DNA from: a bacterium HR15
GTDB lineage: Bacteria > Armatimonadota > Fimbriimonadia > Fimbriimonadales > GBS-DC
Assembly: GCA_002898555.1 (NCBI GenBank)
Contig: BEHR01000002.1
Coordinates: forward strand, 9,898 to 73,897
Direction: 5' to 3'
Length of the DNA: 64,000 nt
In this document: in pieces, positions 1 through 64,000 of the stretch
Layout: each line of letters begins with the position of its first letter
Position numbering within the stretch: position 1 is the first letter of the stretch
The notes under the pieces: generated by a model
What the model was told of the DNA's origin: nothing
Database searches by the model: none
Seen by the model: the letters and a program-made list of their open reading frames with translations, nothing else
Position numbers and translations under genes: made by a program

Positions 1-1
1 A

Positions 2-808
2 GAGGAGGCAAACGACCCCGCCTTCGCTCAGGCACTGGCGCGACTGGGCGAGATTTATGTGAACGACGCCTTCGGCTCCGCGCACCGTGCGCACGCCTCC
101 ACGGAGGGTGTCGCGCATTACCTGCCTGCCGTTGCTGGCTTGCTCATGGAAAAAGAGTTGCGCTATCTGGGCAACGCGCTGATGAAACCTGAACGCCCCT
201 TCATCGCCATCTTGGGCGGGGCAAAGGTGCATGATAAAATCGGCGTCATTCAGAACCTGTTGCCCAAAGTGGACCGCTTGCTGATTGGTGGCGGGATGGC
301 GTTCACTTTCATTAAAGCGCGGGGCTATGAAATCGGTCGCTCGCTGCTGGATAGTGAGAGCGTCGAGTTTGCCCATCGCGTGCTACAAGAGGCGGGCGAT
401 AAAATTCTTCTGCCCGTGGATGTGGTGGTTGCGCCGGAGCCACGCGCAGACGCCCCGACGCAGATCGTACCCATCGAACAGATCCCACCCGATCAGATGG
501 GGCTGGATATCGGTCCGCAGACGGTGGCGCGTTTTGGCGAGGTGATACGCACGGCGCGCACCATCGTGTGGAACGGTCCGCTGGGGATGTTCGAACTCGC
601 ACCTTTTGCCGCGGGCACACGGGGCATCCTGCAAGCAGTTGCCGAATCGGGGGCAGTCTCCATTCTCGGTGGAGGCGATACCGCGGCGGCAGCAGAGCAA
701 CTTGGCTTCGCTGACCGCATCACCCATCTCTCAACAGGTGGGGGCGCGTCGCTGGAGTTTCTGGAAGGGCGTGAGCTGCCCGGCATCGCCGCGCTCATGG
801 AGGCATGA
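2..808 (+). CDS. pgk: phosphoglycerate kinase (5' end outside window)
   Basis: [51 protein letters not shown] motifs. Confidence 0.97.
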
Positions 809-1660
809 ATGTCTCATGTGCTGCTCGTGTATAATGCCGGTAAAGCGGAAGCGGTGCGCTATGCCCAAGAGGCAGCGCGCTACCTCCGCACCCAAAGGCA
901 CGAAGTGGTGCTTGCCGATCAGCAGACCGTCGCGACCTGGGAGCAGCTGCCCGACCCACAAATCGCCCTGGTGGTGACGCTGGGCGGCGACGGCACACTG
1001 CTTACAGGCGCCCATCTGGCAGCCCCTGCAGGCGTACCCCTTTTAGGAGTGCACCTGGGACGGTTCGGATTTATCGCGCAAGTGGAGCCAGAAGAGCTGC
1101 ACGACGCGCTCGCACGGTGGCAACAGGGCGACTATACGCTCCAAGAGCGACTCATGGTGCAGTCCCAGGTGGCGGGCGAGAGGCGACTCGCATGGGCACT
1201 CAACGAAATCGCCTTGCTGCGCCACCCAACCTCACCCATGCTCGATTTCAGCATTACCATCAACGGACTGCCGTTGACCACTTATCCCGCAGATGGCTCA
1301 TTGGTGGCGACACCGACAGGTTCCACTGCTTACGCGCTCTCTGCAGGCGCGCCCGTGGTGCATCCTGCCACCGAGGCGCTGGTGCTGGCGCCCATCTCGC
1401 CACACACGCTGGGCGCACGCCCGCTTGTGCTGCCGCCCACTGCACGAATCGAAATTACCGTGGGTTGCGAAGCAACAGGCGACCCAGAGGTGCAGGTGCT
1501 GATGACCGCCGATGGACGCCGCCACCAGTGGCTTACTGTGGGGCAAACTATCATCGCCTCCGCCGCACCCTTCCGCGCCAAGCTGCTCGTGTTCAACGAA
1601 GGGGAGTTCTTTGAGAAGCTACGCGACCGCCTGCTATGGGGCGTGCGTGTGAATGAATAA
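809..1660 (+). CDS. nadK: NAD kinase
   Basis: LGGDGTLL, LNE, ADG..VATPTGSTAYALSAG motifs. Confidence 0.95.
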   Translation: MSHVLLVYNAGKAEAVRYAQEAARYLRTQRHEVVLADQQTVATWEQLPDPQIALVVTLGGDGTLLTGAHLAAPAGVPLLGVHLGRFGFIAQVEPEELHDALARWQQGDYTLQERLMVQSQVAGERRLAWALNEIALLRHPTSPMLDFSITINGLPLTTYPADGSLVATPTGSTAYALSAGAPVVHPATEALVLAPISPHTLGARPLVLPPTARIEITVGCEATGDPEVQVLMTADGRRHQWLTVGQTIIASAAPFRAKLLVFNEGEFFEKLRDRLLWGVRVNE

Positions 1661-1694
1661 ATCTTTTTCGGGGTGAGTAGCGAATTGGCTCGGT

Positions 1695-2861
1695 TCACTC
1701 CTTGTTTCGGGACGAATCGCAGATGGCTCGGATACGAGCCACTTCCTGCTCCAGGACCGCCACCACATAGTCCAGTTCCGCTTGCGTTGTGTGGCGTCCG
1801 AGCGTGAAGCGGATGCCCTGCTGCGCTGCGTCTTCCTCCCAGCCGAGCGCAAGCAACACATGGGAAGGTTCGAGCGAGCCTGCGCTGCATGCTGCCCCGC
1901 TGCTCGCCGCGATACCGTTTCGATCCAGCGCAATCAGCAAACTATCGGCGGGCACTCCCACAAAACGGAAATGCGCGTTGCTGGGCAATCGCTGTTCGGG
2001 ATGCCCGGTGAGGATAGTGTCAGGGATGCGCTTCAACACCTGGTCGATGAAATGGTCGCGCAGGGCAGCAAGCCTTTGTGCATCTTCGTCGCGACGCGCT
2101 TCGGCGATCTCCACCGCTTTCGCGAAACCGACGATGCCCGCCACATTTTCAGTGCCTGCCCGCCGCTCGCGCTCCTGACCACCGCCCACCAACAATGGCT
2201 GCAGGGGCGTGCCCGCCCGAATATAGAGCGCGCCCACACCCTTTGGTCCGTAGAGCTTGTGCGCTGAAACACTCAGTAAATCGCTCCCGATTTGCTCCAC
2301 CTGCACATGGAGCAACCCGAAGGTCTGCACCGCATCCACATGAAAAAGCACCCCACGCTCGCGACAGATGGCGCCGATGACCTCCACCGGTTGCAGCGTG
2401 CCAATCTCGTTATTCGCGTGCATGACCGAGACGAGCCAAGTATCGGGTCGGATTCGGCGACGCACCTCGTCCGGGTCTACCTGCCCGTATGAGTCCACAG
2501 GGAGCTGCTCCACCTCATAGCCGATGGGGCGGAGCCACTCGGCAGCATTTAGCACAGCATGATGTTCCACGGCAGAAACGAGCAGATGGCGCCGATGAGC
2601 AGGTGCTTTAAGGGATGTGCCGATAATCGCCAGATTGCACGCCTCGGTGCCCGATGAGGTAAAACAGATTTCGGCAGGGTCACAGCCCAGCGCACGGGCG
2701 ATGGTCTCTCGCGCCTCATCGATGGCGAGCCGTGCTTGCCGTCCCCAGCCATGCAGGCTGGAGGGGTTACCGAACGCATCCTTGAGAAACGGCTCCATTG
2801 CCCGCCTCGCCTCTGGGTCTAAGGGCGTAGTCGCCGCGTGGTCTAAATAGACACTGCGCAT
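1695..2861 (-). CDS. iscS: cysteine desulfurase (IscS/NifS family)
   Basis: YLDHAATTP, HVDAVQ, SAHKLYGPKG (PLP Lys), SSGAACSAG. Confidence 0.93.
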   Translation of the reverse strand: MRSVYLDHAATTPLDPEARRAMEPFLKDAFGNPSSLHGWGRQARLAIDEARETIARALGCDPAEICFTSSGTEACNLAIIGTSLKAPAHRRHLLVSAVEHHAVLNAAEWLRPIGYEVEQLPVDSYGQVDPDEVRRRIRPDTWLVSVMHANNEIGTLQPVEVIGAICRERGVLFHVDAVQTFGLLHVQVEQIGSDLLSVSAHKLYGPKGVGALYIRAGTPLQPLLVGGGQERERRAGTENVAGIVGFAKAVEIAEARRDEDAQRLAALRDHFIDQVLKRIPDTILTGHPEQRLPSNAHFRFVGVPADSLLIALDRNGIAASSGAACSAGSLEPSHVLLALGWEEDAAQQGIRFTLGRHTTQAELDYVVAVLEQEVARIRAICDSSRNKE

Positions 2862-2878
2862 CAGCCAGATTGTACCTT

Positions 2879-3814
2879 TTATAGAAGGCTCAACTGGTGT
2901 TTCCGACGAAGCCCAGATACCGGGTCTGACTCCTGTACCGGAGCAGCAAAGCCGGGGCGAATTAGCAATGCTTCATGCATCCAGCTGCGCAAATCTTCAG
3001 TAGCACCCAGATGATAGAAATGACGACATACTCTTAGCTCCAAATCACTCCATAATGCCTCGATCAAACCATTTCTCCGATAGGGATTTTCCCACCACAT
3101 GGAAAGCGCATAGCCACAGGGTAGCTGCCGCATCGCATCTGCCAAGCGCAAGGTGTCTTCTATTCCCCAGTGATTATAGTAATCCGTATGCCTACCGATG
3201 TAAGGAGGGTCGAGATAGATAAAATCCAAAACCTCTGCCTCTTGAAGGGTTTCTTCCCACGAGGCAACTCGAAATTCCCATTCCTTTCCTTGTATCTGAT
3301 GATAAACCCAGCGAATCTGATTGACAATCTTGCTGATGTAGGCCGGCGTAAAACGATTCGGCTTTCGACAGAAAGGCACATTAAACTCACCACTCCGATT
3401 GAAACGCATCAAACCATTGAAGCATGCACGATTGAGAAAAAGGAAGTCCAGTGGTGAACCTGTCCGATTGAAGCGTTCACGCACCTCATAGTAATAGTCC
3501 TCCCCACCGCGTTCCAACTTGCGTCCCTCATCGGCAAGATATTCACGCACGACGGTAGGCGTCACCTCCCCTTGCTGAACGGCTTGATAAAAACGGATGA
3601 TATGCTGATTAGTGTCCGCCAATAGCGCGCGCTGAGGCGCGAGATTAAGAGCCACCACCCCTGAACCCAAAAATGGCTCGATCCAGCGACCCCCAGCTGC
3701 TTCATCCCAGTAAATACTGCGAAAGATAAAGGGTACCAGCTTGGTTTTAATCCCTTGACACTTAATGGGCGGTGCTTTTGCAAAGCGAATCTGCCGCGGT
3801 AACCCCTGCATCAT
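2879..3814 (-). CDS. Dam-family N6-adenine DNA methyltransferase, M.EcoRV-like
   Basis: PPIKCQGIKTKL, EPFLGSG (motif I), DPPY (motif IV), FNVPF; adjacent to EcoRV-like REase. Confidence 0.92.
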   Translation of the reverse strand: MMQGLPRQIRFAKAPPIKCQGIKTKLVPFIFRSIYWDEAAGGRWIEPFLGSGVVALNLAPQRALLADTNQHIIRFYQAVQQGEVTPTVVREYLADEGRKLERGGEDYYYEVRERFNRTGSPLDFLFLNRACFNGLMRFNRSGEFNVPFCRKPNRFTPAYISKIVNQIRWVYHQIQGKEWEFRVASWEETLQEAEVLDFIYLDPPYIGRHTDYYNHWGIEDTLRLADAMRQLPCGYALSMWWENPYRRNGLIEALWSDLELRVCRHFYHLGATEDLRSWMHEALLIRPGFAAPVQESDPVSGLRRKHQLSLL

Positions 3815-4638
3815 ATCATGCCTCCTTGTTTATATCGTTGATAGCTTTCCAGATCTGAATAAGGTGGTTTTTCAAGCCCTTCTGCCCGCGCCATATCGGT
3901 GGTCAAGTAGTGCATCCAATAATCATCGAACACCTCCTCGCCCAGCTCGGCAAATGGGCCTCTGCCCTTGACGAGATCCTCAATACGAGTGATCGCACCT
4001 ATGTTTTTTGTATTACCACTTCCAGGTTTATCACTTGTAATTTTATATTTGTATTGAACAAAAAGAAGTATATCACTAATCACTGCTGGAATACTATTTA
4101 ACTCCTTCAAAGCATACGCGCGGGAACGATTGATGGAGCTATCATTGCGCGTATAGATAATCCCCAGCACAAAGTGTGCCGAATACTCTTCATAAGGAAG
4201 GGTTATGTTCTTTCTGGAGCGACGATTTCGAAAGTAGCCGGTGAACGCTCCAAGTGTCATCATGCTTACCTCTGTATCAGAAAGTCGATATGCGCTTTTT
4301 ATGTCGAGAGCAAACTTGTGCCTGTGAGGTGTATCATCAATAAAGGTTATATCTGGATAGTAATTTTGCTTCGGAGATAGTACTGTTTTGTACTTATGCT
4401 TTTGAGCAAACTGAAGCATGTGTGGTAGAAGCACGATTTCCATAATCTTGGAAATAAGCTTTGTGTCTGCTGAGAGGGCGTATATCTGCTGGAAAGTATC
4501 TATCACACCCCGTATCGCCCAATCCCTGCCTTGCCCACTCAGCAGGCAATTGAGCTGTTCAACCTGTTTCTGAAGACGTTTCAGAAAGGCATCCGCTGCT
4601 CTTTGTCCGGCGGACATATCTATATAATACCTCAACAT
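3811..4638 (-). CDS. type II restriction endonuclease, EcoRV family (alternative start 4617)
   Basis: DTKLISKI, QNYYPD..F, ALDIK, TLGAFTGYFR, GSGNTKNIG match EcoRV signature segments; AT-rich; ATGA overlap with the MTase. Confidence 0.88.
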   Translation of the reverse strand: MLRYYIDMSAGQRAADAFLKRLQKQVEQLNCLLSGQGRDWAIRGVIDTFQQIYALSADTKLISKIMEIVLLPHMLQFAQKHKYKTVLSPKQNYYPDITFIDDTPHRHKFALDIKSAYRLSDTEVSMMTLGAFTGYFRNRRSRKNITLPYEEYSAHFVLGIIYTRNDSSINRSRAYALKELNSIPAVISDILLFVQYKYKITSDKPGSGNTKNIGAITRIEDLVKGRGPFAELGEEVFDDYWMHYLTTDMARAEGLEKPPYSDLESYQRYKQGGMI

Positions 4639-4662
4639 GTTGGACGAAGTGTAGCGATCAGA

Positions 4663-5241
4663 CTATTCTGCTTCTTTCGCTTCAGATCGCCCCCATAGTC
4701 CTCCTATGCCCAGGGCAAGCCAATACACTCCCAGTGCCCAGCCGAACACGGGGATCCAGACCACCAGCAAGAAGAGAGCGCTCCCGAGCAGCACACACCA
4801 GCCCATGCTCAGATCACGCCAGCCAAAAAGCTGGGCTGCGGCATCGCCCAATACAGCTGCCACGCTGCCAAAGCCCAGCAACGCCAGCAGGAGATATGCC
4901 AACGCAATCGTCAGCGCAATCAACCCTGCAAAGCCCGCCGTGCGTTCGTCACCTGCCTTTTTCAGGCTATCGCCGAGTGCGCCAAACAGTATGGTCAGCA
5001 GCAACGCGACGGCAGTGATGGCAAGCCCTCGCCAGAACAGGGCGCGCTCTCCCTCGCGAATCGCGCGGATATGTGCCTGCGCCCGTTCACGACGCAATAT
5101 CAGCCCTACCAGCCCAATCGCTGCCAGCGTTAGATAAAGCAGGAATGGCCCCAGCGCACTTGCATCCGCACGCGCCTGCTCCTGAGCTATGGCATCGGTC
5201 AACAAAAACAAGCCGTTCAGTATCAGAACCGTTGTTCTCAT
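4663..5241 (-). CDS. hypothetical multi-pass membrane protein
   Basis: several hydrophobic segments; ATGA-coupled to the upstream gene. Confidence 0.75.
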   Translation of the reverse strand: MRTTVLILNGLFLLTDAIAQEQARADASALGPFLLYLTLAAIGLVGLILRRERAQAHIRAIREGERALFWRGLAITAVALLLTILFGALGDSLKKAGDERTAGFAGLIALTIALAYLLLALLGFGSVAAVLGDAAAQLFGWRDLSMGWCVLLGSALFLLVVWIPVFGWALGVYWLALGIGGLWGRSEAKEAE

Positions 5242-5612
5242 CCCAGCACCTCACGCAGTAGTTGCAATCCTGTCAGCAGGGTGTGTTGCGCTTCCTGAAG
5301 CAGCCCTTGCCAGTGTGGGTAAGGCGTCGTCTGCAGCGCGGTCTCTGTGAGGGAGGGCGCAAACATCTGCTGAAGGAGATAGGCGGTAGGTAGCAGCAAC
5401 AACAGCCAGAGGAACGCAGCCGGTTGAAGCCAGCTGCGTGGGGATGGGGGCAATGCGCAGGATGTGGGCGCGGGCAGGGTTGGCAGCGCACGCAACAGCT
5501 GCCCCACCGCATCCATCGCCGCGGCGTCCATTTTGCTCGGCTCGGCAGGAGCCTCGCCCTCCAAGTTCGGCTCGGCAGGAGCCTCGCCCTCCAGTTTGTG
5601 CCAATCACTCAT
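5238..5612 (-). CDS. putative membrane anti-sigma factor carrying an in-frame REP doublet
   Basis: ATG 5612 overlaps the ECF sigma TGA (ATGA); single TM segment; LEGEAPAEP x2 encoded by a REP. Confidence 0.65.
   Translation of the reverse strand: MSDWHKLEGEAPAEPNLEGEAPAEPSKMDAAAMDAVGQLLRALPTLPAPTSCALPPSPRSWLQPAAFLWLLLLLPTAYLLQQMFAPSLTETALQTTPYPHWQGLLQEAQHTLLTGLQLLREVLG
5537..5593 (+). repeat. two tandem copies (30-bp period) of REP-like TCGGCTCGGCAGGAGCCTCGCCCTCCA
   Basis: direct repeat at 5537 and 5567; same element at 61816-61944. Confidence 0.92.
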
Positions 5613-6148
5613 CCCAGTTCCTCCTCGATCCAGCGTCGGAGCTGTTCCCGCCCGCGATGGAGCCATGTCTTAACCGTGCCGATAGGCGCACCGAGCTGCG
5701 CCGCGACCTCTTTGAGGGGCAGCCCCTCGGTATAGTGCAGCAGGAGCGCGGCTCGCTGTTCCGCAGGTAAGCGCAACAGCAGCCGCTGGAGTGTGCGTTG
5801 CCGTTCACGCTCGTAAATCTGCTCCTCTATGGTCGGCACATACGGCATGGCTTTAGCAGCGCGTTCCATTCGTTCCTGTTCCACCCGGTGGTCGCGCAGC
5901 GCGTTCAGGCACAGGCGCGCCGTGATGCACAGCAGCCAGGTGGCAAAGGGTTGCGCGGGGTCATACAGCCCCAACCGTGTGTAGGCACGCAGGAACGCTT
6001 CTTGAGTCAGGTCCTCCGCCCATGCGGCGTCGCCCAGCATGCGGAACGCCAGTGAAAAGACACGGTCGCGATAGCGCTCCATCAATCGGTCAAACGCTGT
6101 TAGATCGCCTTCCAGACACCGCGCCACGAGCCATTCATCGGAAAGCAT
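5609..6148 (-). CDS. ECF RNA polymerase sigma factor
   Basis: AEDLTQEAFLRAY, FATWL (region 2) and LKEVAAQLGAPIGTVKTWLHRGR (region 4). Confidence 0.93.
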   Translation of the reverse strand: MLSDEWLVARCLEGDLTAFDRLMERYRDRVFSLAFRMLGDAAWAEDLTQEAFLRAYTRLGLYDPAQPFATWLLCITARLCLNALRDHRVEQERMERAAKAMPYVPTIEEQIYERERQRTLQRLLLRLPAEQRAALLLHYTEGLPLKEVAAQLGAPIGTVKTWLHRGREQLRRWIEEELG

Positions 6149-6151
6149 CGC

Positions 6152-7213
6152 TCAGTGCTCCAACTTCACTGCTCGCACCAGCCAGCGATTGGCAGGCTGC
6201 GCCTCGCCGGTGACGACTCCCATGTCAATCAGCGAGAGCAATTTCACGCGTGCAGGCACCAGTTTGCCGTTGCCTTTGCCCTTCGTGTCGTCGGTGAGGG
6301 TGAACGCGTTCCACTCCAGGCGCAGCGTTTCGGGTTTATCTTCCCCGCCCACTGCCCGACTCGCCATCCACCGCTCACCATCCTCCTCTTCCAAGACGAC
6401 GGCAAGTGTGGTCGCGTTTTTGACCTGCAGGGTGATGATCAACCCTTTTGCCTCGGCGAGCGCGCCTTTCGGCAGTGGACGCCCCACTGCCAGCAACCAC
6501 GGAAACTCTTGCTTATACTCTACCTGCATGCCGCCTGCTTCGGGTCTGATACGCACACCCTGGGTGGCGAACCACATGAGGTAGTCGCGCTGGAAATCGT
6601 CCAGAATGTCCTTGTTCGGTGTGCGTGGTGGGGCTTTGCTCAAGAATTCGAAATCGTCCAGCCAGAGCAGGCGTGTACCGCGCATCTCACCAAAAAAGGC
6701 AGCAGCTTCTGGCGTCGCCGCAAAGAGTGCGCCCGCATCCAGTATGCCGATACCTTCTGCCCGATCCATATCGAGCTTGCCGTTCTGTGGCTGGCTATCG
6801 TCGGTTGGGATAAAGTCGCTCAGAGCAAGGGTGACTCGTTGCCACTCGTTATGCCCGCACCAGAAGGGCACCTGCCACCGCTCACCCCCTTCTTCCGACA
6901 CGATGAACACCAGCATCGTGGGGCGGTCGGTTTTGACCCAGAAACGGAAGCCTTGCGCCCAGCTTTCAGGCTCCAGACGCACAATCGCGTTGAACTTGCC
7001 CTGTGCCACCGTGTAGGTATAGACCAAAGCATACTTCCCGCTTTTCACATCGCGCTCGTTGCTGGTGCGCTCCACCTTCCCATCGGCGCCGGGAAGCACG
7101 AACCAGCCGTGATCCTCGCGCTCAAAATCGATCACGCTTTTCGGCTCCTGCTGTGCCAAGTTCAGCGCCCCCAGCCCCAGCAGCCCGCTTACAACTGCCA
7201 GCCATCGTTTCAT
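6152..7213 (-). CDS. secreted protein with tandem CBM11/CIA30-like beta-sandwich domains
   Basis: signal peptide MKRWLAVVSGLLGLGALNLAQ; duplicated EE.GERW and NGKL segments. Confidence 0.65.
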   Translation of the reverse strand: MKRWLAVVSGLLGLGALNLAQQEPKSVIDFEREDHGWFVLPGADGKVERTSNERDVKSGKYALVYTYTVAQGKFNAIVRLEPESWAQGFRFWVKTDRPTMLVFIVSEEGGERWQVPFWCGHNEWQRVTLALSDFIPTDDSQPQNGKLDMDRAEGIGILDAGALFAATPEAAAFFGEMRGTRLLWLDDFEFLSKAPPRTPNKDILDDFQRDYLMWFATQGVRIRPEAGGMQVEYKQEFPWLLAVGRPLPKGALAEAKGLIITLQVKNATTLAVVLEEEDGERWMASRAVGGEDKPETLRLEWNAFTLTDDTKGKGNGKLVPARVKLLSLIDMGVVTGEAQPANRWLVRAVKLEH

Positions 7214-7303
7214 CGCTTGCCTCCACAACAGTTTACACGGCGGATAGCGGAAAGGTTTCAGGCGCGTGTGGGACAGACTGCCATGCTACACTATATCTTT
7301 GCG

Positions 7304-8416
7304 ATGGCGATGGAGATTTATCGGGAAGGCGCGGTGGAGTTCTCTCTGCCCGTCAGCGAGCGGGTGTTTTACAATCCTCGCGCGCGGCTGGGACGCGACA
7401 TGGGCGTGTTGGCGATGCGGGTAGAGGCGGAACGGCTGGAGCGACCGCTGGAGGTGTTGGAACTGATGGCGGGGCTGGGGCTGCGCACGCGCCGCTACCT
7501 TACCGAGGCACCCGTCGCTCATCTCCTTGTGAACGATGCCAATTACGACGCCTTCGCCTACCTGCAAGAAACGCTCAAGGACGAAACCCGTGTGGAGCTG
7601 CGGAATGAACTTGCCCAACGATTGCTCGCCCGACTCTATCTGGAGGATCGGCGGTTTGACTGGGTGGATTTGGACCCGTTCGGTTCGCCCGCGCCCTTTG
7701 TGCCCTGGGCGACGGGGGTCATCCGTTGGGAGGGGCTGCTCTATGTGACGGCGACCGACGCGCCCGTGCTGTGTGGTGCGCAACGGGGCGAGGCGCTCAA
7801 ATCGTATGACGCGGTTTCCGCGCTGGGGCGCGAATGTCATGAGTTCGGGTTGCGCATTCTGGTTGGCTTTCTGCAGCGACGGCTGGTGCAAGCCAACATG
7901 CACGGTGTGCCTCTATTCAGCCTCTTCGATGGCTATTGCTGGCGGGTGTTGATGCGTGTGTTCAAGGGCACGCGCGGCTTTAATACCGAGCATTTGGGTT
8001 TTATCGCGCAGATGCCCGACGGCGAGTATCGCGCCACGCATGCCGGCGTGCCTGCCCCGGTCATCCATACCTATGACCCCGCGCAGACAGTGCGCTGGAT
8101 CGGCCCACTATGGCTGGGCCCCCTGCATGACCATGCCTTTCTGGGCGCGATGTTCCGCGCTGCGCACGAGGATTACTTTGCCGAGACGCGTCGATTCCTC
8201 ACCAGGCTCAATCGCGAGTTGGACGAGCTGCCTGTGATTTATAACCTGTCGGCACTGGCGGACAAATTAGACCGTTCCGTCCCGCCTACGCGCGAGGCGA
8301 TTAAGTTTTTGCGCGAGCGGGGCTACCGTGCTTCGGGAGTTCATCATTCAGGCAACTCCATTCGCACCGATGCCCCTCTCTCCACCATTTTACAACTGTG
8401 GGAGTACCAGGTATAA
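7304..8416 (+). CDS. trm1: tRNA (guanine26-N2)-dimethyltransferase, Trm1 family
   Basis: VFYNP..RLGRD, G.GLR..RY, DLDPFGSPAPF, GLLYVTATD, GPLWLGPLHD, RTDAP; the track ORF 6155..8416 is over-extended. Confidence 0.88.
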   Translation: MAMEIYREGAVEFSLPVSERVFYNPRARLGRDMGVLAMRVEAERLERPLEVLELMAGLGLRTRRYLTEAPVAHLLVNDANYDAFAYLQETLKDETRVELRNELAQRLLARLYLEDRRFDWVDLDPFGSPAPFVPWATGVIRWEGLLYVTATDAPVLCGAQRGEALKSYDAVSALGRECHEFGLRILVGFLQRRLVQANMHGVPLFSLFDGYCWRVLMRVFKGTRGFNTEHLGFIAQMPDGEYRATHAGVPAPVIHTYDPAQTVRWIGPLWLGPLHDHAFLGAMFRAAHEDYFAETRRFLTRLNRELDELPVIYNLSALADKLDRSVPPTREAIKFLRERGYRASGVHHSGNSIRTDAPLSTILQLWEYQV

Positions 8417-8426
8417 TTTTGTTGCC

Positions 8427-8627
8427 ATGCGAGTGCGCATCAACGGTACGGAGCGCGACCTGCCCGAAGCGACCACGCTGCTGCAATTGCTTCAGGAGCG
8501 CGGATTGGACCCCCGTATGGTCGTGGTAGAGCATAACTACGAGATTGTTCCCCGCGAGCGTTATGGCGAGGTGGTGCTACATGAGGGCGATAATGTGGAA
8601 ATCGTGCAGATGGTAGCAGGGGGCTGA
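8427..8627 (+). CDS. thiS: sulfur carrier protein ThiS
   Basis: 66 aa, VVVEHN.EIV, C-terminal GG; next to thiO. Confidence 0.93.
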   Translation: MRVRINGTERDLPEATTLLQLLQERGLDPRMVVVEHNYEIVPRERYGEVVLHEGDNVEIVQMVAGG

Positions 8628-8630
8628 GCG

Positions 8631-9737
8631 ATGACGGTGCTGGTGATAGGGGCAGGCGTGATTGGGTCCGCTATCGCATGGGAATTGCGGCGGCGAGGGG
8701 CGTCGGTGGTGCTGTTGGAGAGCCTCTCGGAGGGTGGGCAAACCTCTGTCGCTTCCGCTGGCATGGTGAACCCGTTCAGCCTGACCCCCGCGGAGACCCC
8801 TGCGCTCCCTTTTATGTTGCACAGCCTGAACCTCTACCCCGACTGGGCAACGCAGCTGTACGAAGCGGTCGGCATCGATATCGAGTGGTGTCGCTGTGGC
8901 AGCCTGAGGGTCGCGCTCCACGATTCGGATGCTCAAAGCGTGCGTGCGACCTATGAATGGGTTGTGCGCTATGAGGCACAAGCCCAACTGCTCAGCGCGC
9001 GTGAGGCGCGTGAACTGGAGCCTGTGTTAACCGAGGAGTGCAGCCTTGCGCTCTGGCTACCGAACGAGGGCTGGGTGCATACAGGGCGGCTTATGCGCGC
9101 CCTGCATGCGGCGGCGGTGCAGGCAGGGGTGGAGTTCTATCGGGGTCAGCCTGTGGTGGGATTTCTGCAGGAGAATGGGCGCATCGTGGGCGTGCGCACG
9201 GCAGGCGGTGTCCTACGCGGCGATGCGGTCGTGGTGGCAGCGGGCGCATGGACAGGCGCGCTGCTCCATACGCTCGGCATCCATGTACCCATTGAACCGG
9301 TGCGCGGGCAGATTCTGGTGTTGAGCGATCTGCCGCAGCCAGTGCGTCATATCATGACTTCTCTGATTGGCTATTTGGTGCCCCGCGCGAATGGCACCGT
9401 GCTGCTGGGCGCAACGCGCGAACATGCGGGTTTCGACCTGCGAGCAACAGCGGCAGGCATGCACCACCTGCTGCAGACTCTCGCACGCCTGTTTCCTGCG
9501 CTAATAAGCGCCACCGTGCTTAAGCACACGGTTGGCTTGCGTCCCGGCACACCCGACGCGAACCCGCTTATCGGTGGCATAGCGGGGTTTGAACAGCTCT
9601 ATCTGGCAAGCGGGCACGCTTATCACGGCATCCTGCTTGCGCCCGCCACCGCGCAAGCCGTCGCTGACTTGGTGCTGAACGGTCAAACCGACCTGCCTAT
9701 CGCCCCCTTCGACCCCGCGCGGTTCCTTTCAGCCTGA
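8631..9737 (+). CDS. thiO: glycine oxidase ThiO
   Basis: IGAGVIG FAD motif, PVRGQI, GLRPGTPD, GILLAP. Confidence 0.88.
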   Translation: MTVLVIGAGVIGSAIAWELRRRGASVVLLESLSEGGQTSVASAGMVNPFSLTPAETPALPFMLHSLNLYPDWATQLYEAVGIDIEWCRCGSLRVALHDSDAQSVRATYEWVVRYEAQAQLLSAREARELEPVLTEECSLALWLPNEGWVHTGRLMRALHAAAVQAGVEFYRGQPVVGFLQENGRIVGVRTAGGVLRGDAVVVAAGAWTGALLHTLGIHVPIEPVRGQILVLSDLPQPVRHIMTSLIGYLVPRANGTVLLGATREHAGFDLRATAAGMHHLLQTLARLFPALISATVLKHTVGLRPGTPDANPLIGGIAGFEQLYLASGHAYHGILLAPATAQAVADLVLNGQTDLPIAPFDPARFLSA

Positions 9738-10241
9738 GAGTGGACGGCGTGGGCTTACTAAGTGCGCCCGAATCAGCTTGCGCACCATGTCCATATTCAC
9801 CAGCCGACCGGGACAGCTCTTGGTCGTCGGGATGGGCGCAAGTCCGCGTCGCACCAGCTCGTTCACCTCGCGATGCCCCATCACAATCAACGCCTCTGGC
9901 TCGGCAAGGAACCGCTCCACCAGTCCATAGCGTTGGAGCATCTCGATAGTGTGCCGAACGCCGCTCTCTAACTGCTGTGGGGTCAGTGGTGCGATGTCGC
10001 CATGTCCAGAGAAGCAGAGATGGTAGGTCGTCTCGTTTAGACCACGCACCGCGGCAGGGATTTTCTCAGGGTCGCGCCCCGGCTCAATAGTGCCATCAAA
10101 GCGGATGACCACATTGTAGCCAATCTCCTTCCAGCCGCGCTCGCGATGCCACTGGTCGATTTGCGCGGCGGTCGTGTCGAACGCCTGTCCGTCGCGTCCA
10201 TGCGCCGCGGTGTGCCATACGATGCGTTCCACTCGTCTCAT
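9729..10241 (-). CDS. N-acetylmuramoyl-L-alanine amidase (Amidase_2/T7 lysozyme-like)
   Basis: IVWHTA, WHRERGWKEIGYN, GHRE, KSCPG. Confidence 0.88.
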   Translation of the reverse strand: MRRVERIVWHTAAHGRDGQAFDTTAAQIDQWHRERGWKEIGYNVVIRFDGTIEPGRDPEKIPAAVRGLNETTYHLCFSGHGDIAPLTPQQLESGVRHTIEMLQRYGLVERFLAEPEALIVMGHREVNELVRRGLAPIPTTKSCPGRLVNMDMVRKLIRAHLVSPRRPLSG

Positions 10242-10275
10242 AGAGTAGGCGACCTCCTCTCGAATCGGGACAATC

Positions 10276-12510
10276 TTGACAGATGGGGTAAACTTTCTAC
10301 GGGGGAATCGAAAGCAAGTGTGGGACCTGGTGCGCGGGGTTGGGCTGGCAGCGATAAGCTGGCTCCTGTGGAGTCGTGGTTGGACACCTCTGGGAGGGTG
10401 GCTGCTTATAGCGGGTGCCCTTCTGCTGGGCGCGCTGGCTATGCTGGAGCGCTGGACATTCAGGGAAGAAGGCAATCTGCGCGGCAGGCTCTTCCTTCGC
10501 ATAGCGGGACTAATCTATGACCTCGCACTGGTCAGTGTCCTCATCGCTCTCTGGCACGGCGGAGAGCAACTACCGTTGCCGCTCCTTTACTTATTGCCCA
10601 GCGCGCATGTCGCGTGGCAGCTGGGCAGTGCCGGCGGCACCCTAAGCGCGATTCTAACTCCGCTTGCCTTCTGGCTCATGCACTGGGCAACAACGCGCTC
10701 ACCGCTGTTCGATTCACCCGCTGATTGGGGCTGGCTTGGCGGGCTTGTTGCCAGCGGTTTCTTGCTCACTTGGGTGGCAGCCCGCCCAGCGACTGAACCA
10801 GGCACAGCGGGCAACGAGATGGACACCGCGCTTCAGGAAAAGGTGGTGCGTGTGCTGGAGGAGACAGAGGCGGCACATCGCGAGCTGCGCGTTAGTTATC
10901 GGGAGCTGGCACACCATTACCAGCGGCTGCAGGACGCGTTGACCAATGCGCAGGACGCGCTGGAACTGTTGACCGCGACTCGGCAAGCAAGCACGCCTCA
11001 ACAACTCTATCCCCTCCTGCTGGATCGCTTGCGGGAACGGTTCCACGCGGCGGGCGCCGCACTTTGGCTGGTGGACGAGCAAAAGCTTCAGATCCAAATT
11101 GCCCAAGCATCGGGCGTACTTACAGGATGGAATCGAACACTGAGCGGCAGCGGTGCGCGTCCCGCATGGCAGCACAAGGTTGCGCTGGAGACGGTGCAGT
11201 ACCTGAAATCGCTTGCTCTCGATGCAGGCGAAGCGTTCGCGGAGGCGCACCAACTGGGCGCGAAAGCGGACCCGCGCGTGCTGACCGTACCCCTGCGCAC
11301 AGGAACGCGCTACTACGGGGTGGTGGTACTGACTGCCCCTTTGGGCAAGGGCTTTGAACCGGGCATGGAGGAGCGCGTGCAGGCATTAGCGCCTCACCTA
11401 ACCGCTATCGTGAGCCTCTATGAACAACTCAGTTTGATGGAGGCGCGCCTGCAGGAGACGCAGCTGCTCCATGATTTGGACAAGCTGCTGTTCACCGTCG
11501 CGACACCTGCCGAAATCCCGCCGCGTGCGCTGGCGATTGTACAGCCCGTGCTGCGCTTCGAGTCGGCGCTGCTTGCGCTGCGAGCGGGTGCTGCACCTCT
11601 TGCCCAACCCCTTTCGGCGGGCGTGGAACGCGAAGAGATGAATGAGCGTGTCCAGGAGAGCGATTTTCAGGTGGTGGCTCGCTGGCGCGAGATGCCCGAC
11701 ATTCTGTCCTCTCTGCGCTTTGAGAAGGGCATCGGGCTGCAGGGCTGGCGTGCGACGCGGGCACGCCCACTGCTCATTCGGGATGCCCGTAACGATTCAC
11801 ACGCTGCCCCGGAGCTTTATCAAGCAGGCATCGGCAGCCTGATGCTCGTTGGACTCTCCGCGGGCGCGCGGCTCAACGGTTTTCTCCTGATGGCGCATTC
11901 GCAGCCAGACTTTTTCACGCCCGCCGATCTGGAGGCAGCCCAGGTCGTGGCAACCCATCTCACTTTGCTCATGGAGCGTGCCCGCCTGCTGCATCAACTG
12001 GAGCAGCTCGCCGTGACGGATGGTCTCACAGGGCTGTATAATTACCGCCACTTCCACGAGCGTTATCAGGAGGAGGTGCGTCGTGCCCGCCGCTACCAGA
12101 CACCGTTTGCAGTGATGCTCATCGATATGGATAACTTCAAACAAGTGAATGACCAGTATGGGCATCTGGAGGGTGACTATGTGCTGATGCAGGTTGCCGA
12201 TTTGATTCGGCGCACCGTGCGAGAGACGGAGCTGGTGGCGCGCTACGGAGGCGATGAGTTTGTTATCTTATTCCCTGCCACCAATCTGCAAGGGGCACGA
12301 ATCGCCGCGGAACGCCTGCTCCAGGCTATGCGCACAAGCCGGTTCGCCACGACCGAGGGCGAACCCATCGCGAACCTCACGCTCAGCATCGGACTCGCTG
12401 CCTATCCCGATAGCAGCAGCAACCCCGCCGAAATCTTGGAAAAAGCGGACGATGCCCTCGAAACTGCCAAAAAGACGGGCAGGAATCGCCTCGAAGCCGG
12501 TGTAAATTGA
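10276..12510 (+). CDS. membrane diguanylate cyclase (TM + 2 GAF + GGDEF)
   Basis: TDGLTGLYN, DMDNFKQVND.YGH, RYGGDEF. Confidence 0.93.
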   Translation: MTDGVNFLRGNRKQVWDLVRGVGLAAISWLLWSRGWTPLGGWLLIAGALLLGALAMLERWTFREEGNLRGRLFLRIAGLIYDLALVSVLIALWHGGEQLPLPLLYLLPSAHVAWQLGSAGGTLSAILTPLAFWLMHWATTRSPLFDSPADWGWLGGLVASGFLLTWVAARPATEPGTAGNEMDTALQEKVVRVLEETEAAHRELRVSYRELAHHYQRLQDALTNAQDALELLTATRQASTPQQLYPLLLDRLRERFHAAGAALWLVDEQKLQIQIAQASGVLTGWNRTLSGSGARPAWQHKVALETVQYLKSLALDAGEAFAEAHQLGAKADPRVLTVPLRTGTRYYGVVVLTAPLGKGFEPGMEERVQALAPHLTAIVSLYEQLSLMEARLQETQLLHDLDKLLFTVATPAEIPPRALAIVQPVLRFESALLALRAGAAPLAQPLSAGVEREEMNERVQESDFQVVARWREMPDILSSLRFEKGIGLQGWRATRARPLLIRDARNDSHAAPELYQAGIGSLMLVGLSAGARLNGFLLMAHSQPDFFTPADLEAAQVVATHLTLLMERARLLHQLEQLAVTDGLTGLYNYRHFHERYQEEVRRARRYQTPFAVMLIDMDNFKQVNDQYGHLEGDYVLMQVADLIRRTVRETELVARYGGDEFVILFPATNLQGARIAAERLLQAMRTSRFATTEGEPIANLTLSIGLAAYPDSSSNPAEILEKADDALETAKKTGRNRLEAGVN

Positions 12511-12553
12511 AAATGAGATCGTCGGGCAAGTCGGACAGGTTCGCCGTGTCAGA

Positions 12554-12606
12554 TGAAATTTTTTCTCTGGGGTACCCAGCGCAGCGGGGTCAGAGAAAAA
12601 ATTTCA
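12554..12606 (+). repeat. 53-bp palindromic element (family A)
   Basis: 16-bp perfect inverted arms TGAAATTTTTTCTCTG / CAGAGAAAAAATTTCA. Confidence 0.95.
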
Positions 12607-12640
12607 GATTGGTCTGGCTGGCTCAACTGAGACACGCACG

Positions 12641-13396
12641 ATGAAAGCAGCTCTTGTGCAACAGGTGGAGAAGTGCATTCGGCAAGGTAAGATGCGGCGT
12701 GCAATCCGCTTACTGCGTCAAGCTGCGGACGCGGGCGAAACTCCATCGCTCTGCTACCGCAAGCTGGCGGAACTCTATCGGATGCAACGGCAATACCAGC
12801 GTGCCATCTGGGCACTGCGCCAAGCCATGCGCCACACGACCGACCGTGACCCGCTACGCACGCTGCTGATCGAGGTCATGATGGAAAGTGGCAATTGGGA
12901 CGGCGCGGTGCAGGAATGCCGCCGCTGGCTGCGCGAATCGCCCGACCACCCGGTACCGCTGGAGCATCTTATGGACGCCTACTGGCGCCGAATGGAGTTT
13001 CAGCAAGCGCTGGAATTTGCCAATCGGCTGGTACAACTGCAGCCATCCTCGCCCCATTACCGGTTGCGTCGCGCACGCTTGCTGGATGATATGGGACGCC
13101 GCGCACAAGCGGTGGAAGAGTATCAACGGCTTGTCACGGATATGGACGCGCCCATCGAGGTCGTTTTCCTGGCGCAGATCGAGCTGGAACGGCTGGATCA
13201 ACAGCAGCTGGAGGTGCTGATGCCCTTGTTGATGGAAGACCCTGCCTTCCGCCTGGAGTTCATGCGCGACCCTGTCAAAGCGGTGCGTCAGCGCGGCTTT
13301 TGCTTCAGCGCCGCCGGCGAAGAGATGCTTGCCTACCTCCCTGAAGAGATGCGCCAGATGGGTGATCAGGCGAAGCGCTATGGCAGCTATTCCTGA
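12641..13396 (+). CDS. tetratricopeptide repeat protein
   Basis: helical repeats with A..L...P spacing. Confidence 0.75.
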   Translation: MKAALVQQVEKCIRQGKMRRAIRLLRQAADAGETPSLCYRKLAELYRMQRQYQRAIWALRQAMRHTTDRDPLRTLLIEVMMESGNWDGAVQECRRWLRESPDHPVPLEHLMDAYWRRMEFQQALEFANRLVQLQPSSPHYRLRRARLLDDMGRRAQAVEEYQRLVTDMDAPIEVVFLAQIELERLDQQQLEVLMPLLMEDPAFRLEFMRDPVKAVRQRGFCFSAAGEEMLAYLPEEMRQMGDQAKRYGSYS

Positions 13397-14231
13397 AGTG
13401 CTTCAACGGCTGCGCCACGCGCTTGGCAAGCGCACGCTGGTGATGGGCGTCCTGAACCTGACGCCCGACAGCTTCTACGACGGCGGGCGATACACCACGC
13501 TGGAACGCGCGCTTGCCCGCGCCGAGCAGATGATTGCCGAGGGGGCAGATATTCTTGACATCGGGGGCGAATCGACGCGCCCCGGCTCTGAGCCCGTGCC
13601 GATGGACGAAGAGCTGCGCCGTACCCTTCCCGTCATCGAAGCGATTGCCTCACGCTCCGACATCGCCCTCTCCATCGATACTACCAAGAGCGAGGTGGCG
13701 CGGCGCGCTTTGCAAGCCGGCGCCCATATCGTGAACGACATCAGCGGCATGACCTTTGACCCCCACATGCCCGAAGTGGTGGCAGAAGCAGGCGCACTCG
13801 CAATCCTGATGCATATCAAGGGCACGCCCAAAACAATGCAACAGAATCCCACCTATGATGATGTGGTGCGCGAAGTGCGCGATACTCTGGCGCAACACGC
13901 CGAACGCGCCCAGCAAGCAGGCATCCCGAAGGAGCATATCTGGCTCGATCCGGGCATCGGCTTCGGCAAAACGCTGGCGCATAACCTCCAATTGCTGCGC
14001 CATTTGCCCGACCTGAAGGCACTGGGCTATCCGGTGCTGGTGGGCACTTCGCGCAAGTCCTTTATCGGGCTGATTCTGGGTGGATTGCCCCCTGAAGAGC
14101 GTCTGGAGGGCACTTTGGCGACGCTCGCGCTCGCCGTGGCTTGGGGCGCCGACGCCGTGCGCGTGCACGATGTGAAGGAAGCAGTACGCGCCGTCAAGGT
14201 CGCCGACGCCCTCGTGCGTGGGTTATCCTGA
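13380..14231 (+). CDS. folP: dihydropteroate synthase
   Basis: MGVLNLTPDSFYDGG, GGESTRPG, DPGIGFGK, SRKSF, RVHDV. Confidence 0.97.
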   Translation: MAAIPEVLQRLRHALGKRTLVMGVLNLTPDSFYDGGRYTTLERALARAEQMIAEGADILDIGGESTRPGSEPVPMDEELRRTLPVIEAIASRSDIALSIDTTKSEVARRALQAGAHIVNDISGMTFDPHMPEVVAEAGALAILMHIKGTPKTMQQNPTYDDVVREVRDTLAQHAERAQQAGIPKEHIWLDPGIGFGKTLAHNLQLLRHLPDLKALGYPVLVGTSRKSFIGLILGGLPPEERLEGTLATLALAVAWGADAVRVHDVKEAVRAVKVADALVRGLS

Positions 14232-14236
14232 TGCGT

Positions 14237-15358
14237 TCAGTCGCAGCGCCGTCCGAAGTTGAACAGCACAATCAGCAGGTCCGTGTCGTCTACAACCCCA
14301 TCGCCGTTCACATCGCCTTCCACATGGCAGCGTCCCGTATCCAGCAGGAAGCCCTCCCAGCGCCGTGTCGCCGCGTTATAGCCCTCGCCCACGATGTAGC
14401 GTCCATTCGGGGAGATGGCATAGGCGGTGCGTAGAAGGGAACCACCTACCACAAGGCAGGCGTAGACCTCGTTGAGGTCCTCCAGGCCACGCGCGGCGGT
14501 CCAGCGAAAGGCGCGAAGCCCAAACCCTGGGCGTTCTGTCCCACCAACCACGATCGCGCCATCGGCAGACGCGCCGTAGGCGACGCTTTCGTTCCCACCA
14601 AGTGTGCCAAGATCCTGCATCCCGCCCGCCGCTGTCCAGCGAAAGGCGTGAACATGACCATTGGCGGTGCTTGCCCTTCCGATGACGACCGCGCCGTTCG
14701 CCGAAACGCCACGCGCATCGCTCCAATTGCCACCGAGCGTGCCGAGGTCCTGCATTCCGCCCGCGGCGGTCCAGCGGAAGGCACGCGCCTGACCATTGGC
14801 GTTGTCTGCCCGTCCGACTGCCACCGAACCATCGGCAGAGACACCATAGGCAACGCTGGCATTCCCTCCAAGGGTACCAAGATATTGCAGTCCTTCTGTA
14901 GCGGTCCAGCGAAAGGCATGTCCACGACTACCAACCACAACCGAGCCATCGGCAGAGACATCATAAGCTGCACCGCCATCGCTGAGCCATTGCATTCCGT
15001 CCGCTTGCGTCCAGCGAAACGGCACAACATCTCCACCAACCACCACGGCGCCATCCGATGACACGCCGTGGGCAATTAACCACTGACCCAGATCCTGGGT
15101 GCCGGTGCTTGTCGTCCAGCGGAAGGCGTGAGGGACTTCCTGACCATAAAACATGGAGTAGATTGCACCCACGACCACCGAACCATCGGCGGACACAGCG
15201 TAGGCGATGCTGCCGGGGGATGTACTGCCGAGGGAGCCAAACCATCGCAGGGTTTGGGCTTGGAGCGAGTTCGTGCCGAGAACCAGTCCCAGCGTTCCGA
15301 GAGCAACCAGCTTTGTAAGCGCGATCAGTCGCGCACGCCACCGCTTGAATTGTATCAT
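14237..15358 (-). CDS. secreted HAF-repeat protein with C-terminal dockerin-like tag
   Basis: repeated A.GVSADGSVVVG / HAFRWT..GMQDLGTLGG; signal peptide; GDVNGDGVVDDTDLLIVLFNFG. Confidence 0.88.
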   Translation of the reverse strand: MIQFKRWRARLIALTKLVALGTLGLVLGTNSLQAQTLRWFGSLGSTSPGSIAYAVSADGSVVVGAIYSMFYGQEVPHAFRWTTSTGTQDLGQWLIAHGVSSDGAVVVGGDVVPFRWTQADGMQWLSDGGAAYDVSADGSVVVGSRGHAFRWTATEGLQYLGTLGGNASVAYGVSADGSVAVGRADNANGQARAFRWTAAGGMQDLGTLGGNWSDARGVSANGAVVIGRASTANGHVHAFRWTAAGGMQDLGTLGGNESVAYGASADGAIVVGGTERPGFGLRAFRWTAARGLEDLNEVYACLVVGGSLLRTAYAISPNGRYIVGEGYNAATRRWEGFLLDTGRCHVEGDVNGDGVVDDTDLLIVLFNFGRRCD

Positions 15359-15534
15359 CTCTGACCTCCCGTATCCGAAAGGGGCATCGCGAATCGCTCA
15401 TTAGGCGCGATCCACGCCTGATCCTTTCATACCAATTATACACCAAATGGGCTTTAAAATAAGTTTGCCCTGACTGGCTGCCACACCCGGCAAAGCGTGA
15501 CCCCGTGCTGGAGATCGAGGGGTATACTAAGAAT

Positions 15535-17328
15535 ATGCGACTGTACGGGACAGGGTTGATTGTGGGGCTATTCCTGTGGACAAGTGCAACGGCTCAACTG
15601 CCCGATTTAAAATTCCCCGCCCGATTCGTGATGGACCGTAAGGCATATACGCCCGGCTCTCATGGGAAAGGGTTGCTCCTGCTGGAAATCCCTGCACCCT
15701 ACCATGTGAACGCCAACCCCGCTTCTGAAGACTATCTGATCCCGACCGAACTGCGGTTCGAGAAGAGCAACACCTTCAGCGAACTGAAGGTGGAGTACCC
15801 TGCCGCCATCGAGAAAGCCTTCGAATTTTCAGGGGGCAAGCCGCTCAAGATTTACGAGGGACGAGTGCTGGTTAAATTTCAACTGAAGCTGGCGCCCACC
15901 GTCAAGCCGGGCACACTGAACCTGCCTGTCACCCTGCGCTACCAAGCGTGCGACGACAAGGCGTGCTACCCGCCCCAGCGACTAAAACTCACGCTAAGCC
16001 TCACGATTGCCTCGAAAAACGGCGCCCTCAATCCGGAGTACGAGCGTCTGTTGAAGGAAGGGGAGACAAACACGGGTCGCAAACTGAAGGAGTATTCCAG
16101 CGCGGCAGGTGGCTTTGCAGGCTTTGTGGAGGAACAGTTTCGTCAGGGGAGATGGTTCCTGTTCGTGGGCGTTCTCTATGTGGGTGGACTGGCGCTGAAC
16201 CTGACACCCTGCGTGTTGCCGTTGATTCCTATCACGCTGGGCTTTTTCTCGTTGCAGGCGCGTGGTCAGCGTGGGCGGCGCGTGGCACTCAGCGCGCTCT
16301 ATGCTCTGAGTATGGCAGCCATCTATGCCCTGCTGGGCACGATCGCTGCGCTGACGGGTAAAGCGTTCGGCTTTCAGTTCCAAAACCCCCTTGTGACAGG
16401 TGTGCTGGTCGTGTTGCTGGTGCTATTTGCGCTCTCCCTGTTCGGGGTGTACAAGTTTCAGCCGCCACCTGCCCTTATGCAGTATATCGGTGCGCGTCAG
16501 GGCTGGCTCGGCGCGATCATGATGGGCTGTCTGGCGGGGGTCGCTGCCGCGCCTTGCATCGGCCCTGTGATTGCCGCGCTCATCCCGATTGTGGCAGCGC
16601 TGGCGAACCCAACCGTGGGCTTCCTCTTGTTCCTCGCGCTGGGGCTGGGACTGGGCACGCCTTACTTCGTGCTGGGACTGTTCTACGAAAAGCTCCAGAA
16701 CCGCATGCCGCGCTCTGGTGAGTGGACGATTCTGGTGGAGCGACTGTTCGGTGTGTTGCTGTTGTCCGCCGCGCTCTTTTTTGCCCGCAGCTTGATGTCG
16801 CCCAAGCTGTACGCGATGGCGTGGTTGCTGTTCTTTGCGCTGGTGGCAATCTACTTCTTTGCCTTCGAGCGGCGCGAGATTACCCAACCGCGTGTGGTGC
16901 GCTTTAAACAGGCGTTGGGTGTGCTTTTTTTGCTGTTCGCGCTCAATAACGGCTACTCGTTGCTGCGCCCCAAGGTCCATATTCGCTGGGAACCCTATTC
17001 CGAAACGCGGCTGGAGCAGGCGGTTCGTGAGCGCAAACCCGTGATCATCGATTTCACGGCATCTTGGTGTCAGGCATGCACGGAGCTGGAGGAATATACC
17101 TACACCCATCCACGCGTCGTGCGCGAATCGGAACGCTTTGTGCGCTTGGTGGTGGACGCCACGCGCGAGGATGACCCGAATGTACAGCGCATTCTAAAAA
17201 AGCATGCGGTGGTCGGCTTGCCAACGGTGATTTTTATCGGCTCGGATGGGCAGGAACGGCGCGACCTGCGCCTGACCGGTTTCGAACCCCCCGACGCCTT
17301 TCTGAAACGCTTGCAGCAGGTACACTGA
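15535..17328 (+). CDS. dsbD: DsbD-family thiol:disulfide interchange protein
   Basis: YQAC...CYPP, LTPCVLPLIP, APCIGP, DFTASWCQAC. Confidence 0.88.
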   Translation: MRLYGTGLIVGLFLWTSATAQLPDLKFPARFVMDRKAYTPGSHGKGLLLLEIPAPYHVNANPASEDYLIPTELRFEKSNTFSELKVEYPAAIEKAFEFSGGKPLKIYEGRVLVKFQLKLAPTVKPGTLNLPVTLRYQACDDKACYPPQRLKLTLSLTIASKNGALNPEYERLLKEGETNTGRKLKEYSSAAGGFAGFVEEQFRQGRWFLFVGVLYVGGLALNLTPCVLPLIPITLGFFSLQARGQRGRRVALSALYALSMAAIYALLGTIAALTGKAFGFQFQNPLVTGVLVVLLVLFALSLFGVYKFQPPPALMQYIGARQGWLGAIMMGCLAGVAAAPCIGPVIAALIPIVAALANPTVGFLLFLALGLGLGTPYFVLGLFYEKLQNRMPRSGEWTILVERLFGVLLLSAALFFARSLMSPKLYAMAWLLFFALVAIYFFAFERREITQPRVVRFKQALGVLFLLFALNNGYSLLRPKVHIRWEPYSETRLEQAVRERKPVIIDFTASWCQACTELEEYTYTHPRVVRESERFVRLVVDATREDDPNVQRILKKHAVVGLPTVIFIGSDGQERRDLRLTGFEPPDAFLKRLQQVH

Positions 17329-17329
17329 T

Positions 17330-18002
17330 CCACCCATCCGATGTGTTAGTCCTGTCCGAACTTCCTAACCGCTCACCTTGCCTGTTATCGGTAAAATAAC
17401 GAATTCGCGTGTACGATCTATGCAGGAAAGAACTCAGGTTATCATTTGATAAAGGATCGGGTCTCGTTGCCCCTCCTGTGCTTCTCCAAGTATCTGCAAG
17501 GATAAAGTAAGCATCATCAAGATACTGTGGTATAGGTTCATAAAGTCTGCCGCCAGGCAGCGCCATAATCAAGACAGTATCACCTGCTTGCGGAAAGCTC
17601 TGACGTTCCAGAACACGCAACTGGTTAGCAGGAAGACTGGAGATAGTATATACTAGTGAGCGAACAAGCTGATCGGGAGTGGGGGTATCAAAATGGAGAC
17701 GCCCTGACACATTTGCCAGACGTGGTTGCCTATCATGATAGTATCCTGCTAAATCGTCCATGAAAGATGGCAGGAAGGCGTATCGCCCGAAACGAGTCAT
17801 GCGGTCTTCTGGAATTTGAATCACTACCGTGTGCTGTCCCAACGAAAGCTTTTCAGGCGGTACATTAACACGCCAGATCTCTTGATTAGCAGGATCTACC
17901 ACACGGAAGATGCCAGAGGAAGCCCCGCGACTAACAGACCTGACGAGGTTGTGCCGGCAGGTGAGGTTTAGCCATGCGCCCTATGACCGTTCTACCAAAC
18001 AT
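17330..18002 (-). pseudogene. lower-GC remnant of an unknown gene
   Basis: strong RBS (GGAGGTGAG) and ATG at 18002 closes after 23 codons; a different frame is open from about 17902 and runs into dsbD; AT-richer than flanks. Confidence 0.45.
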
Positions 18003-18182
18003 TGCTCACCTCCACTTTTGGTTTCTGCTCAGTGTGCTATCTGCTTATATTATAGCACATTGAAAGGGGGTTTTTCAAGGGGAAAAGGGCTGGGGGTGAA
18101 GGCTGAAAGCGAATTTTCGAACAGCCTCGAACAGCATCGCCTCAGAGGAACATCACGGCGACTGCCGAAAATCGAAAGCGAG

Positions 18183-18848
18183 ATGAGCCTCGTGACCCTG
18201 GAAATGGTGCGCAACGACCCTACCGTGCGTACCTACATTCGAGCAGCGAACGAAGCATTGAGCGCGATGGGCTATACGGAACATGGCTTGCGCCATGCGG
18301 GCATTGTCGCGAATAACGCGCGTCGCCTCTGCCTCAAACTGGGCTATACCGAACGCCAGGCGGAGCTGTCCGCGATTGCCGGCTTTCTGCACGATGTGGG
18401 CAATGTCATCGCACGCGACCACCATGCCCAAACAGGCGCGCTCATCGCTTTCCATCTGCTGAGCCAGATGGGCATGCCAGCGGAGGAACTTGCCATTATC
18501 ATCAGCGCGATTGGAAACCATGAGGAAGCCTCTGGCTACCCCGTCAACTACGCGGCAGCGACCGTCATTCTGGCAGACAAGTCCGATGTGCATTTCTCGC
18601 GCGTGCAAAACCCCCATCGCGACCAGTTCGATATTCACGATCGGGTCAATTTTGCGACACAGCGCTCGCGCCTGCGCGTGTTCCCCAAAGAACGCATTAT
18701 CGAACTCAACTTGGAGATTGACACAAGCGTTGCCAGCTTGATGGAGTATTTCGAGATTTTTCTGGAGCGCATGGTGATGTGCCGCCGCGCAGCGGACGCG
18801 CTTGATTGCCGATTCCATTTAACAGTCAACGGCTCGCCCATCGGCTAA
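18183..18848 (+). CDS. HD-domain phosphohydrolase
   Basis: GYTEHGLRHA, FLHDVGN, AIGNHEE, LADKSDVH. Confidence 0.88.
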   Translation: MSLVTLEMVRNDPTVRTYIRAANEALSAMGYTEHGLRHAGIVANNARRLCLKLGYTERQAELSAIAGFLHDVGNVIARDHHAQTGALIAFHLLSQMGMPAEELAIIISAIGNHEEASGYPVNYAAATVILADKSDVHFSRVQNPHRDQFDIHDRVNFATQRSRLRVFPKERIIELNLEIDTSVASLMEYFEIFLERMVMCRRAADALDCRFHLTVNGSPIG

Positions 18849-18946
18849 GGACTGAACATTTGCCCCCTGCTCTCGTCTAACTGGGTGGCAGGGACATCCT
18901 GCCCACATGGGCAGATGTGCCTGACTACTGGAAGGAGGGATGTCTG

Positions 18947-19462
18947 ATGCGTAAACTGATGTGGCTGGCTGTACTGACGCTGGCGAGCGCTATGGCGATG
19001 GCACAGACCTGTGTCGTCGAGGGCGCGTTTGGCGCAGGGGCTGCGGGTATGCCCGATGCGGACCACCCCAATGCCTTCTTCGGGCTGAATGTCGTCCACG
19101 CCGTCTGTGGCGATCGTGAATTTCAAGCCGGCGCGTTCCGCTTCGCAACCCGCCAGGAGAACCGCCTCATTGAGATTCAGATGGTGCGCCTGGCACGGCT
19201 GGAAGTGGATGTGGAACATCATGCGGCTGCCTTCGCGGGGCCGGCGGTGATGACCATCCGCACGCGCGAGGGCATGCGCCATGTGCGCGGCATAGTGCGT
19301 GTGCAAGTGCGTGATAACCGCCCACGCGACAGCGAGGAGGGCGATCCCGACGCAATCGCGGTGCAGTTCTTTGTGCCCGATCGTGAAGATCCCGTGTTCA
19401 CTTATCGGGGTGTGGTGCGCCGCGGTGACATCCTCGTGTTTCATCACGAGCGATCGCGCTGA
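18947..19462 (+). CDS. secreted hypothetical protein
   Basis: RBS AAGGAGG; signal peptide MRKLMWLAVLTLASAMAMA. Confidence 0.75.
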   Translation: MRKLMWLAVLTLASAMAMAQTCVVEGAFGAGAAGMPDADHPNAFFGLNVVHAVCGDREFQAGAFRFATRQENRLIEIQMVRLARLEVDVEHHAAAFAGPAVMTIRTREGMRHVRGIVRVQVRDNRPRDSEEGDPDAIAVQFFVPDREDPVFTYRGVVRRGDILVFHHERSR

Positions 19463-19491
19463 TGCTTCGCCATGCGCGAAACTTGTAGTGG

Positions 19492-19532
19492 TTCTACCCC
19501 CCTCCCCAACGCTTTGGGAGAGGGGGGTAGAA
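19492..19532. repeat. GC-rich inverted repeat (REP-like or terminator hairpin)
   Basis: TTCTACCCCCCTCCCCAA-CGCT-TTGGGAGAGGGGGGTAGAA. Confidence 0.6.
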
Positions 19533-19596
19533 TTTCAGCAGCCCGAACCGAAGTTGAACAACATTAAGGTATGATACACAAAGCGAGGGCAAAAGC

Positions 19597-20424
19597 GTGT
19601 TTCTGGTGCTGGTAGGGCTTACTCTCTTGGGCGCGACGAGTGGGGTGCTGGGCGCGTTTGCCCTGTTGCGTCGCAAAGCGTTGCTCAGTGATACATTCGC
19701 GCATGCTACTTTGCCCGGCGTCTGCCTCGCTTACTTGCTGGGGGGCAAACAGATGGGCTGGCTGCTTGCAGGCGCGTTTATTAGCAGTCTGCTCAGTGTC
19801 GGCTGGGTCTCAGTGATCACGCACCGCACACGCCTCAAGGAAGACGCTGCCCTCGCGCTGACCCTCTCGGTCTTTTTCGGGTTTGGGATGGTGCTATTGA
19901 CAGGCATCCAACGCTGGGGCGATGGATATCAAAGCGGGTTGGATCGCTTCCTGTTTGGTCAGGCGGCTGCGCTGCTGCCTCACGAGGTTGGCTATCTGGC
20001 GACGGCTTGCCTTCTCATCCTGCTCGTGGTGGGTGCGTTGTTCAAGGAGTTCACCCTGATGTGCTTCGATCGGGACTATGCCCTTGCCATCGGACTGCCT
20101 GTGCGCTGGCTGGATGCATTGCTGATGGGGCTGATCGCGCTGATGGTGGTGCTGGGCTTGCAGAGCGCGGGCGCATTACTGATGGTGGCGTTGATGATTA
20201 CGCCGGCAGCGGCCGCGCGCCTGTGCACACATCGGCTCAGTCTGATGATTTGGCTGGCTGCTCTGTTTGGCATGCTCTCGGCAGCGGGTGGTGTGCTGAT
20301 GAGCGCGCTGTATGGACGCCTGCCCACCGGACCCGTGATGGTGCTGATTGCGAGCGCGCTTTTCGCGGTAGCATTTCTCTTCAGGTATACTGTGCGCGGT
20401 GAGCGGCGATGGCAAAGACCTTAA
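19597..20424 (+). CDS. Mn/Zn/Fe ABC transporter permease (TroC/MntC-like)
   Basis: ALLSDTFAHATLPG, LFGQAA, FKEF..MCFD, PTGP. Confidence 0.88.
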   Translation: MFLVLVGLTLLGATSGVLGAFALLRRKALLSDTFAHATLPGVCLAYLLGGKQMGWLLAGAFISSLLSVGWVSVITHRTRLKEDAALALTLSVFFGFGMVLLTGIQRWGDGYQSGLDRFLFGQAAALLPHEVGYLATACLLILLVVGALFKEFTLMCFDRDYALAIGLPVRWLDALLMGLIALMVVLGLQSAGALLMVALMITPAAAARLCTHRLSLMIWLAALFGMLSAAGGVLMSALYGRLPTGPVMVLIASALFAVAFLFRYTVRGERRWQRP

Positions 20425-21158
20425 CGAAACGCATGCCCGAACTGCCCGACATTCCGCTGCTGGAAGGAGACGGCGAACCGTTGGAAAGCGATTGGCATGG
20501 GGTGCAAATTAGCCTGTTGGACGAACTGGTGCGCCAGTACTGGAAGGGGCGCAGCGACTTTTTCTGCGGCGGCAATATGTTCATCTATTACAGCCGTCGG
20601 CAAGCCGAAAGCGTGTGGGAGGGGCAACCCCTTTATAAGGGTTCTGACTTCTTTGTGGTCAAAGGCGTAGATGGCACGAAGCCACGCAAGTACTGGGCAG
20701 TTTGGGACGAAGAAGGTCGCTATCCTGATGTCATTATTGAACTGCTTTCACCCACGACCGCCAAGGAAGACAAAACCCACAATAAGGAACTCTATGAACG
20801 GGTCTTTAAAACCACTGAGTATTTCTGGTACGATGTGGATACGCGGGAGCTGAAAGGCTTCCGCCTGCACGACGGGCGTTACACGCCTATCGAGCCGAAC
20901 GAGCGCGACTGGCTCTGGAGTGTGGAACTCAATGCCTACCTGGGCCTCTGGGAAGGCGAGTATCGTGGGCGACGCTACCCATGGCTGCGCCTCTATACAG
21001 CCGATGGCGTGCTGGTCCCTACCAAGGAGGAACAGGCAGAAGCGGAACGCCAGCGGGCGGAAGCAGAACATCAACGGGCAGAAGCAGAACGCCAGCGAGC
21101 AGAGCGATTCGCACAGCGGTTGCGTGAACTGGGCATCGACCCGGAGACCGTGGCATGA
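20409..21158 (+). CDS. Uma2 family (DUF820) PD-(D/E)XK endonuclease
   Basis: PLESDWH, GNMFIYY, DFFVV, PDVIIELLSP.T, EYFWYD; AEAERQR tail. Confidence 0.9.
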   Translation: MAKTLTKRMPELPDIPLLEGDGEPLESDWHGVQISLLDELVRQYWKGRSDFFCGGNMFIYYSRRQAESVWEGQPLYKGSDFFVVKGVDGTKPRKYWAVWDEEGRYPDVIIELLSPTTAKEDKTHNKELYERVFKTTEYFWYDVDTRELKGFRLHDGRYTPIEPNERDWLWSVELNAYLGLWEGEYRGRRYPWLRLYTADGVLVPTKEEQAEAERQRAEAEHQRAEAERQRAERFAQRLRELGIDPETVA

Positions 21159-22045
21159 TCGATTGGCAAAGTACTCTATGGGTTTTACTGGCAGGTGGAC
21201 TTATGGCAACCAGCTGTGCGCTCATAGGTTGCTGGCTATTGTTGCGGCGAATGGCGCTGCTGGGGGATGCGATTAGCCATGCCGTGCTGCCTGGCATCGT
21301 GCTGGCGTTCTGGCTGACGGGCAGTCGCGCGACGCTGCCGATGCTGTTGGGGGCGGGAGTCGCAGGCTTGCTTAGCACAAGTATCATTCAGTGGCTGAGC
21401 CAGCGACGATTTGTTCAATCGGACGCTGCGATAGGCATCACTTTCACCGCCCTCTTTGCACTGGGCGTGCTGCTCATCTCGCGCTACAGTGGGCAGGTCG
21501 ATTTAGACCTCGATTGCGTGCTTTACGGCGAGATTGCTTATGTGCCGTGGGACCTTTGGATAATAGGCGACACGGTGCTGGGTCCGCGTGCGATCTGGAC
21601 ACTGAGTGGCGTGTTGCTTATCACTATCCTGTTCACCACGGGGTTGTATAAAGAGCTGCTGGTCAGCACTTTTGACCCGGTTTATGCGCAGGCAGCAGGA
21701 ATTCCCACCCGCGCAATGTATCATTTATTAATGGCGGTGGTTGCCCTGGTGGTGGTTGCCAGCTTCGAGGTCGTGGGCGCGATCCTGGTGCTGGCGTTCC
21801 TTGTGGTTCCTCCGGCAACTGCGCTGTTGATTTCGCGCCGATTACCGATGATGATTCTCATGAGCGTGGTGTTTGGCTGGTTGGCGGTGCTGCTGGGCTA
21901 TATCGCTGCGCATCTGCTAAATGTGTCTATTACGGGGTCGATGGCGACCGCAAGCGGGATTCTATTTGCTTTGACGCTCCTGGCAACGGGGCTGCGAGCT
22001 GGTAAGGGCAGACCTGCCATTTCTGCCCAACGGATAGAAAGGTAG
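21155..22045 (+). CDS. Mn/Zn/Fe ABC transporter permease (TroD/MntD-like)
   Basis: ALLGDAISHAVLPG, DLDLDCVLYGEI, YKELLVSTFD. Confidence 0.88.
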   Translation: MIDWQSTLWVLLAGGLMATSCALIGCWLLLRRMALLGDAISHAVLPGIVLAFWLTGSRATLPMLLGAGVAGLLSTSIIQWLSQRRFVQSDAAIGITFTALFALGVLLISRYSGQVDLDLDCVLYGEIAYVPWDLWIIGDTVLGPRAIWTLSGVLLITILFTTGLYKELLVSTFDPVYAQAAGIPTRAMYHLLMAVVALVVVASFEVVGAILVLAFLVVPPATALLISRRLPMMILMSVVFGWLAVLLGYIAAHLLNVSITGSMATASGILFALTLLATGLRAGKGRPAISAQRIER

Positions 22046-22070
22046 ACCGGCGCGTCTACCTGCTTCGGAG

Positions 22071-22694
22071 GTGAAGGCATTGGCAAATCGTGAGCGTGGT
22101 TTACTCATCGTGCTTTCGGGTCCGGCAGGGGTCGGTAAAGACACCCTCATAGAGCAGTGGCAGCTGGTCGCCCCTAACTTGCGGCGACTGGTGACCTACA
22201 CCACGCGCCCCCGCACGCCAGGCGAGCGACACGGGCTGGATTATTACTTCGTCAGCGAGCAGGAGTTCCAGCAGCTGATTCAAGAGGGCGCGTTCCTGGA
22301 GTACGCCCATGTGCATGGGCACTGGTATGGCACGCCTCTACGCGAGATGCGGGAGTGGCGCGAGCGTGGTTATGATGTGGTGCTGCGCATCGATGTGCAA
22401 GGCGGAATGCAGGTCAAGCAGCAGTTTCCTGAAGCGGTGCTGATCTTTGTCGCGCCCCCCTCATTAGAAGAGCTGGAGACACGCTTGCGCAAGCGTGGAC
22501 GCGACGACGAAGCAGCCATCCAACTCCGACTGGAGAACGCACGCAAAGAGATGGAGTATATCCCGCAGTACGACTATTGCATTATCAACGATGACCTGAA
22601 CCGTGCGCTGGAGACGCTGCGCTGCATCCTGATTGCGGAACGGCACCGGGTTCGGACCCAACCATCGGGGGAATCCATCGCCCAGAGTGCATAA
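22071..22694 (+). CDS. gmk: guanylate kinase
   Basis: SGPAGVGK, TTRPR.PGE..GLDYYF, YGTP, IDVQG. Confidence 0.96.
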   Translation: MKALANRERGLLIVLSGPAGVGKDTLIEQWQLVAPNLRRLVTYTTRPRTPGERHGLDYYFVSEQEFQQLIQEGAFLEYAHVHGHWYGTPLREMREWRERGYDVVLRIDVQGGMQVKQQFPEAVLIFVAPPSLEELETRLRKRGRDDEAAIQLRLENARKEMEYIPQYDYCIINDDLNRALETLRCILIAERHRVRTQPSGESIAQSA

Positions 22695-22708
22695 GCAGCG
22701 CTATCCGA

Positions 22709-22761
22709 TGAAATTTTTTCTCTGGGGTACTCCGCGCAGCGGGGTCAGAGAAAAAATTTCA
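22709..22761 (+). repeat. 53-bp palindromic element (family A)
   Basis: near-identical to 12554-12606. Confidence 0.95.
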
Positions 22762-22780
22762 GGTGCCCGACGGAACCGAC

Positions 22781-23458
22781 ATGGAGCGACCATCGCGTGC
22801 AACTCGCACACCTGCCACGCGGAGCAAACCCTCCGCGAGGCAAGCCGAGGGCTATGTGAAGCATCGGCTGGGACGGCTGATTAAGGTGGTGCGCCCAACG
22901 CCCATCTATCAGCGTCCCGATCCGCATGCGCCCATCTATTGGTATGTGCCTGCCCGTTATTATCTCATGATGCAGCAGCAGCGGGGTAGTTGGTGCGGGG
23001 TGCTCATGCAAAATGGGACGCTTGGCTGGCTACCGCGCCGTGCGGTACAGTTTACCCCCTACGAAGTGCTCTATACCCTGCCGCGGGGGGTGGACCCAAA
23101 CTATGTTACGCGCCTTGCGATGCAATACCTGGGTGTGCGTTATCGCTGGGGCGGCAACGACCCACGCACCGGGATGGACTGCTCTGGCTTCGTGAAGCTG
23201 GTTTATGAACAGTTAGGTGTTCCGCTGCCGCGCCGTGCCCGCGAGCAAGCTTTGAAGGGCATCCCGATTACCCGCATCCAACATTTGCAACCGGGCGACC
23301 GCCTCTACTTCTCAGTCAAGGGCAAAGAGATTGACCACACAGGCATCTATATCGGCGATGGCTACTTCATCCACAGTGCGCGCTCGCGTGGCGGCGTTGC
23401 GATTGACCACTTGAGCCATCCACTTTATCGCAGGAGCCTGGTCGCTGCGCGTCGATAG
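22781..23458 (+). CDS. NlpC/P60 (C40) peptidase with SH3-like N-terminal domain
   Basis: YLGVRYRWGG, DCSGFV, PGD.LYF, HTGIYIG, FIHS. Confidence 0.9.
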   Translation: MERPSRATRTPATRSKPSARQAEGYVKHRLGRLIKVVRPTPIYQRPDPHAPIYWYVPARYYLMMQQQRGSWCGVLMQNGTLGWLPRRAVQFTPYEVLYTLPRGVDPNYVTRLAMQYLGVRYRWGGNDPRTGMDCSGFVKLVYEQLGVPLPRRAREQALKGIPITRIQHLQPGDRLYFSVKGKEIDHTGIYIGDGYFIHSARSRGGVAIDHLSHPLYRRSLVAARR

Positions 23459-23623
23459 TACATGCGCGTTCGTAGGTGGAGGCGCGTGGACAGCCGGGCA
23501 CGGTGCTGCCCCTGCGCCCTTCGCCCTGCTGCGCACGCTGCCTGTTCTACACAGGAACTCTTTTGCACAGACCTGTCGGCAATGCAAACGGCTTCACAGG
23601 TAAACTTAAAGCGGAGGGCAGCG

Positions 23624-25150
23624 ATGACAGCATGTCTGCGATGGATTAGCGGCATGGCGATTACGATGGGGATGCTCCACGCTCAACCGCCCTATAACAC
23701 ACTCCCCGACTGGCGCTCTGATGATCGGCACTACGCCACAGGAGGCGTGTTTGCGGATATCGACCGCGACGGACTGCTCGACTTTGTAGTGTCCAACGGC
23801 AACGACATGGCGCGCGAGCGGGTCGCTGTGTACTACAATCGCAACGGCATCTTGGAGACGACACCCAGCTGGCAATCCAGCGATATTGGCTATCACGGAC
23901 ACCTCGCGGTCGGCGATATGAACGGCGACGGCTGGCTGGATGTAGCGGTAACACTCTTGAGACCACAGGGCGGGCCAGGGGTGAAGGTGTATTTGAATCA
24001 GCAAGGTACACTCTCATCTTCACCGAGCTGGACCGCAGCGATTTCGTTCCCCAGCTGGTGGTGCGCGTGGGGTGATGTAGATAGCGACGGCGATTTGGAT
24101 TTGGCAGTGGGAGCGACCTGGCCCTACGGCTCGCAGCCTCAAACGCGCCATTACATTTTCTACAATCAAGGTGGGACGCTGGAGCGCACGCCCCGCTGGC
24201 AGCTCGACGGCGTGCCCGAGGTGGCACATATGGAGTTCTGCGATGTCGACGACGACGGCGACTTAGACCTCGTACTCGCAGCACGGTCGGGCAACGCTGT
24301 TTATCTGAACACTGGTGGCGTTATTTCTACCACACCTCACTGGGTGAGCACGGATAATAACCAGCAGTTTGCAAACACGCTGGCGCTCGGCGATGTCTCG
24401 GGCGACGGACGCCCCGACCTGATTGTGAGTGACAACAACCAGCTCACAGGCGGCTCGGGCTTTCATAAACTCTATCGGCAGGTCAACGGCGGTATTTACG
24501 AATCGACCCCCAGCTGGCAATTCTTTGACGGCTACGCATCCGCGGTGGCACTGGCGGATATTGACAGCGACGGCAGGCTCGACTTAGCCGTAGGCAAGTG
24601 GTGGGGAACGGTGCGCCTATTCCTCAATCAGGGAACAGGGTTCGCTAACACTCCCAGCTGGACATCCGGTGTGTCGTTGGTGGTAGAAGCCATTTGTTTC
24701 GGCGATTTAAACCGCGATGGTGTCCAACAAGCCACCTTTCGCTCCTCTGCGCCCCGTAAACTGTTCTATCTGGGCAGGCAACCCGTGCAGCGTATCTTGC
24801 GCGTGGTGGTCGACGGACAGGAACTGGCACCAAATCAGTTCTGCTACAATCTGCGCTACGGCTGGGTCTCTTTGGCGATCGCCCCCATGAACGAGGTGCA
24901 GATAGAGTACGAATATTCCACGCGCATGGAAATGGGCGTCACTGACTGGGAGCGCCGCGGCAATATTGTGTTCTATCACCGCCAGCCAGGCGATGTGGAC
25001 AACAACGGCTGCGTGGACGATGCCGACCTCTTGCGTGTGCTGTTCGCGTTCGGACTGATTGGCGCATATCCAGAAGACCTAACACTGGATGGTACGGTGG
25101 ACGATGAAGACCTCCTGATCGTTCTGTTTAACTTTGGCAGCGGGTGTTGA
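23624..25150 (+). CDS. secreted FG-GAP/VCBS repeat protein with tandem dockerin-like C-terminal tag
   Basis: repeated GD.D.DGDLDL.V; GDVDNNGCVDDADLLRVLFAFG...DGTVDDEDLLIVLFNFGSGC. Confidence 0.88.
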   Translation: MTACLRWISGMAITMGMLHAQPPYNTLPDWRSDDRHYATGGVFADIDRDGLLDFVVSNGNDMARERVAVYYNRNGILETTPSWQSSDIGYHGHLAVGDMNGDGWLDVAVTLLRPQGGPGVKVYLNQQGTLSSSPSWTAAISFPSWWCAWGDVDSDGDLDLAVGATWPYGSQPQTRHYIFYNQGGTLERTPRWQLDGVPEVAHMEFCDVDDDGDLDLVLAARSGNAVYLNTGGVISTTPHWVSTDNNQQFANTLALGDVSGDGRPDLIVSDNNQLTGGSGFHKLYRQVNGGIYESTPSWQFFDGYASAVALADIDSDGRLDLAVGKWWGTVRLFLNQGTGFANTPSWTSGVSLVVEAICFGDLNRDGVQQATFRSSAPRKLFYLGRQPVQRILRVVVDGQELAPNQFCYNLRYGWVSLAIAPMNEVQIEYEYSTRMEMGVTDWERRGNIVFYHRQPGDVDNNGCVDDADLLRVLFAFGLIGAYPEDLTLDGTVDDEDLLIVLFNFGSGC

Positions 25151-25174
25151 GTGCAAGCGAATAGCGAGTTGGAT

Positions 25175-25350
25175 GGCGGGGCTGCCAGGTGCCCGAGATG
25201 AACGGTTATGAGGCGAAGCGCGTGTTGCGCGAGCGCGGGCATGCCGATCGTTGCGTTCACCGCCAACGCTTTGGAAAGTGACTGCAAAAAGTGCCTTGCT
25301 TGCAGCATGCGCGATTACCTGAGCAAGCTCATTCAAGAGGACGCCCTGCA
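25175..25350 (+). pseudogene. decayed receiver (REC) domain fragment of a hybrid kinase
   Basis: CQVPEMNGYE and, in another frame, PIVAFTANALESDCKKCLACSMRDYLSK resemble MDCQMPEMDGYE...PIIAMTANA..DREKCL.AGMDDYLSKP. Confidence 0.65.
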
Positions 25351-25354
25351 CGCC

Positions 25355-26494
25355 CTAAACGATCCGTCGTTCCACGATCGCGACGGGATCAAAAGTGCGC
25401 AGTCGCCAGCCGATAGTGCCCAGCGCAAAAAGGAGCACCATGATCGGCACGGGCAGCGTGTAGCGGTAGGCGATGGGATCCAACGGCTCCAGGTAGAGCC
25501 CGCGCGGCTCCATCACGCTCGATTTCGCCCAGCTCAACACACCAAATGCCACCACTACTCCGAGCACCCAGCTGAGTAGCACGATAAGGATGGTTTCCGA
25601 AGAGACTCGTATGAGTAAACTCCGTCGTGTATAGCCGATCGCCTGCAACAGCCCGAACTCTACCAGCCGCTGCTGGAAATAGATGTTTGCCAACAACCCT
25701 GTCATTGTTGCCAGCATCAGCGACACCAGCATGACCACAACCCCCGTGATGAAATAGAGGTTCCTGAATGCGCGGTGGGTCTCCTGTTGCAGCTCGGCGT
25801 AGGTCCACACACGCGCCTGCTTGCCACGCAGGTGCTCGCGCAGCCACCGGTCCAGCTTCGGCTGCTGGCGTACATTAGCAGCGAACACCAGCAAGTTGCG
25901 CAGTGGCGGGAAGAAGTGGGTGCGGGTGAACTCTTCGGTGGTAATTGCCAGCCATGTGTCGCCCTTCAGCACACCCACCACGCGCACTGGCACAGGCGAA
26001 TATTGGTCGGGGGTGAGCGGTGACAGCACCACATCGCCCAGTCGCAGCTTTTTGTTGCGCATCAGGGGTTCCGAGAGGGCGACTTCGGGCGCGCCTGGGG
26101 CGGGGTAACGCCCCGCGCCCAGCGTCAGCCCGCAGCGGGAAACAAGCTGCTCCATCTTATTGGGAGGCACACCGAAGATAACGAAAGGCATCTTGCCCAC
26201 GATCGTCTCCGCGTTCATAAAGCAAACAATCGTCTCATACACTTCGCCCACGCCGGGCGCGCGTTCCACCAGTGCACGCAATTCAGGCTTCAGCATCTCA
26301 CCTCCACGCGGCGTCACCGCGGCGAAATAGCGGTTATAGTCATAGATTTTGAGAATGGTCCGGTCGATGGAGTTGAGCAGGGCAACCACACTGGCAATGG
26401 TCAATACCGCCATCGCCAGCACTAAAGCCAGAGGTAGGCTCCGCCCCGGATTGCGCAACAGGAACAGCACAGGGGAAAGGGGATGACGCTTCAT
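25355..26494 (-). CDS. ABC transporter permease, FtsX/MacB-like
   Basis: N-terminal TM, periplasmic domain, QRLVEFGLLQAIGY motif, 3 C-terminal TMs. Confidence 0.88.
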   Translation of the reverse strand: MKRHPLSPVLFLLRNPGRSLPLALVLAMAVLTIASVVALLNSIDRTILKIYDYNRYFAAVTPRGGEMLKPELRALVERAPGVGEVYETIVCFMNAETIVGKMPFVIFGVPPNKMEQLVSRCGLTLGAGRYPAPGAPEVALSEPLMRNKKLRLGDVVLSPLTPDQYSPVPVRVVGVLKGDTWLAITTEEFTRTHFFPPLRNLLVFAANVRQQPKLDRWLREHLRGKQARVWTYAELQQETHRAFRNLYFITGVVVMLVSLMLATMTGLLANIYFQQRLVEFGLLQAIGYTRRSLLIRVSSETILIVLLSWVLGVVVAFGVLSWAKSSVMEPRGLYLEPLDPIAYRYTLPVPIMVLLFALGTIGWRLRTFDPVAIVERRIV

Positions 26495-26535
26495 CACGCA
26501 CAATTGTACCCCAGCATGGGCTATAATTAGGTGTT

Positions 26536-28743
26536 ATGCGACGGCAAATGGTTCTCTGGTGTGTATTGGTGCTGGCGATACCTGTTTGGGCAGGCGCAGG
26601 ACATGAATGGTGCAGCCGAGCGCGCCCTATCGCGCCACTTACCGCGGACGCCTTCCCCATCTGGACACCACCCCTGCTGCAAGACCCAACCCTGACCGAT
26701 GTGCTTCATTACGATCTCACGCTGGAGGTCCGCCCCAGCACGCAAGAACTGATTGGCTCCTGTGTGATGACGGTCAAGGTGAAGCAGCCAACCCTCAACG
26801 CGTTTCGGTTCCGCCTGCGCGAAAATTTCACGATAACGAGCCTGCAACTCGACGGGCGTCCGATCCCCTTCACACGCGAAAGCATCACCACGGTCCGAGC
26901 GAACTTTGACCGCCCCTACACACTGGACGAAGTATTCCAACTGCGTGTGGACTACCAGGGAGTGCCCGTTTCGCGCGGCTTCGGTTCTATTGAGTTCACG
27001 ACGCGCTCGTCGGGGGCGACAATCGTGTGGACATTAAGTGAGCCGTGGTACGCTTACACATGGTGGCCCGCCAAGGATGAGAACACTGACAAGGCGACGC
27101 TCACCTTCTCTATCATCGTGCCTGACAATATGGTCGTCGCGGCGAACGGAGTCCTGCAAGGAGTGGATACCTTGCCGAATAATCGGCTACGCTACCGTTA
27201 TCGGCACGACTATCCTATTACGGTTTATCTGGTAGCGTTCAGCGCGACAAACTATAACACATGGACGCGCACCTTTAGCTATCACGGCAATACCATGCCT
27301 GTGGTGTTCTACATCTACCCCGAAAACGACTCGGCAAGCAACCGTGCAGCGTGGGAGCTGTGTATCCCGATGTTAGGCACTTTCAGCGACCTGTTCGGCG
27401 TGTACCCATTCATTAACGAGAAATATGGCATTTACCAGTTCCCCTTTGGAGGTGGCATGGAGCATCAGACTATCACTGGTCAAGGCGGTTTCGGTGAGTC
27501 GCTCACGGCGCATGAGCTGGCGCACCAGTGGTGGGGTGATATGGTGACATGTGCCACATGGCACGACATCTGGTTGAACGAGGGCTTTGCTACCTATTCG
27601 GAAGCCCTTTGGCAAGAGTTCAAACCAGGCAGCAGCGGGTTCCCCGCACTCAAAGCGGCGATGCAGGCACGACGCCCCTCAAGTGTCAACGGCAGCGTTT
27701 ACCGCTATGATATCAGCAGCATTAACACCATTTTTGATTCCAACTTCAGTTATCGCAAGGGAGCGTGGGTGCTCCATCAGTTGCGCTGGGTGCTGGGCGA
27801 TACGCGCTTTTTCGAGCTGCTGCGCCAGTATCGGCAGCAGTTTGAGTACAGCAGCGCGACCACCGAAGATTTTATTGCGGTCGCGGAGCAGCTCTACGGC
27901 GGGCCGATGCGCTGGTTCTTTGACCCGTGGGTATATGGCGTGGGCGCGCCCGATTACCGTTGGGGCTGGAGCAGCACCCGCGTGAACAATCGCGATTACC
28001 TGCTGCTTTCCGTTCGACAGGTGCAGCCGAGCAGCTACGGGCTGTACACAATGCCGATTGGCATCCGTGCAACGGTTGGTGGCAACAATCAGGACCTGCG
28101 CATCTGGAACAGCGCCGCCACGCAGTATTATGTGCTGCCTGTGAACGGCTCCGTCACCGCCGTGCAATTCGATCCCGACGAGTGGATCCTGAAGGTGGGT
28201 GTGGCACAGGAGTCGTATCAGCCTGGTCCGCCCGTGATTGTGGAGACAGTGCCATCGCCGGGCACTTTGACGAATGCACCGACGCAGTTCGCGCTCTATT
28301 TCCAAACGGATGTGCAAGCCACCGCCACCGATTTCAATCTGTCGGGCAGCACAACTGGTGCGGTTCCCTTCACCTTCAGCTACGACAGCGCGAATCGTCG
28401 CGCGCTGATTACGCCGAATACCCCGCTAAAGCCCGATCTCTATACCCTGCGTGTACGCGACACGGTGCGCGCCAACGATTCGGGACTGTCGCTGGATGGC
28501 GAAGTTTTTGATGAGTTGCCCACGGGCGACGGTGTGCCGGGGGGCGAGGCAAATTTGCCATTTAGATTGTTGGCAGTGAATGGCGATGTAGATGGCAACG
28601 GCTGTGTGGAGGATGCGGACCTGCTGAGGGTGCTGTTTGCTTTCGGTAGTACAGGCGCATTGCCTGAAGACACAAATGGCGACAATCAAGTGGATGATGT
28701 GGATCTGTTGACGGTGCTGTTCCACTTTGGCAGTGGGTGCTGA
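26536..28743 (+). CDS. secreted M1 metallo-aminopeptidase with Ig-like domain and tandem dockerin-like tag
   Basis: GGMEH, HELAHQWWG, WLNEGFATY, YRKGA; C-terminal GDVDGNGCVEDADLLRVLFAFG...VDDVDLLTVLFHFGSGC. Confidence 0.92.
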   Translation: MRRQMVLWCVLVLAIPVWAGAGHEWCSRARPIAPLTADAFPIWTPPLLQDPTLTDVLHYDLTLEVRPSTQELIGSCVMTVKVKQPTLNAFRFRLRENFTITSLQLDGRPIPFTRESITTVRANFDRPYTLDEVFQLRVDYQGVPVSRGFGSIEFTTRSSGATIVWTLSEPWYAYTWWPAKDENTDKATLTFSIIVPDNMVVAANGVLQGVDTLPNNRLRYRYRHDYPITVYLVAFSATNYNTWTRTFSYHGNTMPVVFYIYPENDSASNRAAWELCIPMLGTFSDLFGVYPFINEKYGIYQFPFGGGMEHQTITGQGGFGESLTAHELAHQWWGDMVTCATWHDIWLNEGFATYSEALWQEFKPGSSGFPALKAAMQARRPSSVNGSVYRYDISSINTIFDSNFSYRKGAWVLHQLRWVLGDTRFFELLRQYRQQFEYSSATTEDFIAVAEQLYGGPMRWFFDPWVYGVGAPDYRWGWSSTRVNNRDYLLLSVRQVQPSSYGLYTMPIGIRATVGGNNQDLRIWNSAATQYYVLPVNGSVTAVQFDPDEWILKVGVAQESYQPGPPVIVETVPSPGTLTNAPTQFALYFQTDVQATATDFNLSGSTTGAVPFTFSYDSANRRALITPNTPLKPDLYTLRVRDTVRANDSGLSLDGEVFDELPTGDGVPGGEANLPFRLLAVNGDVDGNGCVEDADLLRVLFAFGSTGALPEDTNGDNQVDDVDLLTVLFHFGSGC

Positions 28744-28806
28744 GAGTCCGTTGCGATGGCAGGAAGAAACACCCGTCGTGGCGAATCAAGCTCATGAGGT
28801 GAGACG

Positions 28807-30759
28807 ATGGAAACAACAACCATTGAGGCATTGCTGCAGGAACAGCGGGTGTTCCCGCCTTCAGAGGAGTTTGTGCGTCAGGCAAATGTCAGCGACCCGT
28901 CCATCTATGAAGAAGCGTCGCGCGATTACGAAGCCTTCTGGGCAAAATGTGCTGAGATTCTCGACTGGTACGAAAGATGGCACACCGTGTTGGAATGGAA
29001 CCCACCTTACGCCAAATGGTTCATAGGTGGCAAGTTGAACGCCTGCTATAACTGTGTCGACCGCCATGTGAAAACCTGGCGGCGCAACAAAGCCGCCCTT
29101 ATTTGGGAAGGCGAACCGGGCGAGGAGCGTGTATTGACCTACGGCGATCTCCACCGAGAAGTGCAGAAGTTCGCCAATGTGCTGAAATCGCTGGGTGTGC
29201 GCAAGGGCGACCGCGTCTGCATCTATATGCCGATGGTGCCCGAAGTGGTGATCGCCATGCTTGCCTGCGCCCGCATCGGGGCTCCCCACTCCGTCGTGTT
29301 CGGCGGATTCAGCGCGGAAAGCCTCACCGACCGCATTAACGATGCCCAAGCCAAACTCCTTATCACCGCTGATGGCGGCTGGCGACGGGGCAATATCGTC
29401 CCTCTCAAGCGCAACGCAGATGATGCCCTGCGCAATGCGCCCTCCATCGAGAAGGTCATCGTGTTCCAGCGTATTGGAGGCGACTACATGGTGCCCATGC
29501 AAGAAGGGCGCGACCTCTGGTGGCACGAACTCATGGCAAACGCACCGCTCACCTGTGAACCTGAGCCGATGGACAGCGAAGATCTCCTCTACCTGCTCTA
29601 CACTTCCGGCTCCACAGGCAAGCCCAAAGGCATCATGCACACCACAGGCGGCTATCTCGTCGGCGTTGCCATCACCACCAAATGGGTGTTCGATATCAAA
29701 GACGAGGACATTTACTGGTGCACTGCTGATGTTGGCTGGGTAACGGGGCACAGCTATATCGTCTATGGACCGCTTGCCATTGGGGCAACCGCCCTGATGT
29801 ATGAAGGCGCGCCCGACTACCCCGACCGCGACCGCTTCTGGGCGATTGTGGAGAAGTACCGCGTGAACATTCTCTACACGGCACCAACCGCTATCCGCGC
29901 CTTCATGAAGTGGGGCGAACAGTACCCCCAACGCCACGATCTGAGCAGCTTGCGCCTGCTTGGCACTGTGGGCGAGCCGATTAACCCCGAAGCATGGATG
30001 TGGTACCACGAACATATCGGTGGCGGTCGCTGCCCCATCGTCGACACCTGGTGGCAAACCGAAACCGGCATGATTCTCATCACACCCCTGCCCGGCATCA
30101 CCGCGACGAAGCCTGGCTCCGCCACAAAGCCCTTCCCTGGGGTCTTTCCCGACATCCTGGACGAGCAGGGCAACCCCACGCCGCCGGGCAGAGGCGGCTA
30201 CCTCGTGCTGACGCGCCCCTGGCCTGCGATGACGCGCGGACTGTATGGCGACCCTGAACGCTTCCAGCAAATCTATTGGAGCAAATACCCAGGCATCTAC
30301 TTCACAGGCGACGGTGCAAAGCGCGATGAAGACGGCTACTTCTGGCTGCTTGGGCGCGTGGACGATGTAATCAATGTCGCTGGGCACCGCCTTAGCACGA
30401 TGGAAATCGAGAGCGCGTTGGTGGATCATCCTGCCGTCGCGGAAGCCGCGGTCATCGGCAAACACCATGAAATCAAAGGGCAAGCGGTTGCCGCCTTCGT
30501 CATCATCAAGGAGGGTTATCGCGCGGACGAACAGCTCCGTGAGGAACTTAAGCAGCATGTCGCCGCGAAAATCGGTGCGATTGCCCGCCCCGATGATGTA
30601 ATCTTCACCGCCGACCTGCCCAAAACTCGCAGCGGCAAAATCATGCGCCGCCTGCTGCGCGACATCGCCGAAGGACGCGCCCTCGGCGACACCACCACCC
30701 TCGCCGACCCTGCCGTCGTACAAGCACTCAAAGAAAAATATGAAGGGCAGGAGGAGTAA
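28807..30759 (+). CDS. acs: acetyl-CoA synthetase
   Basis: [31 protein letters not shown]. Confidence 0.97.
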
Positions 30760-30856
30760 CGCGCTTAGCTCATTGACTCCGCCCCTCCGACCGAAGGGTT
30801 CGAAATGCTGTGGCGAGTGGAGGGTGGGGCTGCCGGCCGAGCCGTTGGGAGGTTTT

Positions 30857-30982
30857 GTGGGGCATACACCCAGGTCTGCCCCTACAAGGTTGTGGGATGG
30901 GGTGCAAGGGCGCACCTGCGTGTGCGCCCCCCTTCTGCCCCGATAACCCATCCTGTAGGGGCGCACCGATGTGTGTGTCCTA
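30857..30982. repeat. cluster of three GTAG-type REP-like palindromes
   Basis: GTGGGGCATACACCCAGGTCTGCCCCTAC; GCAAGGGCGCACCTGCGTGTGCGCCC; GTAGGGGCGCACCGATGTGTGTGTCC. Confidence 0.75.
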
Positions 30983-31018
30983 TTCCCCAATGTGGAAGAA
31001 TCCCCTCTGGCAGCAGCA

Positions 31019-32527
31019 ATGCTCGAACTCTGGAAATACGGACTGCTCTGGTTCAGCGCGGGATTTTACGGCTACCTGATCGTGCACCACACGATTCAGG
31101 CGTTCTTGTCCGAGCAGCGCAAAGCCAACTTGCGGCTCGTGATATTGCTGGTCAACTGCCTCGTGTTCTCCATCGTCGACAGCCAGCTGCTAAGCCCTAT
31201 CCCCGTACCCCATCCTGCTGTGCGCTTGCTCACCACGGTGCAGTTCGTCGCTTCGGTTTTCTGCGCGGTGCTTTTTGTTGAACTGCTCAACGAGCTGCTG
31301 GCGTTGCGAATAGACCGCGGAGTGCGCTGGCTATGGGGCGCGACCGCAGGGCTTGGTGCGATGGTGCTGCTGGGTCTCATTGTAGGAACCCGGACCGAGG
31401 TCATTTTTCTGCCCCTTCTGCAGGGCTACTATGTTCGAAATGCCAGCACGCCATTGGGCTATATCGCCTCCGCCCTTTTTCTGAGCGCGTTTTTAGGCGC
31501 GTTCGGGCTGGCATTTGCTTCCTGGCGCAGACAACCACCCCCGAATCGCTGGATGCTCTCCATAGTGAGCCTGATCGTGCCGTTGGTGCTGGTGGATATG
31601 CTAACCTACTATGGAATCCTTGCGGTTGTGCCCACATGGAACCTCTGCTACGCCATTATCTCGGCTGCGCTCTCCACGCGACTGAACGCTCAGATCTACG
31701 AACTGACCAACCACCTGCGTCAAGCGCATGAGGAACTCCAAGCCGCTTATCGCCAAATGATTGAGCAGGAACGGCTAAGCACCATCGGGCAAATTGTCCG
31801 GGGCATCGTGCACGACCTGAAGAACTTCTTCAACACGGTGCAGTCGCTCGCCGATGTGGGCATCTTGCGTCTGAAGCGAGATCCTACCTTTGACCCCGCG
31901 GATTACTTTGCCAACATCGGCTCCACGACGCGCAAGGCACACCAATATCTGCTGGATATGCTGGAGATGACGCATGAACAAGGGGAAATGCAATGGGAGG
32001 AGGTATCGCCTGCGGAACTCGTTCAAGAAGTGGCACGATTGTCAGGTGCGCGCTTTCTCAACCCGCCTGTGCAAGTGGTCAACCACATCCCCACTCACTT
32101 ACGTATGCAAGCAGACCGCCGCTACATGACTCAGCTCTTCCTGAACCTCACCCTGAACGCCATTCAGGCAATGCGTGACTGGCAAGGCGAACGGCTCATC
32201 GAATTCGGTTGGATCGAACAGCCCGACTGCACGGTGTTGATGATGCGCGACACGGGTCCTGGCTTGCCCGAGCAAGTGAGCGCCCACCTGTTCGAACGGG
32301 AAGTGACCACGAAACAGGGAGGCAGTGGGCTTGGGCTTATGCTGGCACGGCGCGCTTTGGAAAAGCATGGCGCCCAAGTCGAGGTCCATTCCGTCCCAAA
32401 CGCGGGTACCCAATTCATTTTCCGATTCCCGACTCCGCCCCGTTTCGCCTCCACAAGTGACGGTTCTGCCGTTCCGACCCATCCCCCCGATCCTTCCGAG
32501 TCGCAGGCACGCCACCTCGCCGCCTGA
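31019..32527 (+). CDS. membrane sensor histidine kinase (7TM-like input)
   Basis: H-box IVHDLKN, N-box QLFLNLTLNA, DTGPG, TTK..GSGLGL. Confidence 0.92.
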   Translation: MLELWKYGLLWFSAGFYGYLIVHHTIQAFLSEQRKANLRLVILLVNCLVFSIVDSQLLSPIPVPHPAVRLLTTVQFVASVFCAVLFVELLNELLALRIDRGVRWLWGATAGLGAMVLLGLIVGTRTEVIFLPLLQGYYVRNASTPLGYIASALFLSAFLGAFGLAFASWRRQPPPNRWMLSIVSLIVPLVLVDMLTYYGILAVVPTWNLCYAIISAALSTRLNAQIYELTNHLRQAHEELQAAYRQMIEQERLSTIGQIVRGIVHDLKNFFNTVQSLADVGILRLKRDPTFDPADYFANIGSTTRKAHQYLLDMLEMTHEQGEMQWEEVSPAELVQEVARLSGARFLNPPVQVVNHIPTHLRMQADRRYMTQLFLNLTLNAIQAMRDWQGERLIEFGWIEQPDCTVLMMRDTGPGLPEQVSAHLFEREVTTKQGGSGLGLMLARRALEKHGAQVEVHSVPNAGTQFIFRFPTPPRFASTSDGSAVPTHPPDPSESQARHLAA

Positions 32528-32532
32528 AGGCG

Positions 32533-32564
32533 AACAGGCTTTGCTCCCATACTGAAGCAAAGCC
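32533..32564. terminator. hairpin after the histidine kinase
   Basis: CAGGCTTTGCT / AGCAAAGCCTG 11-bp stem; weak T tail. Confidence 0.45.
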
Positions 32565-32758
32565 TGGCACTTTTGCGAGGTACACACGGTTCCCCGCAGC
32601 CTCTGTCCGTGAAAAACCCGCACTCTTCGCAGGTGAATCGGGGGCGTGGTCTATGGAATAACTTCGTCAGTGGGGGAGAGACCGCGGGAACACTGCCGCC
32701 CGAACCGCTGAGGTTTTTCCCCCGCCAACCCAGAATAAGGAGGATGGAGGGAGACACT

Positions 32759-33109
32759 ATGATGCACAAATTGATGAACCGACGCCGTGAGCGAGGCTTC
32801 ACGCTCGTCGAGATTATGATCGTGGTGCTGATTATCGGCATCCTGCTCGCGATTGCCGTGCCGAACTTTATGAGCGCACGCGAGCGTTCCCGTGCGAATG
32901 CTTGCCGTTCCAACCTGCGCCAGATTCAAGCCGCCAAGGAGCAGTGGGCAATGGCGAACAACCAGGGTCCCACAGCCACACCGACCCAAGCGGACCTGTC
33001 ACCTACCTTTATTCAGACCTGGCCCAGCTGCCCTTCAGGGGGAACCTACACTATCGGCAACATGAGCACGAACCCGACCTGCAGCGTTGGCGGCGATCAC
33101 AGCCTGTAA
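32759..33109 (+). CDS. type IV pilin / ComGC-like prepilin
   Basis: RG|FTLVEIMIVVLIIGILLAIAVPNF N-methylation motif; CPSGGTY, C..GDH; RBS GGAGGGAG. Confidence 0.92.
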   Translation: MMHKLMNRRRERGFTLVEIMIVVLIIGILLAIAVPNFMSARERSRANACRSNLRQIQAAKEQWAMANNQGPTATPTQADLSPTFIQTWPSCPSGGTYTIGNMSTNPTCSVGGDHSL

Positions 33110-33133
33110 TCGCCCGAAGATGGCCCTATCTGA

Positions 33134-33206
33134 CAAAATTTCTTCTCCGGCACAGCAGCAACATTTTTCCTCTGACCCGCAAGGGTACTCTGGAGAAGAA
33201 AATTTG
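33134..33206 (-). repeat. variant family A palindromic element with an extra arm
   Basis: CAAAATTTCTTCTCC...CATTTTTCCTCTGACCC-GCAA-GGGTACTCTGGAGAAGAAAATTTG. Confidence 0.75.
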
Positions 33207-33210
33207 GGAT

Positions 33211-33246
33211 GCCCCATCCACGATGGATGGGGCTTTCTATTTTCTT
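33211..33246 (+). terminator. intrinsic terminator after the pilin
   Basis: GCCCCATCCA-CGA-TGGATGGGGC followed by TTTCTATTTT. Confidence 0.8.
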
Positions 33247-33249
33247 GGG

Positions 33250-34314
33250 CTATGTGCCGGGCACGAAGCTCATGTCAGGGGTGAGGCGTCGGGTGAATGC
33301 TGCCAGCAAGCGGGCAGCATTCTCCACATCGTCCAACGCCAGCAGCTCGCAAGGGGTGTGCATATAGCGTAAAGCCACCGACACCAACCCGGTAGCCATG
33401 CCGGCACGGCTGATCTGCATCGCGTTGGCGTCGGTGCCTGTGCCACCCCCGATCGCCTCAATCTGATAGGGGATGCCCTCTTCCTGCGCAGTTTGCACCA
33501 GCAGTTCAAACACGCGCGGATTGATGTTCGCTCCCCGGCAGATCACAGGACCTTTGCCCGGCACAATCTCGCCGACGCGCTTTTTGTCCACACCCGGATA
33601 GTCGGAAGCGTGCGTTACATCGACCGCGATGCCGACCTGGGGGTCCAGCCCGTACGCGCTGGTGCGTGCGCCGCGCAGCCCAATCTCTTCCTGCACGGTC
33701 GCGACGGCGAACACAGCCGCGGCCGGGCGGCTTTCACTGAGCAGGCGCAGCGCCTCCGCCACGATAAATGACCCCATCTTATTGTCGAACCCACGCGCGG
33801 TGGCAAAGCCGTTCATCAAGGGGGTAAACTCCGCGGCAAAGGTGATAGGGTCGCCGATGCGCACCTTTTCCTCGGCGGCTGCTTTGCTACCCGCGCCAAT
33901 ATCGACCCATAGCTCGTGCAGTTTGGGCGCCTTGTTGCGTTCATCCTCTTCCAGCAAATGGATAGGCTTGCGCCCGATAACGCCCGGGAGAGGTCCTGAT
34001 GCGGTATGCACATAGACGCGCTGCCCCACAGGGATGACCGAATCGTGCCCTCCGATGGGTCCGAAGTAGAGGAAACCTTCATCGGAGATATAGCGCACGA
34101 TAAAGCCGATTTCATCCATATGTCCCGCGAACATCACGCGCGGCTTGCCCGACGGGTTCAGCGCCGCAATCACATTGCCCATTACATCGGTGGTCACCTC
34201 ATCGGCAAACTCGCGCGTGTAGCGACGATAGATTTCCGCGGCGCGATACTCATAGCCCGATGGCGACGGTGCGTTCACGATAGCCCGGAAAAACTCCAAC
34301 GATTCGGGTCTCAT
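33250..34314 (-). CDS. M42 family (TET-like) aminopeptidase
   Basis: SPSGYE, GHMDEIG, FDNK.G, TVQEEIGLRGA, GTDA, RYMHTP. Confidence 0.93.
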   Translation of the reverse strand: MRPESLEFFRAIVNAPSPSGYEYRAAEIYRRYTREFADEVTTDVMGNVIAALNPSGKPRVMFAGHMDEIGFIVRYISDEGFLYFGPIGGHDSVIPVGQRVYVHTASGPLPGVIGRKPIHLLEEDERNKAPKLHELWVDIGAGSKAAAEEKVRIGDPITFAAEFTPLMNGFATARGFDNKMGSFIVAEALRLLSESRPAAAVFAVATVQEEIGLRGARTSAYGLDPQVGIAVDVTHASDYPGVDKKRVGEIVPGKGPVICRGANINPRVFELLVQTAQEEGIPYQIEAIGGGTGTDANAMQISRAGMATGLVSVALRYMHTPCELLALDDVENAARLLAAFTRRLTPDMSFVPGT

Positions 34315-34784
34315 TTCTTCCCTCCTGATCGATGTAGTAGATTGGTCATTTCTAATGCGCTGAGGGCAGCTTCGGCGCCTTTGTTGCCCGCCTTGCCCCC
34401 GGCGCGTTCCAGGGCTTGCTCAAAGGTCGCCTCGGTCAGGATCCCCAGCGCCATAGGCACTTCCGTCTCCAGCATCAGCTGTGTCAGCGCGTGGCAGACC
34501 GAGGCGCTGATATGGTGTGCGTGGCTCGTTTCGCCCTGCAGAACCGCGCCCAGACAGATGACGGCATCGTAGCGTTTGGAGCGAGCGCAACGAGCAGCAA
34601 CCAGAGGGATTTCCCAGCTGCCCGGCACGCGGTAGATGTCGATGGCATCGTCCGATACGCCATGCCGATGCAGCACGCTCAGCGCGCCCGTTAGGAGCTG
34701 CTCGGTGATCAGTGCGTTATAACGACTGACCACTATCGCGAAGCGCTGTTCCTTCGCCTGCAAACCGCCCTCATACACTGGCAT
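34311..34784 (-). CDS. ribH: 6,7-dimethyl-8-ribityllumazine synthase
   Basis: VPGSWEIP, ICLGAVLQGET.H, GNKG.EAA. Confidence 0.95.
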   Translation of the reverse strand: MPVYEGGLQAKEQRFAIVVSRYNALITEQLLTGALSVLHRHGVSDDAIDIYRVPGSWEIPLVAARCARSKRYDAVICLGAVLQGETSHAHHISASVCHALTQLMLETEVPMALGILTEATFEQALERAGGKAGNKGAEAALSALEMTNLLHRSGGKK

Positions 34785-34880
34785 CGCACATAACTATACC
34801 CGCCAAGCGTTTGGAGGGCGTGTAGGGGAGCAGATTAGGTCGGGCAGCCATTTGGGTTATAATAAACCCTCGGTGAGAGC

Positions 34881-35130
34881 ATGCCTGACGGAAAGAATCC
34901 CCTTCAGGAGGTTGAGGTGCTGGTATTGGGTGCCGGTTTAGCAGGCTCAGTGGCTACCTATCGCTTGCAACAGGCAGGCTGTCGGGTGGCGCTGATCGAG
35001 GCGCGTGCGCGTGTGGGGGGCGCGTGTACACAACCTACGACTGGGCAGAAGGGCAGTATGCGGAATTAGGACCGGAATTTATCGATACCGGGCAGCACAG
35101 ACGATTCTCAAGCGGCTCAAGAGGTACACT
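34881..35130 (+). pseudogene. truncated, frameshifted flavin amine oxidase N-terminus
   Basis: VLGAGLAG...IEARARVGG then, after a frame change in a G6 run, RVYTTYDWAEGQYAELGPEFIDTGQH; remainder absent. Confidence 0.75.
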
Positions 35131-35140
35131 ACTGCAAGCG

Positions 35141-35610
35141 ATGGAAGGCAGAGCGCCCCGCGAAAGTGAGGTTGTGCTACCCAGATGATGAATCCCGAGC
35201 ACGCAAACCCGCTGGGGAATGTGCATGGGGGATGGATTCTGAAGTTGATTGATGAGGCAGGTGGGATTGTTGCTTCCCGCCATGCGCGTCGCCCCGCAGT
35301 GACCGTCGAAATCGACTCGGTCAGCTTTCAGGCGCCGGTGCATGTGGGCAATCTGGTGCATGTGCGGGCGCGCATTACACGCGCATGGCGTACCTCGATG
35401 GAGATTGAAGCGGTGGTCGAGGCGGAAAACTTACTTACGGGTGAGCGACGCTTGACCTCACAGGCGTATCTGGTCTATGTCGCGCTGGACGAAGCAGGTC
35501 GCCCTACCTCGGTACCGCCTGTGATTCCCGAAACGGACGAGGAGCGCCGCAAATGGGAGCAAGCCGACCAGCGCCGTGCCGAGCGCCTCGCCCGGCGCGA
35601 GCACGGGTAA
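35141..35610 (+). CDS. acyl-CoA thioesterase (hotdog, YciA-like); apparent frameshift near 35180, track ORF 35185..35610
   Basis: PEHANPLGNVHGGWILKLIDE, RTSMEI, YVALD; probable N-terminus MEGRAPRESEVVL lies in another frame. Confidence 0.85.
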
Positions 35611-37182
35611 TCACGGCAACCCAGTCAACGATACACCCATCAACAACACACTCGGTTCTCGTCGCCAGTACAGGAACGGCTCGATACAGTGCTGTCGCCA
35701 GCCAAGCAGCAGCTGCACATCGTACAGCTGCTGCCGATTCAGGTCATATTTCAGCAGGGCACCCAACCGAAGGTTACCCCATTGCCCCTCCCCACGCAAC
35801 GCGAGTTCGTTCCGTGCCACAGGGCGGTCTACAACGAAAGGGGTGCTGCCCGTGGTTTGAGCAAAGGCATAGCCAAGCATGAGTCGGAACCGTTCCGAAG
35901 GTTGATAGGATATCTCGATTTGGGGACGCAGCCAGTCCAGACGCTGGTTGCTCTCATAACGCACATGGCTTGCCCACAAGTGCAGATTCAGCTCGAACGG
36001 CCGATGCATCAGGGGCTGCAACCATTCCGCTTCCAGAGCGAGCCGCCGTTGCGTGGGAGTGTGCTCGCGCATCTTCCCCACGCGCAGAGTTAGCCCACCT
36101 GCACCTTCCCCCAGGGCAAACCCTGTGCTGAGCGCGATCTCAAAGGGGCGCGAAACACGCAGGTGTGCCTCCCTTCCCAACAGGGGGCGTATATTGGATG
36201 CATGCTCAATGCGTAGAGTGGTGGTCCGCTCATGCAGCGCGGTGCGTTCACGGTCGGGTGTGATGCGCAGGTTGTACAGTGTGCTTGCTTCCAGTCGCTG
36301 GCTCAATTCGGGTTCCATCAGGGTGGGCATATCCCCTGTCAGCGCGACGGCAAGCGCGAGGCGCGTTTCGGGCACGGCATGTCCGTAGAACGCGCCATGC
36401 AGCGCAAGCAGGGCACGCTCTCCGAGAGGTAGCTCCCATTGATACCGTGCGCCCAGCCCTGTGTCGGGGCTGTAGGTCGGGGTGGGCAGCTCCAGGGTTT
36501 CGCGTCGCTCACGCAGGCGCAAAGTGAGTGTTGGTAATCGTAACAGCGTGCGCCCTTTCCAGCGTAGGCGGGCATTAAAAAGGCGCAACCGCTCGCCCCC
36601 GAGCAAGCGCACGCGCTCCGCCTCCACCGTAAAATCGGGTGGATCGCGCTCGCAGACGGTGGCGCGCACCCTTTGCGCCTCGAACTGTTGGAGGTCGCCT
36701 GCCATCTCCTGCGCCCAGAGGCGCAACGGCGGGGGATGGGTAGTAGGGGATAAGTAGCGAGAGGAATGCCTTCCCGCCCCACTATCCGAAACGCGCCCCT
36801 CGCTACCCGCTAAAGGGTAGAGAATCGCTTCCACCTGACTGAATCGCCCGCGCCGCTGCTCATAGAAATATTCCAGTCGCTGCCCGCGCAGGTGACCTTC
36901 TGGGGCAATCAGCTCAAAAGGGGTCTCCCCACGCACACGCGCTTGGGCGGTGTCCACCTGTAGTCTCTCCGTGCGGAGAGAACGCCCCCCATAAAGCAGC
37001 TCAACAGCACCTTGTAGCTCCAACTGCAGCGTGCCATCTGGCTGGCGAGTCGCACGAGAATAGAGGGCACGCAGGGTGAGAGATTGGGTAGCAAGGAAGC
37101 CTTCTGCCTTGACCTCATGCCCAAGCCACACAGAAAACACAGGGAGCGCAAGCAGGGAGGCGAGCCGACACACCGCCCTCAC
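35611..37182 (-). CDS. LptD-like / organic-solvent-tolerance outer-membrane protein
   Basis: signal peptide, OstA-like beta-jellyroll segments, TVCERDPPDF, C-terminal RQHC.E; family assignment inferred. Confidence 0.6.
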   Translation of the reverse strand: MRAVCRLASLLALPVFSVWLGHEVKAEGFLATQSLTLRALYSRATRQPDGTLQLELQGAVELLYGGRSLRTERLQVDTAQARVRGETPFELIAPEGHLRGQRLEYFYEQRRGRFSQVEAILYPLAGSEGRVSDSGAGRHSSRYLSPTTHPPPLRLWAQEMAGDLQQFEAQRVRATVCERDPPDFTVEAERVRLLGGERLRLFNARLRWKGRTLLRLPTLTLRLRERRETLELPTPTYSPDTGLGARYQWELPLGERALLALHGAFYGHAVPETRLALAVALTGDMPTLMEPELSQRLEASTLYNLRITPDRERTALHERTTTLRIEHASNIRPLLGREAHLRVSRPFEIALSTGFALGEGAGGLTLRVGKMREHTPTQRRLALEAEWLQPLMHRPFELNLHLWASHVRYESNQRLDWLRPQIEISYQPSERFRLMLGYAFAQTTGSTPFVVDRPVARNELALRGEGQWGNLRLGALLKYDLNRQQLYDVQLLLGWRQHCIEPFLYWRREPSVLLMGVSLTGLP

Positions 37183-37183
37183 C

Positions 37184-38110
37184 TCAGGCTTCCCAGGCGA
37201 ACGGCTCGGCGTCGGTCAACACGCGCGCCGTTTGGATGACCTCGCGCAGGTAGGGCGGAATGGCGAACATCGCAAAATGGGTCTGCGGGTCATAATAGCG
37301 CAGCCCGCGTACTCCGCGCACCTCCAATCGATTTGCCACCTCGTCAGGCGTGAGCGCAAGCGGATCGTGCTTCTTGGATGCCAGCACGAAGCCCCATGGT
37401 AGCATGAACGATGCGACGAACGACCAATAAGGGCGCACGATGGGGAATACCTCTTGTAAAGTGCGCACGATGCAGCCGTACAGCTGGGGATAGAGAGGAT
37501 CGCCTGCACCCGACTGAACCGTCAAGACGCCCTCGTCGGTCAGCGCGTCATAAATCATCTGATAGAATTCACGCGTAAATAGATATTGCGAGGGTCCTGC
37601 CTCCAGCGGGTCCGTCAAATCGGACACAATCACATCGAAATGGTTGCGATACCGAGGAATGACTTGGCGAGCATCATCAAAAATGAGCGTCGTGCGCGGA
37701 TCGGAGAAGGAACCCTGATGCCATTCGGGCATGTATTGCTCGCAGTAGCGCACCAGCTGCTCGTCGATATCGACCATCACGGCTTGCTGCACTGTTTGAT
37801 GGCGCAAAACCTCGCGCAGCGTTGCGCCTTCGCCACCCCCTGCGACCAACACGCGCTGTGGGTTCGGATGCGTCACCATGCCGGGCTGAACCATCGGCTC
37901 ATGGAACATGTATTCGTCCAGCAGCGCAGACTGGATTTTGTTATCCAGAAAGAGCGTCTTGCCGTAGCCTGCCAGTTCCACCAGCATCGCGTGCTGGAAG
38001 CGGGTCTGGGCGATCTGGTATACCTGTTTCACGCGATAGGTGTACATCACCGCATCGGTGTGTGTCTCCGAAAGCAATAACCCTCCGCATACATGGTGTG
38101 CCGCCGCCAT
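37184..38110 (-). CDS. speE: polyamine aminopropyltransferase (spermidine synthase)
   Basis: LDNKIQS..DEY.FHE, GGGEGATLRE, VDID, DVIVSDLTDP. Confidence 0.93.
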   Translation of the reverse strand: MAAAHHVCGGLLLSETHTDAVMYTYRVKQVYQIAQTRFQHAMLVELAGYGKTLFLDNKIQSALLDEYMFHEPMVQPGMVTHPNPQRVLVAGGGEGATLREVLRHQTVQQAVMVDIDEQLVRYCEQYMPEWHQGSFSDPRTTLIFDDARQVIPRYRNHFDVIVSDLTDPLEAGPSQYLFTREFYQMIYDALTDEGVLTVQSGAGDPLYPQLYGCIVRTLQEVFPIVRPYWSFVASFMLPWGFVLASKKHDPLALTPDEVANRLEVRGVRGLRYYDPQTHFAMFAIPPYLREVIQTARVLTDAEPFAWEA

Positions 38111-38144
38111 GTTTTTTTCCTCCTTACAGTGAGTAGTGAGTTTG

Positions 38145-39221
38145 CTATTCGCGATTCATCAGCTTTGCCAGTTCCGCCTTGAGCCGATCGATGTAGTCGA
38201 TGGTATACGGATCTACGCCGTTGAGGTATGCCAGATAGAGGCTGACGAAATCGCCGAGATAGGTCAGTGTGAGTAGGCGTTCAAGCAGACTCTCGCCTTC
38301 TGCCCAAACCTCGTGCCAGTCGGCCGCGTCTCCCACGAGCTGGCGTGTGACCTCGATGCGCGTGCGCGTTTGAATGCTCTCGTCGGGGTCGCGCAGCGCC
38401 ACGACGGCAAAGTTTTTTGCCTGCTGCTTCGCACCGACCCAACCCAAAATCTCATTATGGTTCAGTTCGGGGAAGGTGTTTGCGAAGGCGTGTTGCTTTG
38501 CGTTCTCGTTGAACTGCCCCTTCCAGCGTGTGGCAACAATCGCGCGATAGCTGCCTGAACCATAGAGCAGGGGGAGCTTACCGTGGAGTGCGGAAGCGAG
38601 CTGCTTTGCGGGATTCTGCTCATAAGGCGTGCTGATGCCCCAGTGGTCGCGTCCCTGCACCAGTCGCTGCAGGGTTCGGATACGCGCCTGCTCCAGGTTG
38701 GGTAGCAGGTGCCACCGCTCACATAGCACCACCATCGGCAGAAGGAGGTAGCCGAGCGCGGTACGCGGCGGTTGACCACTTGGCACCTGCAGGTGGGGGA
38801 TGCCCTCCATCTGGGCACGCGCTTGAAGCTCGCCTCCGCTGGAGATCGCGACCACCATCGCGTTGCGCGCACGCGCCTCCGCATAGCACGCAAGCGTCTC
38901 CTCCGTATTGCCTGAATAGCTTACTGCGAAGAGCAGCGTGTGGTCATCGGCGCAGTGCGGCAGGTGATAATCGCGCACCACCAGCACGGGCAGGTTGCCC
39001 AGCGCTTCGAACAGGGCGCGTAAGTAATCGCCCCCGATGCCGGAGCCACCCATGCCGCTGACCACGACCAAGCGCGGCTCACGGGGCAGCGCGGGCAATC
39101 GCCATTCCAGTGCAATGGCGACGGCACGCTCATATTGTGATGGAAAATCGAGCGTGAGCGCCATCATACCGCGCGGGTCCGCAGTGTGAAGCACTCCCTG
39201 TTCATCCAAAAGGTGTGCCAT
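38145..39221 (-). CDS. bifunctional phosphoglucose/phosphomannose isomerase
   Basis: GMGGSGIGG, SYSGNTEET, QPPR, RWK.QFNENAK, PELNHNE. Confidence 0.92.
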   Translation of the reverse strand: MAHLLDEQGVLHTADPRGMMALTLDFPSQYERAVAIALEWRLPALPREPRLVVVSGMGGSGIGGDYLRALFEALGNLPVLVVRDYHLPHCADDHTLLFAVSYSGNTEETLACYAEARARNAMVVAISSGGELQARAQMEGIPHLQVPSGQPPRTALGYLLLPMVVLCERWHLLPNLEQARIRTLQRLVQGRDHWGISTPYEQNPAKQLASALHGKLPLLYGSGSYRAIVATRWKGQFNENAKQHAFANTFPELNHNEILGWVGAKQQAKNFAVVALRDPDESIQTRTRIEVTRQLVGDAADWHEVWAEGESLLERLLTLTYLGDFVSLYLAYLNGVDPYTIDYIDRLKAELAKLMNRE

Positions 39222-39230
39222 CCATGCTCC

Positions 39231-39515
39231 TCACTGGGCGATGTAGGGTAGCAGCGCTAATTCGCGCGCCCGTTTAATCGCCAGTGCCAGTTGCCGTTGG
39301 CACTTGGCGCAGGTGCCTGTCTGGCGGCGTGGGAGAATCTTACCGCGCTCCGAGATGTAGCGTCGCAGACGCGCCACATCTTTGTAGTCGATGGGTTTCT
39401 TCTCAAGACAGAAAGCGCATGTCTTCCGCTTGCGTCGGACACGACGCAGTTTCGCACCAACTTCCAGCTCCTCGTCCAGTTCCTTCTTTTCCAACTCCAA
39501 CGGTTCGATCGCCAT
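39231..39515 (-). CDS. rpsR: 30S ribosomal protein S18 (Zn-binding form)
   Basis: [28 protein letters not shown]. Confidence 0.97.
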
Positions 39516-39539
39516 TTTTCACCTCCGTCTAAGCGCGAA

Positions 39540-40022
39540 TTAGAGCTGTTCGAAGGGGTCGCCCTCGACATCGAAGTTCTCCTCCGCAAATTCGTCCAGC
39601 GGTTCGAGTTCCTCTTCGGGTTCGGGAACGGCAGGGATTCGGGAAGGAGCCGAAGCTCCTGCTGAGCCAACCGCTGCTTGGGTAGGAGCTGCCTCGGCTT
39701 CCGTTTCGCGCGGGCGATCCAGCAGGCGCACCGTCTGCGCGACGATTTCATAAGCTCTGCGCTGAACGCCTTCTCGGTCCGTGTAGGAGCGACTCTGTAG
39801 GCGTCCCTCCACCAGCACCAATCGTCCTTTGGTGGCGTAGTTCGCCATGAAGTCGGCTTGTTGTCGGAAGGCGACCACATCGAAGAAATCCGCCACATCC
39901 TCACCTGAGGTGGGGCGGTTCACCGCGATACGGCAACGCACCACCGCGATCCCATCCGGGGTGGTGCGCAGCTCCGGATCGCGCGTGAGACGACCAATCA
40001 GAATGATGCGATTGTAGTTCAT
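39540..40022 (-). CDS. ssb: single-stranded DNA-binding protein
   Basis: NRIILIGRLTRDPELR, VEGRLQSR, acidic tail DPF. Confidence 0.96.
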   Translation of the reverse strand: MNYNRIILIGRLTRDPELRTTPDGIAVVRCRIAVNRPTSGEDVADFFDVVAFRQQADFMANYATKGRLVLVEGRLQSRSYTDREGVQRRAYEIVAQTVRLLDRPRETEAEAAPTQAAVGSAGASAPSRIPAVPEPEEELEPLDEFAEENFDVEGDPFEQL

Positions 40023-40032
40023 CGTTAACCCC

Positions 40033-40356
40033 CTATGCGTGCGCCAGTGCGGCGACCTCCTCCGGTTCCAGGCGGAAGATGCGAAAACGCAAGATGCTCT
40101 CGGTGATGCTGAGTACCCTCCGCAATTCCTCCGCGGCTGCGGGCATGCCCTCGAACCGGAAGAGCAGGTAGATGCCCTCACTTACATGCTTGATTTCATA
40201 AGCGAACTTGCGCTTATCCCATATTCGCGCCTCGTGAACGGTTGCACCCTGATTTTCGAGCAGTGTACGAAACCGTTCTATCAGGGCATCCACCGCCTCC
40301 TGCTCCATACTGCTGGGCAGAATGACCATCGCCTCATACATTCTCGGTTTGACCAT
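40033..40356 (-). CDS. rpsF: 30S ribosomal protein S6
   Basis: RMYEAMVIL, W.KRKFAYEI, ILRF; rpsF-ssb-rpsR order. Confidence 0.93.
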   Translation of the reverse strand: MVKPRMYEAMVILPSSMEQEAVDALIERFRTLLENQGATVHEARIWDKRKFAYEIKHVSEGIYLLFRFEGMPAAAEELRRVLSITESILRFRIFRLEPEEVAALAHA

Positions 40357-40386
40357 GCCGTATTGACCCTCCTGTCGTGCGTGGCG

Positions 40387-40418
40387 TGGTAGGGGCGCAA
40401 AGTCTTTTGCTCCTACCA
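40387..40418 (+). repeat. GTAG-type REP-like palindrome in the rpsF leader
   Basis: TGGTAGGGGCGCAAAGTCTTTTGCTCCTACCA. Confidence 0.65.
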
Positions 40419-40454
40419 ATGCGTGCAATCCGTTCGCCACTTACCACCGCAAGA

Positions 40455-40703
40455 TTATACCTCATCGCCCGATTGCAACTCCTTCAGCGTTTGTTCGATC
40501 TGTTGGTGGATGCGTTGCTGGGTCTCGGTATCGGGCTCGAAGGTGACCAGCAGCCAATGGCTCTCCTTGGTGTTGGGCGGGAGCCATTCGAGGGGCACGA
40601 CCCAGGTGAAGTAATCGCCTGGCTGCCAGCGTACGACCAGCACAGCGACCCGCTCGCCCTCTTCGAGCGTTTCGATTCGATCCACAAATGCGCGCACAAT
40701 CAT
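40455..40703 (-). CDS. DUF3006-like small protein
   Basis: FVDRIE...AVL, WLPP..KE..WL; ATGA-coupled to polX. Confidence 0.65.
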   Translation of the reverse strand: MIVRAFVDRIETLEEGERVAVLVVRWQPGDYFTWVVPLEWLPPNTKESHWLLVTFEPDTETQQRIHQQIEQTLKELQSGDEV

Positions 40704-42433
40704 GGATAAGCCTCCCTGATGCTCTGGAGCCATGCGTGCAACTCGGCAAGGGGGCGTGTGTTCAGAACGCGCTCGGGCATGAGCCAGCCGCGCTGGGCTA
40801 ACCCAACGGCCAGCTCCATATAGCGCAAGTCGCTGGCAACATGGGCATCCGTGCCCAGCGCGACCGGTGCGCCACTCTCGTTCAGCACGCGCACCAACGG
40901 CGTGGGCGGGTCCATGCGCGTATAATAACCGTTCACCTCGACCGCCTTCCCCAGCTGCGCTGCACGCTTGAAAACGCGCTCCCAGTCTGCCTCATTCGAT
41001 TCGCGCTTCCCAAACCGCCTTCCTGTCGGATGCGCCAAAATTTGCACGGCTGGATGCTCCAGTGCGCGAATTAAGCGGTGAGTCATCACTTCAGGCGGTT
41101 GTCCATGCGTATGGTGTACGCCCGCTATGACGATCTCAGCGCGGCGCAATAGGTCGCTGGGCGCGTCGATGCTGCCGTCCGCTTCGATGTTCACTTCCAG
41201 ACCGTTCATCAGGTAGGGCTTGCCACCGAATTGCTCATTGAGCCGTTCGATCTCCTGCTGGCGTCGTTGGAACACTTCACGCAACTCACCGTGCCACATC
41301 AGCATCTCCACATGGTCGGTCAGCGCGAGGTATTCGTAGCCAAGGCTCTGGGCGACCTGGAGGAGCTGTTCGATGGAGCTGCGTCCGTCGGACCAGCGCG
41401 AATGGGACTGCAGGTCGCCGCGAACCTGTTCCAGCTGGATAAGAGGGGGCAAGGTGCCCTGCTCAGCCGCTTCCAGTTCGCCCTGGTCCTCGCGGAGTGG
41501 GGGCGGTATCCACGGTAGCCCCAGCGCGGCATAGACCTCCTCCTCCGTCAGGCTGGCGATTCGCTCGGTGCCGCGCCACACGCCATACTCGTTCAGCTTC
41601 AGCCCGCGTTCTATCGCGCGCTCACGCAGGCGGATGGAGTGGGGTTTGGAACCTGTGATGTAGAGCATGCCGGCGCCCCAGCTATCGAGTGGTACCAGCT
41701 TGAGATCTACCTGTAAGCCGTCGCTGAGGAACACTTGCGCTCGGTTCTCACCCCGTGAATAGACCTCGGCCACGCCCGGCATGCGTACGAACGCTTCGAT
41801 GACCGCCTCATTCTGCTCCGTCGCGACCAAATAGTCCAAATCCCCCACCGTTTCTTGCATGCGTCGAACGGAACCGCCCAGCAGCACTTTCCGTACGCCG
41901 GGCGCATGGCGCAGCCATTCCAGCCGTTCGCGTGCCAGCCACAGCACAGACCCCAGCGGGCGACGCGCACGCGACTTTTTCACCAGGTCGATGAGGTGCA
42001 GCAGACGCTGGCGCTTCTGCTCGCCAAAGCCAGGTAGTTTCTGCACTTGCGGGCTTTCCAGCGCGCGTTGCAGGCTCTCCAGGTCATGGACGCCCAGCGC
42101 TTCTGTGAGGAGGCGAGCCGTTTTTGCACCTATCCCCGGCACCGCCATCACTTCCAGGATGCCTGGCGGCGCCTGCGCAAGCAACTGTTGATGCTTTGGG
42201 ATAACGCCCGTTTCCAGATAGGTTCGAATCTTTTCCGCAATCGCCTTGCCGATGCCCGGGATCGCCTCTAAGGCTTCTTGACCCTGTTCGGCGATGGTCT
42301 CGATGGGCGTCTGCATCGTCTCCAGCAAGCGCGCTGCCTGACGATAGGCACGCGATTTGAACGGGCTATCACCGAAATAGTCCGATAAGTCCGCTAATTC
42401 ATAGAGTAATCGTGCCACTTCGTTGTTTCGCAC
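40700..42433 (-). CDS. polX: DNA polymerase X / PHP-domain protein
   Basis: FKSRAYR, HhH GIGKA, GSVRR.QETVGDLD, TGSK.H, HS.WSDG PHP domain. Confidence 0.95.
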   Translation of the reverse strand: MRNNEVARLLYELADLSDYFGDSPFKSRAYRQAARLLETMQTPIETIAEQGQEALEAIPGIGKAIAEKIRTYLETGVIPKHQQLLAQAPPGILEVMAVPGIGAKTARLLTEALGVHDLESLQRALESPQVQKLPGFGEQKRQRLLHLIDLVKKSRARRPLGSVLWLARERLEWLRHAPGVRKVLLGGSVRRMQETVGDLDYLVATEQNEAVIEAFVRMPGVAEVYSRGENRAQVFLSDGLQVDLKLVPLDSWGAGMLYITGSKPHSIRLRERAIERGLKLNEYGVWRGTERIASLTEEEVYAALGLPWIPPPLREDQGELEAAEQGTLPPLIQLEQVRGDLQSHSRWSDGRSSIEQLLQVAQSLGYEYLALTDHVEMLMWHGELREVFQRRQQEIERLNEQFGGKPYLMNGLEVNIEADGSIDAPSDLLRRAEIVIAGVHHTHGQPPEVMTHRLIRALEHPAVQILAHPTGRRFGKRESNEADWERVFKRAAQLGKAVEVNGYYTRMDPPTPLVRVLNESGAPVALGTDAHVASDLRYMELAVGLAQRGWLMPERVLNTRPLAELHAWLQSIREAYP

Positions 42434-42463
42434 GCATCGATTGTACCTGATAGTAGAGGCACA

Positions 42464-42601
42464 CTGGAGCCGTTGGATCCCATCGCCTACCGCTACACGC
42501 TGCCCGTGCCAATCATGGTGCTCCTTTTTGTGCTGGACACTATCGGCTGGCGACTGCGCACTTTTGATCCCGTCGCGATCGTGGGGCGACGGATCGTTTA
42601 G
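42464..42601 (+). repeat. 138-bp inverted copy of the 3' end of the ABC permease gene (25355-25492)
   Basis: 133/138 identical by manual alignment; encodes the last 45 codons plus stop. Confidence 0.95.
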
Positions 42602-42735
42602 AGCGATTCACGCTGCTGGTTCCGGGCGGCTTTGAGGGCGGCGCAGAAGCTTGCCCGCCAGATCCGGGAGGGGGTGCTCTTAGCATAGTGCCCGTCCCAA
42701 TTGCCAGGCATCATATAAGGTTCCGCCGTGGCCCC

Positions 42736-44553
42736 CTACTGGCTTACCATTCGCCACTCACTGCTCGCCACTTGCCCCAAAACCAGCTCCCGCACCGTCT
42801 TCTCGACCAAATCGGTCTCCAGCACTAAGCATGGATGACCAAAATACTCCGCGTCTCGAACGGGAATCTCGCTGCTTCCCGTTCGTGCCCACCCCTTGAG
42901 TGGCGTGAACAGCAGCACCGTTACACGCCCCATCGACATTGCCGATAGCAACGAAAGCTGCATCTGGTCTGCTATGTTGGCAAACCGGTGACGAATGGCG
43001 GTGCGTGCGGTGTGCCAGCGTACAAGCTCCGCTGCGGTGATCCATTCGTAGCCTGCGCTACGAATGGCGGCCATCAGCCGAATAAAAGCGTCCGCCTTCT
43101 CCTCGCTCTCCACTACGGTGGGTCGAACGGTGAAATGGCACACCCCGCCAACTGACTGCACTCCGCGCAGGATCGCCCGTGCCTCCATCATCCCGACACG
43201 CTCCATCAGGTGATAACCCAGTAGGGGGATCACATACAAATTATGCAGCTCGCCCGGGCGGGTTTGCTGGAGGGGGCGCCACGGATGCGCACTGCCAAAG
43301 GCGAACCCTGCTGCGCCTGCCGAGTAGCCGCCACGGCTCAGATCGCTTAAAATCTGCGCCTGCTCCGCATAGGTGTAGAACTCGGTGCAACCACGCCATT
43401 GCAAATTCGCCACCTGCACCGCCGTAATACTGCGTACTCCGCTGAATCGGCGCAAGCTGTCCACTTGATTCTGCAGCAGAGCTGCCGAGCGACAAAAAAC
43501 ACCCGCTTCGGGCACATAACGCAGCCCAATCTCATGTCCACGCTTGGCTAAGTCACGATAAAACGCGGGTCCGTGACTCGCCTCACTCAGACACCAGACC
43601 GCGCGCAATCCTGTCAGCGTCAGCAACCGATGGAGGGTCGTCTCGTGATGCGCCGCGGCAGGCTCCGCATCAATGCTCAAAACCGCCACGCCCGGCAAAG
43701 CAGCGGGATAGAACCAAAGCATCGGCACAACCGCACCACACTGCTGCCCACTCCACAAAATCGCACGGATGAGGCTCTCTTGCCAGAGATCGGCCACAGG
43801 CTTCAGAAAGAGGCGCGGAGTGACTGGCGCGTGGCGCGGGGGATCTATCCCCTCGCTTCCTCGATCCAGATACCAATCCAACCGAACAGCATCCTCGGCA
43901 CGCAGGGCATGGTCATCTGGTTCGCGCTCCACATCGGGAGGCAGCACCGCCTGTTCCACCACTGGGCGTCCATGCCGGATGCGGGCAATGCTTTCGCCAG
44001 GGTGTACCGCGAACAGGATGGCATGTCCTGCGCTATGCGCTTGATGGACAATCGCGGGCAGTCCTGTTTCGCGTCCGTGTGCATCGAGCCAGTGCGCCCA
44101 GACCGTGCCCTCCTGCACCTCCACGGCGATGCCGCCGAATCCATGCAGCAGTCCCCATTCATGGGGCACCAGGGGATTCGAAGGCGAGCCAATGGCATAA
44201 CCTTCGCCCAGCCCTATGGAGTGAGCAGAAGATGGTTCACCCTCTGCCCCACGCTCCCCGTATGTCAAAGGGCGCACGCCAAACATCTCTGGCAGCGAGC
44301 AGGTCCCGCCCAGCGCAAGCCAGACACCACCTGCTTTCACAAACGCTTGCAGCGCACGCTGCCCCTCCTCGCTCAGTTCGCCCTCGCCTATGGTCAGTAA
44401 AACATCCAGCCCGGCGACTCGTGCAGGCAGCTCCCCCGGCGTGAGCCAATCCACCAGAAAGCCGCAATACTGCACCAGCTCGCAGGTCAGTCGATCAAAT
44501 GGCTGGAGCGTGACAGGCATTGCGCCTGCGCCCGCTTTCCCTTTTGCACTCAT
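42736..44553 (-). CDS. hypothetical protein with GATase-like N-terminal and polysaccharide-deacetylase-like domains (start uncertain)
   Basis: FVKAGGVWLALG; VLSIDAE, GHEIGL, PWRP segments; domain calls inferred. Confidence 0.6.
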   Translation of the reverse strand: MSAKGKAGAGAMPVTLQPFDRLTCELVQYCGFLVDWLTPGELPARVAGLDVLLTIGEGELSEEGQRALQAFVKAGGVWLALGGTCSLPEMFGVRPLTYGERGAEGEPSSAHSIGLGEGYAIGSPSNPLVPHEWGLLHGFGGIAVEVQEGTVWAHWLDAHGRETGLPAIVHQAHSAGHAILFAVHPGESIARIRHGRPVVEQAVLPPDVEREPDDHALRAEDAVRLDWYLDRGSEGIDPPRHAPVTPRLFLKPVADLWQESLIRAILWSGQQCGAVVPMLWFYPAALPGVAVLSIDAEPAAAHHETTLHRLLTLTGLRAVWCLSEASHGPAFYRDLAKRGHEIGLRYVPEAGVFCRSAALLQNQVDSLRRFSGVRSITAVQVANLQWRGCTEFYTYAEQAQILSDLSRGGYSAGAAGFAFGSAHPWRPLQQTRPGELHNLYVIPLLGYHLMERVGMMEARAILRGVQSVGGVCHFTVRPTVVESEEKADAFIRLMAAIRSAGYEWITAAELVRWHTARTAIRHRFANIADQMQLSLLSAMSMGRVTVLLFTPLKGWARTGSSEIPVRDAEYFGHPCLVLETDLVEKTVRELVLGQVASSEWRMVSQ

Positions 44554-44726
44554 CGGGCAAACCCCGATTCGCGCCCAACGCCATTCAGGTGAACGCATGC
44601 CGTTTGTTTCTCTGCCCCTCTTTCTGATTATCGGCAAATCACTCGCCTTCCGCTACTCGCCCATCGAGGTATACTATACATAGCCGTTTGCGAACGGCAC
44701 CCATCACAACGAGGAGGAGGTATAAG

Positions 44727-45446
44727 ATGAAAAGTTTCTGGATTACACTGGCAGCAGCGATCGTGCTGAGCATTTCGACCGTCTCTGCCCAGAATGATCA
44801 GGGCAGCGATAAGGGTGCAGCGGTCAAGACGGAAAGCAAGGTGCAGACTCAGCAGCCGCGCCCGAATGTGTTGGAGCCGAGCTACCTTGCGCGCGCACTG
44901 AACCTGAACGAGGAGCAGCGCGCCCGCATCGATGGGCTGTGGAAACAGTACCGCGACCGCGATGAAGCCATTAAACGCGATACTTCCATCACCCCTGAAC
45001 AACGCATGCAGCGCTTCCGACAAAGCCGAGAAGAGTATATCCGCCTGGTGCGTTCCGTGCTCAACGAGGAGCAACTCAAAAAGTTCGAGGAGCTGCTCCA
45101 ATCGGAAGAGAGCCAATCCAGCACCACGCCTAACATGCGCTTCTCGCCCGAACAGATTAACAAGATCCGGGAGATCACTCAACGCTATAACGCCTTACGC
45201 AACCAGATCCAGCAAGACACCTCTTTGGACGCGCAAACTCGCCAGCGTCGCCTACAGGAGCTTAACAAGCAGATGCTGGAAGAGATCCGCAATGTGTTGA
45301 CCCCCGAGCAGCGCGCCCAGTGGGATAAAGCTCTGAAGAAGGATAAAGAGAAGAGCGACCAGAAAGAGGGCGACAAGAAAGACGAGAAGAAGGACGAGAA
45401 CAAGAACCCACCCAGCACAGGAGGAGGGACGAACGGCGGATCGTGA
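44727..45446 (+). CDS. secreted Spy/CpxP (LTxxQ)-like helical protein
   Basis: RBS GAGGAGG; signal peptide; two repeats ending VLNEEQ / VLTPEQ; charged tail. Confidence 0.65.
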   Translation: MKSFWITLAAAIVLSISTVSAQNDQGSDKGAAVKTESKVQTQQPRPNVLEPSYLARALNLNEEQRARIDGLWKQYRDRDEAIKRDTSITPEQRMQRFRQSREEYIRLVRSVLNEEQLKKFEELLQSEESQSSTTPNMRFSPEQINKIREITQRYNALRNQIQQDTSLDAQTRQRRLQELNKQMLEEIRNVLTPEQRAQWDKALKKDKEKSDQKEGDKKDEKKDENKNPPSTGGGTNGGS

Positions 45447-46819
45447 ATATGCGTACAGCGCATGTGCCGCCCCACAGCCTCGAAGCCGAGATGAGTACGC
45501 TCGGCTCCATGATGCTCGACCAGCACGCGATAGAGAAGGTCGCCGAAATCCTTAGACCCGACGACTTCTATCGTGATGCGCACCGCATCCTGTATGAGGT
45601 CATTCTCTCGCTGGCGGAGCGGCACATCCCCGTCGACCTGCTCACGGTTCAGGAGGAGCTGAAGCGGCGCGACCAGTTGGAGGAGGTGGGCGGATTGGCG
45701 GCACTGGCACAAATCGTGGAGAGCGTGCCCAGCGCCTCCAACGCGGAATATTACGCTCGCATCGTGGAGGAGAAAGCCATTCTGCGCCGCCTCATCCGCG
45801 CCGCCCACGACATTCTCCAACTGACCGAAGACACCGACCTCGAACTGCAGGAGATTATCGATCGCGCTGAGCATGCTGTGTTCGGTGTGGCACAACGGCG
45901 ACTCGGACGCTATTTCACCCCCATCGATCGCCTACTTATCCAAGTGCTGGAGCATATCGAGCAGGTGCAACTTTCGGGGCGCGGTATCCTCGGCGTTCCC
46001 ACTCACTTCCCGGACCTCGATTACAAAACCTCAGGGCTGCAGCCTTCGGAACTGATTATCTTGGCGGCACGCCCCAGCGTGGGCAAAACCTCACTCGCGC
46101 TCAATATCGCCGAAAATGTCGCCCTGCGTGAGAACCGCCCCGTCGCTATTTTTAGCCTGGAGATGTCACGCGAGCAATTGGTGCAGCGCATGCTCTGCTC
46201 GCAGGCAGGCGTCAGCGGCAGCCGCATCCGACGCGGCAATCTCACCAATGAGGATTGGGAACGACTGCAACTGGCTGCCGAGCGGCTGTTCCGCGCCCCT
46301 ATCTATATCGACGACACCAGCAGCCTTTCCGTGCTGGAAATGCGCGCTAAGTGTCGCCGTCTCAAAGCGGAGCGCAACGACCTCGCACTCATTGTGGTCG
46401 ACTACCTGCAGTTGATGCGTTCGCACACACGCCGCGCGGAGAACCGCAATCAAGAGATTGGTGAGATTGCCCGTGCTCTGAAATCGCTCGCCCGCGAGTT
46501 TGAAGCGCCCGTGTTGGTGCTCTCGCAGCTCTCGCGTGCCGTGGAACGGCGCGAGGAGAAACGCCCCATCTTGTCTGACCTGCGTGATAGCGGCTCCATC
46601 GAAGCGGAAGCCGATGTGGTAATGTTTCTCCATCGCCCTCACCGAATCGAAGGCGAATTCGAAGACGAGCCGCGCGAGGCAGGCGTCGTCCGCACCGAAG
46701 AGGTAGAATTGATAATCGCTAAGCAGCGCAACGGCCCTACGGACAGGGTCCCCTTGGGCTTCCAACCCGCCCTCTTCCGCTTCGTGACGCTGGAGCGTGC
46801 GGTCTCAATAGGTGAGTAG
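45443..46819 (+). CDS. dnaB: replicative DNA helicase (no intein)
   Basis: PPHSLEAE, AARPSVGKT, FSLEMS, DYLQL, LSQLSR, SDLRDSGSIE. Confidence 0.97.
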   Translation: MNMRTAHVPPHSLEAEMSTLGSMMLDQHAIEKVAEILRPDDFYRDAHRILYEVILSLAERHIPVDLLTVQEELKRRDQLEEVGGLAALAQIVESVPSASNAEYYARIVEEKAILRRLIRAAHDILQLTEDTDLELQEIIDRAEHAVFGVAQRRLGRYFTPIDRLLIQVLEHIEQVQLSGRGILGVPTHFPDLDYKTSGLQPSELIILAARPSVGKTSLALNIAENVALRENRPVAIFSLEMSREQLVQRMLCSQAGVSGSRIRRGNLTNEDWERLQLAAERLFRAPIYIDDTSSLSVLEMRAKCRRLKAERNDLALIVVDYLQLMRSHTRRAENRNQEIGEIARALKSLAREFEAPVLVLSQLSRAVERREEKRPILSDLRDSGSIEAEADVVMFLHRPHRIEGEFEDEPREAGVVRTEEVELIIAKQRNGPTDRVPLGFQPALFRFVTLERAVSIGE

Positions 46820-46927
46820 CGCGTAGTGAGTGGATCAAACTCCCCTCGCTGCCATTTCGAATCCGGCAGCGGAACCTCCGCGTCTGCCAAGAAGGGGAAA
46901 ATCGATAACGCTTCCAGACACACCTTC

Positions 46928-47485
46928 TCACCATAGGTCGCGCTCGATTTCGCTGCGGAAGCGACGGAAACTCTCCGCTGCCATGCGTTCCCACTGCTGA
47001 CGCACATTATATAGCCCCTGCATACAGACCTCGAAATGTTCCGAGAGTTTGCGGAACAGCGGGGCTTCGTCGCGCCATTCCCCGATATCGAACAGCGACA
47101 CAATATAGTACGATTGTTTGCCCTGCTTCACATAGTCGATCAGGTGATCTTTGCGTGTGTGTGCCCGCAAGCGCGGCAAGGCTTCTGGATAGACCCCCGT
47201 CCAGAACAGCGTATAGTCGCCGATATGGCGGTGGACCTCCCGCTCCTGATAGAACGACTGCGCACCAAGTCGCACATCCGCATAATAAAGCATATCGGCG
47301 ACCTCTTCCAACGGACGCCCGCGCAGGTCACGCAATTTGTACAGCTCGCGCATATGCACGAACTTCAACAGCAAATCGCTCAAATAGTCCACCACCTGCG
47401 GATCGTCCCACCGCAACGAAATGACGAACGCCCGCTCCACCAAGTTCCGAAACAGTTGTGCCAGTGGATGATTCTTCGATACCAT
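46928..47485 (-). CDS. conserved hypothetical protein
   Basis: RBS GAGGTGAGG; YLSDLL..F, HRHIGDYTLFWTG.YPE, Y...GK.SY pattern. Confidence 0.7.
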   Translation of the reverse strand: MVSKNHPLAQLFRNLVERAFVISLRWDDPQVVDYLSDLLLKFVHMRELYKLRDLRGRPLEEVADMLYYADVRLGAQSFYQEREVHRHIGDYTLFWTGVYPEALPRLRAHTRKDHLIDYVKQGKQSYYIVSLFDIGEWRDEAPLFRKLSEHFEVCMQGLYNVRQQWERMAAESFRRFRSEIERDLW

Positions 47486-47612
47486 CGTGATCGACCTCAC
47501 CTCACTTTTTGGACGCTTCTGCTCCCAAAGGGTTCCCAATCTTAAATATACTATTCCATGAGCCTGTCCCATTTCCACCACAGCAACCCCTACTTGCTCG
47601 CCTCTTGACACT

Positions 47613-49814
47613 TTATCGAACAGAGGCAGGCAGGCGGTGCAGATATTCGTCTGGTGTCCGTGAGAGCTGCCTTAGCATGCGCTCGCTGCGGGTGGAGTAG
47701 AAAGGCAATCCCACCAACAGCAACGGTGCGAACATGCATGCCAGCATCGCGCAGCCGCTGTAAAACAAGGAAAGCACCGTTGCCCGCACCATCGAGGGGC
47801 GTTCACGACGGCTGAGTGCTGTGAGCGTGTCCTGAATCGCGATCGGTGCTGCCAGAAAGAGCTGCGAACCGAGCAAAACGAGCAACACCACGAAAACAAA
47901 CATCAGCATCCCACCCACCACCATCATCGTCAGTGGGACAGCAGGCGAAGGCGCACCTTGAAACGCCTCATAGAAAGTCCGTAGCCATACTGCCAGGGCG
48001 CCACAGCCATACAACGCAAGGAGCAGGCGTACCTGCCAGATCCATACACTCAGCACGATGCCCCAGTAGATAGTGAACGGCGCGAGTCCCGCCAGAAACC
48101 ACTGACGCAGCTCGCCTGTCTCCACTAATCGCTGCACACGCTGACTCGCCAACCGATAGCCCAGCCACCAGAGCGCAATAAGCATCGGTAAGGCGATGAA
48201 AGCTGCCCAAGCGATAGCAACGCCAGAAGGCAGCACCAACCCCAGCAGCCAACCAAGCGCTGCTAATAACGGTGCCGCATCGAAGCGACGCTCCGCCATG
48301 AAAAAGCGCGTCACTGGATTGGTCGTCATGCGCTGATGCAACCAGTCATACAAGGGGTAGACCAACACGGGGGCAAGCCCCTTTTGCAATTGCGCCCATC
48401 GCATCTGGAACAGTTTGTTCCTTCCCCAAGCACCGTTCACCCAGATCCACGCCATGGTCAGCAGCAAGCCGCGCCACAGTAACGGCATCACCAGCAGCAG
48501 TGTGAAGGGCGGGGGAGGCAGGCGAACCACTTGGCCCCAAAGGGGCGTTTGTGCCGCAAGCGCGACCAGAGGACTCAACACACCTAAACTGGCATAGCGA
48601 TCAGGCGCGAGCAGAAACCACAAGAGAGGCGCAGATTCCAGCAGCGCAAGCCGTGTCAAGGGGATGCGCATGCAATAGGCACGCTGCAGCAGCACACGAA
48701 ACCATGCGCTGAACGGTACATCTGCCAGCGTGAGCAAAAGCCAGAGTGTCCAGAATGAGCTGCCCGCTAACCCGACACCGCTCCAGAGTGCCCAGCCGAG
48801 CAGCACCACGATGCTCAGCACACGCACAAGGGCAACCTCGCCCAAGTGAACTATCCCACGCTGGTGCACCGGGTCGTGCCCGCGTACGAGGGTCACTAAC
48901 CGCATATTCAGCCAGCCCGCTATCAGAAAGAGCAGCACAGCCGATGCCTGCAACCGCTGCGTGTCGTTCCACATAGGTGTCCATTCCCCCACCATCGGGA
49001 ACACCATCAGCATCAGCCCCGTTGCAGGTAGCAGCCAGCCATATCGCCACCATCCCGACGGCATGTTTAGCCAGCGGGCGCGCCATTCCCAGCGCAATCC
49101 CTCCACCAGAAGCCACACCAGCGCGAATCGTCCCGTGTCCGGCAGCGTGTACAGCCATGCGAGCGGCATCAGCAGGCGCAGCAAGATGGGCAGGCTAATC
49201 AGCAGCGCGAATAGCCATCCGCTAAGGGAGCCTAACCGCGTCCTGTCGATTTCGCGTAGTGAGCCGTACCCAAACACAAGGAGGGCAAGCGTTAGAGGCT
49301 CCCAGAAGCCGATAAAAGAGAGGGTCAGATAAAAGCCCATCAGGATCAGTACCAGCGGATCGGCAAAGGCAAAGAGCAGCCACAGAAGCGCGCTTTCCCA
49401 TCCAGACACACCCACCCAGGCACCCCACGCTCCATACAGTGGCAGCCATAAGCTCTGGCTCGGCAGACGATAGAATAGCGCAGGCAAACTGCGCTGCAGC
49501 AACAGCGCGTGTGGAGTGAGGTCCAGCATGCGGAACTGATCCAAATGACCCGTCTGAAGGTCGCGTTGGAACGAGGGATTCGGCAACTGGCGATCCAATC
49601 GGCTGCGCGCCATCAGATGCGCCACGACCAACGCGGTGAGCGAGAGATAAGGAGCGGCAAACCCCTGCTTGAATGCCAGCCCGAACAGCGCCGCCAGCCC
49701 AAGCGCCAGCGCACCAAGCAAGGCGTAGCTCCACATGGATCGAATGAGTGTTCCCCCCTCAATACGCCGATACTCCAGCTGCCAGAACGGTAGCTCCCGC
49801 CAGTGAGTCTCCAT
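47613..49814 (-). CDS. large polytopic membrane protein, possibly a fused ABC-2-type permease
   Basis: many TM segments; two similar loops QRDLQTGHLDQF..LDLTP and QRLVETGELRQWFLAGLAP. Confidence 0.65.
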   Translation of the reverse strand: METHWRELPFWQLEYRRIEGGTLIRSMWSYALLGALALGLAALFGLAFKQGFAAPYLSLTALVVAHLMARSRLDRQLPNPSFQRDLQTGHLDQFRMLDLTPHALLLQRSLPALFYRLPSQSLWLPLYGAWGAWVGVSGWESALLWLLFAFADPLVLILMGFYLTLSFIGFWEPLTLALLVFGYGSLREIDRTRLGSLSGWLFALLISLPILLRLLMPLAWLYTLPDTGRFALVWLLVEGLRWEWRARWLNMPSGWWRYGWLLPATGLMLMVFPMVGEWTPMWNDTQRLQASAVLLFLIAGWLNMRLVTLVRGHDPVHQRGIVHLGEVALVRVLSIVVLLGWALWSGVGLAGSSFWTLWLLLTLADVPFSAWFRVLLQRAYCMRIPLTRLALLESAPLLWFLLAPDRYASLGVLSPLVALAAQTPLWGQVVRLPPPPFTLLLVMPLLWRGLLLTMAWIWVNGAWGRNKLFQMRWAQLQKGLAPVLVYPLYDWLHQRMTTNPVTRFFMAERRFDAAPLLAALGWLLGLVLPSGVAIAWAAFIALPMLIALWWLGYRLASQRVQRLVETGELRQWFLAGLAPFTIYWGIVLSVWIWQVRLLLALYGCGALAVWLRTFYEAFQGAPSPAVPLTMMVVGGMLMFVFVVLLVLLGSQLFLAAPIAIQDTLTALSRRERPSMVRATVLSLFYSGCAMLACMFAPLLLVGLPFYSTRSERMLRQLSRTPDEYLHRLPASVR

Positions 49815-49864
49815 TTAAGAACACCCATGTCAGTGTACCCCAACCAGAAGAGGTAAACTCATCG

Positions 49865-50497
49865 ATGATGAACTCGTTGCCAACGGCGGAAGCGCGATTA
49901 TCGGAGCTGTTTAGCGCCACCTTGGACACCGACGCCGACGGAACCGTCTCGCTGGAGGAGATAGTCGCCCGTGCAGGGGATCGAGGGTATGGCATCATGC
50001 TATTGCTGCTGACCATTCCCTGCTTTATTCCGGTGCTGCCACCGGGCACATCGGGCGTTGTGGGAGTACTAATGATATTAGTCGCGTCGCAGATGTTGGT
50101 GGGCAGGCGGCAGCTGTGGCTGCCTGCGCGCTGGCGACGGAAACGGCTTGCGCCTGCGACGGTGCAGGCAATTCAGACCAGAGGTATCGCGCTGCTACAG
50201 CGTATCGAACGGGTCTCCTATCCACGGGGGCGATGGCTAACACGCAACGGGGTGCTATTGCGCGTCTCTGCCCTGATTGTGATTCTGCTCAGCTTGGTAC
50301 TATCCTCGCCAATGCCCTTTATGAACACGCTGCCTGCCTTTTCGATCGCGCTGATTGCCATAGGGCTGATGAACCATGATGGCTATCTGCTCCTGGCGGG
50401 CAACTTGTTAGGTGTTGCCGTGCTGCTGGTGGTAGGGCTCGGACTGGAAGCCCTGCTCCATGCATGGCAGTGGATTCGGATGTGCTTCTACGGCTAA
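49865..50497 (+). CDS. exopolysaccharide synthesis ExoD family protein
   Basis: GDRGYG.MLLL, QMLVGR..LWLP, PFMNTLP, DG. Confidence 0.88.
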   Translation: MMNSLPTAEARLSELFSATLDTDADGTVSLEEIVARAGDRGYGIMLLLLTIPCFIPVLPPGTSGVVGVLMILVASQMLVGRRQLWLPARWRRKRLAPATVQAIQTRGIALLQRIERVSYPRGRWLTRNGVLLRVSALIVILLSLVLSSPMPFMNTLPAFSIALIAIGLMNHDGYLLLAGNLLGVAVLLVVGLGLEALLHAWQWIRMCFYG

Positions 50498-50505
50498 TGT
50501 GAAGA

Positions 50506-51384
50506 TTATGCCTCGATTCCTCGTTCGCGAAGCAAGGCGCGGAGCCGTTCCAGTTCCGCTTCCGCTTGCTCGGCACGCTGCCGCTCCTGTTCAGCACGCT
50601 GCCGTTCTTGCTCAGCACGCTGCCGTTCTTGCTCAGCACGCTGCCGTTCTTGCTCGGCACGCTGCCGCTCCTGTTCAGCAAGCTCGCTGGGTGTTGGCAC
50701 TAAGCTCCCATCAGCGCGGTAGAGTCGCAACCACCGATAGCGACGACCGTTGTAAACGCCCTCCCACACACCTAAGTATGCGCCCAATACACGGCTCCAC
50801 AGCCAGCCATGCTCGTTGGGTGTGATGGGTTCGTAGTGCCCGTTCGCCAGATGGTATCCGCGCAGCTCGCCCTTGTCTTGGTCGTACCAGTAATACTCCG
50901 GCACACGCAACACCTCTGCATAGAAGCGCAGGTTCTCCTCCTTGTCCTTCTTCGCGGTGCGTGGCGAAATCAGCTCGATGACCAGGTCGGGATAACGACC
51001 ATCCTCCTCCCACGCCACCCAGTAGCGACGGGGCTTGGAACCATCCACATTGCGCACCACAAAAAAGTCGGGACCTTTATACGCCGACTTCCCTGCATTA
51101 ATGGCGCGTGCCTGTTCGGTGCTGTAGTAAACAAACATATTGCCGCCACAGAAGTAATCGTTGCTGGGCCCCAGATGCTGGCGCACGAGGTCATCCAGAA
51201 GATGGATCTGTACCACATGCCACTCGCTTTCCAATGGTTCGCCGTCCTCCTCTAACAGTTCCAGGCTTTCCAGTTCCCGCAGCATCTGCTCGATGTCGCG
51301 GGCGAGTTCAGGGGGTATCGCAGCGCGCTGGGATTTGCGCCGCGTGCGCGGTTTCGGGGTCGGTTGTGCAGCGACTTTCGCCAT
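50506..51384 (-). CDS. Uma2 family (DUF820) endonuclease, paralog of 20409..21158
   Basis: PLESEWH, GNMFVYY, GPDFFVV, PDLVIELISP; (AEQERQR)5 tail. Confidence 0.9.
   Translation of the reverse strand: MAKVAAQPTPKPRTRRKSQRAAIPPELARDIEQMLRELESLELLEEDGEPLESEWHVVQIHLLDDLVRQHLGPSNDYFCGGNMFVYYSTEQARAINAGKSAYKGPDFFVVRNVDGSKPRRYWVAWEEDGRYPDLVIELISPRTAKKDKEENLRFYAEVLRVPEYYWYDQDKGELRGYHLANGHYEPITPNEHGWLWSRVLGAYLGVWEGVYNGRRYRWLRLYRADGSLVPTPSELAEQERQRAEQERQRAEQERQRAEQERQRAEQERQRAEQAEAELERLRALLRERGIEA
50566..50679 (-). repeat. 21-bp coding tandem repeat (AEQERQR x5)
   Basis: CTCAGCACGCTGCCGTTCTTG-type units. Confidence 0.92.
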
Positions 51385-51435
51385 CCCAACCAAGTATACC
51401 CCACACCGTTTGCTGCGTGGTATCCTATTGCTGCC

Positions 51436-51477
51436 TGAAAATTTTCCTCCGGGCATGTGGGTCGGAGGAAACATTTG
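51436..51477 (+). repeat. degenerate family A palindromic element
   Basis: TGAAAATTTTCCTCCGGG...GGGTCGGAGGAAACATTTG. Confidence 0.6.
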
Positions 51478-51509
51478 TGGAGCCACAGAGAACCCGGAGA
51501 GGAGGGTGT

Positions 51510-52427
51510 ATGCAGGAAGTTATCCAAGGAGTTTGGCTGATCGATCTGAATTTTCTGGGCTATCCGCTGGCGATTGCTGCCTATTTACTGATAGGCAGGG
51601 ATGAAGCCGCGCTGGTGGAGGTAGGTCCCGCCAGCACGGTGGAAACCTTGTTGCGCGAGGTGGAGCGAGCAGGCGTTCCGTTGGACACGGTGCGCCATCT
51701 GCTCGTGACACATATCCATCTTGACCATGCGGGCGCGCTCGGTGTGCTGATGCAACGGCTGCCCGATGCCACTTGCTATGTACATCCGATAGGCGCGCCG
51801 CACTTAGCCGATCCATCGCGTCTAATCGCCAGCGCGTCGCGCCTCTATGGCGAGTTGATGGACACCCTATGGGGACCTGTGCTGCCCGTGCCGAAAGAGC
51901 GCATTCGTATCGTACAGGATGGCGAACGGCTGCAGGTGGCAGGGCGTACCCTGATCGCCCTCGACACGCCCGGACATGCCCGCCACCATCACGCCTACCT
52001 GGATGATGCCAGTGGGCTGCTTTTTGCAGGCGATATAGCGGGTGTGCGCATGCCGAACACAACCTATGTGCGCCCACCCACTCCCCCACCCGAACTGGAT
52101 ATCGAAGCGTGGCAGGCAAGCCTCAGTCGACTGCGCACGGTGCCTATTCGCCAGCTTGCATTGACCCACTTTGGCGTCTTTGAGGATGTGAAGCGCCATC
52201 TCGATGAGTTAGAGCAGCGACTGCTCGACTGGGGCCATTTCACGCGGCAGCTGGTTGAGCATGGGCGAAGCGATGAGGAGATCATTCGCGCGCTCCAAGA
52301 ATACGGGAACGCCGAGATGCAGGCACAGGGTGTGGACCCCTCCAGCTACGACCTCGGCGCGGGCTATCAACTCATCGCGATGGGCTATGCCCGCTACTGG
52401 CGCAAGAAGTTGGGAGCGTCGCCATGA
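51510..52427 (+). CDS. metallo-beta-lactamase-fold hydrolase
   Basis: THIHLDHAG, TPGHARHH, FAGD, HFG; RBS GGAGG. Confidence 0.92.
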   Translation: MQEVIQGVWLIDLNFLGYPLAIAAYLLIGRDEAALVEVGPASTVETLLREVERAGVPLDTVRHLLVTHIHLDHAGALGVLMQRLPDATCYVHPIGAPHLADPSRLIASASRLYGELMDTLWGPVLPVPKERIRIVQDGERLQVAGRTLIALDTPGHARHHHAYLDDASGLLFAGDIAGVRMPNTTYVRPPTPPPELDIEAWQASLSRLRTVPIRQLALTHFGVFEDVKRHLDELEQRLLDWGHFTRQLVEHGRSDEEIIRALQEYGNAEMQAQGVDPSSYDLGAGYQLIAMGYARYWRKKLGASP

Positions 52428-53581
52428 GCGCGTTCGCCGTGCGGTTCGAAAATGTCACCAAGCGGTTCGGCAACATCGTCGCGCTGAACCGGCTGAATCT
52501 GGAGGTGCAACCCGGTGAGTTCATGGTGCTGGTGGGACCGTCGGGTTGCGGCAAGACAACCGCGTTGCGCCTCTTGGCAGGGTTAGAGGAGCCGACCGAA
52601 GGCAAGCTTTATATTGGCGAGCGTTGTGTGAACGAGATCTCGCCGCGCGACCGCGATGTGGCGATGGTGTTCCAGAACTACGCGCTCTATCCCCATATGC
52701 GCGTGTACGACAACATCGCCTTCGGACTGCGCCTGCGCGAGCTGAAAGGCTTCTGGTGGCAACTGCTGCATTACCAGCAGGCGCGAACGATTCGGCAGCA
52801 GATCGATCAGCGTGTGCGCCACGCCGCCCAGCTGCTGGGCATCGAGAACTTGTTGTTCCGTCTACCAGGTGAACTCTCTGGTGGGCAGCGTCAGCGTGTC
52901 GCGCTCGCTCGCGCAATCGTGCGCCAGCCGAAAGTGTTCCTGATGGACGAACCACTTTCGAATCTGGACGCCCAGCTGCGCGACCAGACCCGTGCGGAAC
53001 TCAAAAAACTGCAGGAACGGCTGGGCATCACCACGCTCTATGTAACCCATGACCAAAAGGAGGCGATGACGCTCGGCTCGCGCATTGCCATCCTCAAAGA
53101 CGGCATCCTCCAACAGGTCGGCACACCCGAAGCGGTCTATTATTGCCCGCACAATGTGTTTGTAGCGACCTTTATTGGCACGCCACCGATGAACCTGCTG
53201 GAAGTGCAGGTCGTGGAGGAGAATGGAAAGCCCATGCTGAAACTCGGCTCTTTCCACCTGTCCTTGTTGCAGGGGCAGCAGTCGCTGCTAAAAGCGCGAA
53301 TCGGGCAAACGGTGCTGCTCGGTGTTCGCCCACAGGATATTTACACCCCCTCCACCGCCCCCCCTGATGCAATCCTTTCAGAGCCGTTGCACGGGCTGCT
53401 GGATGTGGTGGAACCGCAAGGTGACCGCAACGATTGCCATATTCTCCTCGACGGGGAACGAGTGATTGCCCAGCTCAGTGCGCGGGTGAAGGTCCAGGAG
53501 GGTGAACGGCTCGATCTGTGTCTCCACCTGGAGCATCTGCATCTGTTCGACCCAGCAACGGGCGTGCGCCTGCAGAGTTGA
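52424..53581 (+). CDS. sugar ABC transporter ATP-binding protein (MalK/UgpC family)
   Basis: GPSGCGKTT, VFQNYALYPHM, LSGGQRQR, DEPLSNLD. Confidence 0.94.
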   Translation: MSAFAVRFENVTKRFGNIVALNRLNLEVQPGEFMVLVGPSGCGKTTALRLLAGLEEPTEGKLYIGERCVNEISPRDRDVAMVFQNYALYPHMRVYDNIAFGLRLRELKGFWWQLLHYQQARTIRQQIDQRVRHAAQLLGIENLLFRLPGELSGGQRQRVALARAIVRQPKVFLMDEPLSNLDAQLRDQTRAELKKLQERLGITTLYVTHDQKEAMTLGSRIAILKDGILQQVGTPEAVYYCPHNVFVATFIGTPPMNLLEVQVVEENGKPMLKLGSFHLSLLQGQQSLLKARIGQTVLLGVRPQDIYTPSTAPPDAILSEPLHGLLDVVEPQGDRNDCHILLDGERVIAQLSARVKVQEGERLDLCLHLEHLHLFDPATGVRLQS

Positions 53582-54803
53582 CCTTCTCTGAGTGGGTCCA
53601 CATCATCACGGTCCGCAGCACGGCTTCACCACAGGTATAGAAGTGGGGCAGCAGTAGGCGTTCCTGGGGGGTGTGGATGGCGTCCGCCCCTGTGGGGAAC
53701 ACAAGGCACTGAATCCCGTGGGTGCTGAAGGCGTTGGCATCGGAGCCGCCTCCAGTGCGGGTGAGCTTCGCGTCGATGCCCAGCTCCTTCAGTGCGGCGA
53801 CGGCTGCCTTCACGATGGGCGCGTCGGGCGACACACGCACCGCATCGAAAGTTTTGCTGAAGGTCACTTCCACCTTGCCCTCATGCGCCTGCGCCACACG
53901 CTCGCAAATCTCGCGCCAGCGGTTCGCCAGCGATTCCACTCGCTTCGGGTCGAAGCTACGGAACTCGCCTATAAGTTTGACTCGGTCTGGCACGATATTC
54001 ATCGCTTGCCCCCCTTCAATGGTGCCGATGTTCGCGGTGGTCTCCTCGTCGAGGCGTCCCCACTCCATCTGCGCAATCGCCTTCGCTGCCATCTGGATCG
54101 CGTTGCGTCCCTTTTCAGGTTCCGCGCCTGCGTGCGCTGCGCGTCCATGAAAGACCACTTCGAATTTCCAGTGCGTGGGTGACTGCACGAAAACTTCATC
54201 GGGCACTTCTCTGCCATCGACCACCAACCCGTAGCGGGCTTTCAGCAGGCGGGCGTCGAAGGCTTTTGCGCCCAGCAAACCCTTTTCCTCACGGATACTG
54301 AACACCACCTCCAGCGGCGGATGGGGCAGGTTGCGCTCCTTGAGAGTTTGCAGCACCTCCAAGATGATGGCGACCCCTGCTTTATCGTCCGCGCCCAAGA
54401 TGGTGCGTCCATCGGTTTTTATCTCCTCTTTGGTACGCACGATTTGAATCCCTTTGGTGCTGGAAACGGTGTCCAGATGGGCGTTCAGCAACAGGGGAGG
54501 CGCACTGACCGTGCCTTTGAAACGCGCGAACACATTGCCGCCTGTGCCACCCAGTTGCTTGCTGGCGTCGTCGATATGCACGCTGTCCGCGCCCAGTTGA
54601 CGCAGCTTTTCCGCCACAAATTGACAAATGGCAGCCTCGTTTTCCGCGCCGCTGTCGATTTGCACAAGCTGAATGAACAGCTCCGTCATGCGCTCGTGAT
54701 TCAGCATCGGCTGGTGAGGTTGCGCCCCTGCATCTGAACAACCTATTGCCCAGCCGATAATCACCCCTATCAGCCACATGATCACCACCTTGTCGTGTCT
54801 CAT
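53475..54803 (-). CDS. M20 peptidase T-like protein with signal-peptide-like extension
   Basis: AHLDTV, LGADDKAG, EEKGL.G, AHAG, GGSDAN, IHT; RBS AAGGAGGTGA. Confidence 0.88.
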   Translation of the reverse strand: MRHDKVVIMWLIGVIIGWAIGCSDAGAQPHQPMLNHERMTELFIQLVQIDSGAENEAAICQFVAEKLRQLGADSVHIDDASKQLGGTGGNVFARFKGTVSAPPLLLNAHLDTVSSTKGIQIVRTKEEIKTDGRTILGADDKAGVAIILEVLQTLKERNLPHPPLEVVFSIREEKGLLGAKAFDARLLKARYGLVVDGREVPDEVFVQSPTHWKFEVVFHGRAAHAGAEPEKGRNAIQMAAKAIAQMEWGRLDEETTANIGTIEGGQAMNIVPDRVKLIGEFRSFDPKRVESLANRWREICERVAQAHEGKVEVTFSKTFDAVRVSPDAPIVKAAVAALKELGIDAKLTRTGGGSDANAFSTHGIQCLVFPTGADAIHTPQERLLLPHFYTCGEAVLRTVMMWTHSEKVNSAGARPLLGRTDADAPGGDTDRAVHPPGPSPAH

Positions 54804-54846
54804 TGGTTCACCTCCTTGCATATAGGATTTGTCTCTTTTAGTATCC

Positions 54847-55090
54847 TGAAATTTTTTCTCTGACCCAGCTTCGCTGAGTACCCCAGAGAAAAAATTTCAC
54901 CTGAACTTGCTCTCCCGTGGACACACCTGAAATTTTTTCTCTGACCCCACTGCGCGGAGTACCCCAGAGAAAAAATTTTTCCTGAAATTTTTTCTCTGAC
55001 CCCACTGCGCGGAGTACCCCAGAGAAAAAATTTTTCCTGAAATTTTTTCTCTGACCCAGCTTCGCTGAGTACCCCAGAGAAAAAATTTCA
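54847..55090 (-). repeat. cluster of four 53-bp family A palindromes (54847-54899, 54928-54980, 54983-55035, 55038-55090)
   Basis: copies 1 and 4 identical, copies 2 and 3 identical; 55-bp period for copies 2-4. Confidence 0.96.
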
Positions 55091-55094
55091 CTCG

Positions 55095-55544
55095 CTATTC
55101 GCTGCTCGCCTCGTCGCGGATCGCTTGGGCTGCGGTGCGCAGCACACCGTTTACGAAGCGACCCGACTGCGCTGTGCTGTATCTCTTGGCTAACTCCACC
55201 GCTTCGTTGACAATCACGCGTGCAGGCACTTCAGGTTGATAACGCAACTCATAAAGAGCCATTCGAAGGATGTTGCGGTCGATGACGGGCATTCGGTCTA
55301 AGGTCCAGCCCGATGCGAACTGCTCAATCAGTGGGTCTAACTCGGTGGCTTGATGGCTTAGCACCCCGTTCACCAGTTGGCGCATATATCGAGCGATGCC
55401 GGGTTCCAGTTGAGCGACCTCTAATGCCTCTTCGACGACCTCTTGGGGGTCGCGTTGTCCCACCTCAATCTGGTAGAGGGCGCGCAGTGCCCATTCGCGG
55501 GCGAGTCGTCGGGGTGAGACCTCGCGGGGTGGGTCGGGGTTCAT
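55095..55544 (-). CDS. nusB: transcription antitermination factor NusB
   Basis: RRLARE.AL..LYQ, W.LDRM..IDRNILR, NEAVELAK, FVNGVL. Confidence 0.95.
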   Translation of the reverse strand: MNPDPPREVSPRRLAREWALRALYQIEVGQRDPQEVVEEALEVAQLEPGIARYMRQLVNGVLSHQATELDPLIEQFASGWTLDRMPVIDRNILRMALYELRYQPEVPARVIVNEAVELAKRYSTAQSGRFVNGVLRTAAQAIRDEASSE

Positions 55545-56914
55545 TGGACAACACCTCCGATGGGCGCATAGCCACGCAAGAAGCGTGGCACGAACGGTGT
55601 CGATACGCGCCCCTGCAGGAATTCGGGCGTCTGCACCAGGCGCAGCAAGAAGTCGCGCGTGGTCTGCACGCCCTCGATGCGCACCTCATGCAGCGCACGG
55701 GTCAAACGCGCGACCGCCTCCTCACGGCTGGGCGCATAGGCGATAATCTTCGCCAGCAGCGGGTCATAGTAGGGCGGGATGCTATAGCCTGTGTAGAGAT
55801 GGCTGTCCACGCGGATCCCTGGACCGCCCGGTGGCGTCCATTCGCTCAATCGCCCGGTAGAGGGAGTAAAGTCATGTTCGGGGATTTCGGCAGTCAGGCG
55901 CACCTCGATGGCATGTCCGCTCAACCGAATGTCGCTCTGCTTGAACGGCAGTCGTTCGCCCGCCGCGATGCGTATCTGCCACTGCACGATGTCGATGCCC
56001 GTCACCTGCTCCGTCACAGGATGTTCGACTTGCAGGCGAGTGTTCATCTCGATAAAGTAGAAGTTGCCGTTGCTGTCCATCAGGAACTCGACGGTGCCAG
56101 CGTTCTGGTAGCCCACAGCACGGGCCACTTTGATGGCAGCCTCACCTAATGCGCGGCGTGTCACCTCATCTACATGGGGGGCAGGAGCCTCCTCTACCAT
56201 TTTCTGATGGCGCGGGGTCTGTAAAGAGCACTCTCGCTCAAAGAGGTGCAACACATTCCCATGCGAATCGGCAAGCACTTGCACTTCGATATGGCGCGGT
56301 TCGGGAATATACTTTTCCAGGTAGACATCGGGCGAGCCGAATGCAGCCTGCGCTTCGGACTGGGCGATGCGCAGGGCGGGCAGCAACTCCTCCTCGGTGT
56401 TCACACGCCGAATTCCTCGTCCGCCTCCGCCTGCTGCCGCTTTAATCAACAGCGGGAAACCAATTTGGGAGGCGGCACGCAGTGCTTCCTCTTCTGAACG
56501 GATGGCGTCGGGCGTGCCAGGCAGTACGGGCACGCCTGCCTGCTGCGCGATTTTGCGGGCGAGTGCCTTATCGCCCATCTGGGCAATCGCACTGTGGGGT
56601 GGGCCGATGAAGCGGATGCCCTGCGACTCGCATGCCTCGGCGAAGCTGCTGCACTCCGATAGATAGCCATAGCCCGGATGGATGGCTTCCGCTTCGGTGA
56701 TGAGCGCCGCCATCAGAATATGAGGAATATTTAGATAACTTTCGCTACTGGGCGGCGGACCGATGCAAACCGCCTCATCCGCCCAGTGCACATGCAGGGC
56801 ATCCCGATCGGCTTCCGAATAGACCGCGACCGTGCGAATGCCCATCTCGCGGCACGCGCGGATGATGCGCACCGCTATCTCGCCCCGATTCGCTATCAGG
56901 ATTTTGTTGAACAT
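55541..56914 (-). CDS. accC: acetyl-CoA carboxylase biotin carboxylase subunit
   Basis: MFNKILIANRGEIA, HPGYG, GGGGRG, EMNTRLQVEHPVTE. Confidence 0.95.
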   Translation of the reverse strand: MFNKILIANRGEIAVRIIRACREMGIRTVAVYSEADRDALHVHWADEAVCIGPPPSSESYLNIPHILMAALITEAEAIHPGYGYLSECSSFAEACESQGIRFIGPPHSAIAQMGDKALARKIAQQAGVPVLPGTPDAIRSEEEALRAASQIGFPLLIKAAAGGGGRGIRRVNTEEELLPALRIAQSEAQAAFGSPDVYLEKYIPEPRHIEVQVLADSHGNVLHLFERECSLQTPRHQKMVEEAPAPHVDEVTRRALGEAAIKVARAVGYQNAGTVEFLMDSNGNFYFIEMNTRLQVEHPVTEQVTGIDIVQWQIRIAAGERLPFKQSDIRLSGHAIEVRLTAEIPEHDFTPSTGRLSEWTPPGGPGIRVDSHLYTGYSIPPYYDPLLAKIIAYAPSREEAVARLTRALHEVRIEGVQTTRDFLLRLVQTPEFLQGRVSTPFVPRFLRGYAPIGGVVQ

Positions 56915-57220
56915 AACCCGTCCTGAAGTGTACCCCAGAAGATAGGAGGTTCTCCCCTCTACAATATGGCTCTTCCTCTGTGTAAAGTGTCTCACGGCGC
57001 AATGCTTCGGTAGGCGGTGCCTCGTTGGTTGCGTATCTTTCAGCCCATCGCAGCAAGCACGCGCTTGCTCATTGTCCTTATGGAGGTGTGACGGTTCACT
57101 TATGGATAGTCAAAGTGTGTCAACAATCACAGGCACAATGTCTTGCGTAGCAAGGCTTCCACCGATGGGGAGCATTCAGGCAAGTATACCCCAACCAAGT
57201 TTTCCCCATCAGGTGTGCCG

Positions 57221-57577
57221 CTAATAGCTCCTATGTCCTGGTGTGGAACATCGCACCGTACCCGTGTTCGGGTCGTACTGATAAGGCTGACCCGATTCGG
57301 GGCAGACCAGCATTTGGTCGGGCAACCCCAGCTCCTTGAGTGTGGCAGGTAACCCTTCTTCAGAACCCTGCCGCATTTGGATGGCGGTACGAATCTGGTT
57401 CAAGTTATTGCGGCATTCTACGCCGCGTGCCGCTTGCTTGGTCTCCGTGACACGGCTGACAGGCGGTGCCCCAGGCATAGTACCCGCCTGTCTTCCTGTG
57501 CCATAATAGAGCCATACCACCACTAAAATCGCCAATATCGCCACTGCTGCCAGTACACCCACTAATCGCATGCTCAT
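57221..57577 (-). CDS. pilin-like membrane-anchored protein
   Basis: N-terminal TM; CRNNLNQIR, CP.SG.PY.Y, C..PGH resemble the pilin at 32759; no GFTL motif. Confidence 0.6.
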   Translation of the reverse strand: MSMRLVGVLAAVAILAILVVVWLYYGTGRQAGTMPGAPPVSRVTETKQAARGVECRNNLNQIRTAIQMRQGSEEGLPATLKELGLPDQMLVCPESGQPYQYDPNTGTVRCSTPGHRSY

Positions 57578-57603
57578 CTCCTCGTGAGGCGAGTCGTTTT
57601 TTG

Positions 57604-57640
57604 GGCGAGTGGCGGGTAGTGAGTAGAATCTACTCGCTAT

Positions 57641-57660
<20 letters not shown>
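57604..57660. repeat. heptamer-periodic inverted repeat (family C) overlapping the ALDH stop
   Basis: GGCGAGT GGCGGGT AGTGAGT AGAATCT ACTCGCT ATTCACC ATTCGCC ACTCGCT. Confidence 0.85.
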
Positions 57661-61794
<4,134 letters not shown>

Positions 61795-61815
61795 ACCGAT
61801 GCTCGAAACTCATAC

Positions 61816-61944
61816 TGGAGGGCGAGCGTCCCCGCGAGCCGACATGCGTGACGAAGACAATCCTGTCTTAGTGCGGCGTCGGTTGGAATGGCTCGGCGGG
61901 AACCTCGCCCTCCAGATTCGGCTCGGCGGGAGCCTCGCCCTCCA
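61816..61944. repeat. BIME-like REP cluster (family B): one inverted and two tandem copies
   Basis: TGGAGGGCGAGCGTCCCCGCGAGCCGA (61816-61842) and GGCTCGGCGGGARCCTCGCCCTCCA x2. Confidence 0.88.
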
Positions 61945-61996
61945 AAATGCCCAAGCGTGAATGCCTACCCATCTCCTTGAACTCCAGTTTTTAAAC

Positions 61997-62020
61997 AGCT
62001 GGGTCAGAGAAAAAATTTCA
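61997..62020 (+). repeat. half copy of the family A element
   Basis: AGCTGGGTCAGAGAAAAAATTTCA matches the right half of copies 54847 and 55038 (reverse complement). Confidence 0.88.
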
Positions 62021-62061
62021 TGACGGAAGAACCTCTCACGCGACGCGAGAGGCTTAGGGCG

Positions 62062-63327
62062 TTAAAAATAGTCCATTGGGCGCAAGCAGGGAGAGCGAGC
62101 GGGGAACAGTTGATCCAGAGTGTCTATCAAAGCAGGGGGCGCATCCAGCAGCTCACGCACTGCGAGTTCGCTTGCACTGAAAGTGCCCATCGTGAGCAGT
62201 GCGAGCGAGCGCATATTGAGGCGCACGATGGGCAAGCCCTCATGCCCTCCCCGCGCCACATGCCAGCCCTTTGAATCCGCAAACACCGTGTACACCCCTG
62301 TGTTTGCCTCAATCTGGGGATCGTGAACCGCCATGCAGAAGGGCTGCACTCCCTCGGTAGGGCATGCCCTCAACAGCCGCTGCAACAGGTCATGTGGATG
62401 CACCACGCGCCACATGAAGCCGGGCATTATCTCCCATCGCAGGAACGGCTCTCCCGGATCGCGGTGTGTGGGTGTCCAGCCCGTCAGTTGCAGCGATGCC
62501 AGTTCATCAGGTGTTCCGCTAAACTCGACCTGACGCACATGTTCCTCGTTCGCCGCGAGCCAGCCTATCAACGCATGCCGTGCCCGCTCCGTAAGCCAAA
62601 GCATCTCACGCACACGGAGCACCCAGCCCGCTTCGACAAAGTCGTAAATCAAATAACCTTCCAGCGCCCCGTTATGGCAATAAACGAGCTTGTGGCGAAA
62701 GTTCCACAACAGATAGCTCCAGCGCAACTCGTCGCGCAGCAGGCGTCCGGTGGCAGGGCGCACTCGCTGTTCGTACAGATGGCGGATGGCAGGATAGTCC
62801 GTTTCAAGGGCACGCCGCACCCCCTCAGGTGGGAAAGGCGGCAGCAGCAGGGGAGCTACGCGCACGCGCATCAGGCTTCCCACCACCTCCCAGCCCAGCG
62901 GACGATAGAAATCGAGATCGAACGCTTGCAGCGCTGCTCCCGGGATGCCCTGCGTATGGAGCGCGTTCAGCACGGCGGTCAGGAGGCGGCGCGCATAGCC
63001 GCGCCGACGGTATTGCGGGTGGGTCGCTACCCCAGCGATGCCCACACAGGGAACCAACTGCTCGCCGATCCACATCTGCAAGGGGATAACGGTCAGAATA
63101 GAAACCAGCGTTCGAGATGCTCCCTCACCTACCCACAACCCCCACCGCTGATTGTGGGGATAATAAGGGTCGTTGTAGAAATAAGGGCGTGCCGTTGCCA
63201 GATCAAAGCCAAAGCATTGACAGAGCAGGCGCAAAAACGCCTCCTCATCCTCCAGGATTTTCTTCTCCGACCCAGACGGGTACCCCGGAGAAGAAAATCC
63301 TGCTGGCGAGATCATCTCAATTTGCAC
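62062..63327 (-). CDS. Eis-like GNAT acetyltransferase with SCP2 C-terminal domain (start could be 63360 or 63315)
   Basis: GIAGVATHPQYRRRGYA, FY..LGW, C-terminal LF......DYF. Confidence 0.9.
   Translation of the reverse strand: MQIEMISPAGFSSPGYPSGSEKKILEDEEAFLRLLCQCFGFDLATARPYFYNDPYYPHNQRWGLWVGEGASRTLVSILTVIPLQMWIGEQLVPCVGIAGVATHPQYRRRGYARRLLTAVLNALHTQGIPGAALQAFDLDFYRPLGWEVVGSLMRVRVAPLLLPPFPPEGVRRALETDYPAIRHLYEQRVRPATGRLLRDELRWSYLLWNFRHKLVYCHNGALEGYLIYDFVEAGWVLRVREMLWLTERARHALIGWLAANEEHVRQVEFSGTPDELASLQLTGWTPTHRDPGEPFLRWEIMPGFMWRVVHPHDLLQRLLRACPTEGVQPFCMAVHDPQIEANTGVYTVFADSKGWHVARGGHEGLPIVRLNMRSLALLTMGTFSASELAVRELLDAPPALIDTLDQLFPARSPCLRPMDYF
63253..63302 (-). repeat. family A variant inserted in frame in the GNAT gene
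   Basis: 17-bp perfect arms CAGGATTTTCTTCTCCG / CGGAGAAGAAAATCCTG around the GACCC...GGGTACCCC core. Confidence 0.88.
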
Positions 63328-63426
63328 GGGCAGTCGCCGCAGTTTTAACAGGTTCATCAACCTTCTCCAAGATTTTTTTTTTTTTCGACAGAGGGATGGC
63401 TATTCCTGTGATGTCGGAGGATGAAC

Positions 63427-63469
63427 CAAAATTTTTTCTCTGGGGTACTGGGTCAGAGAAAAAATTTTG
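63427..63469 (+). repeat. short (43-bp) family A palindrome
   Basis: CAAAATTTTTTCTCTGGGGTACTGGGTCAGAGAAAAAATTTTG. Confidence 0.92.
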
Positions 63470-63554
63470 CGTCGAGAGGGAATTCCCGAAAAGATTCTCC
63501 CGCAGTTCAGATGCCCGTCAGGCAGGTGTAGGTTCACGGCATAATGTCCCGGCC

Positions 63555-63986
63555 CTAATGCCTAAAAATCTGCGCAAAGCCCAGCGCGCCCAGTATCAGC
63601 AGCACGAGAATCACCAGCATGACCAACCAGCCCACAAACCGATGCCATCGGCTGAGACGGCGCCGCTCGAAGGGCACCGATTGATCTTGCTGGCGACGGT
63701 CGCGCCCGAACAGAAACACGAAGTAGTAGTGCCCGAAAAAGAAGGGGATTGTACCGCGCACATCTATCAGATGGCGACGATGATAGTGATAGAGTGCCTC
63801 TTTCAGCTGGCGATATTGGTCAGGCGTGAGCGATGCAATCAGTTCGGGTGGCAAGGCATTTAGCAGGTGCTGAATGTAGAGGTCGCGCGGTTGCTCCAAG
63901 GGGGCATCGCCTGCAAACGCCTCTTGTATCAGGCGTAGGGGCGGACGCTCCTCGAACGCCTCGCGCTGCGGCTCCGGTAGTGCCAT
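63555..63986 (-). CDS. conserved hypothetical membrane protein
   Basis: LP..LIASLTPDQ...LK.AL, H.IDVR.TIP, YYFVFLFGRDRR, C-terminal TM. Confidence 0.7.
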   Translation of the reverse strand: MALPEPQREAFEERPPLRLIQEAFAGDAPLEQPRDLYIQHLLNALPPELIASLTPDQYRQLKEALYHYHRRHLIDVRGTIPFFFGHYYFVFLFGRDRRQQDQSVPFERRRLSRWHRFVGWLVMLVILVLLILGALGFAQIFRH

Positions 63987-64000
63987 CCTATAGACTATTT

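Follow-up and report, generated by a model that had tools for sequence, protein, structure and literature searches.

Miniature palindromic elements that nest within one another in the genome of bacterium HR15

Introduction

Small palindromic repeats are common in bacteria, and for most of them neither the way in which they move nor their origin is known. The stretch of DNA analysed here, a window of 64 kb from the genome of the hot-spring bacterium HR15, carries a series of such repeats, which raises the question of what they are, how they reached their present positions, and which enzyme, if any, moves them.

Results

Copies in the window

As summarized in Table 1, the window contains 11 copies or part-copies, and all the coordinates given in a preliminary description of this DNA hold. 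The arm-core-arm arrangement proposed there was likewise borne out, since GGGGTAC-N5-12-GGGTC occurs seven times in the window against 0.02 expected, and none of 100 shuffles reached seven. Four of the elements form an array within a 273-nt spacer between two - strand ORFs. The copy at 12554, whose predicted DNA fold has an energy of -19.0 kcal/mol (z -8.6), is absent from the orthologous spacer of three same-genus genomes, these spacers being too diverged (genes 78-83% identical) to define an empty site to the base.

Table 1. Elements and part-elements in the 64-kb window. Percentages are arm complementarities, and paired positions are the arm starts in the inverted-repeat scan, in which the fully complementary arms measured 16-17 nt.
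Feature	Position	Strand	Arms	Core	Remarks
Subfamily A element	12554..12606	+	16 nt, TGAAATTTTTTCTCTG / CAGAGAAAAAATTTCA; 100% (12554/12591)	21 nt, GGGTACCCAGCGCAGCGGGGT	Spacer between two + strand genes
Subfamily A element	22709..22761	+	100% (22709/22746)	GGGTACTCCGCGCAGCGGGGT	
Degenerate half-nested copy	33134..33206		93% (33134/33192)	ACCCGCAAGGGTACTC	C-like outer arms (33134-33149 / 33191-33206) around a B-like left arm (33159-33174) and core
Degenerate short copy	51436..51476		86% (51438/51463)	Shortened to 11 nt	
Subfamily A element, array no. 1 of four	54847..54899	-	100% (54847/54884)	GGGTACTCAGCGAAGCTGGGT on - strand	
Subfamily A element, array no. 2	54928..54978	-	14 nt, perfect	GGGTACTCCGCGCAGTGGGGT	
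Subfamily A element, array no. 3	54983..55033	-	14 nt, perfect		55-nt tandem copy of array no. 2
Subfamily A element, array no. 4	55038..55090	-	100% (55038/55075)		Pattern match and inverted-repeat scan
Right-half remnant	61996..62020	+	Right arm CAGAGAAAAAATTTCA	Core end CAGCTGGGT	
Subfamily C variant	63253..63302	-	17 nt, CAGGATTTTCTTCTCCG; 100% (63253/63286)	16 nt, GGGTACCCGTCTGGGT on - strand	
Subfamily B element	63427..63469	+	CAAAATTTTTTCTCTG; 100% (63427/63454)	Shortened to 11 nt (GGGTACTGGGT)	

Anatomy and arm subfamilies

The elements are palindromes of 46-51 bp (about 50 bp) that occur in near-identical copies. AT-rich, perfectly complementary arms of 16-17 nt enclose a conserved and asymmetric core of 16 nt, GGGT + ACCC-NNNN-GGGT, in which a 4-nt bulge, GGGT, precedes a small hairpin, ACCC-loop-GGGT; the conserved GGGT/GTAC lies inside the arms, in the core, and not at the stem foot. 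Genome-wide, 86 elements have an intact core, and the inner 15-nt arms are perfect in 61 of them. Four arm subfamilies (A, B, C and D) have this one core in common. The GNA mini-hairpin that had been put forward as a trait of the whole family proved to be confined to subfamily A, in which a 21-nt core carries GCGAAGC or GCGCAGC: the 21-nt core was found in 29 of the 86 intact elements genome-wide, 23 of these 29 having the heptamer, and 53 of the 86 have the 16-nt core without it.

Between subfamilies, the substitutions in one arm are matched by mirror-image changes in the other, as is a single indel, and the arms show no tolerance of G.U-type pairs. Pair counts and a shuffle control were obtained with a custom script on the genome sequence. 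In 55 distinct elements genome-wide, 96.3% of the arm positions were paired, as compared with 79.3 ± 1.7% when the right arms were shuffled among copies, and none of 2000 shuffles reached the observed value; at the six variable arm positions the corresponding figures were 94% and 51%. The arms thus vary between copies and remain complementary within each copy, just as they had appeared to do in the window. Either strand of an element folds into a blunt-ended hairpin, and in subfamily A the GGGTAC strand folds better than its complement owing to a T.G pair, which is present in 18 of the 19 distinct inner stems.

Number, placing and restriction to one genome

A genome-wide search, as suggested in the preliminary description, yielded many further copies: arm half-sites number 422 in the 3.04-Mb genome (a draft assembly of 72 contigs, 98% complete, 58% GC), are spread over 172 loci and combine into 140 elements. 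Repeat discovery by 11-mers was dropped, being too permissive at 58% GC. The loci are mostly intergenic, 111 of the 172 clearly so. Such repeats break assemblies and lengthen ORF calls: several contigs end inside elements, hot-spring metagenome contigs (one run, depth about 7-10) placed on 14 kb of the window break at the repeats, so that no insertion polymorphism was visible in them, and, among 54 loci called as lying inside a gene, 27 fall within 150 nt of the start of the longest ORF, an artefact of the crude gene caller.

The arm-plus-core pattern, which has 103 occurrences here, is missing from 40 relatives, and the core, with 62 occurrences here, never appears more than once per genome in 400 genomes from the phylum. 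No occurrence was found in 185,579 species genomes or in metagenome contigs, nor any match in plasmids; five matches in viral contigs were all single arms without a partner and were discarded as chance. Among the genomes searched, the family is restricted to this one, and a recent origin or expansion appears likely from the pattern counts here as against those in the relatives. An Rfam scan of the whole window at the gathering thresholds returned no match, the sub-threshold matches being generic hairpins (14-21 bits against cut-offs of 50-140), and a literature search retrieved no paper on these repeats, in agreement with the earlier suggestion of a possibly undescribed family.

Nesting at a fixed position of the core

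Nesting, which the preliminary description does not mention, is the most informative feature of the family. Of the 140 paired elements, 45 interrupt the core of another element, the constant point of entry being GGGTACYC^, so that a single phosphodiester of the host core, 8 nt past the left arm, constitutes a strongly preferred hot spot. D cores host A/B elements in 17 cases; A/B cores host C elements in 13, D elements in eight and A/B elements in two; and C cores host D elements in four cases and an A/B element in one. Two layers were found in 40 loci, three in eight and four in two, and the predicted fold of a four-layer nest is a single extended hairpin (-57.4 kcal/mol, z -10.7).

In silico excision of the inner element at its C...G termini uncovered 34 further elements. 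A canonical host core was restored in 12 of 34 cases at offset 0, in none of 34 at -1 and none of 33 at -2, in nine of 35 at +1 and in five of 38 at +2; ten of the 34 restored cores measured 21 nt, as in intact A elements (e.g. GGGTACTCAGCGCAGCTGGGT). Perfect arms were rarer in hosts (18/34) than in innermost elements (61/86), which fits with the hosts being older. Some nests, such as the 105-nt tandem units of C within A on contig 32, may have multiplied as complete composites, and the independent insertions therefore number fewer than 45. The sequence of events can be read from the family, the REP having come first (see below), followed by A, C, D and B.

Insertions into REP loops, genes and spacers

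The genome also harbours a classical GTAG REP, a separate and older family whose repeat (GTAGGGGCAGACC...) displays the GTAG-REP feature. It is present in 88 empty copies and in 25-27 copies filled with an element at CGTG^TCTGCC, within the hairpin loop. The contrast to GC-rich GTAG REPs that had been drawn for the elements holds for their AT-rich arms and the lack of a GTAG tag, but a classical GTAG REP exists in the same genome and its loop is a target of the elements. A filled REP loop was detected in none of 28 family genomes with an exact pattern (28-58-nt gap) that also missed most of the filled copies here.

Three conserved genes contain in-frame copies that their same-genus orthologues do not have, encoding 17 aa in the gene for a TPR-CHAT protein, 16 aa in that for a Helicase_C_2 helicase and 17 aa in an amidase gene; conserved enzymes can thus gain 16-17 residues from such elements without being destroyed. 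The insert in the helicase gene is exactly 48 nt at CCG^CCC, with no target duplication. The comparison of empty and filled sites, which had been recommended, could be made for the A core, the D core, the GTAG REP loop and the three protein genes, both states being available for each. Target duplication is little or none, and the junctions are irregular, with no extra base at A and REP hosts and one or two extra C at D hosts. No fixed tetranucleotide is conserved before the insertions, the left flanks ending in ...TACCC, ...TACTC, ...GCGTG, ...CGCCG and others. Stems of at least 6 bp were found at 12.5% of the insertion sites as against 2.4% of random spacers, the high scorers being REP hosts and tandem arrays; outside repeats, the hairpin potential of targets was no higher than that of random spacers.

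Search for a cognate enzyme

The observation that the window encodes no cognate enzyme was confirmed and extended, as none was recognised in the 98%-complete draft genome either. The sole PF01797 match in the genome is a Y1_Tnp+Sigma70_r4 fusion in which HUH is replaced by Q-V-N (Q-V-H, Q-L-Q or Q-V-I in six relatives), whose gene is flanked by no repeats and is kept in 23 of 24 family genomes that have no elements. The proposed link to a RAYT thus found no support in this one Y1 gene. IS110 (PF01548) and rve (PF00665) domains are absent from the genome, DDE_Tnp_1 (PF01609) gave weak or broken matches only, and no element lies close to the single TnpB gene. For an autonomous parent, we scanned 19 enclosed genes among 33 arm pairs lying 0.3-6 kb apart; no transposase was found, 18 of the genes being ordinary cellular ones and one, without a Pfam match, reading as a repeat protein. 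RT-Cas1 or Cas1, for which genes are present, was also considered as the integrase and rejected: the CRISPR repeats are unrelated to the elements and the spacers are shorter (periods 65-78 nt), and also because Cas1 integration duplicates the repeat.

Discussion

Proposed mode of movement

With empty and filled sites in hand, the repeats behave as the non-autonomous elements they had been suggested to be. We consider it probable that they are lineage-specific, non-autonomous, miniature palindromic mobile elements that are served by an enzyme in trans and probably move as single-stranded DNA; that such an enzyme exists, and that the intermediate is single-stranded, is what we infer. In the proposed mechanism, the mobile form would be a hairpin of single-stranded DNA, and a trans-acting enzyme, reading the stem plus the bulged core, would cut and rejoin it. 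Insertion has occurred into ordinary spacers, into genes, where in-frame copies alone survive, into the GTAG REP loop, and into the core of family members, where joining at GGGTACYC^ has generated nested hairpins of up to four layers. The nests then decay, and slippage between the short direct repeats made by nesting would leave half elements. In B/C/D copies the core strand coincides with the C-rich strand 24 times out of 32 (p = 0.007, uncorrected for four tests), a weak hint of the bias expected for single-strand transposition; the other strand counts were 13:9 for A and 23:17 for REP, local GC skew serving in this draft genome as a stand-in for replication direction. The orientation of guests relative to hosts is mixed (18 same, 12 opposite), which counts against the reading, as do the failure to recognise an enzyme, the lack of a conserved tetranucleotide before the insertions, the irregular junctions and the ordinary hairpin potential of targets outside repeats.

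A bolder version, which we hold to be unlikely, is that this is self-nesting, hairpin-into-hairpin mobile DNA needing no transposase of a known family. A blunt single-stranded hairpin of ~50 nt would be joined into the apex of another, 7-8 nt from the stem end, by a structure-reading host enzyme or a novel one, and the HUH-less Y1-sigma4 protein, as a putative hairpin binder, could conceivably have been recruited. If true, this would amount to a new transposition mode based on recognition of the target's shape, and would account for both the Russian-doll growth and the missing autonomous partner.

Alternative explanations

Instead of being selfish DNA, the repeats could have been selected as cruciforms or hairpins recognised by a nucleoid, replication or repair protein of the host, or as a structured RNA motif, with recombination or gene conversion among repeats accounting for their spread. 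The strongly conserved, asymmetric core, the perfect arms of 61 of 86 elements and the predominance of intergenic loci (111/172) would suit such a role, as would the T.G pair of subfamily A, which favours folding of the GGGTAC strand, and gene conversion between homologous REP copies could turn an empty REP into a filled one. Gene conversion cannot, however, seed copies in unrelated unique sites and in three coding genes. B/C/D copies show no bias in orientation relative to transcription (15 in the same direction, 15 opposite), and an RNA stem would be expected to tolerate the G.U-type pairs that the arms do not, nor is there an Rfam match. No conserved function is served, because all 40 relatives searched are without the elements. 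We accordingly regard this explanation as improbable.

An ordinary MITE, with the arms as terminal inverted repeats of a lost or unassembled DDE-type IS moved by double-stranded cut and paste, is somewhat more doubtful. The arms are indeed terminal inverted repeats, which in subfamily A end in TG...CA, the one or two extra C at D-host junctions could be a very short duplication, and an unassembled parent is conceivable, given that draft assemblies often miss repeats and that several of the 72 contigs end inside elements. Neither a fixed-length target-site duplication nor a parent IS was found, and no duplication accompanies the helicase insert, the A hosts or the REP hosts. At 46-51 bp the elements fall below the 70-300 bp given for MITEs in a passage of PMC3733652, and duplex DNA of that length would seem unable to bring its two ends into contact. 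The scanned genes enclosed by like arms include no transposase, the multi-copy genes of the genome are RHS cassettes, and the domain searches above (no rve or IS110, weak or broken DDE_Tnp_1) point the same way.

Intrinsic transcription terminators or mRNA-stabilising hairpins, like some REPs, are very improbable: the hairpins are stable and located in spacers, with 54 of 97 classifiable intergenic loci between co-directional genes, but the T run is part of the 5' arm and the A run part of the 3' arm, with no T (U) tract after the stem on either strand, two of 49 B/C/D copies lie between convergent genes as against 17 between divergent ones, and copies also occur within coding genes.

Comparison with known systems

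Returning to mobile elements served in trans, the repeats would form a new family of the broadly familiar REP/MITE kind of tiny mobile DNA. The family offers a clean case for how 50-nt hairpins are cut and joined, because its copies are near-identical, its hosts are available both empty and filled, one phosphodiester is hit, and no transposase of the searched families was recognised. In common with REP/BIME/REPIN-RAYT systems, the elements are short high-copy palindromes, mostly extragenic and lineage-specific, that form mosaics with other repeats, and the favoured model in both cases is an enzyme acting in trans on single-stranded hairpins. A REP is a GC-rich imperfect palindrome of 20-40 bp with a GTAG/CGTC tag, whereas the present elements have untagged, AT-rich, perfect arms of 16-17 bp and invade each other's cores at a set point, and no RAYT gene, which in REP systems is usually flanked by the repeats, was found.

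IS200/IS605 elements carry a separate subterminal hairpin at each end and integrate on the 3' side of a fixed tetra- or pentanucleotide. The peel-and-paste movement of these elements and of their non-autonomous derivatives resembles the present case in the lack of target duplication and the reliance on hairpin DNA, and a possible strand bias was seen here; in contrast, the whole element is here one hairpin, no fixed target sequence was seen and no active TnpA is present.

The SDRs of Nostocaceae reportedly measure 21-27 nt, are not long perfect palindromes, and are said to insert within one another as well. Like the present elements they are tiny mobile repeats for which no enzyme is known; the resemblance is one of behaviour only, the elements here being longer (46-51 nt) than the length reported for SDRs. 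According to a passage of PMC5861425, SDR5 may use the HIP1 palindrome as its insertion site, and SDRs are confined to Nostocaceae.

As regards in-frame copies, the repeats resemble the Rickettsia palindromic elements (RPEs), described in a passage of PMC3733652 as palindromic repeats lying in frame within functional protein genes, as in the three cases found here. There is no sequence relation to RPEs, and most of the copies here are intergenic. RPEs are also longer, at about 100-150 bp.

A hairpin-inside-palindrome architecture is in turn shared with the GTAG or CGTC REPs that, in the relevant passage of Di Nocera et al. 2013 (PMC3733652), lie centrally within longer palindromes of Anabaena variabilis, Thermomicrobium roseum and Halothiobacillus neapolitanus. 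To judge from that passage, the arrangement in the present genome is the reverse, with AT-rich palindromes residing in REP loops, and goes further, with nests of four layers and both empty and filled copies of each type of host.

Structure and covariation of the elements

The repeats formed a genuine family of mobile, miniature palindromes that is abundant and restricted to one species. The window contained 7 matches to the pattern GGGGTAC-N5-12-GGGTC where 0.02 would be expected, and the inverted-repeat scan recovered 16-17-nt arms of 100% complementarity around six cores, together with two middle copies of a four-copy array having 14-nt perfect arms and two degenerate copies, so that the pattern, as the preliminary description had reported, was present at each of its positions by counting, scanning and direct reading.

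In the draft genome of bacterium HR15 (3.04 Mb, 72 contigs, 58% G+C, 98% complete), where the window lies within contig 2, four arm types recurred genome-wide, namely A (TGAAATTTTTTCTCTG), B (CAAAATTTTTTCTCTG), C (CAAAATTTTCTTCTCCG) and D (CAAAATTTTCTTTTCCG). The B, C and D elements shared a 16-nt core, GGGTACCC-NN-CTGGGT, and the A elements had a 21-nt core, GGGTACTC-N-GCG-N-AGC-N-GGGT. Among the 86 elements with an intact core, 53 had the 16-nt form, 29 the 21-nt form and 4 other lengths, and their inner 15-nt arms were perfect in 61, with one mismatch in 19 and two in 6. The unit of 46-51 nt made a blunt hairpin from either strand; when folded as single-stranded DNA, both strands gave a stem of paired arms, a 4-nt bulge reading GGGT on one strand and ACCC on its complement, and a small inner hairpin, with energies of -14 to -22 kcal/mol and z-scores of -7.4 to -9.8. 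The GCGAAGC/GCGCAGC inner hairpin previously ascribed to the full copies was indeed present, but was confined to subfamily A (GCGCAGC in 15 of 29, GCGAAGC in 8 of 29). It is known that d(GCGAAGC) is an unusually stable hairpin. One pair of the A inner stem was T.G in 18 of 19 distinct copies and another alternated between C-G (9) and A-T (6), with 4 A.G mismatches; the GGGTAC strand of A elements consequently folded 1.2-2 kcal/mol better than its complement.

The arm subfamilies differed at six positions numbered from the core: position 2 (T-A 49, C-G 36), 5 (C-G 69, T-A 13), 8 (T-A 52, C-G 34), 15 (A-T 51, G-C 27), 16 (three pair types) and 12, which was shifted by a one-base indel on both arms. 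The proposal that the arms covary while remaining complementary within a copy was well supported, as 96.3% of arm positions were paired in 55 distinct elements versus 79.3 +/- 1.7% with the right arms shuffled among copies, the observed value being matched in 0 of 2000 shuffles; at the six variable positions, the corresponding values were 94% and 51%. These covarying changes define a handful of subfamilies and thus represent few events, not dozens. Since non-Watson-Crick pairs were rare and showed no G.T preference, the constraint on the arms resembles that expected of a DNA palindrome rather than of an RNA stem.

Locations of the elements, their insertion sites and other features discussed in the text
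Feature	Location	Details	Basis or comparison
Four-copy array	window 54847-55090	within a 273-nt spacer separating two minus-strand ORFs	direct sequence reading
Half copy	window 61996-62020		direct sequence reading
Degenerate copies	window 33134 and 51436		direct sequence reading, inverted-repeat scan
GTAG REP copy	window ~30860-30885 (contig 2: 40757-40782)	minus strand	
Hairpin unrelated to the family	window 57605-57658	22-nt arms, 82% complementarity (GCGAGTGGCGGGTAGTGAGTAG...)	
Hairpin unrelated to the family	window 19492-19532	16-nt arms, 94% (TTCTACCCCCCTCCCC / GGAGAGGGGGGTAGAA)	
Element in TPR-CHAT protein, 933 aa	contig 62, L045:717-763	17 extra residues PSGFSSPGYPSESEKKI	orthologues in two same-genus genomes (G001, G002), 69% identical
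Element in Helicase_C_2/DEAD helicase, 714 aa	contig 9, L044:1034-1083	16 extra residues KIFLSDPDGYPGKENF	orthologues 81-82% identical
Element in amidase, 480 aa	contig 53, L046	17 extra residues	orthologues 87-88% identical
Other multi-arm loci inside genes	contig 2: 75982; contig 6: 12268; contig 46: 5394	remaining three of the six multi-arm internal loci	
Filled D host with GGGTAGCC	contig 15: 60034-60128		
Repeat mosaic beside REP	contig 3: 86168-86400		
RHS cassette (example)	L007:1523-2149		
Y1_Tnp+Sigma70_r4 gene	contig 10: 34195-34947 (L001:1183-1938)	minus strand, 251 aa	Pfam search
RT-Cas1 fusion gene	contig 35: 917-2455	minus strand, 901-aa open frame, beside CRISPR array	
Second Cas1 gene, beside CRISPR array	contig 12: 40596-41441		

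Nesting at a fixed point of the core

The nesting of elements within one another had escaped the preliminary description. Scanning of the whole genome for arms with up to 2 mismatches, followed by pairing of half-sites as brackets, yielded 422 half-sites in 172 loci and 140 paired elements, of which 45 lay inside another element. Guests of type A/B were found in D hosts (17), in A/B (2) and in C (1), C guests in A/B hosts (13), and D guests in A/B (8) and C (4). Nests were two layers deep at 40 loci, three at 8 and four at 2, and a four-layer nest on contig 26 folded as one interrupted hairpin (-57.4 kcal/mol, z -10.7). With 45 of the 140 elements in roughly 0.1% of the genome, the preference for the core site amounted to a factor of hundreds.

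The position of the guest in the host core was constant, after GGGTAC(C/T)C and 8 nt past the left arm. When the innermost elements were cut out in silico at their C...G termini and the genome was rescanned, 34 more elements were revealed (31 in the second round, 3 in the third), and the restored host core was canonical in 12 of the 34. Control cuts gave canonical cores in 0/34 and 0/33 cases when made one and two bases narrower on each side, and in 9/35 and 5/38 when made one and two bases wider. Ten of the 34 restored cores were 21 nt long, like those of intact A elements, and those of D hosts measured 17 or 18 nt, with 1-2 extra C. The orientation of guest relative to host was mixed (same 18, opposite 12). 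Perfect arms were less frequent in hosts (18/34) than in innermost or solitary elements (61/86), which fits hosts being older than their guests. Loci with a lone inner arm (e.g. L_D-K-L_B-K-H-R_D) may have arisen when deletion joined the direct repeats of 8 nt produced by nesting.

As a separate observation, the left core half of guest-bearing hosts was often GGGTAGCC (13 cases, filled D hosts across the genome), a reading seen in no intact core. It abolishes the GGTACC palindrome, which occurred 397 times in the genome versus ~950 expected by a rough composition estimate.

A GTAG REP as a second host

The D elements were usually flanked by GTAGGGGCAGACCTGCGTG...TCTGCCCC, which, once the insert is removed, forms a GC-rich hairpin of 9 bp with GTAG in front of it, a classical GTAG REP with the consensus GTAGGGGCAGACCT(G/C)CGTG(T/C)CTGCCC. 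This REP was present in 61 copies genome-wide (up to 2 mismatches to the 26-nt consensus). Outside HR15, 12 of 24 genomes within the family carried it, and 0 of 16 drawn from the order's remaining families. In the HR15 genome, 88 copies were empty (up to 3 mismatches in 22 nt) and 25-27 were filled, with the element between CGTG and TCTGCC. Because the REP is found in half of those family genomes and excision of CAAAATTTT...AAAATTTTG gives back its exact consensus, the REP is old and shared within the family, and the AT-rich palindromes are newcomers using its loop. No intact RAYT was found to accompany it. The REP neighbours included more intergenic repeat families, tandem CGGCTCGGCGGGAGCCTCGCCCTCCA units and CCCTCTCCCAGAGGGCGAGGGG hairpins, which build mosaics together with the GTAG REPs.

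Genomic placement and copies within genes

Against 2219 genes called with our own crude ORF caller, 111 of the 172 loci were intergenic, 7 overlapped a gene end and 54 fell inside a called gene. Among these 54, 27 were no more than 150 nt from the start of the longest ORF and probably reflect over-extended ORF calls, 17 were lone arms (1-2 mismatches) far inside genes and are probably chance matches, 4 were near the 3' end, and 6 were multi-arm loci well inside confident ORFs. All three of the latter that were compared with same-genus orthologues proved to be in-frame insertions missing from the orthologues. The nucleotide sequence of the helicase gene showed an insert of exactly 48 nt (AAAATTTT...AAAATTTT) between CCG and CCC with zero duplicated bases, and that of the CHAT gene an insert of 51 nt with a junction ambiguous by 2 nt (CC). 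The ends of the element thus vary by 1-2 nt, and the inserts that persist within genes are those whose length is a multiple of three.

The B/C/D copies lay between divergent genes in 17 cases and between convergent genes in 2, and were equally oriented between co-directional genes (15 vs 15). Given such placement, and since no T run follows the stem, a role as terminators or strand-specific RNAs is disfavoured. The A copies between co-directional genes were distributed 12 vs 3, many of them being tandem copies. In addition, D elements were observed at the very 5' boundary of orphan RHS cassettes, with the recurrent flank ...CCTCCCCAACCA before and GATGAGGGCGTAGATGG after.

Distribution and comparison with known families

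The arm-plus-core pattern occurred 103 times in the HR15 genome versus 0 in 40 relatives (3 from the genus, 21 more from the family and 16 from the order). The bare core occurred 62 times in HR15; of 400 genomes sampled from the phylum, none had more than one match and 18 had a single one, and a reversed-pattern control yielded similar singletons. The core-plus-arm-end pattern gave 0 matches in 185,579 species genomes and two patterns gave 0 in metagenome contigs. A looser pattern gave 2 single matches in the species genomes, about the chance expectation. Viral contigs yielded 0 matches and 5 chance single arms, and plasmids no match. The collections searched may lack entries for this genome itself or for one almost identical to it. 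Literature searches turned up no description of this family, nor of repeats in this phylum.

The repeats belonged to none of the known families with which they were compared, and their general kind is familiar; what is unusual is the self-nesting, the sharply defined insertion point and the absence of a recognised enzyme. Four systems were closest in behaviour. REP/REPIN elements are one, and the tiny repeats that nest in Nostoc, reportedly described by Elhai in 2008, are another. Di Nocera et al. (PMC3733652) noted REPs within palindromes, an arrangement resembling the present one, and the Rickettsia RPEs are alike in having in-frame copies (PMC3733652).

Candidate enzymes and mode of movement

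The genome-wide Pfam search covered PF01797, PF01548, PF07282, PF01609, PF00665, PF00078 and PF01867, with Sigma70_r4 included through one protein. A RAYT/IS200-like HUH gene flanked by the motif, which the preliminary description had proposed to look for, did not emerge, since the only PF01797 match, the Y1_Tnp+Sigma70_r4 fusion, carried Q-V-N at the IS200-type H-U-H position (Q-V-H, Q-L-Q or Q-V-I in six relatives) with the tyrosine retained. This gene was single-copy, occurred at full length in 23 of 24 genomes of the family and was flanked by none of the repeats. Owing to the degenerate HUH motif, the single-copy, family-wide occurrence and the absence of flanking repeats, it was rejected as the RAYT for the elements; it looks like, and may be, a domesticated DNA-binding protein with a non-catalytic transposase domain. 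Within the same search, IS110 and rve were absent from the genome, DDE_Tnp_1 gave weak or broken matches only, and the one TnpB gene had no elements nearby. At least three CRISPR repeat types were present (contigs 7, 12, 15, 16, 22, 25 and 35), and a link to the RT-Cas1 fusion or the second Cas1 was dismissed as the CRISPR repeats are unrelated to the elements. None of the 19 genes scanned between like arms 0.3-6 kb apart was a transposase, and the sole multi-copy protein genes, considered as a transposase source, were all RHS cassettes (up to 11 paralogues; contigs 3, 6, 17, 21 and 30).

The insertions were precise, occurred in both orientations and showed absent or minimal target duplication. 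A duplex of 46-51 nt would be too short for its two ends to meet easily, and a single-stranded hairpin would place both ends side by side; for this reason a single-strand cut-and-join reaction is favoured, by a protein reading the stem and bulged core in the way that hairpins are read by RAYT and IS200/IS605 enzymes. Against such movement stand the lack of a recognised active HUH enzyme and of a fixed target tetranucleotide, the irregular junctions, and unique target sites without excess hairpin potential. On balance, we consider it reasonably likely, though well short of certain, that the repeat is a non-autonomous hairpin element that is moved in trans, with single-stranded DNA as its probable form. 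Taking GC skew as a proxy for replication direction, the core strand of B/C/D elements lay on the C-rich strand in a ratio of 24:8 (p 0.007, uncorrected for the four tests made), a weak pointer to single-strand movement.

Follow-up and report, generated by a model that had tools for sequence, protein, structure and literature searches.

An in-frame copy of a repeat hairpin in an Eis-like GNAT gene of the Armatimonadota bacterium HR15

One copy of a short repeat hairpin lies in frame within an Eis-like GNAT acetyltransferase gene of bacterium HR15, and the family to which it belongs appears, among the genomes searched, to be restricted to this single genome. The family occupies 177 loci, the orthologous sites are empty, copies are nested within one another, and the copies confirmed inside genes keep open frames with insert lengths that are multiples of three. 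We consider it probable that the GNAT copy arrived as a non-autonomous mobile element served by an enzyme acting in trans, and that it is translated as a tolerated loop of 17 residues.

The host gene and its insert

The window, i.e. the whole stretch of 64,000 nucleotides analysed, corresponds to G000:C2:9898-73897 of the study genome (G000; 3.04 Mb in 72 contigs, 98.29% complete), whose contigs are written with the prefix C. Judged from homolog names, it probably belongs to the Fimbriimonadales, Armatimonadota. The following features concern the host gene.

62062 to 63357, minus strand: host gene, Eis-like GNAT acetyltransferase, 431 aa from ATG 63357 or 432 aa from TTG 63360
63253 to 63302, minus strand: 50-nt imperfect palindrome of the short, CAG-ended subfamily
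63253 to 63303, minus strand: net 51-nt insertion, 17 codons encoding AGFSSPGYPSGSEKKIL, residues 20-36 of the 432-aa translation
63361 to 63368, minus strand: purine-rich GGAGAAGG upstream of the element, putative ribosome-binding site

The host ORF carries the Pfam domains Acetyltransf_9, Acetyltransf_17 and SCP2_2, and its predicted model matches Eis-family structures at E-values of 1e-30 to 1e-22. As the first-pass annotation had reported, the minus-strand translation of window 63253-63303 gives AGFSSPGYPSGSEKKIL in frame within ORF 62062-63360(-); the palindrome, then taken to be 51 nt long, is corrected to 50 nt, and the net insertion of 51 nt stands. In the fold of the copy, a 17-bp stem is followed by a 4-nt bulge and by a 4-bp apical stem that closes on a 4-nt loop (-21.9 kcal/mol, z -9.5, with 0 of 200 shuffles as stable), and the sequence of its 42-nt core is found identically at 12 places in the genome. 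The same base stands on both flanks, and the copy reads as a 50-nt palindrome plus one extra base, so that the exact boundary of the insert can be moved by a few bases.

Homologs were compared in an alignment of 45 sequences, comprising the protein itself, 25 of 27 database matches (self and one fragment excluded) and 19 of 25 ortholog loci. A 17-column gap at the insert site, as had been expected of orthologs, is present in 42 of the 44 homologs, while the remaining two begin downstream of the site and cannot be judged; among those that span it, none keeps the 17 residues without the palindrome. Residues upstream of the insert (LKLWRPPVQI-type) are kept in homologs and conserved in the genus. 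The AlphaFold model (pLDDT 90.9, pTM 0.88) has strand beta1 at residues 12-17, scores below 50 at residues 23-27, and shows the final seven residues of the insert lengthening helix alpha1. It thus places the insert, with low confidence, between beta1 and alpha1, in support of the position first proposed.

Because many N-terminal REPs are described as really extragenic in PMC3733652 (section 15), it might be supposed that the GNAT copy is untranslated owing to a downstream start, or is an assembly artefact, with the host gene damaged. The copy is young, having a core identical at 12 sites, and the locus was found in a single sequencing run, a hot-spring metagenome that may be the source sample. 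One contig of this run (run X1) covers 62699-63286 with no differences, entering the element at its downstream junction and extending over 34 nt of it; among the pieces listed, none spans the opposite junction, and no GNAT allele lacking the insert was seen. Nevertheless, the conserved beta1 residues, ATG 63357 and GGAGAAGG, which at 63368-63361 precedes that ATG on the minus strand and is likely the ribosome-binding site of the gene, all lie upstream of the element, and a start downstream of 63253 would, according to the model, cost the protein beta1 and part of alpha1; the warning in that section of PMC3733652 therefore seems not to apply here. The terminal bases of the copy are unlike those of most other copies, identity to a third genome (73.9%, against 74.2% for an element-free relative) gives no sign of acceleration, and the ten other inserts described below, mostly deep inside genes, cannot be start-site errors. 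We give an artefact or an untranslated copy very little credence.

The hairpin family across the genome

With 23 short and 15 long copies as the basis of the family profiles, and with acceptance at E<0.5, 177 loci were obtained, compared with 0 and 1 matches at E<1 in the reversed genome. They comprise 137 intergenic loci, 16 at gene ends and 24 inside called genes; as 82.6% of the DNA is coding, genes are strongly depleted. The unit has two forms, of 50 nt and 55 nt. The 55-nt form contains TGA, and at several sites a gene takes its stop codon from this form; the short form is, in most copies, free of stops in all six frames. Of the 15 loci of the CAG-ended subfamily, 8 are genic; of the 49 loci with TGAAA ends, 2 are. 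Bases on the two arms covary, with 328 of 391 cells paired versus 293 +/- 8 after shuffling (0 of 2000 shuffles as high), although subfamily structure alone can inflate this signal. Besides the GNAT copy, the window holds the following members.

63426 to 63469: internally shortened copy, in the intergenic stretch preceding the host GNAT gene
61996 to 62021: half copy, one arm, downstream of the host GNAT gene
54846 to 55090: four long (55-nt type) copies, intergenic
51437 to 51478: degenerate short copy, intergenic by the gene calls of this analysis
33159 to 33207: degenerate short copy, intergenic
22708 to 22762: long (55-nt) copy, intergenic
12553 to 12607: long (55-nt) copy, intergenic

Elsewhere, at G000:C6:11331-12729, a copy lies between two phage-like genes (capsid-like by reading). 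Family members occupy 14 of 172 convergent gaps (8.1%), 70 of 840 tandem gaps (8.3%) and 40 of 348 divergent gaps (11.5%), uncorrected for gap length, and there is thus no enrichment between convergent genes. No consensus site for a terminator or promoter role was found on the element.

Inserts in other genes

Comparison with orthologs identified clean in-frame inserts of 15-51 aa in 11 genes, so that the RPE-like behaviour (Rickettsia palindromic element) attributed to the GNAT copy by the first-pass annotation holds and extends to at least ten other genes.

GNAT, Eis-like: 17 aa
ArgC: 26 aa, lacking in 94 of 94 homologs
FAD oxidoreductase: 17 aa
Heavy-metal P-type ATPase: 16 aa
Beta-galactosidase-like protein: 16 aa
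DinG/YoaA: 16 aa, 48 nt with no extra base
Amidase: 17 aa, from match length (480 aa versus 463 aa in two genomes)
Gene at C5:31678: 17 aa
Gene at C20:40082: 17 aa
Gene at C2:75239: 51 aa, a triple nest
Gene on C51: 15 aa

Three more inserts lie in poorly aligned regions, in MtaB, GlnD and a hydantoinase-like gene (56 or 60 nt in the last, depending on method). Ten in-gene loci are without a close ortholog in the 1.59 Mb available from the closest relative (G003) and are outside the 11 confirmed, and a weak in-gene match at C32:27590 was rejected, as its ortholog shows no gap. Insert lengths that are not a multiple of three occur in three rows, all between called genes. Across 1079 ortholog pairs with G003, the element accounts for 8 of 23 clean insertions of at least 10 aa; the reverse comparison found 10 insertions in G003.

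ArgC is the only full-length match in the genome, and its PGCYP motif is intact. Its insert is placed, with low confidence, in a loop between helix 93-103 and strand 133-136, and so in both predicted models examined (GNAT and ArgC, two of the 11 proteins) the insert falls between secondary-structure elements. Eleven host genes have dN/dS values of 0.06-0.11, somewhat above the background median (0.071, quartiles 0.048-0.097, 148 genes), although a whole-branch value of this kind cannot reveal, and so cannot exclude, damage by a recent insertion.

Reading phase and the question of function

Among internal copies of at least 28 bits, the Ser/Pro/Gly-rich phase is used in 10 of 14, the KIFF-type phase in three and the Arg-rich phase in one (p=0.004 against one third); the count includes single-phase copies and excludes eight weaker matches, two C-terminal copies and the C51 copy, which has no score. 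This bias may reflect selection for a flexible peptide, though insertion at codon boundaries would yield the same bias. The peptides FFLWGT and VREKIS, proposed by the first-pass annotation as queries against the proteome, occur in none of 2353 called proteins, since they derive from the 55-nt subfamily, which is almost entirely intergenic. Its proposal that the element creates new peptide sequence stands at the level of the reading frame, with no sign of a function for the peptide.

One could argue that the inserts are selected for function, the peptide acting as a surface tag or the hairpin as a signal for mRNA pausing or stability, given that a single phase dominates, that the CAG-ended subfamily is so much more often genic than the TGAAA-ended one, and that the arms stay paired. 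The host proteins, however, are unrelated to one another, relatives manage without the inserts, and in-gene cores lie 0-7 bases from the nearest well-conserved core, with peptides diverging freely; copies are also not enriched in convergent gaps, and the difference between subfamilies is explained by constraints of frame and length. Selection for function is therefore very unlikely in our estimation, and the peptide is likely a near-neutral passenger.

Ends, nesting and mode of spread

Of 10 in-gene copies, 8 have the same base on the two flanks of the palindrome, more than expected from base composition (p=0.0005), which suggests a 50+1 arithmetic giving 17 codons; but DinG, one of these eight, has a 48-nt insert without an extra base, so the gain is 0-1 base. 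Across 92 clusters there is no duplication of 2-4 bp beyond matches to the element ends. It appears from these junctions that insertion adds 0-1 extra base and does not generate a classical duplication. In-gene target sites show no preference for hairpins, as 223 of 300 random sets folded as well.

Arm subtypes pair concentrically in 19 of 21 symmetric clusters, with one tie and one against, and the inner nested copies lie directly after a GGGTA-C/G motif at the apex of the hairpin. Since junctions are common to many of the composites, independent nesting events are fewer than the clusters counted. The genome also has a distinct GTAG-type REP that the element interrupts. Together with the empty orthologous sites, nesting speaks for the mobility that the first-pass annotation ascribed to the element, though no mobilising enzyme was found.

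Spread might also have taken place without a dedicated transposase, by capture of hairpin fragments at breaks or stalled forks, with template switching growing and homogenising the arms. Such a process would be in keeping with an assembly 98% complete that holds no linked transposase, with ends that covary on both arms and an extra-base count varying between 0 and 1, and with A+A+B- and A+B-B- forms that resemble slippage deletions of nested forms. Unit insertion nonetheless fits better than slippage with the near-constant units of 50 and 55 nt and with cores identical at 12 unlinked sites, and it is favoured by different subtypes nested concentrically at one internal position. Moreover, 7 of 144 contig ends terminate in the element, so a gene flanked by it may be unassembled. 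On balance we regard spread without a dedicated enzyme as unlikely.

In the reading we prefer, whole hairpins would be copied by a trans-acting enzyme, for which a single-strand transposase that recognises hairpins (HUH/RAYT type), either lost or unassembled, is the likeliest candidate. We take this type as the best analogue since REPINs, as far as described in bioRxiv 10.1101/2021.07.10.451892, are hairpins of this kind, and since a RAYT-like domain is present in G003. Insertion would gain 0-1 base and would have a hotspot where the element's own copies have their apex; selection would then remove insertions that shift the frame or disrupt the protein core, and retain loop inserts of 48 or 51 nt (and multiples), mostly in the Ser/Pro/Gly-rich phase.

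Search for a mobilising enzyme

A search of seven families, together with self-BLAST, revealed no element-linked transposase, whether RAYT or another; IS3, IS256, IS630 and ISL3 are outside these seven. A scan for the HUH motif and tblastn with the RAYT-like domain of G003 likewise found no RAYT in the study genome, which at 98.29% completeness in 72 contigs does not amount to proof of absence. No IS-like match lies within 2.2 kb of a copy, and genes bracketed by copies on both sides include no transposase-like protein by reading.

The sole Y1_Tnp match was rejected as a mobiliser, as the HUH motif is missing and the nearest copy is 9.8 kb away. This 251-aa Y1_Tnp-like protein without the motif (L031:1183-1938, minus strand) may be a domesticated transposase, since Y1_Tnp frames of similar length are present in most genomes of the family, including relatives that lack the element. 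A GIY-YIG match 91 bp from a copy is, by reading, a 608-aa UvrC-like gene. DDE_Tnp_1 is represented by a broken remnant and a weak second match, neither linked to the element, and the IS110 family was not found in the genome. Also not linked are two XerC/D-like genes, a solo TnpB-like gene, and a reverse transcriptase adjoining a small Cas2-like gene; the last, an 878-aa reverse-transcriptase-domain gene (G000:C35:794-3430, minus strand), is possibly an RT-Cas1 fusion. The RAYT-like HUH domain of G003 (L157:11150-11323, plus strand) lies inside a 965-aa open frame that continues, by reading, into carbamoyl-phosphate synthase large-subunit-like sequence, with repeat-derived peptides.

Distribution outside this genome and other repeats

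Of 41 genomes searched, this one alone has the exact half-site, in 51 places; the 40 relatives without it include three from the same genus. In G003 the profiles were run on 140 contig starts totalling 1.59 Mb of a genome of some 2.7 Mb, and no match is better than E 2.4. The full family pattern has no match in the genome collection or the metagenome collections. A relaxed pattern gave 2, 1 and 7 single matches across these collections, and all ten were rejected as chance (10 bits or less against the family profile); neither of the two in the genome collection is in Rickettsia. Rfam gave no match at gathering score in window 54500-64000, and neither of two weak matches is on the element. Judged from titles, no literature was found that describes this hairpin family.

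Other repeats are also present. Palindromes of the GGAGGGCGAG type have 98 + 45 exact 15-mer matches here and none in 1.59 Mb of G003; this family and the GTAG-type REP occur genome-wide, including window 5509-5623 and 61811-61974, and some copies of these repeats are in frame in genes (C10:41901, 31 aa; C10:31964; C27:46172). Two sequences of 142 nt at window 25351-25492 and 42464-42605 form an inverted pair, 96% alike and 17 kb apart, and G000:C2:100649-108783 holds a tandemly duplicated segment of about 4 kb in which several genes are nearly identical. G003 has repeat families of its own (loci L052-L191) that do not figure among the commonest repeats of the study genome, so there is turnover of such families from one species to the next within the genus. 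The G003 gene L144, ortholog of G000 C19:35648-38296, has a 438-aa insertion seen only in G003, starting with C and ending with HN, which looks like an intein.

Comparison with known palindromic elements

RPEs (Ogata et al. 2000, 2002, as summarised in PMC10969869 and PMC2229807) are 105-150 bp long and nearly half of them lie in frame in genes; an RPE-bearing Gmk is active (PMC2229807). As those summaries describe them, RPEs resemble the present family in being repeated palindromes that fold into a stem-loop, restricted to a lineage, intergenic as well as fused in frame in unrelated conserved genes (here 11 genes, the fusions being absent from orthologs), inserted in surface loops with the fold kept (here in predicted models of two of the 11 proteins), without an established mobiliser, and of likely neutral effect. 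The hairpin differs in its units of 50-55 nt, in a hot-spring Armatimonadota host rather than an intracellular alphaproteobacterium, in having 14% of its loci in genes, and in its use of several reading phases and both orientations and its nesting inside itself. By the same accounts, it works like an RPE and is not a member of the RPEs, from which length and host set it apart.

Intragenic GTAG and CGTC REPs encode 20-30 aa or more in several species (PMC3733652, whose Additional file 3 gives the target ORFs). As far as these sources characterise REPs, the hairpin shares with the GTAG/CGTC and REPIN-RAYT systems a short palindrome with a bulge and copy numbers in the tens to hundreds, the copies being single or grouped, and with GTAG/CGTC REPs in particular a mostly extragenic location (137 intergenic and 16 gene-end of 177 loci), some copies inside ORFs, and some from which a neighbouring gene takes its stop codon. 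In contrast to GTAG/CGTC REPs, the ends of 92 hairpin clusters carry no GTAG or CGTC tag; unlike REPIN-RAYT systems, no RAYT was found (72 contigs, 98.29% complete) and the hairpin is not a two-REP doublet; and unlike REPs as there described, it shows no preference for convergent or unidirectional gaps (8.1% and 8.3%, versus 11.5% divergent) and is itself found inserted in a distinct GTAG-type REP within this genome. With MITEs (Correia, RUP, ERIC and YPAL, as covered in PMC2229807) it has in common non-coding sequence, terminal inverted repeats and likely movement in trans, but it is half the size, lacks TA ends, appears to make at most a one-base duplication, and has no cognate IS with matching ends among the seven families and self-BLAST results.

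Implications

The family provides well-documented protein-coding palindromes outside the usual hosts, of a phenomenon that is itself already established, and quantifies it, in that one hairpin family contributes 8 of 23 clean insertions of at least 10 aa across 1079 ortholog pairs. A 17-residue peptide shared by unrelated enzymes, including the only ArgC found, offers a natural test of loop tolerance, and of which peptide phase is least harmful. Should the enzyme be found, the fixed self-insertion site would serve as a defined substrate for it.

A further reading, which we put forward as doubtful, is that the 50-nt hairpin is self-targeting, is moved by an enzyme that is neither a RAYT nor that of a classical IS, is pre-adapted to enter genes, and is the source of about one third of the larger insertions since the split from the closest known relative. 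Pre-adaptation would follow from the short form being nearly stop-free in six frames and, with one added base, equal to 17 codons. If this reading were true, the hairpin would represent, for a hot-spring bacterium, a source of new loop sequence that can be counted.
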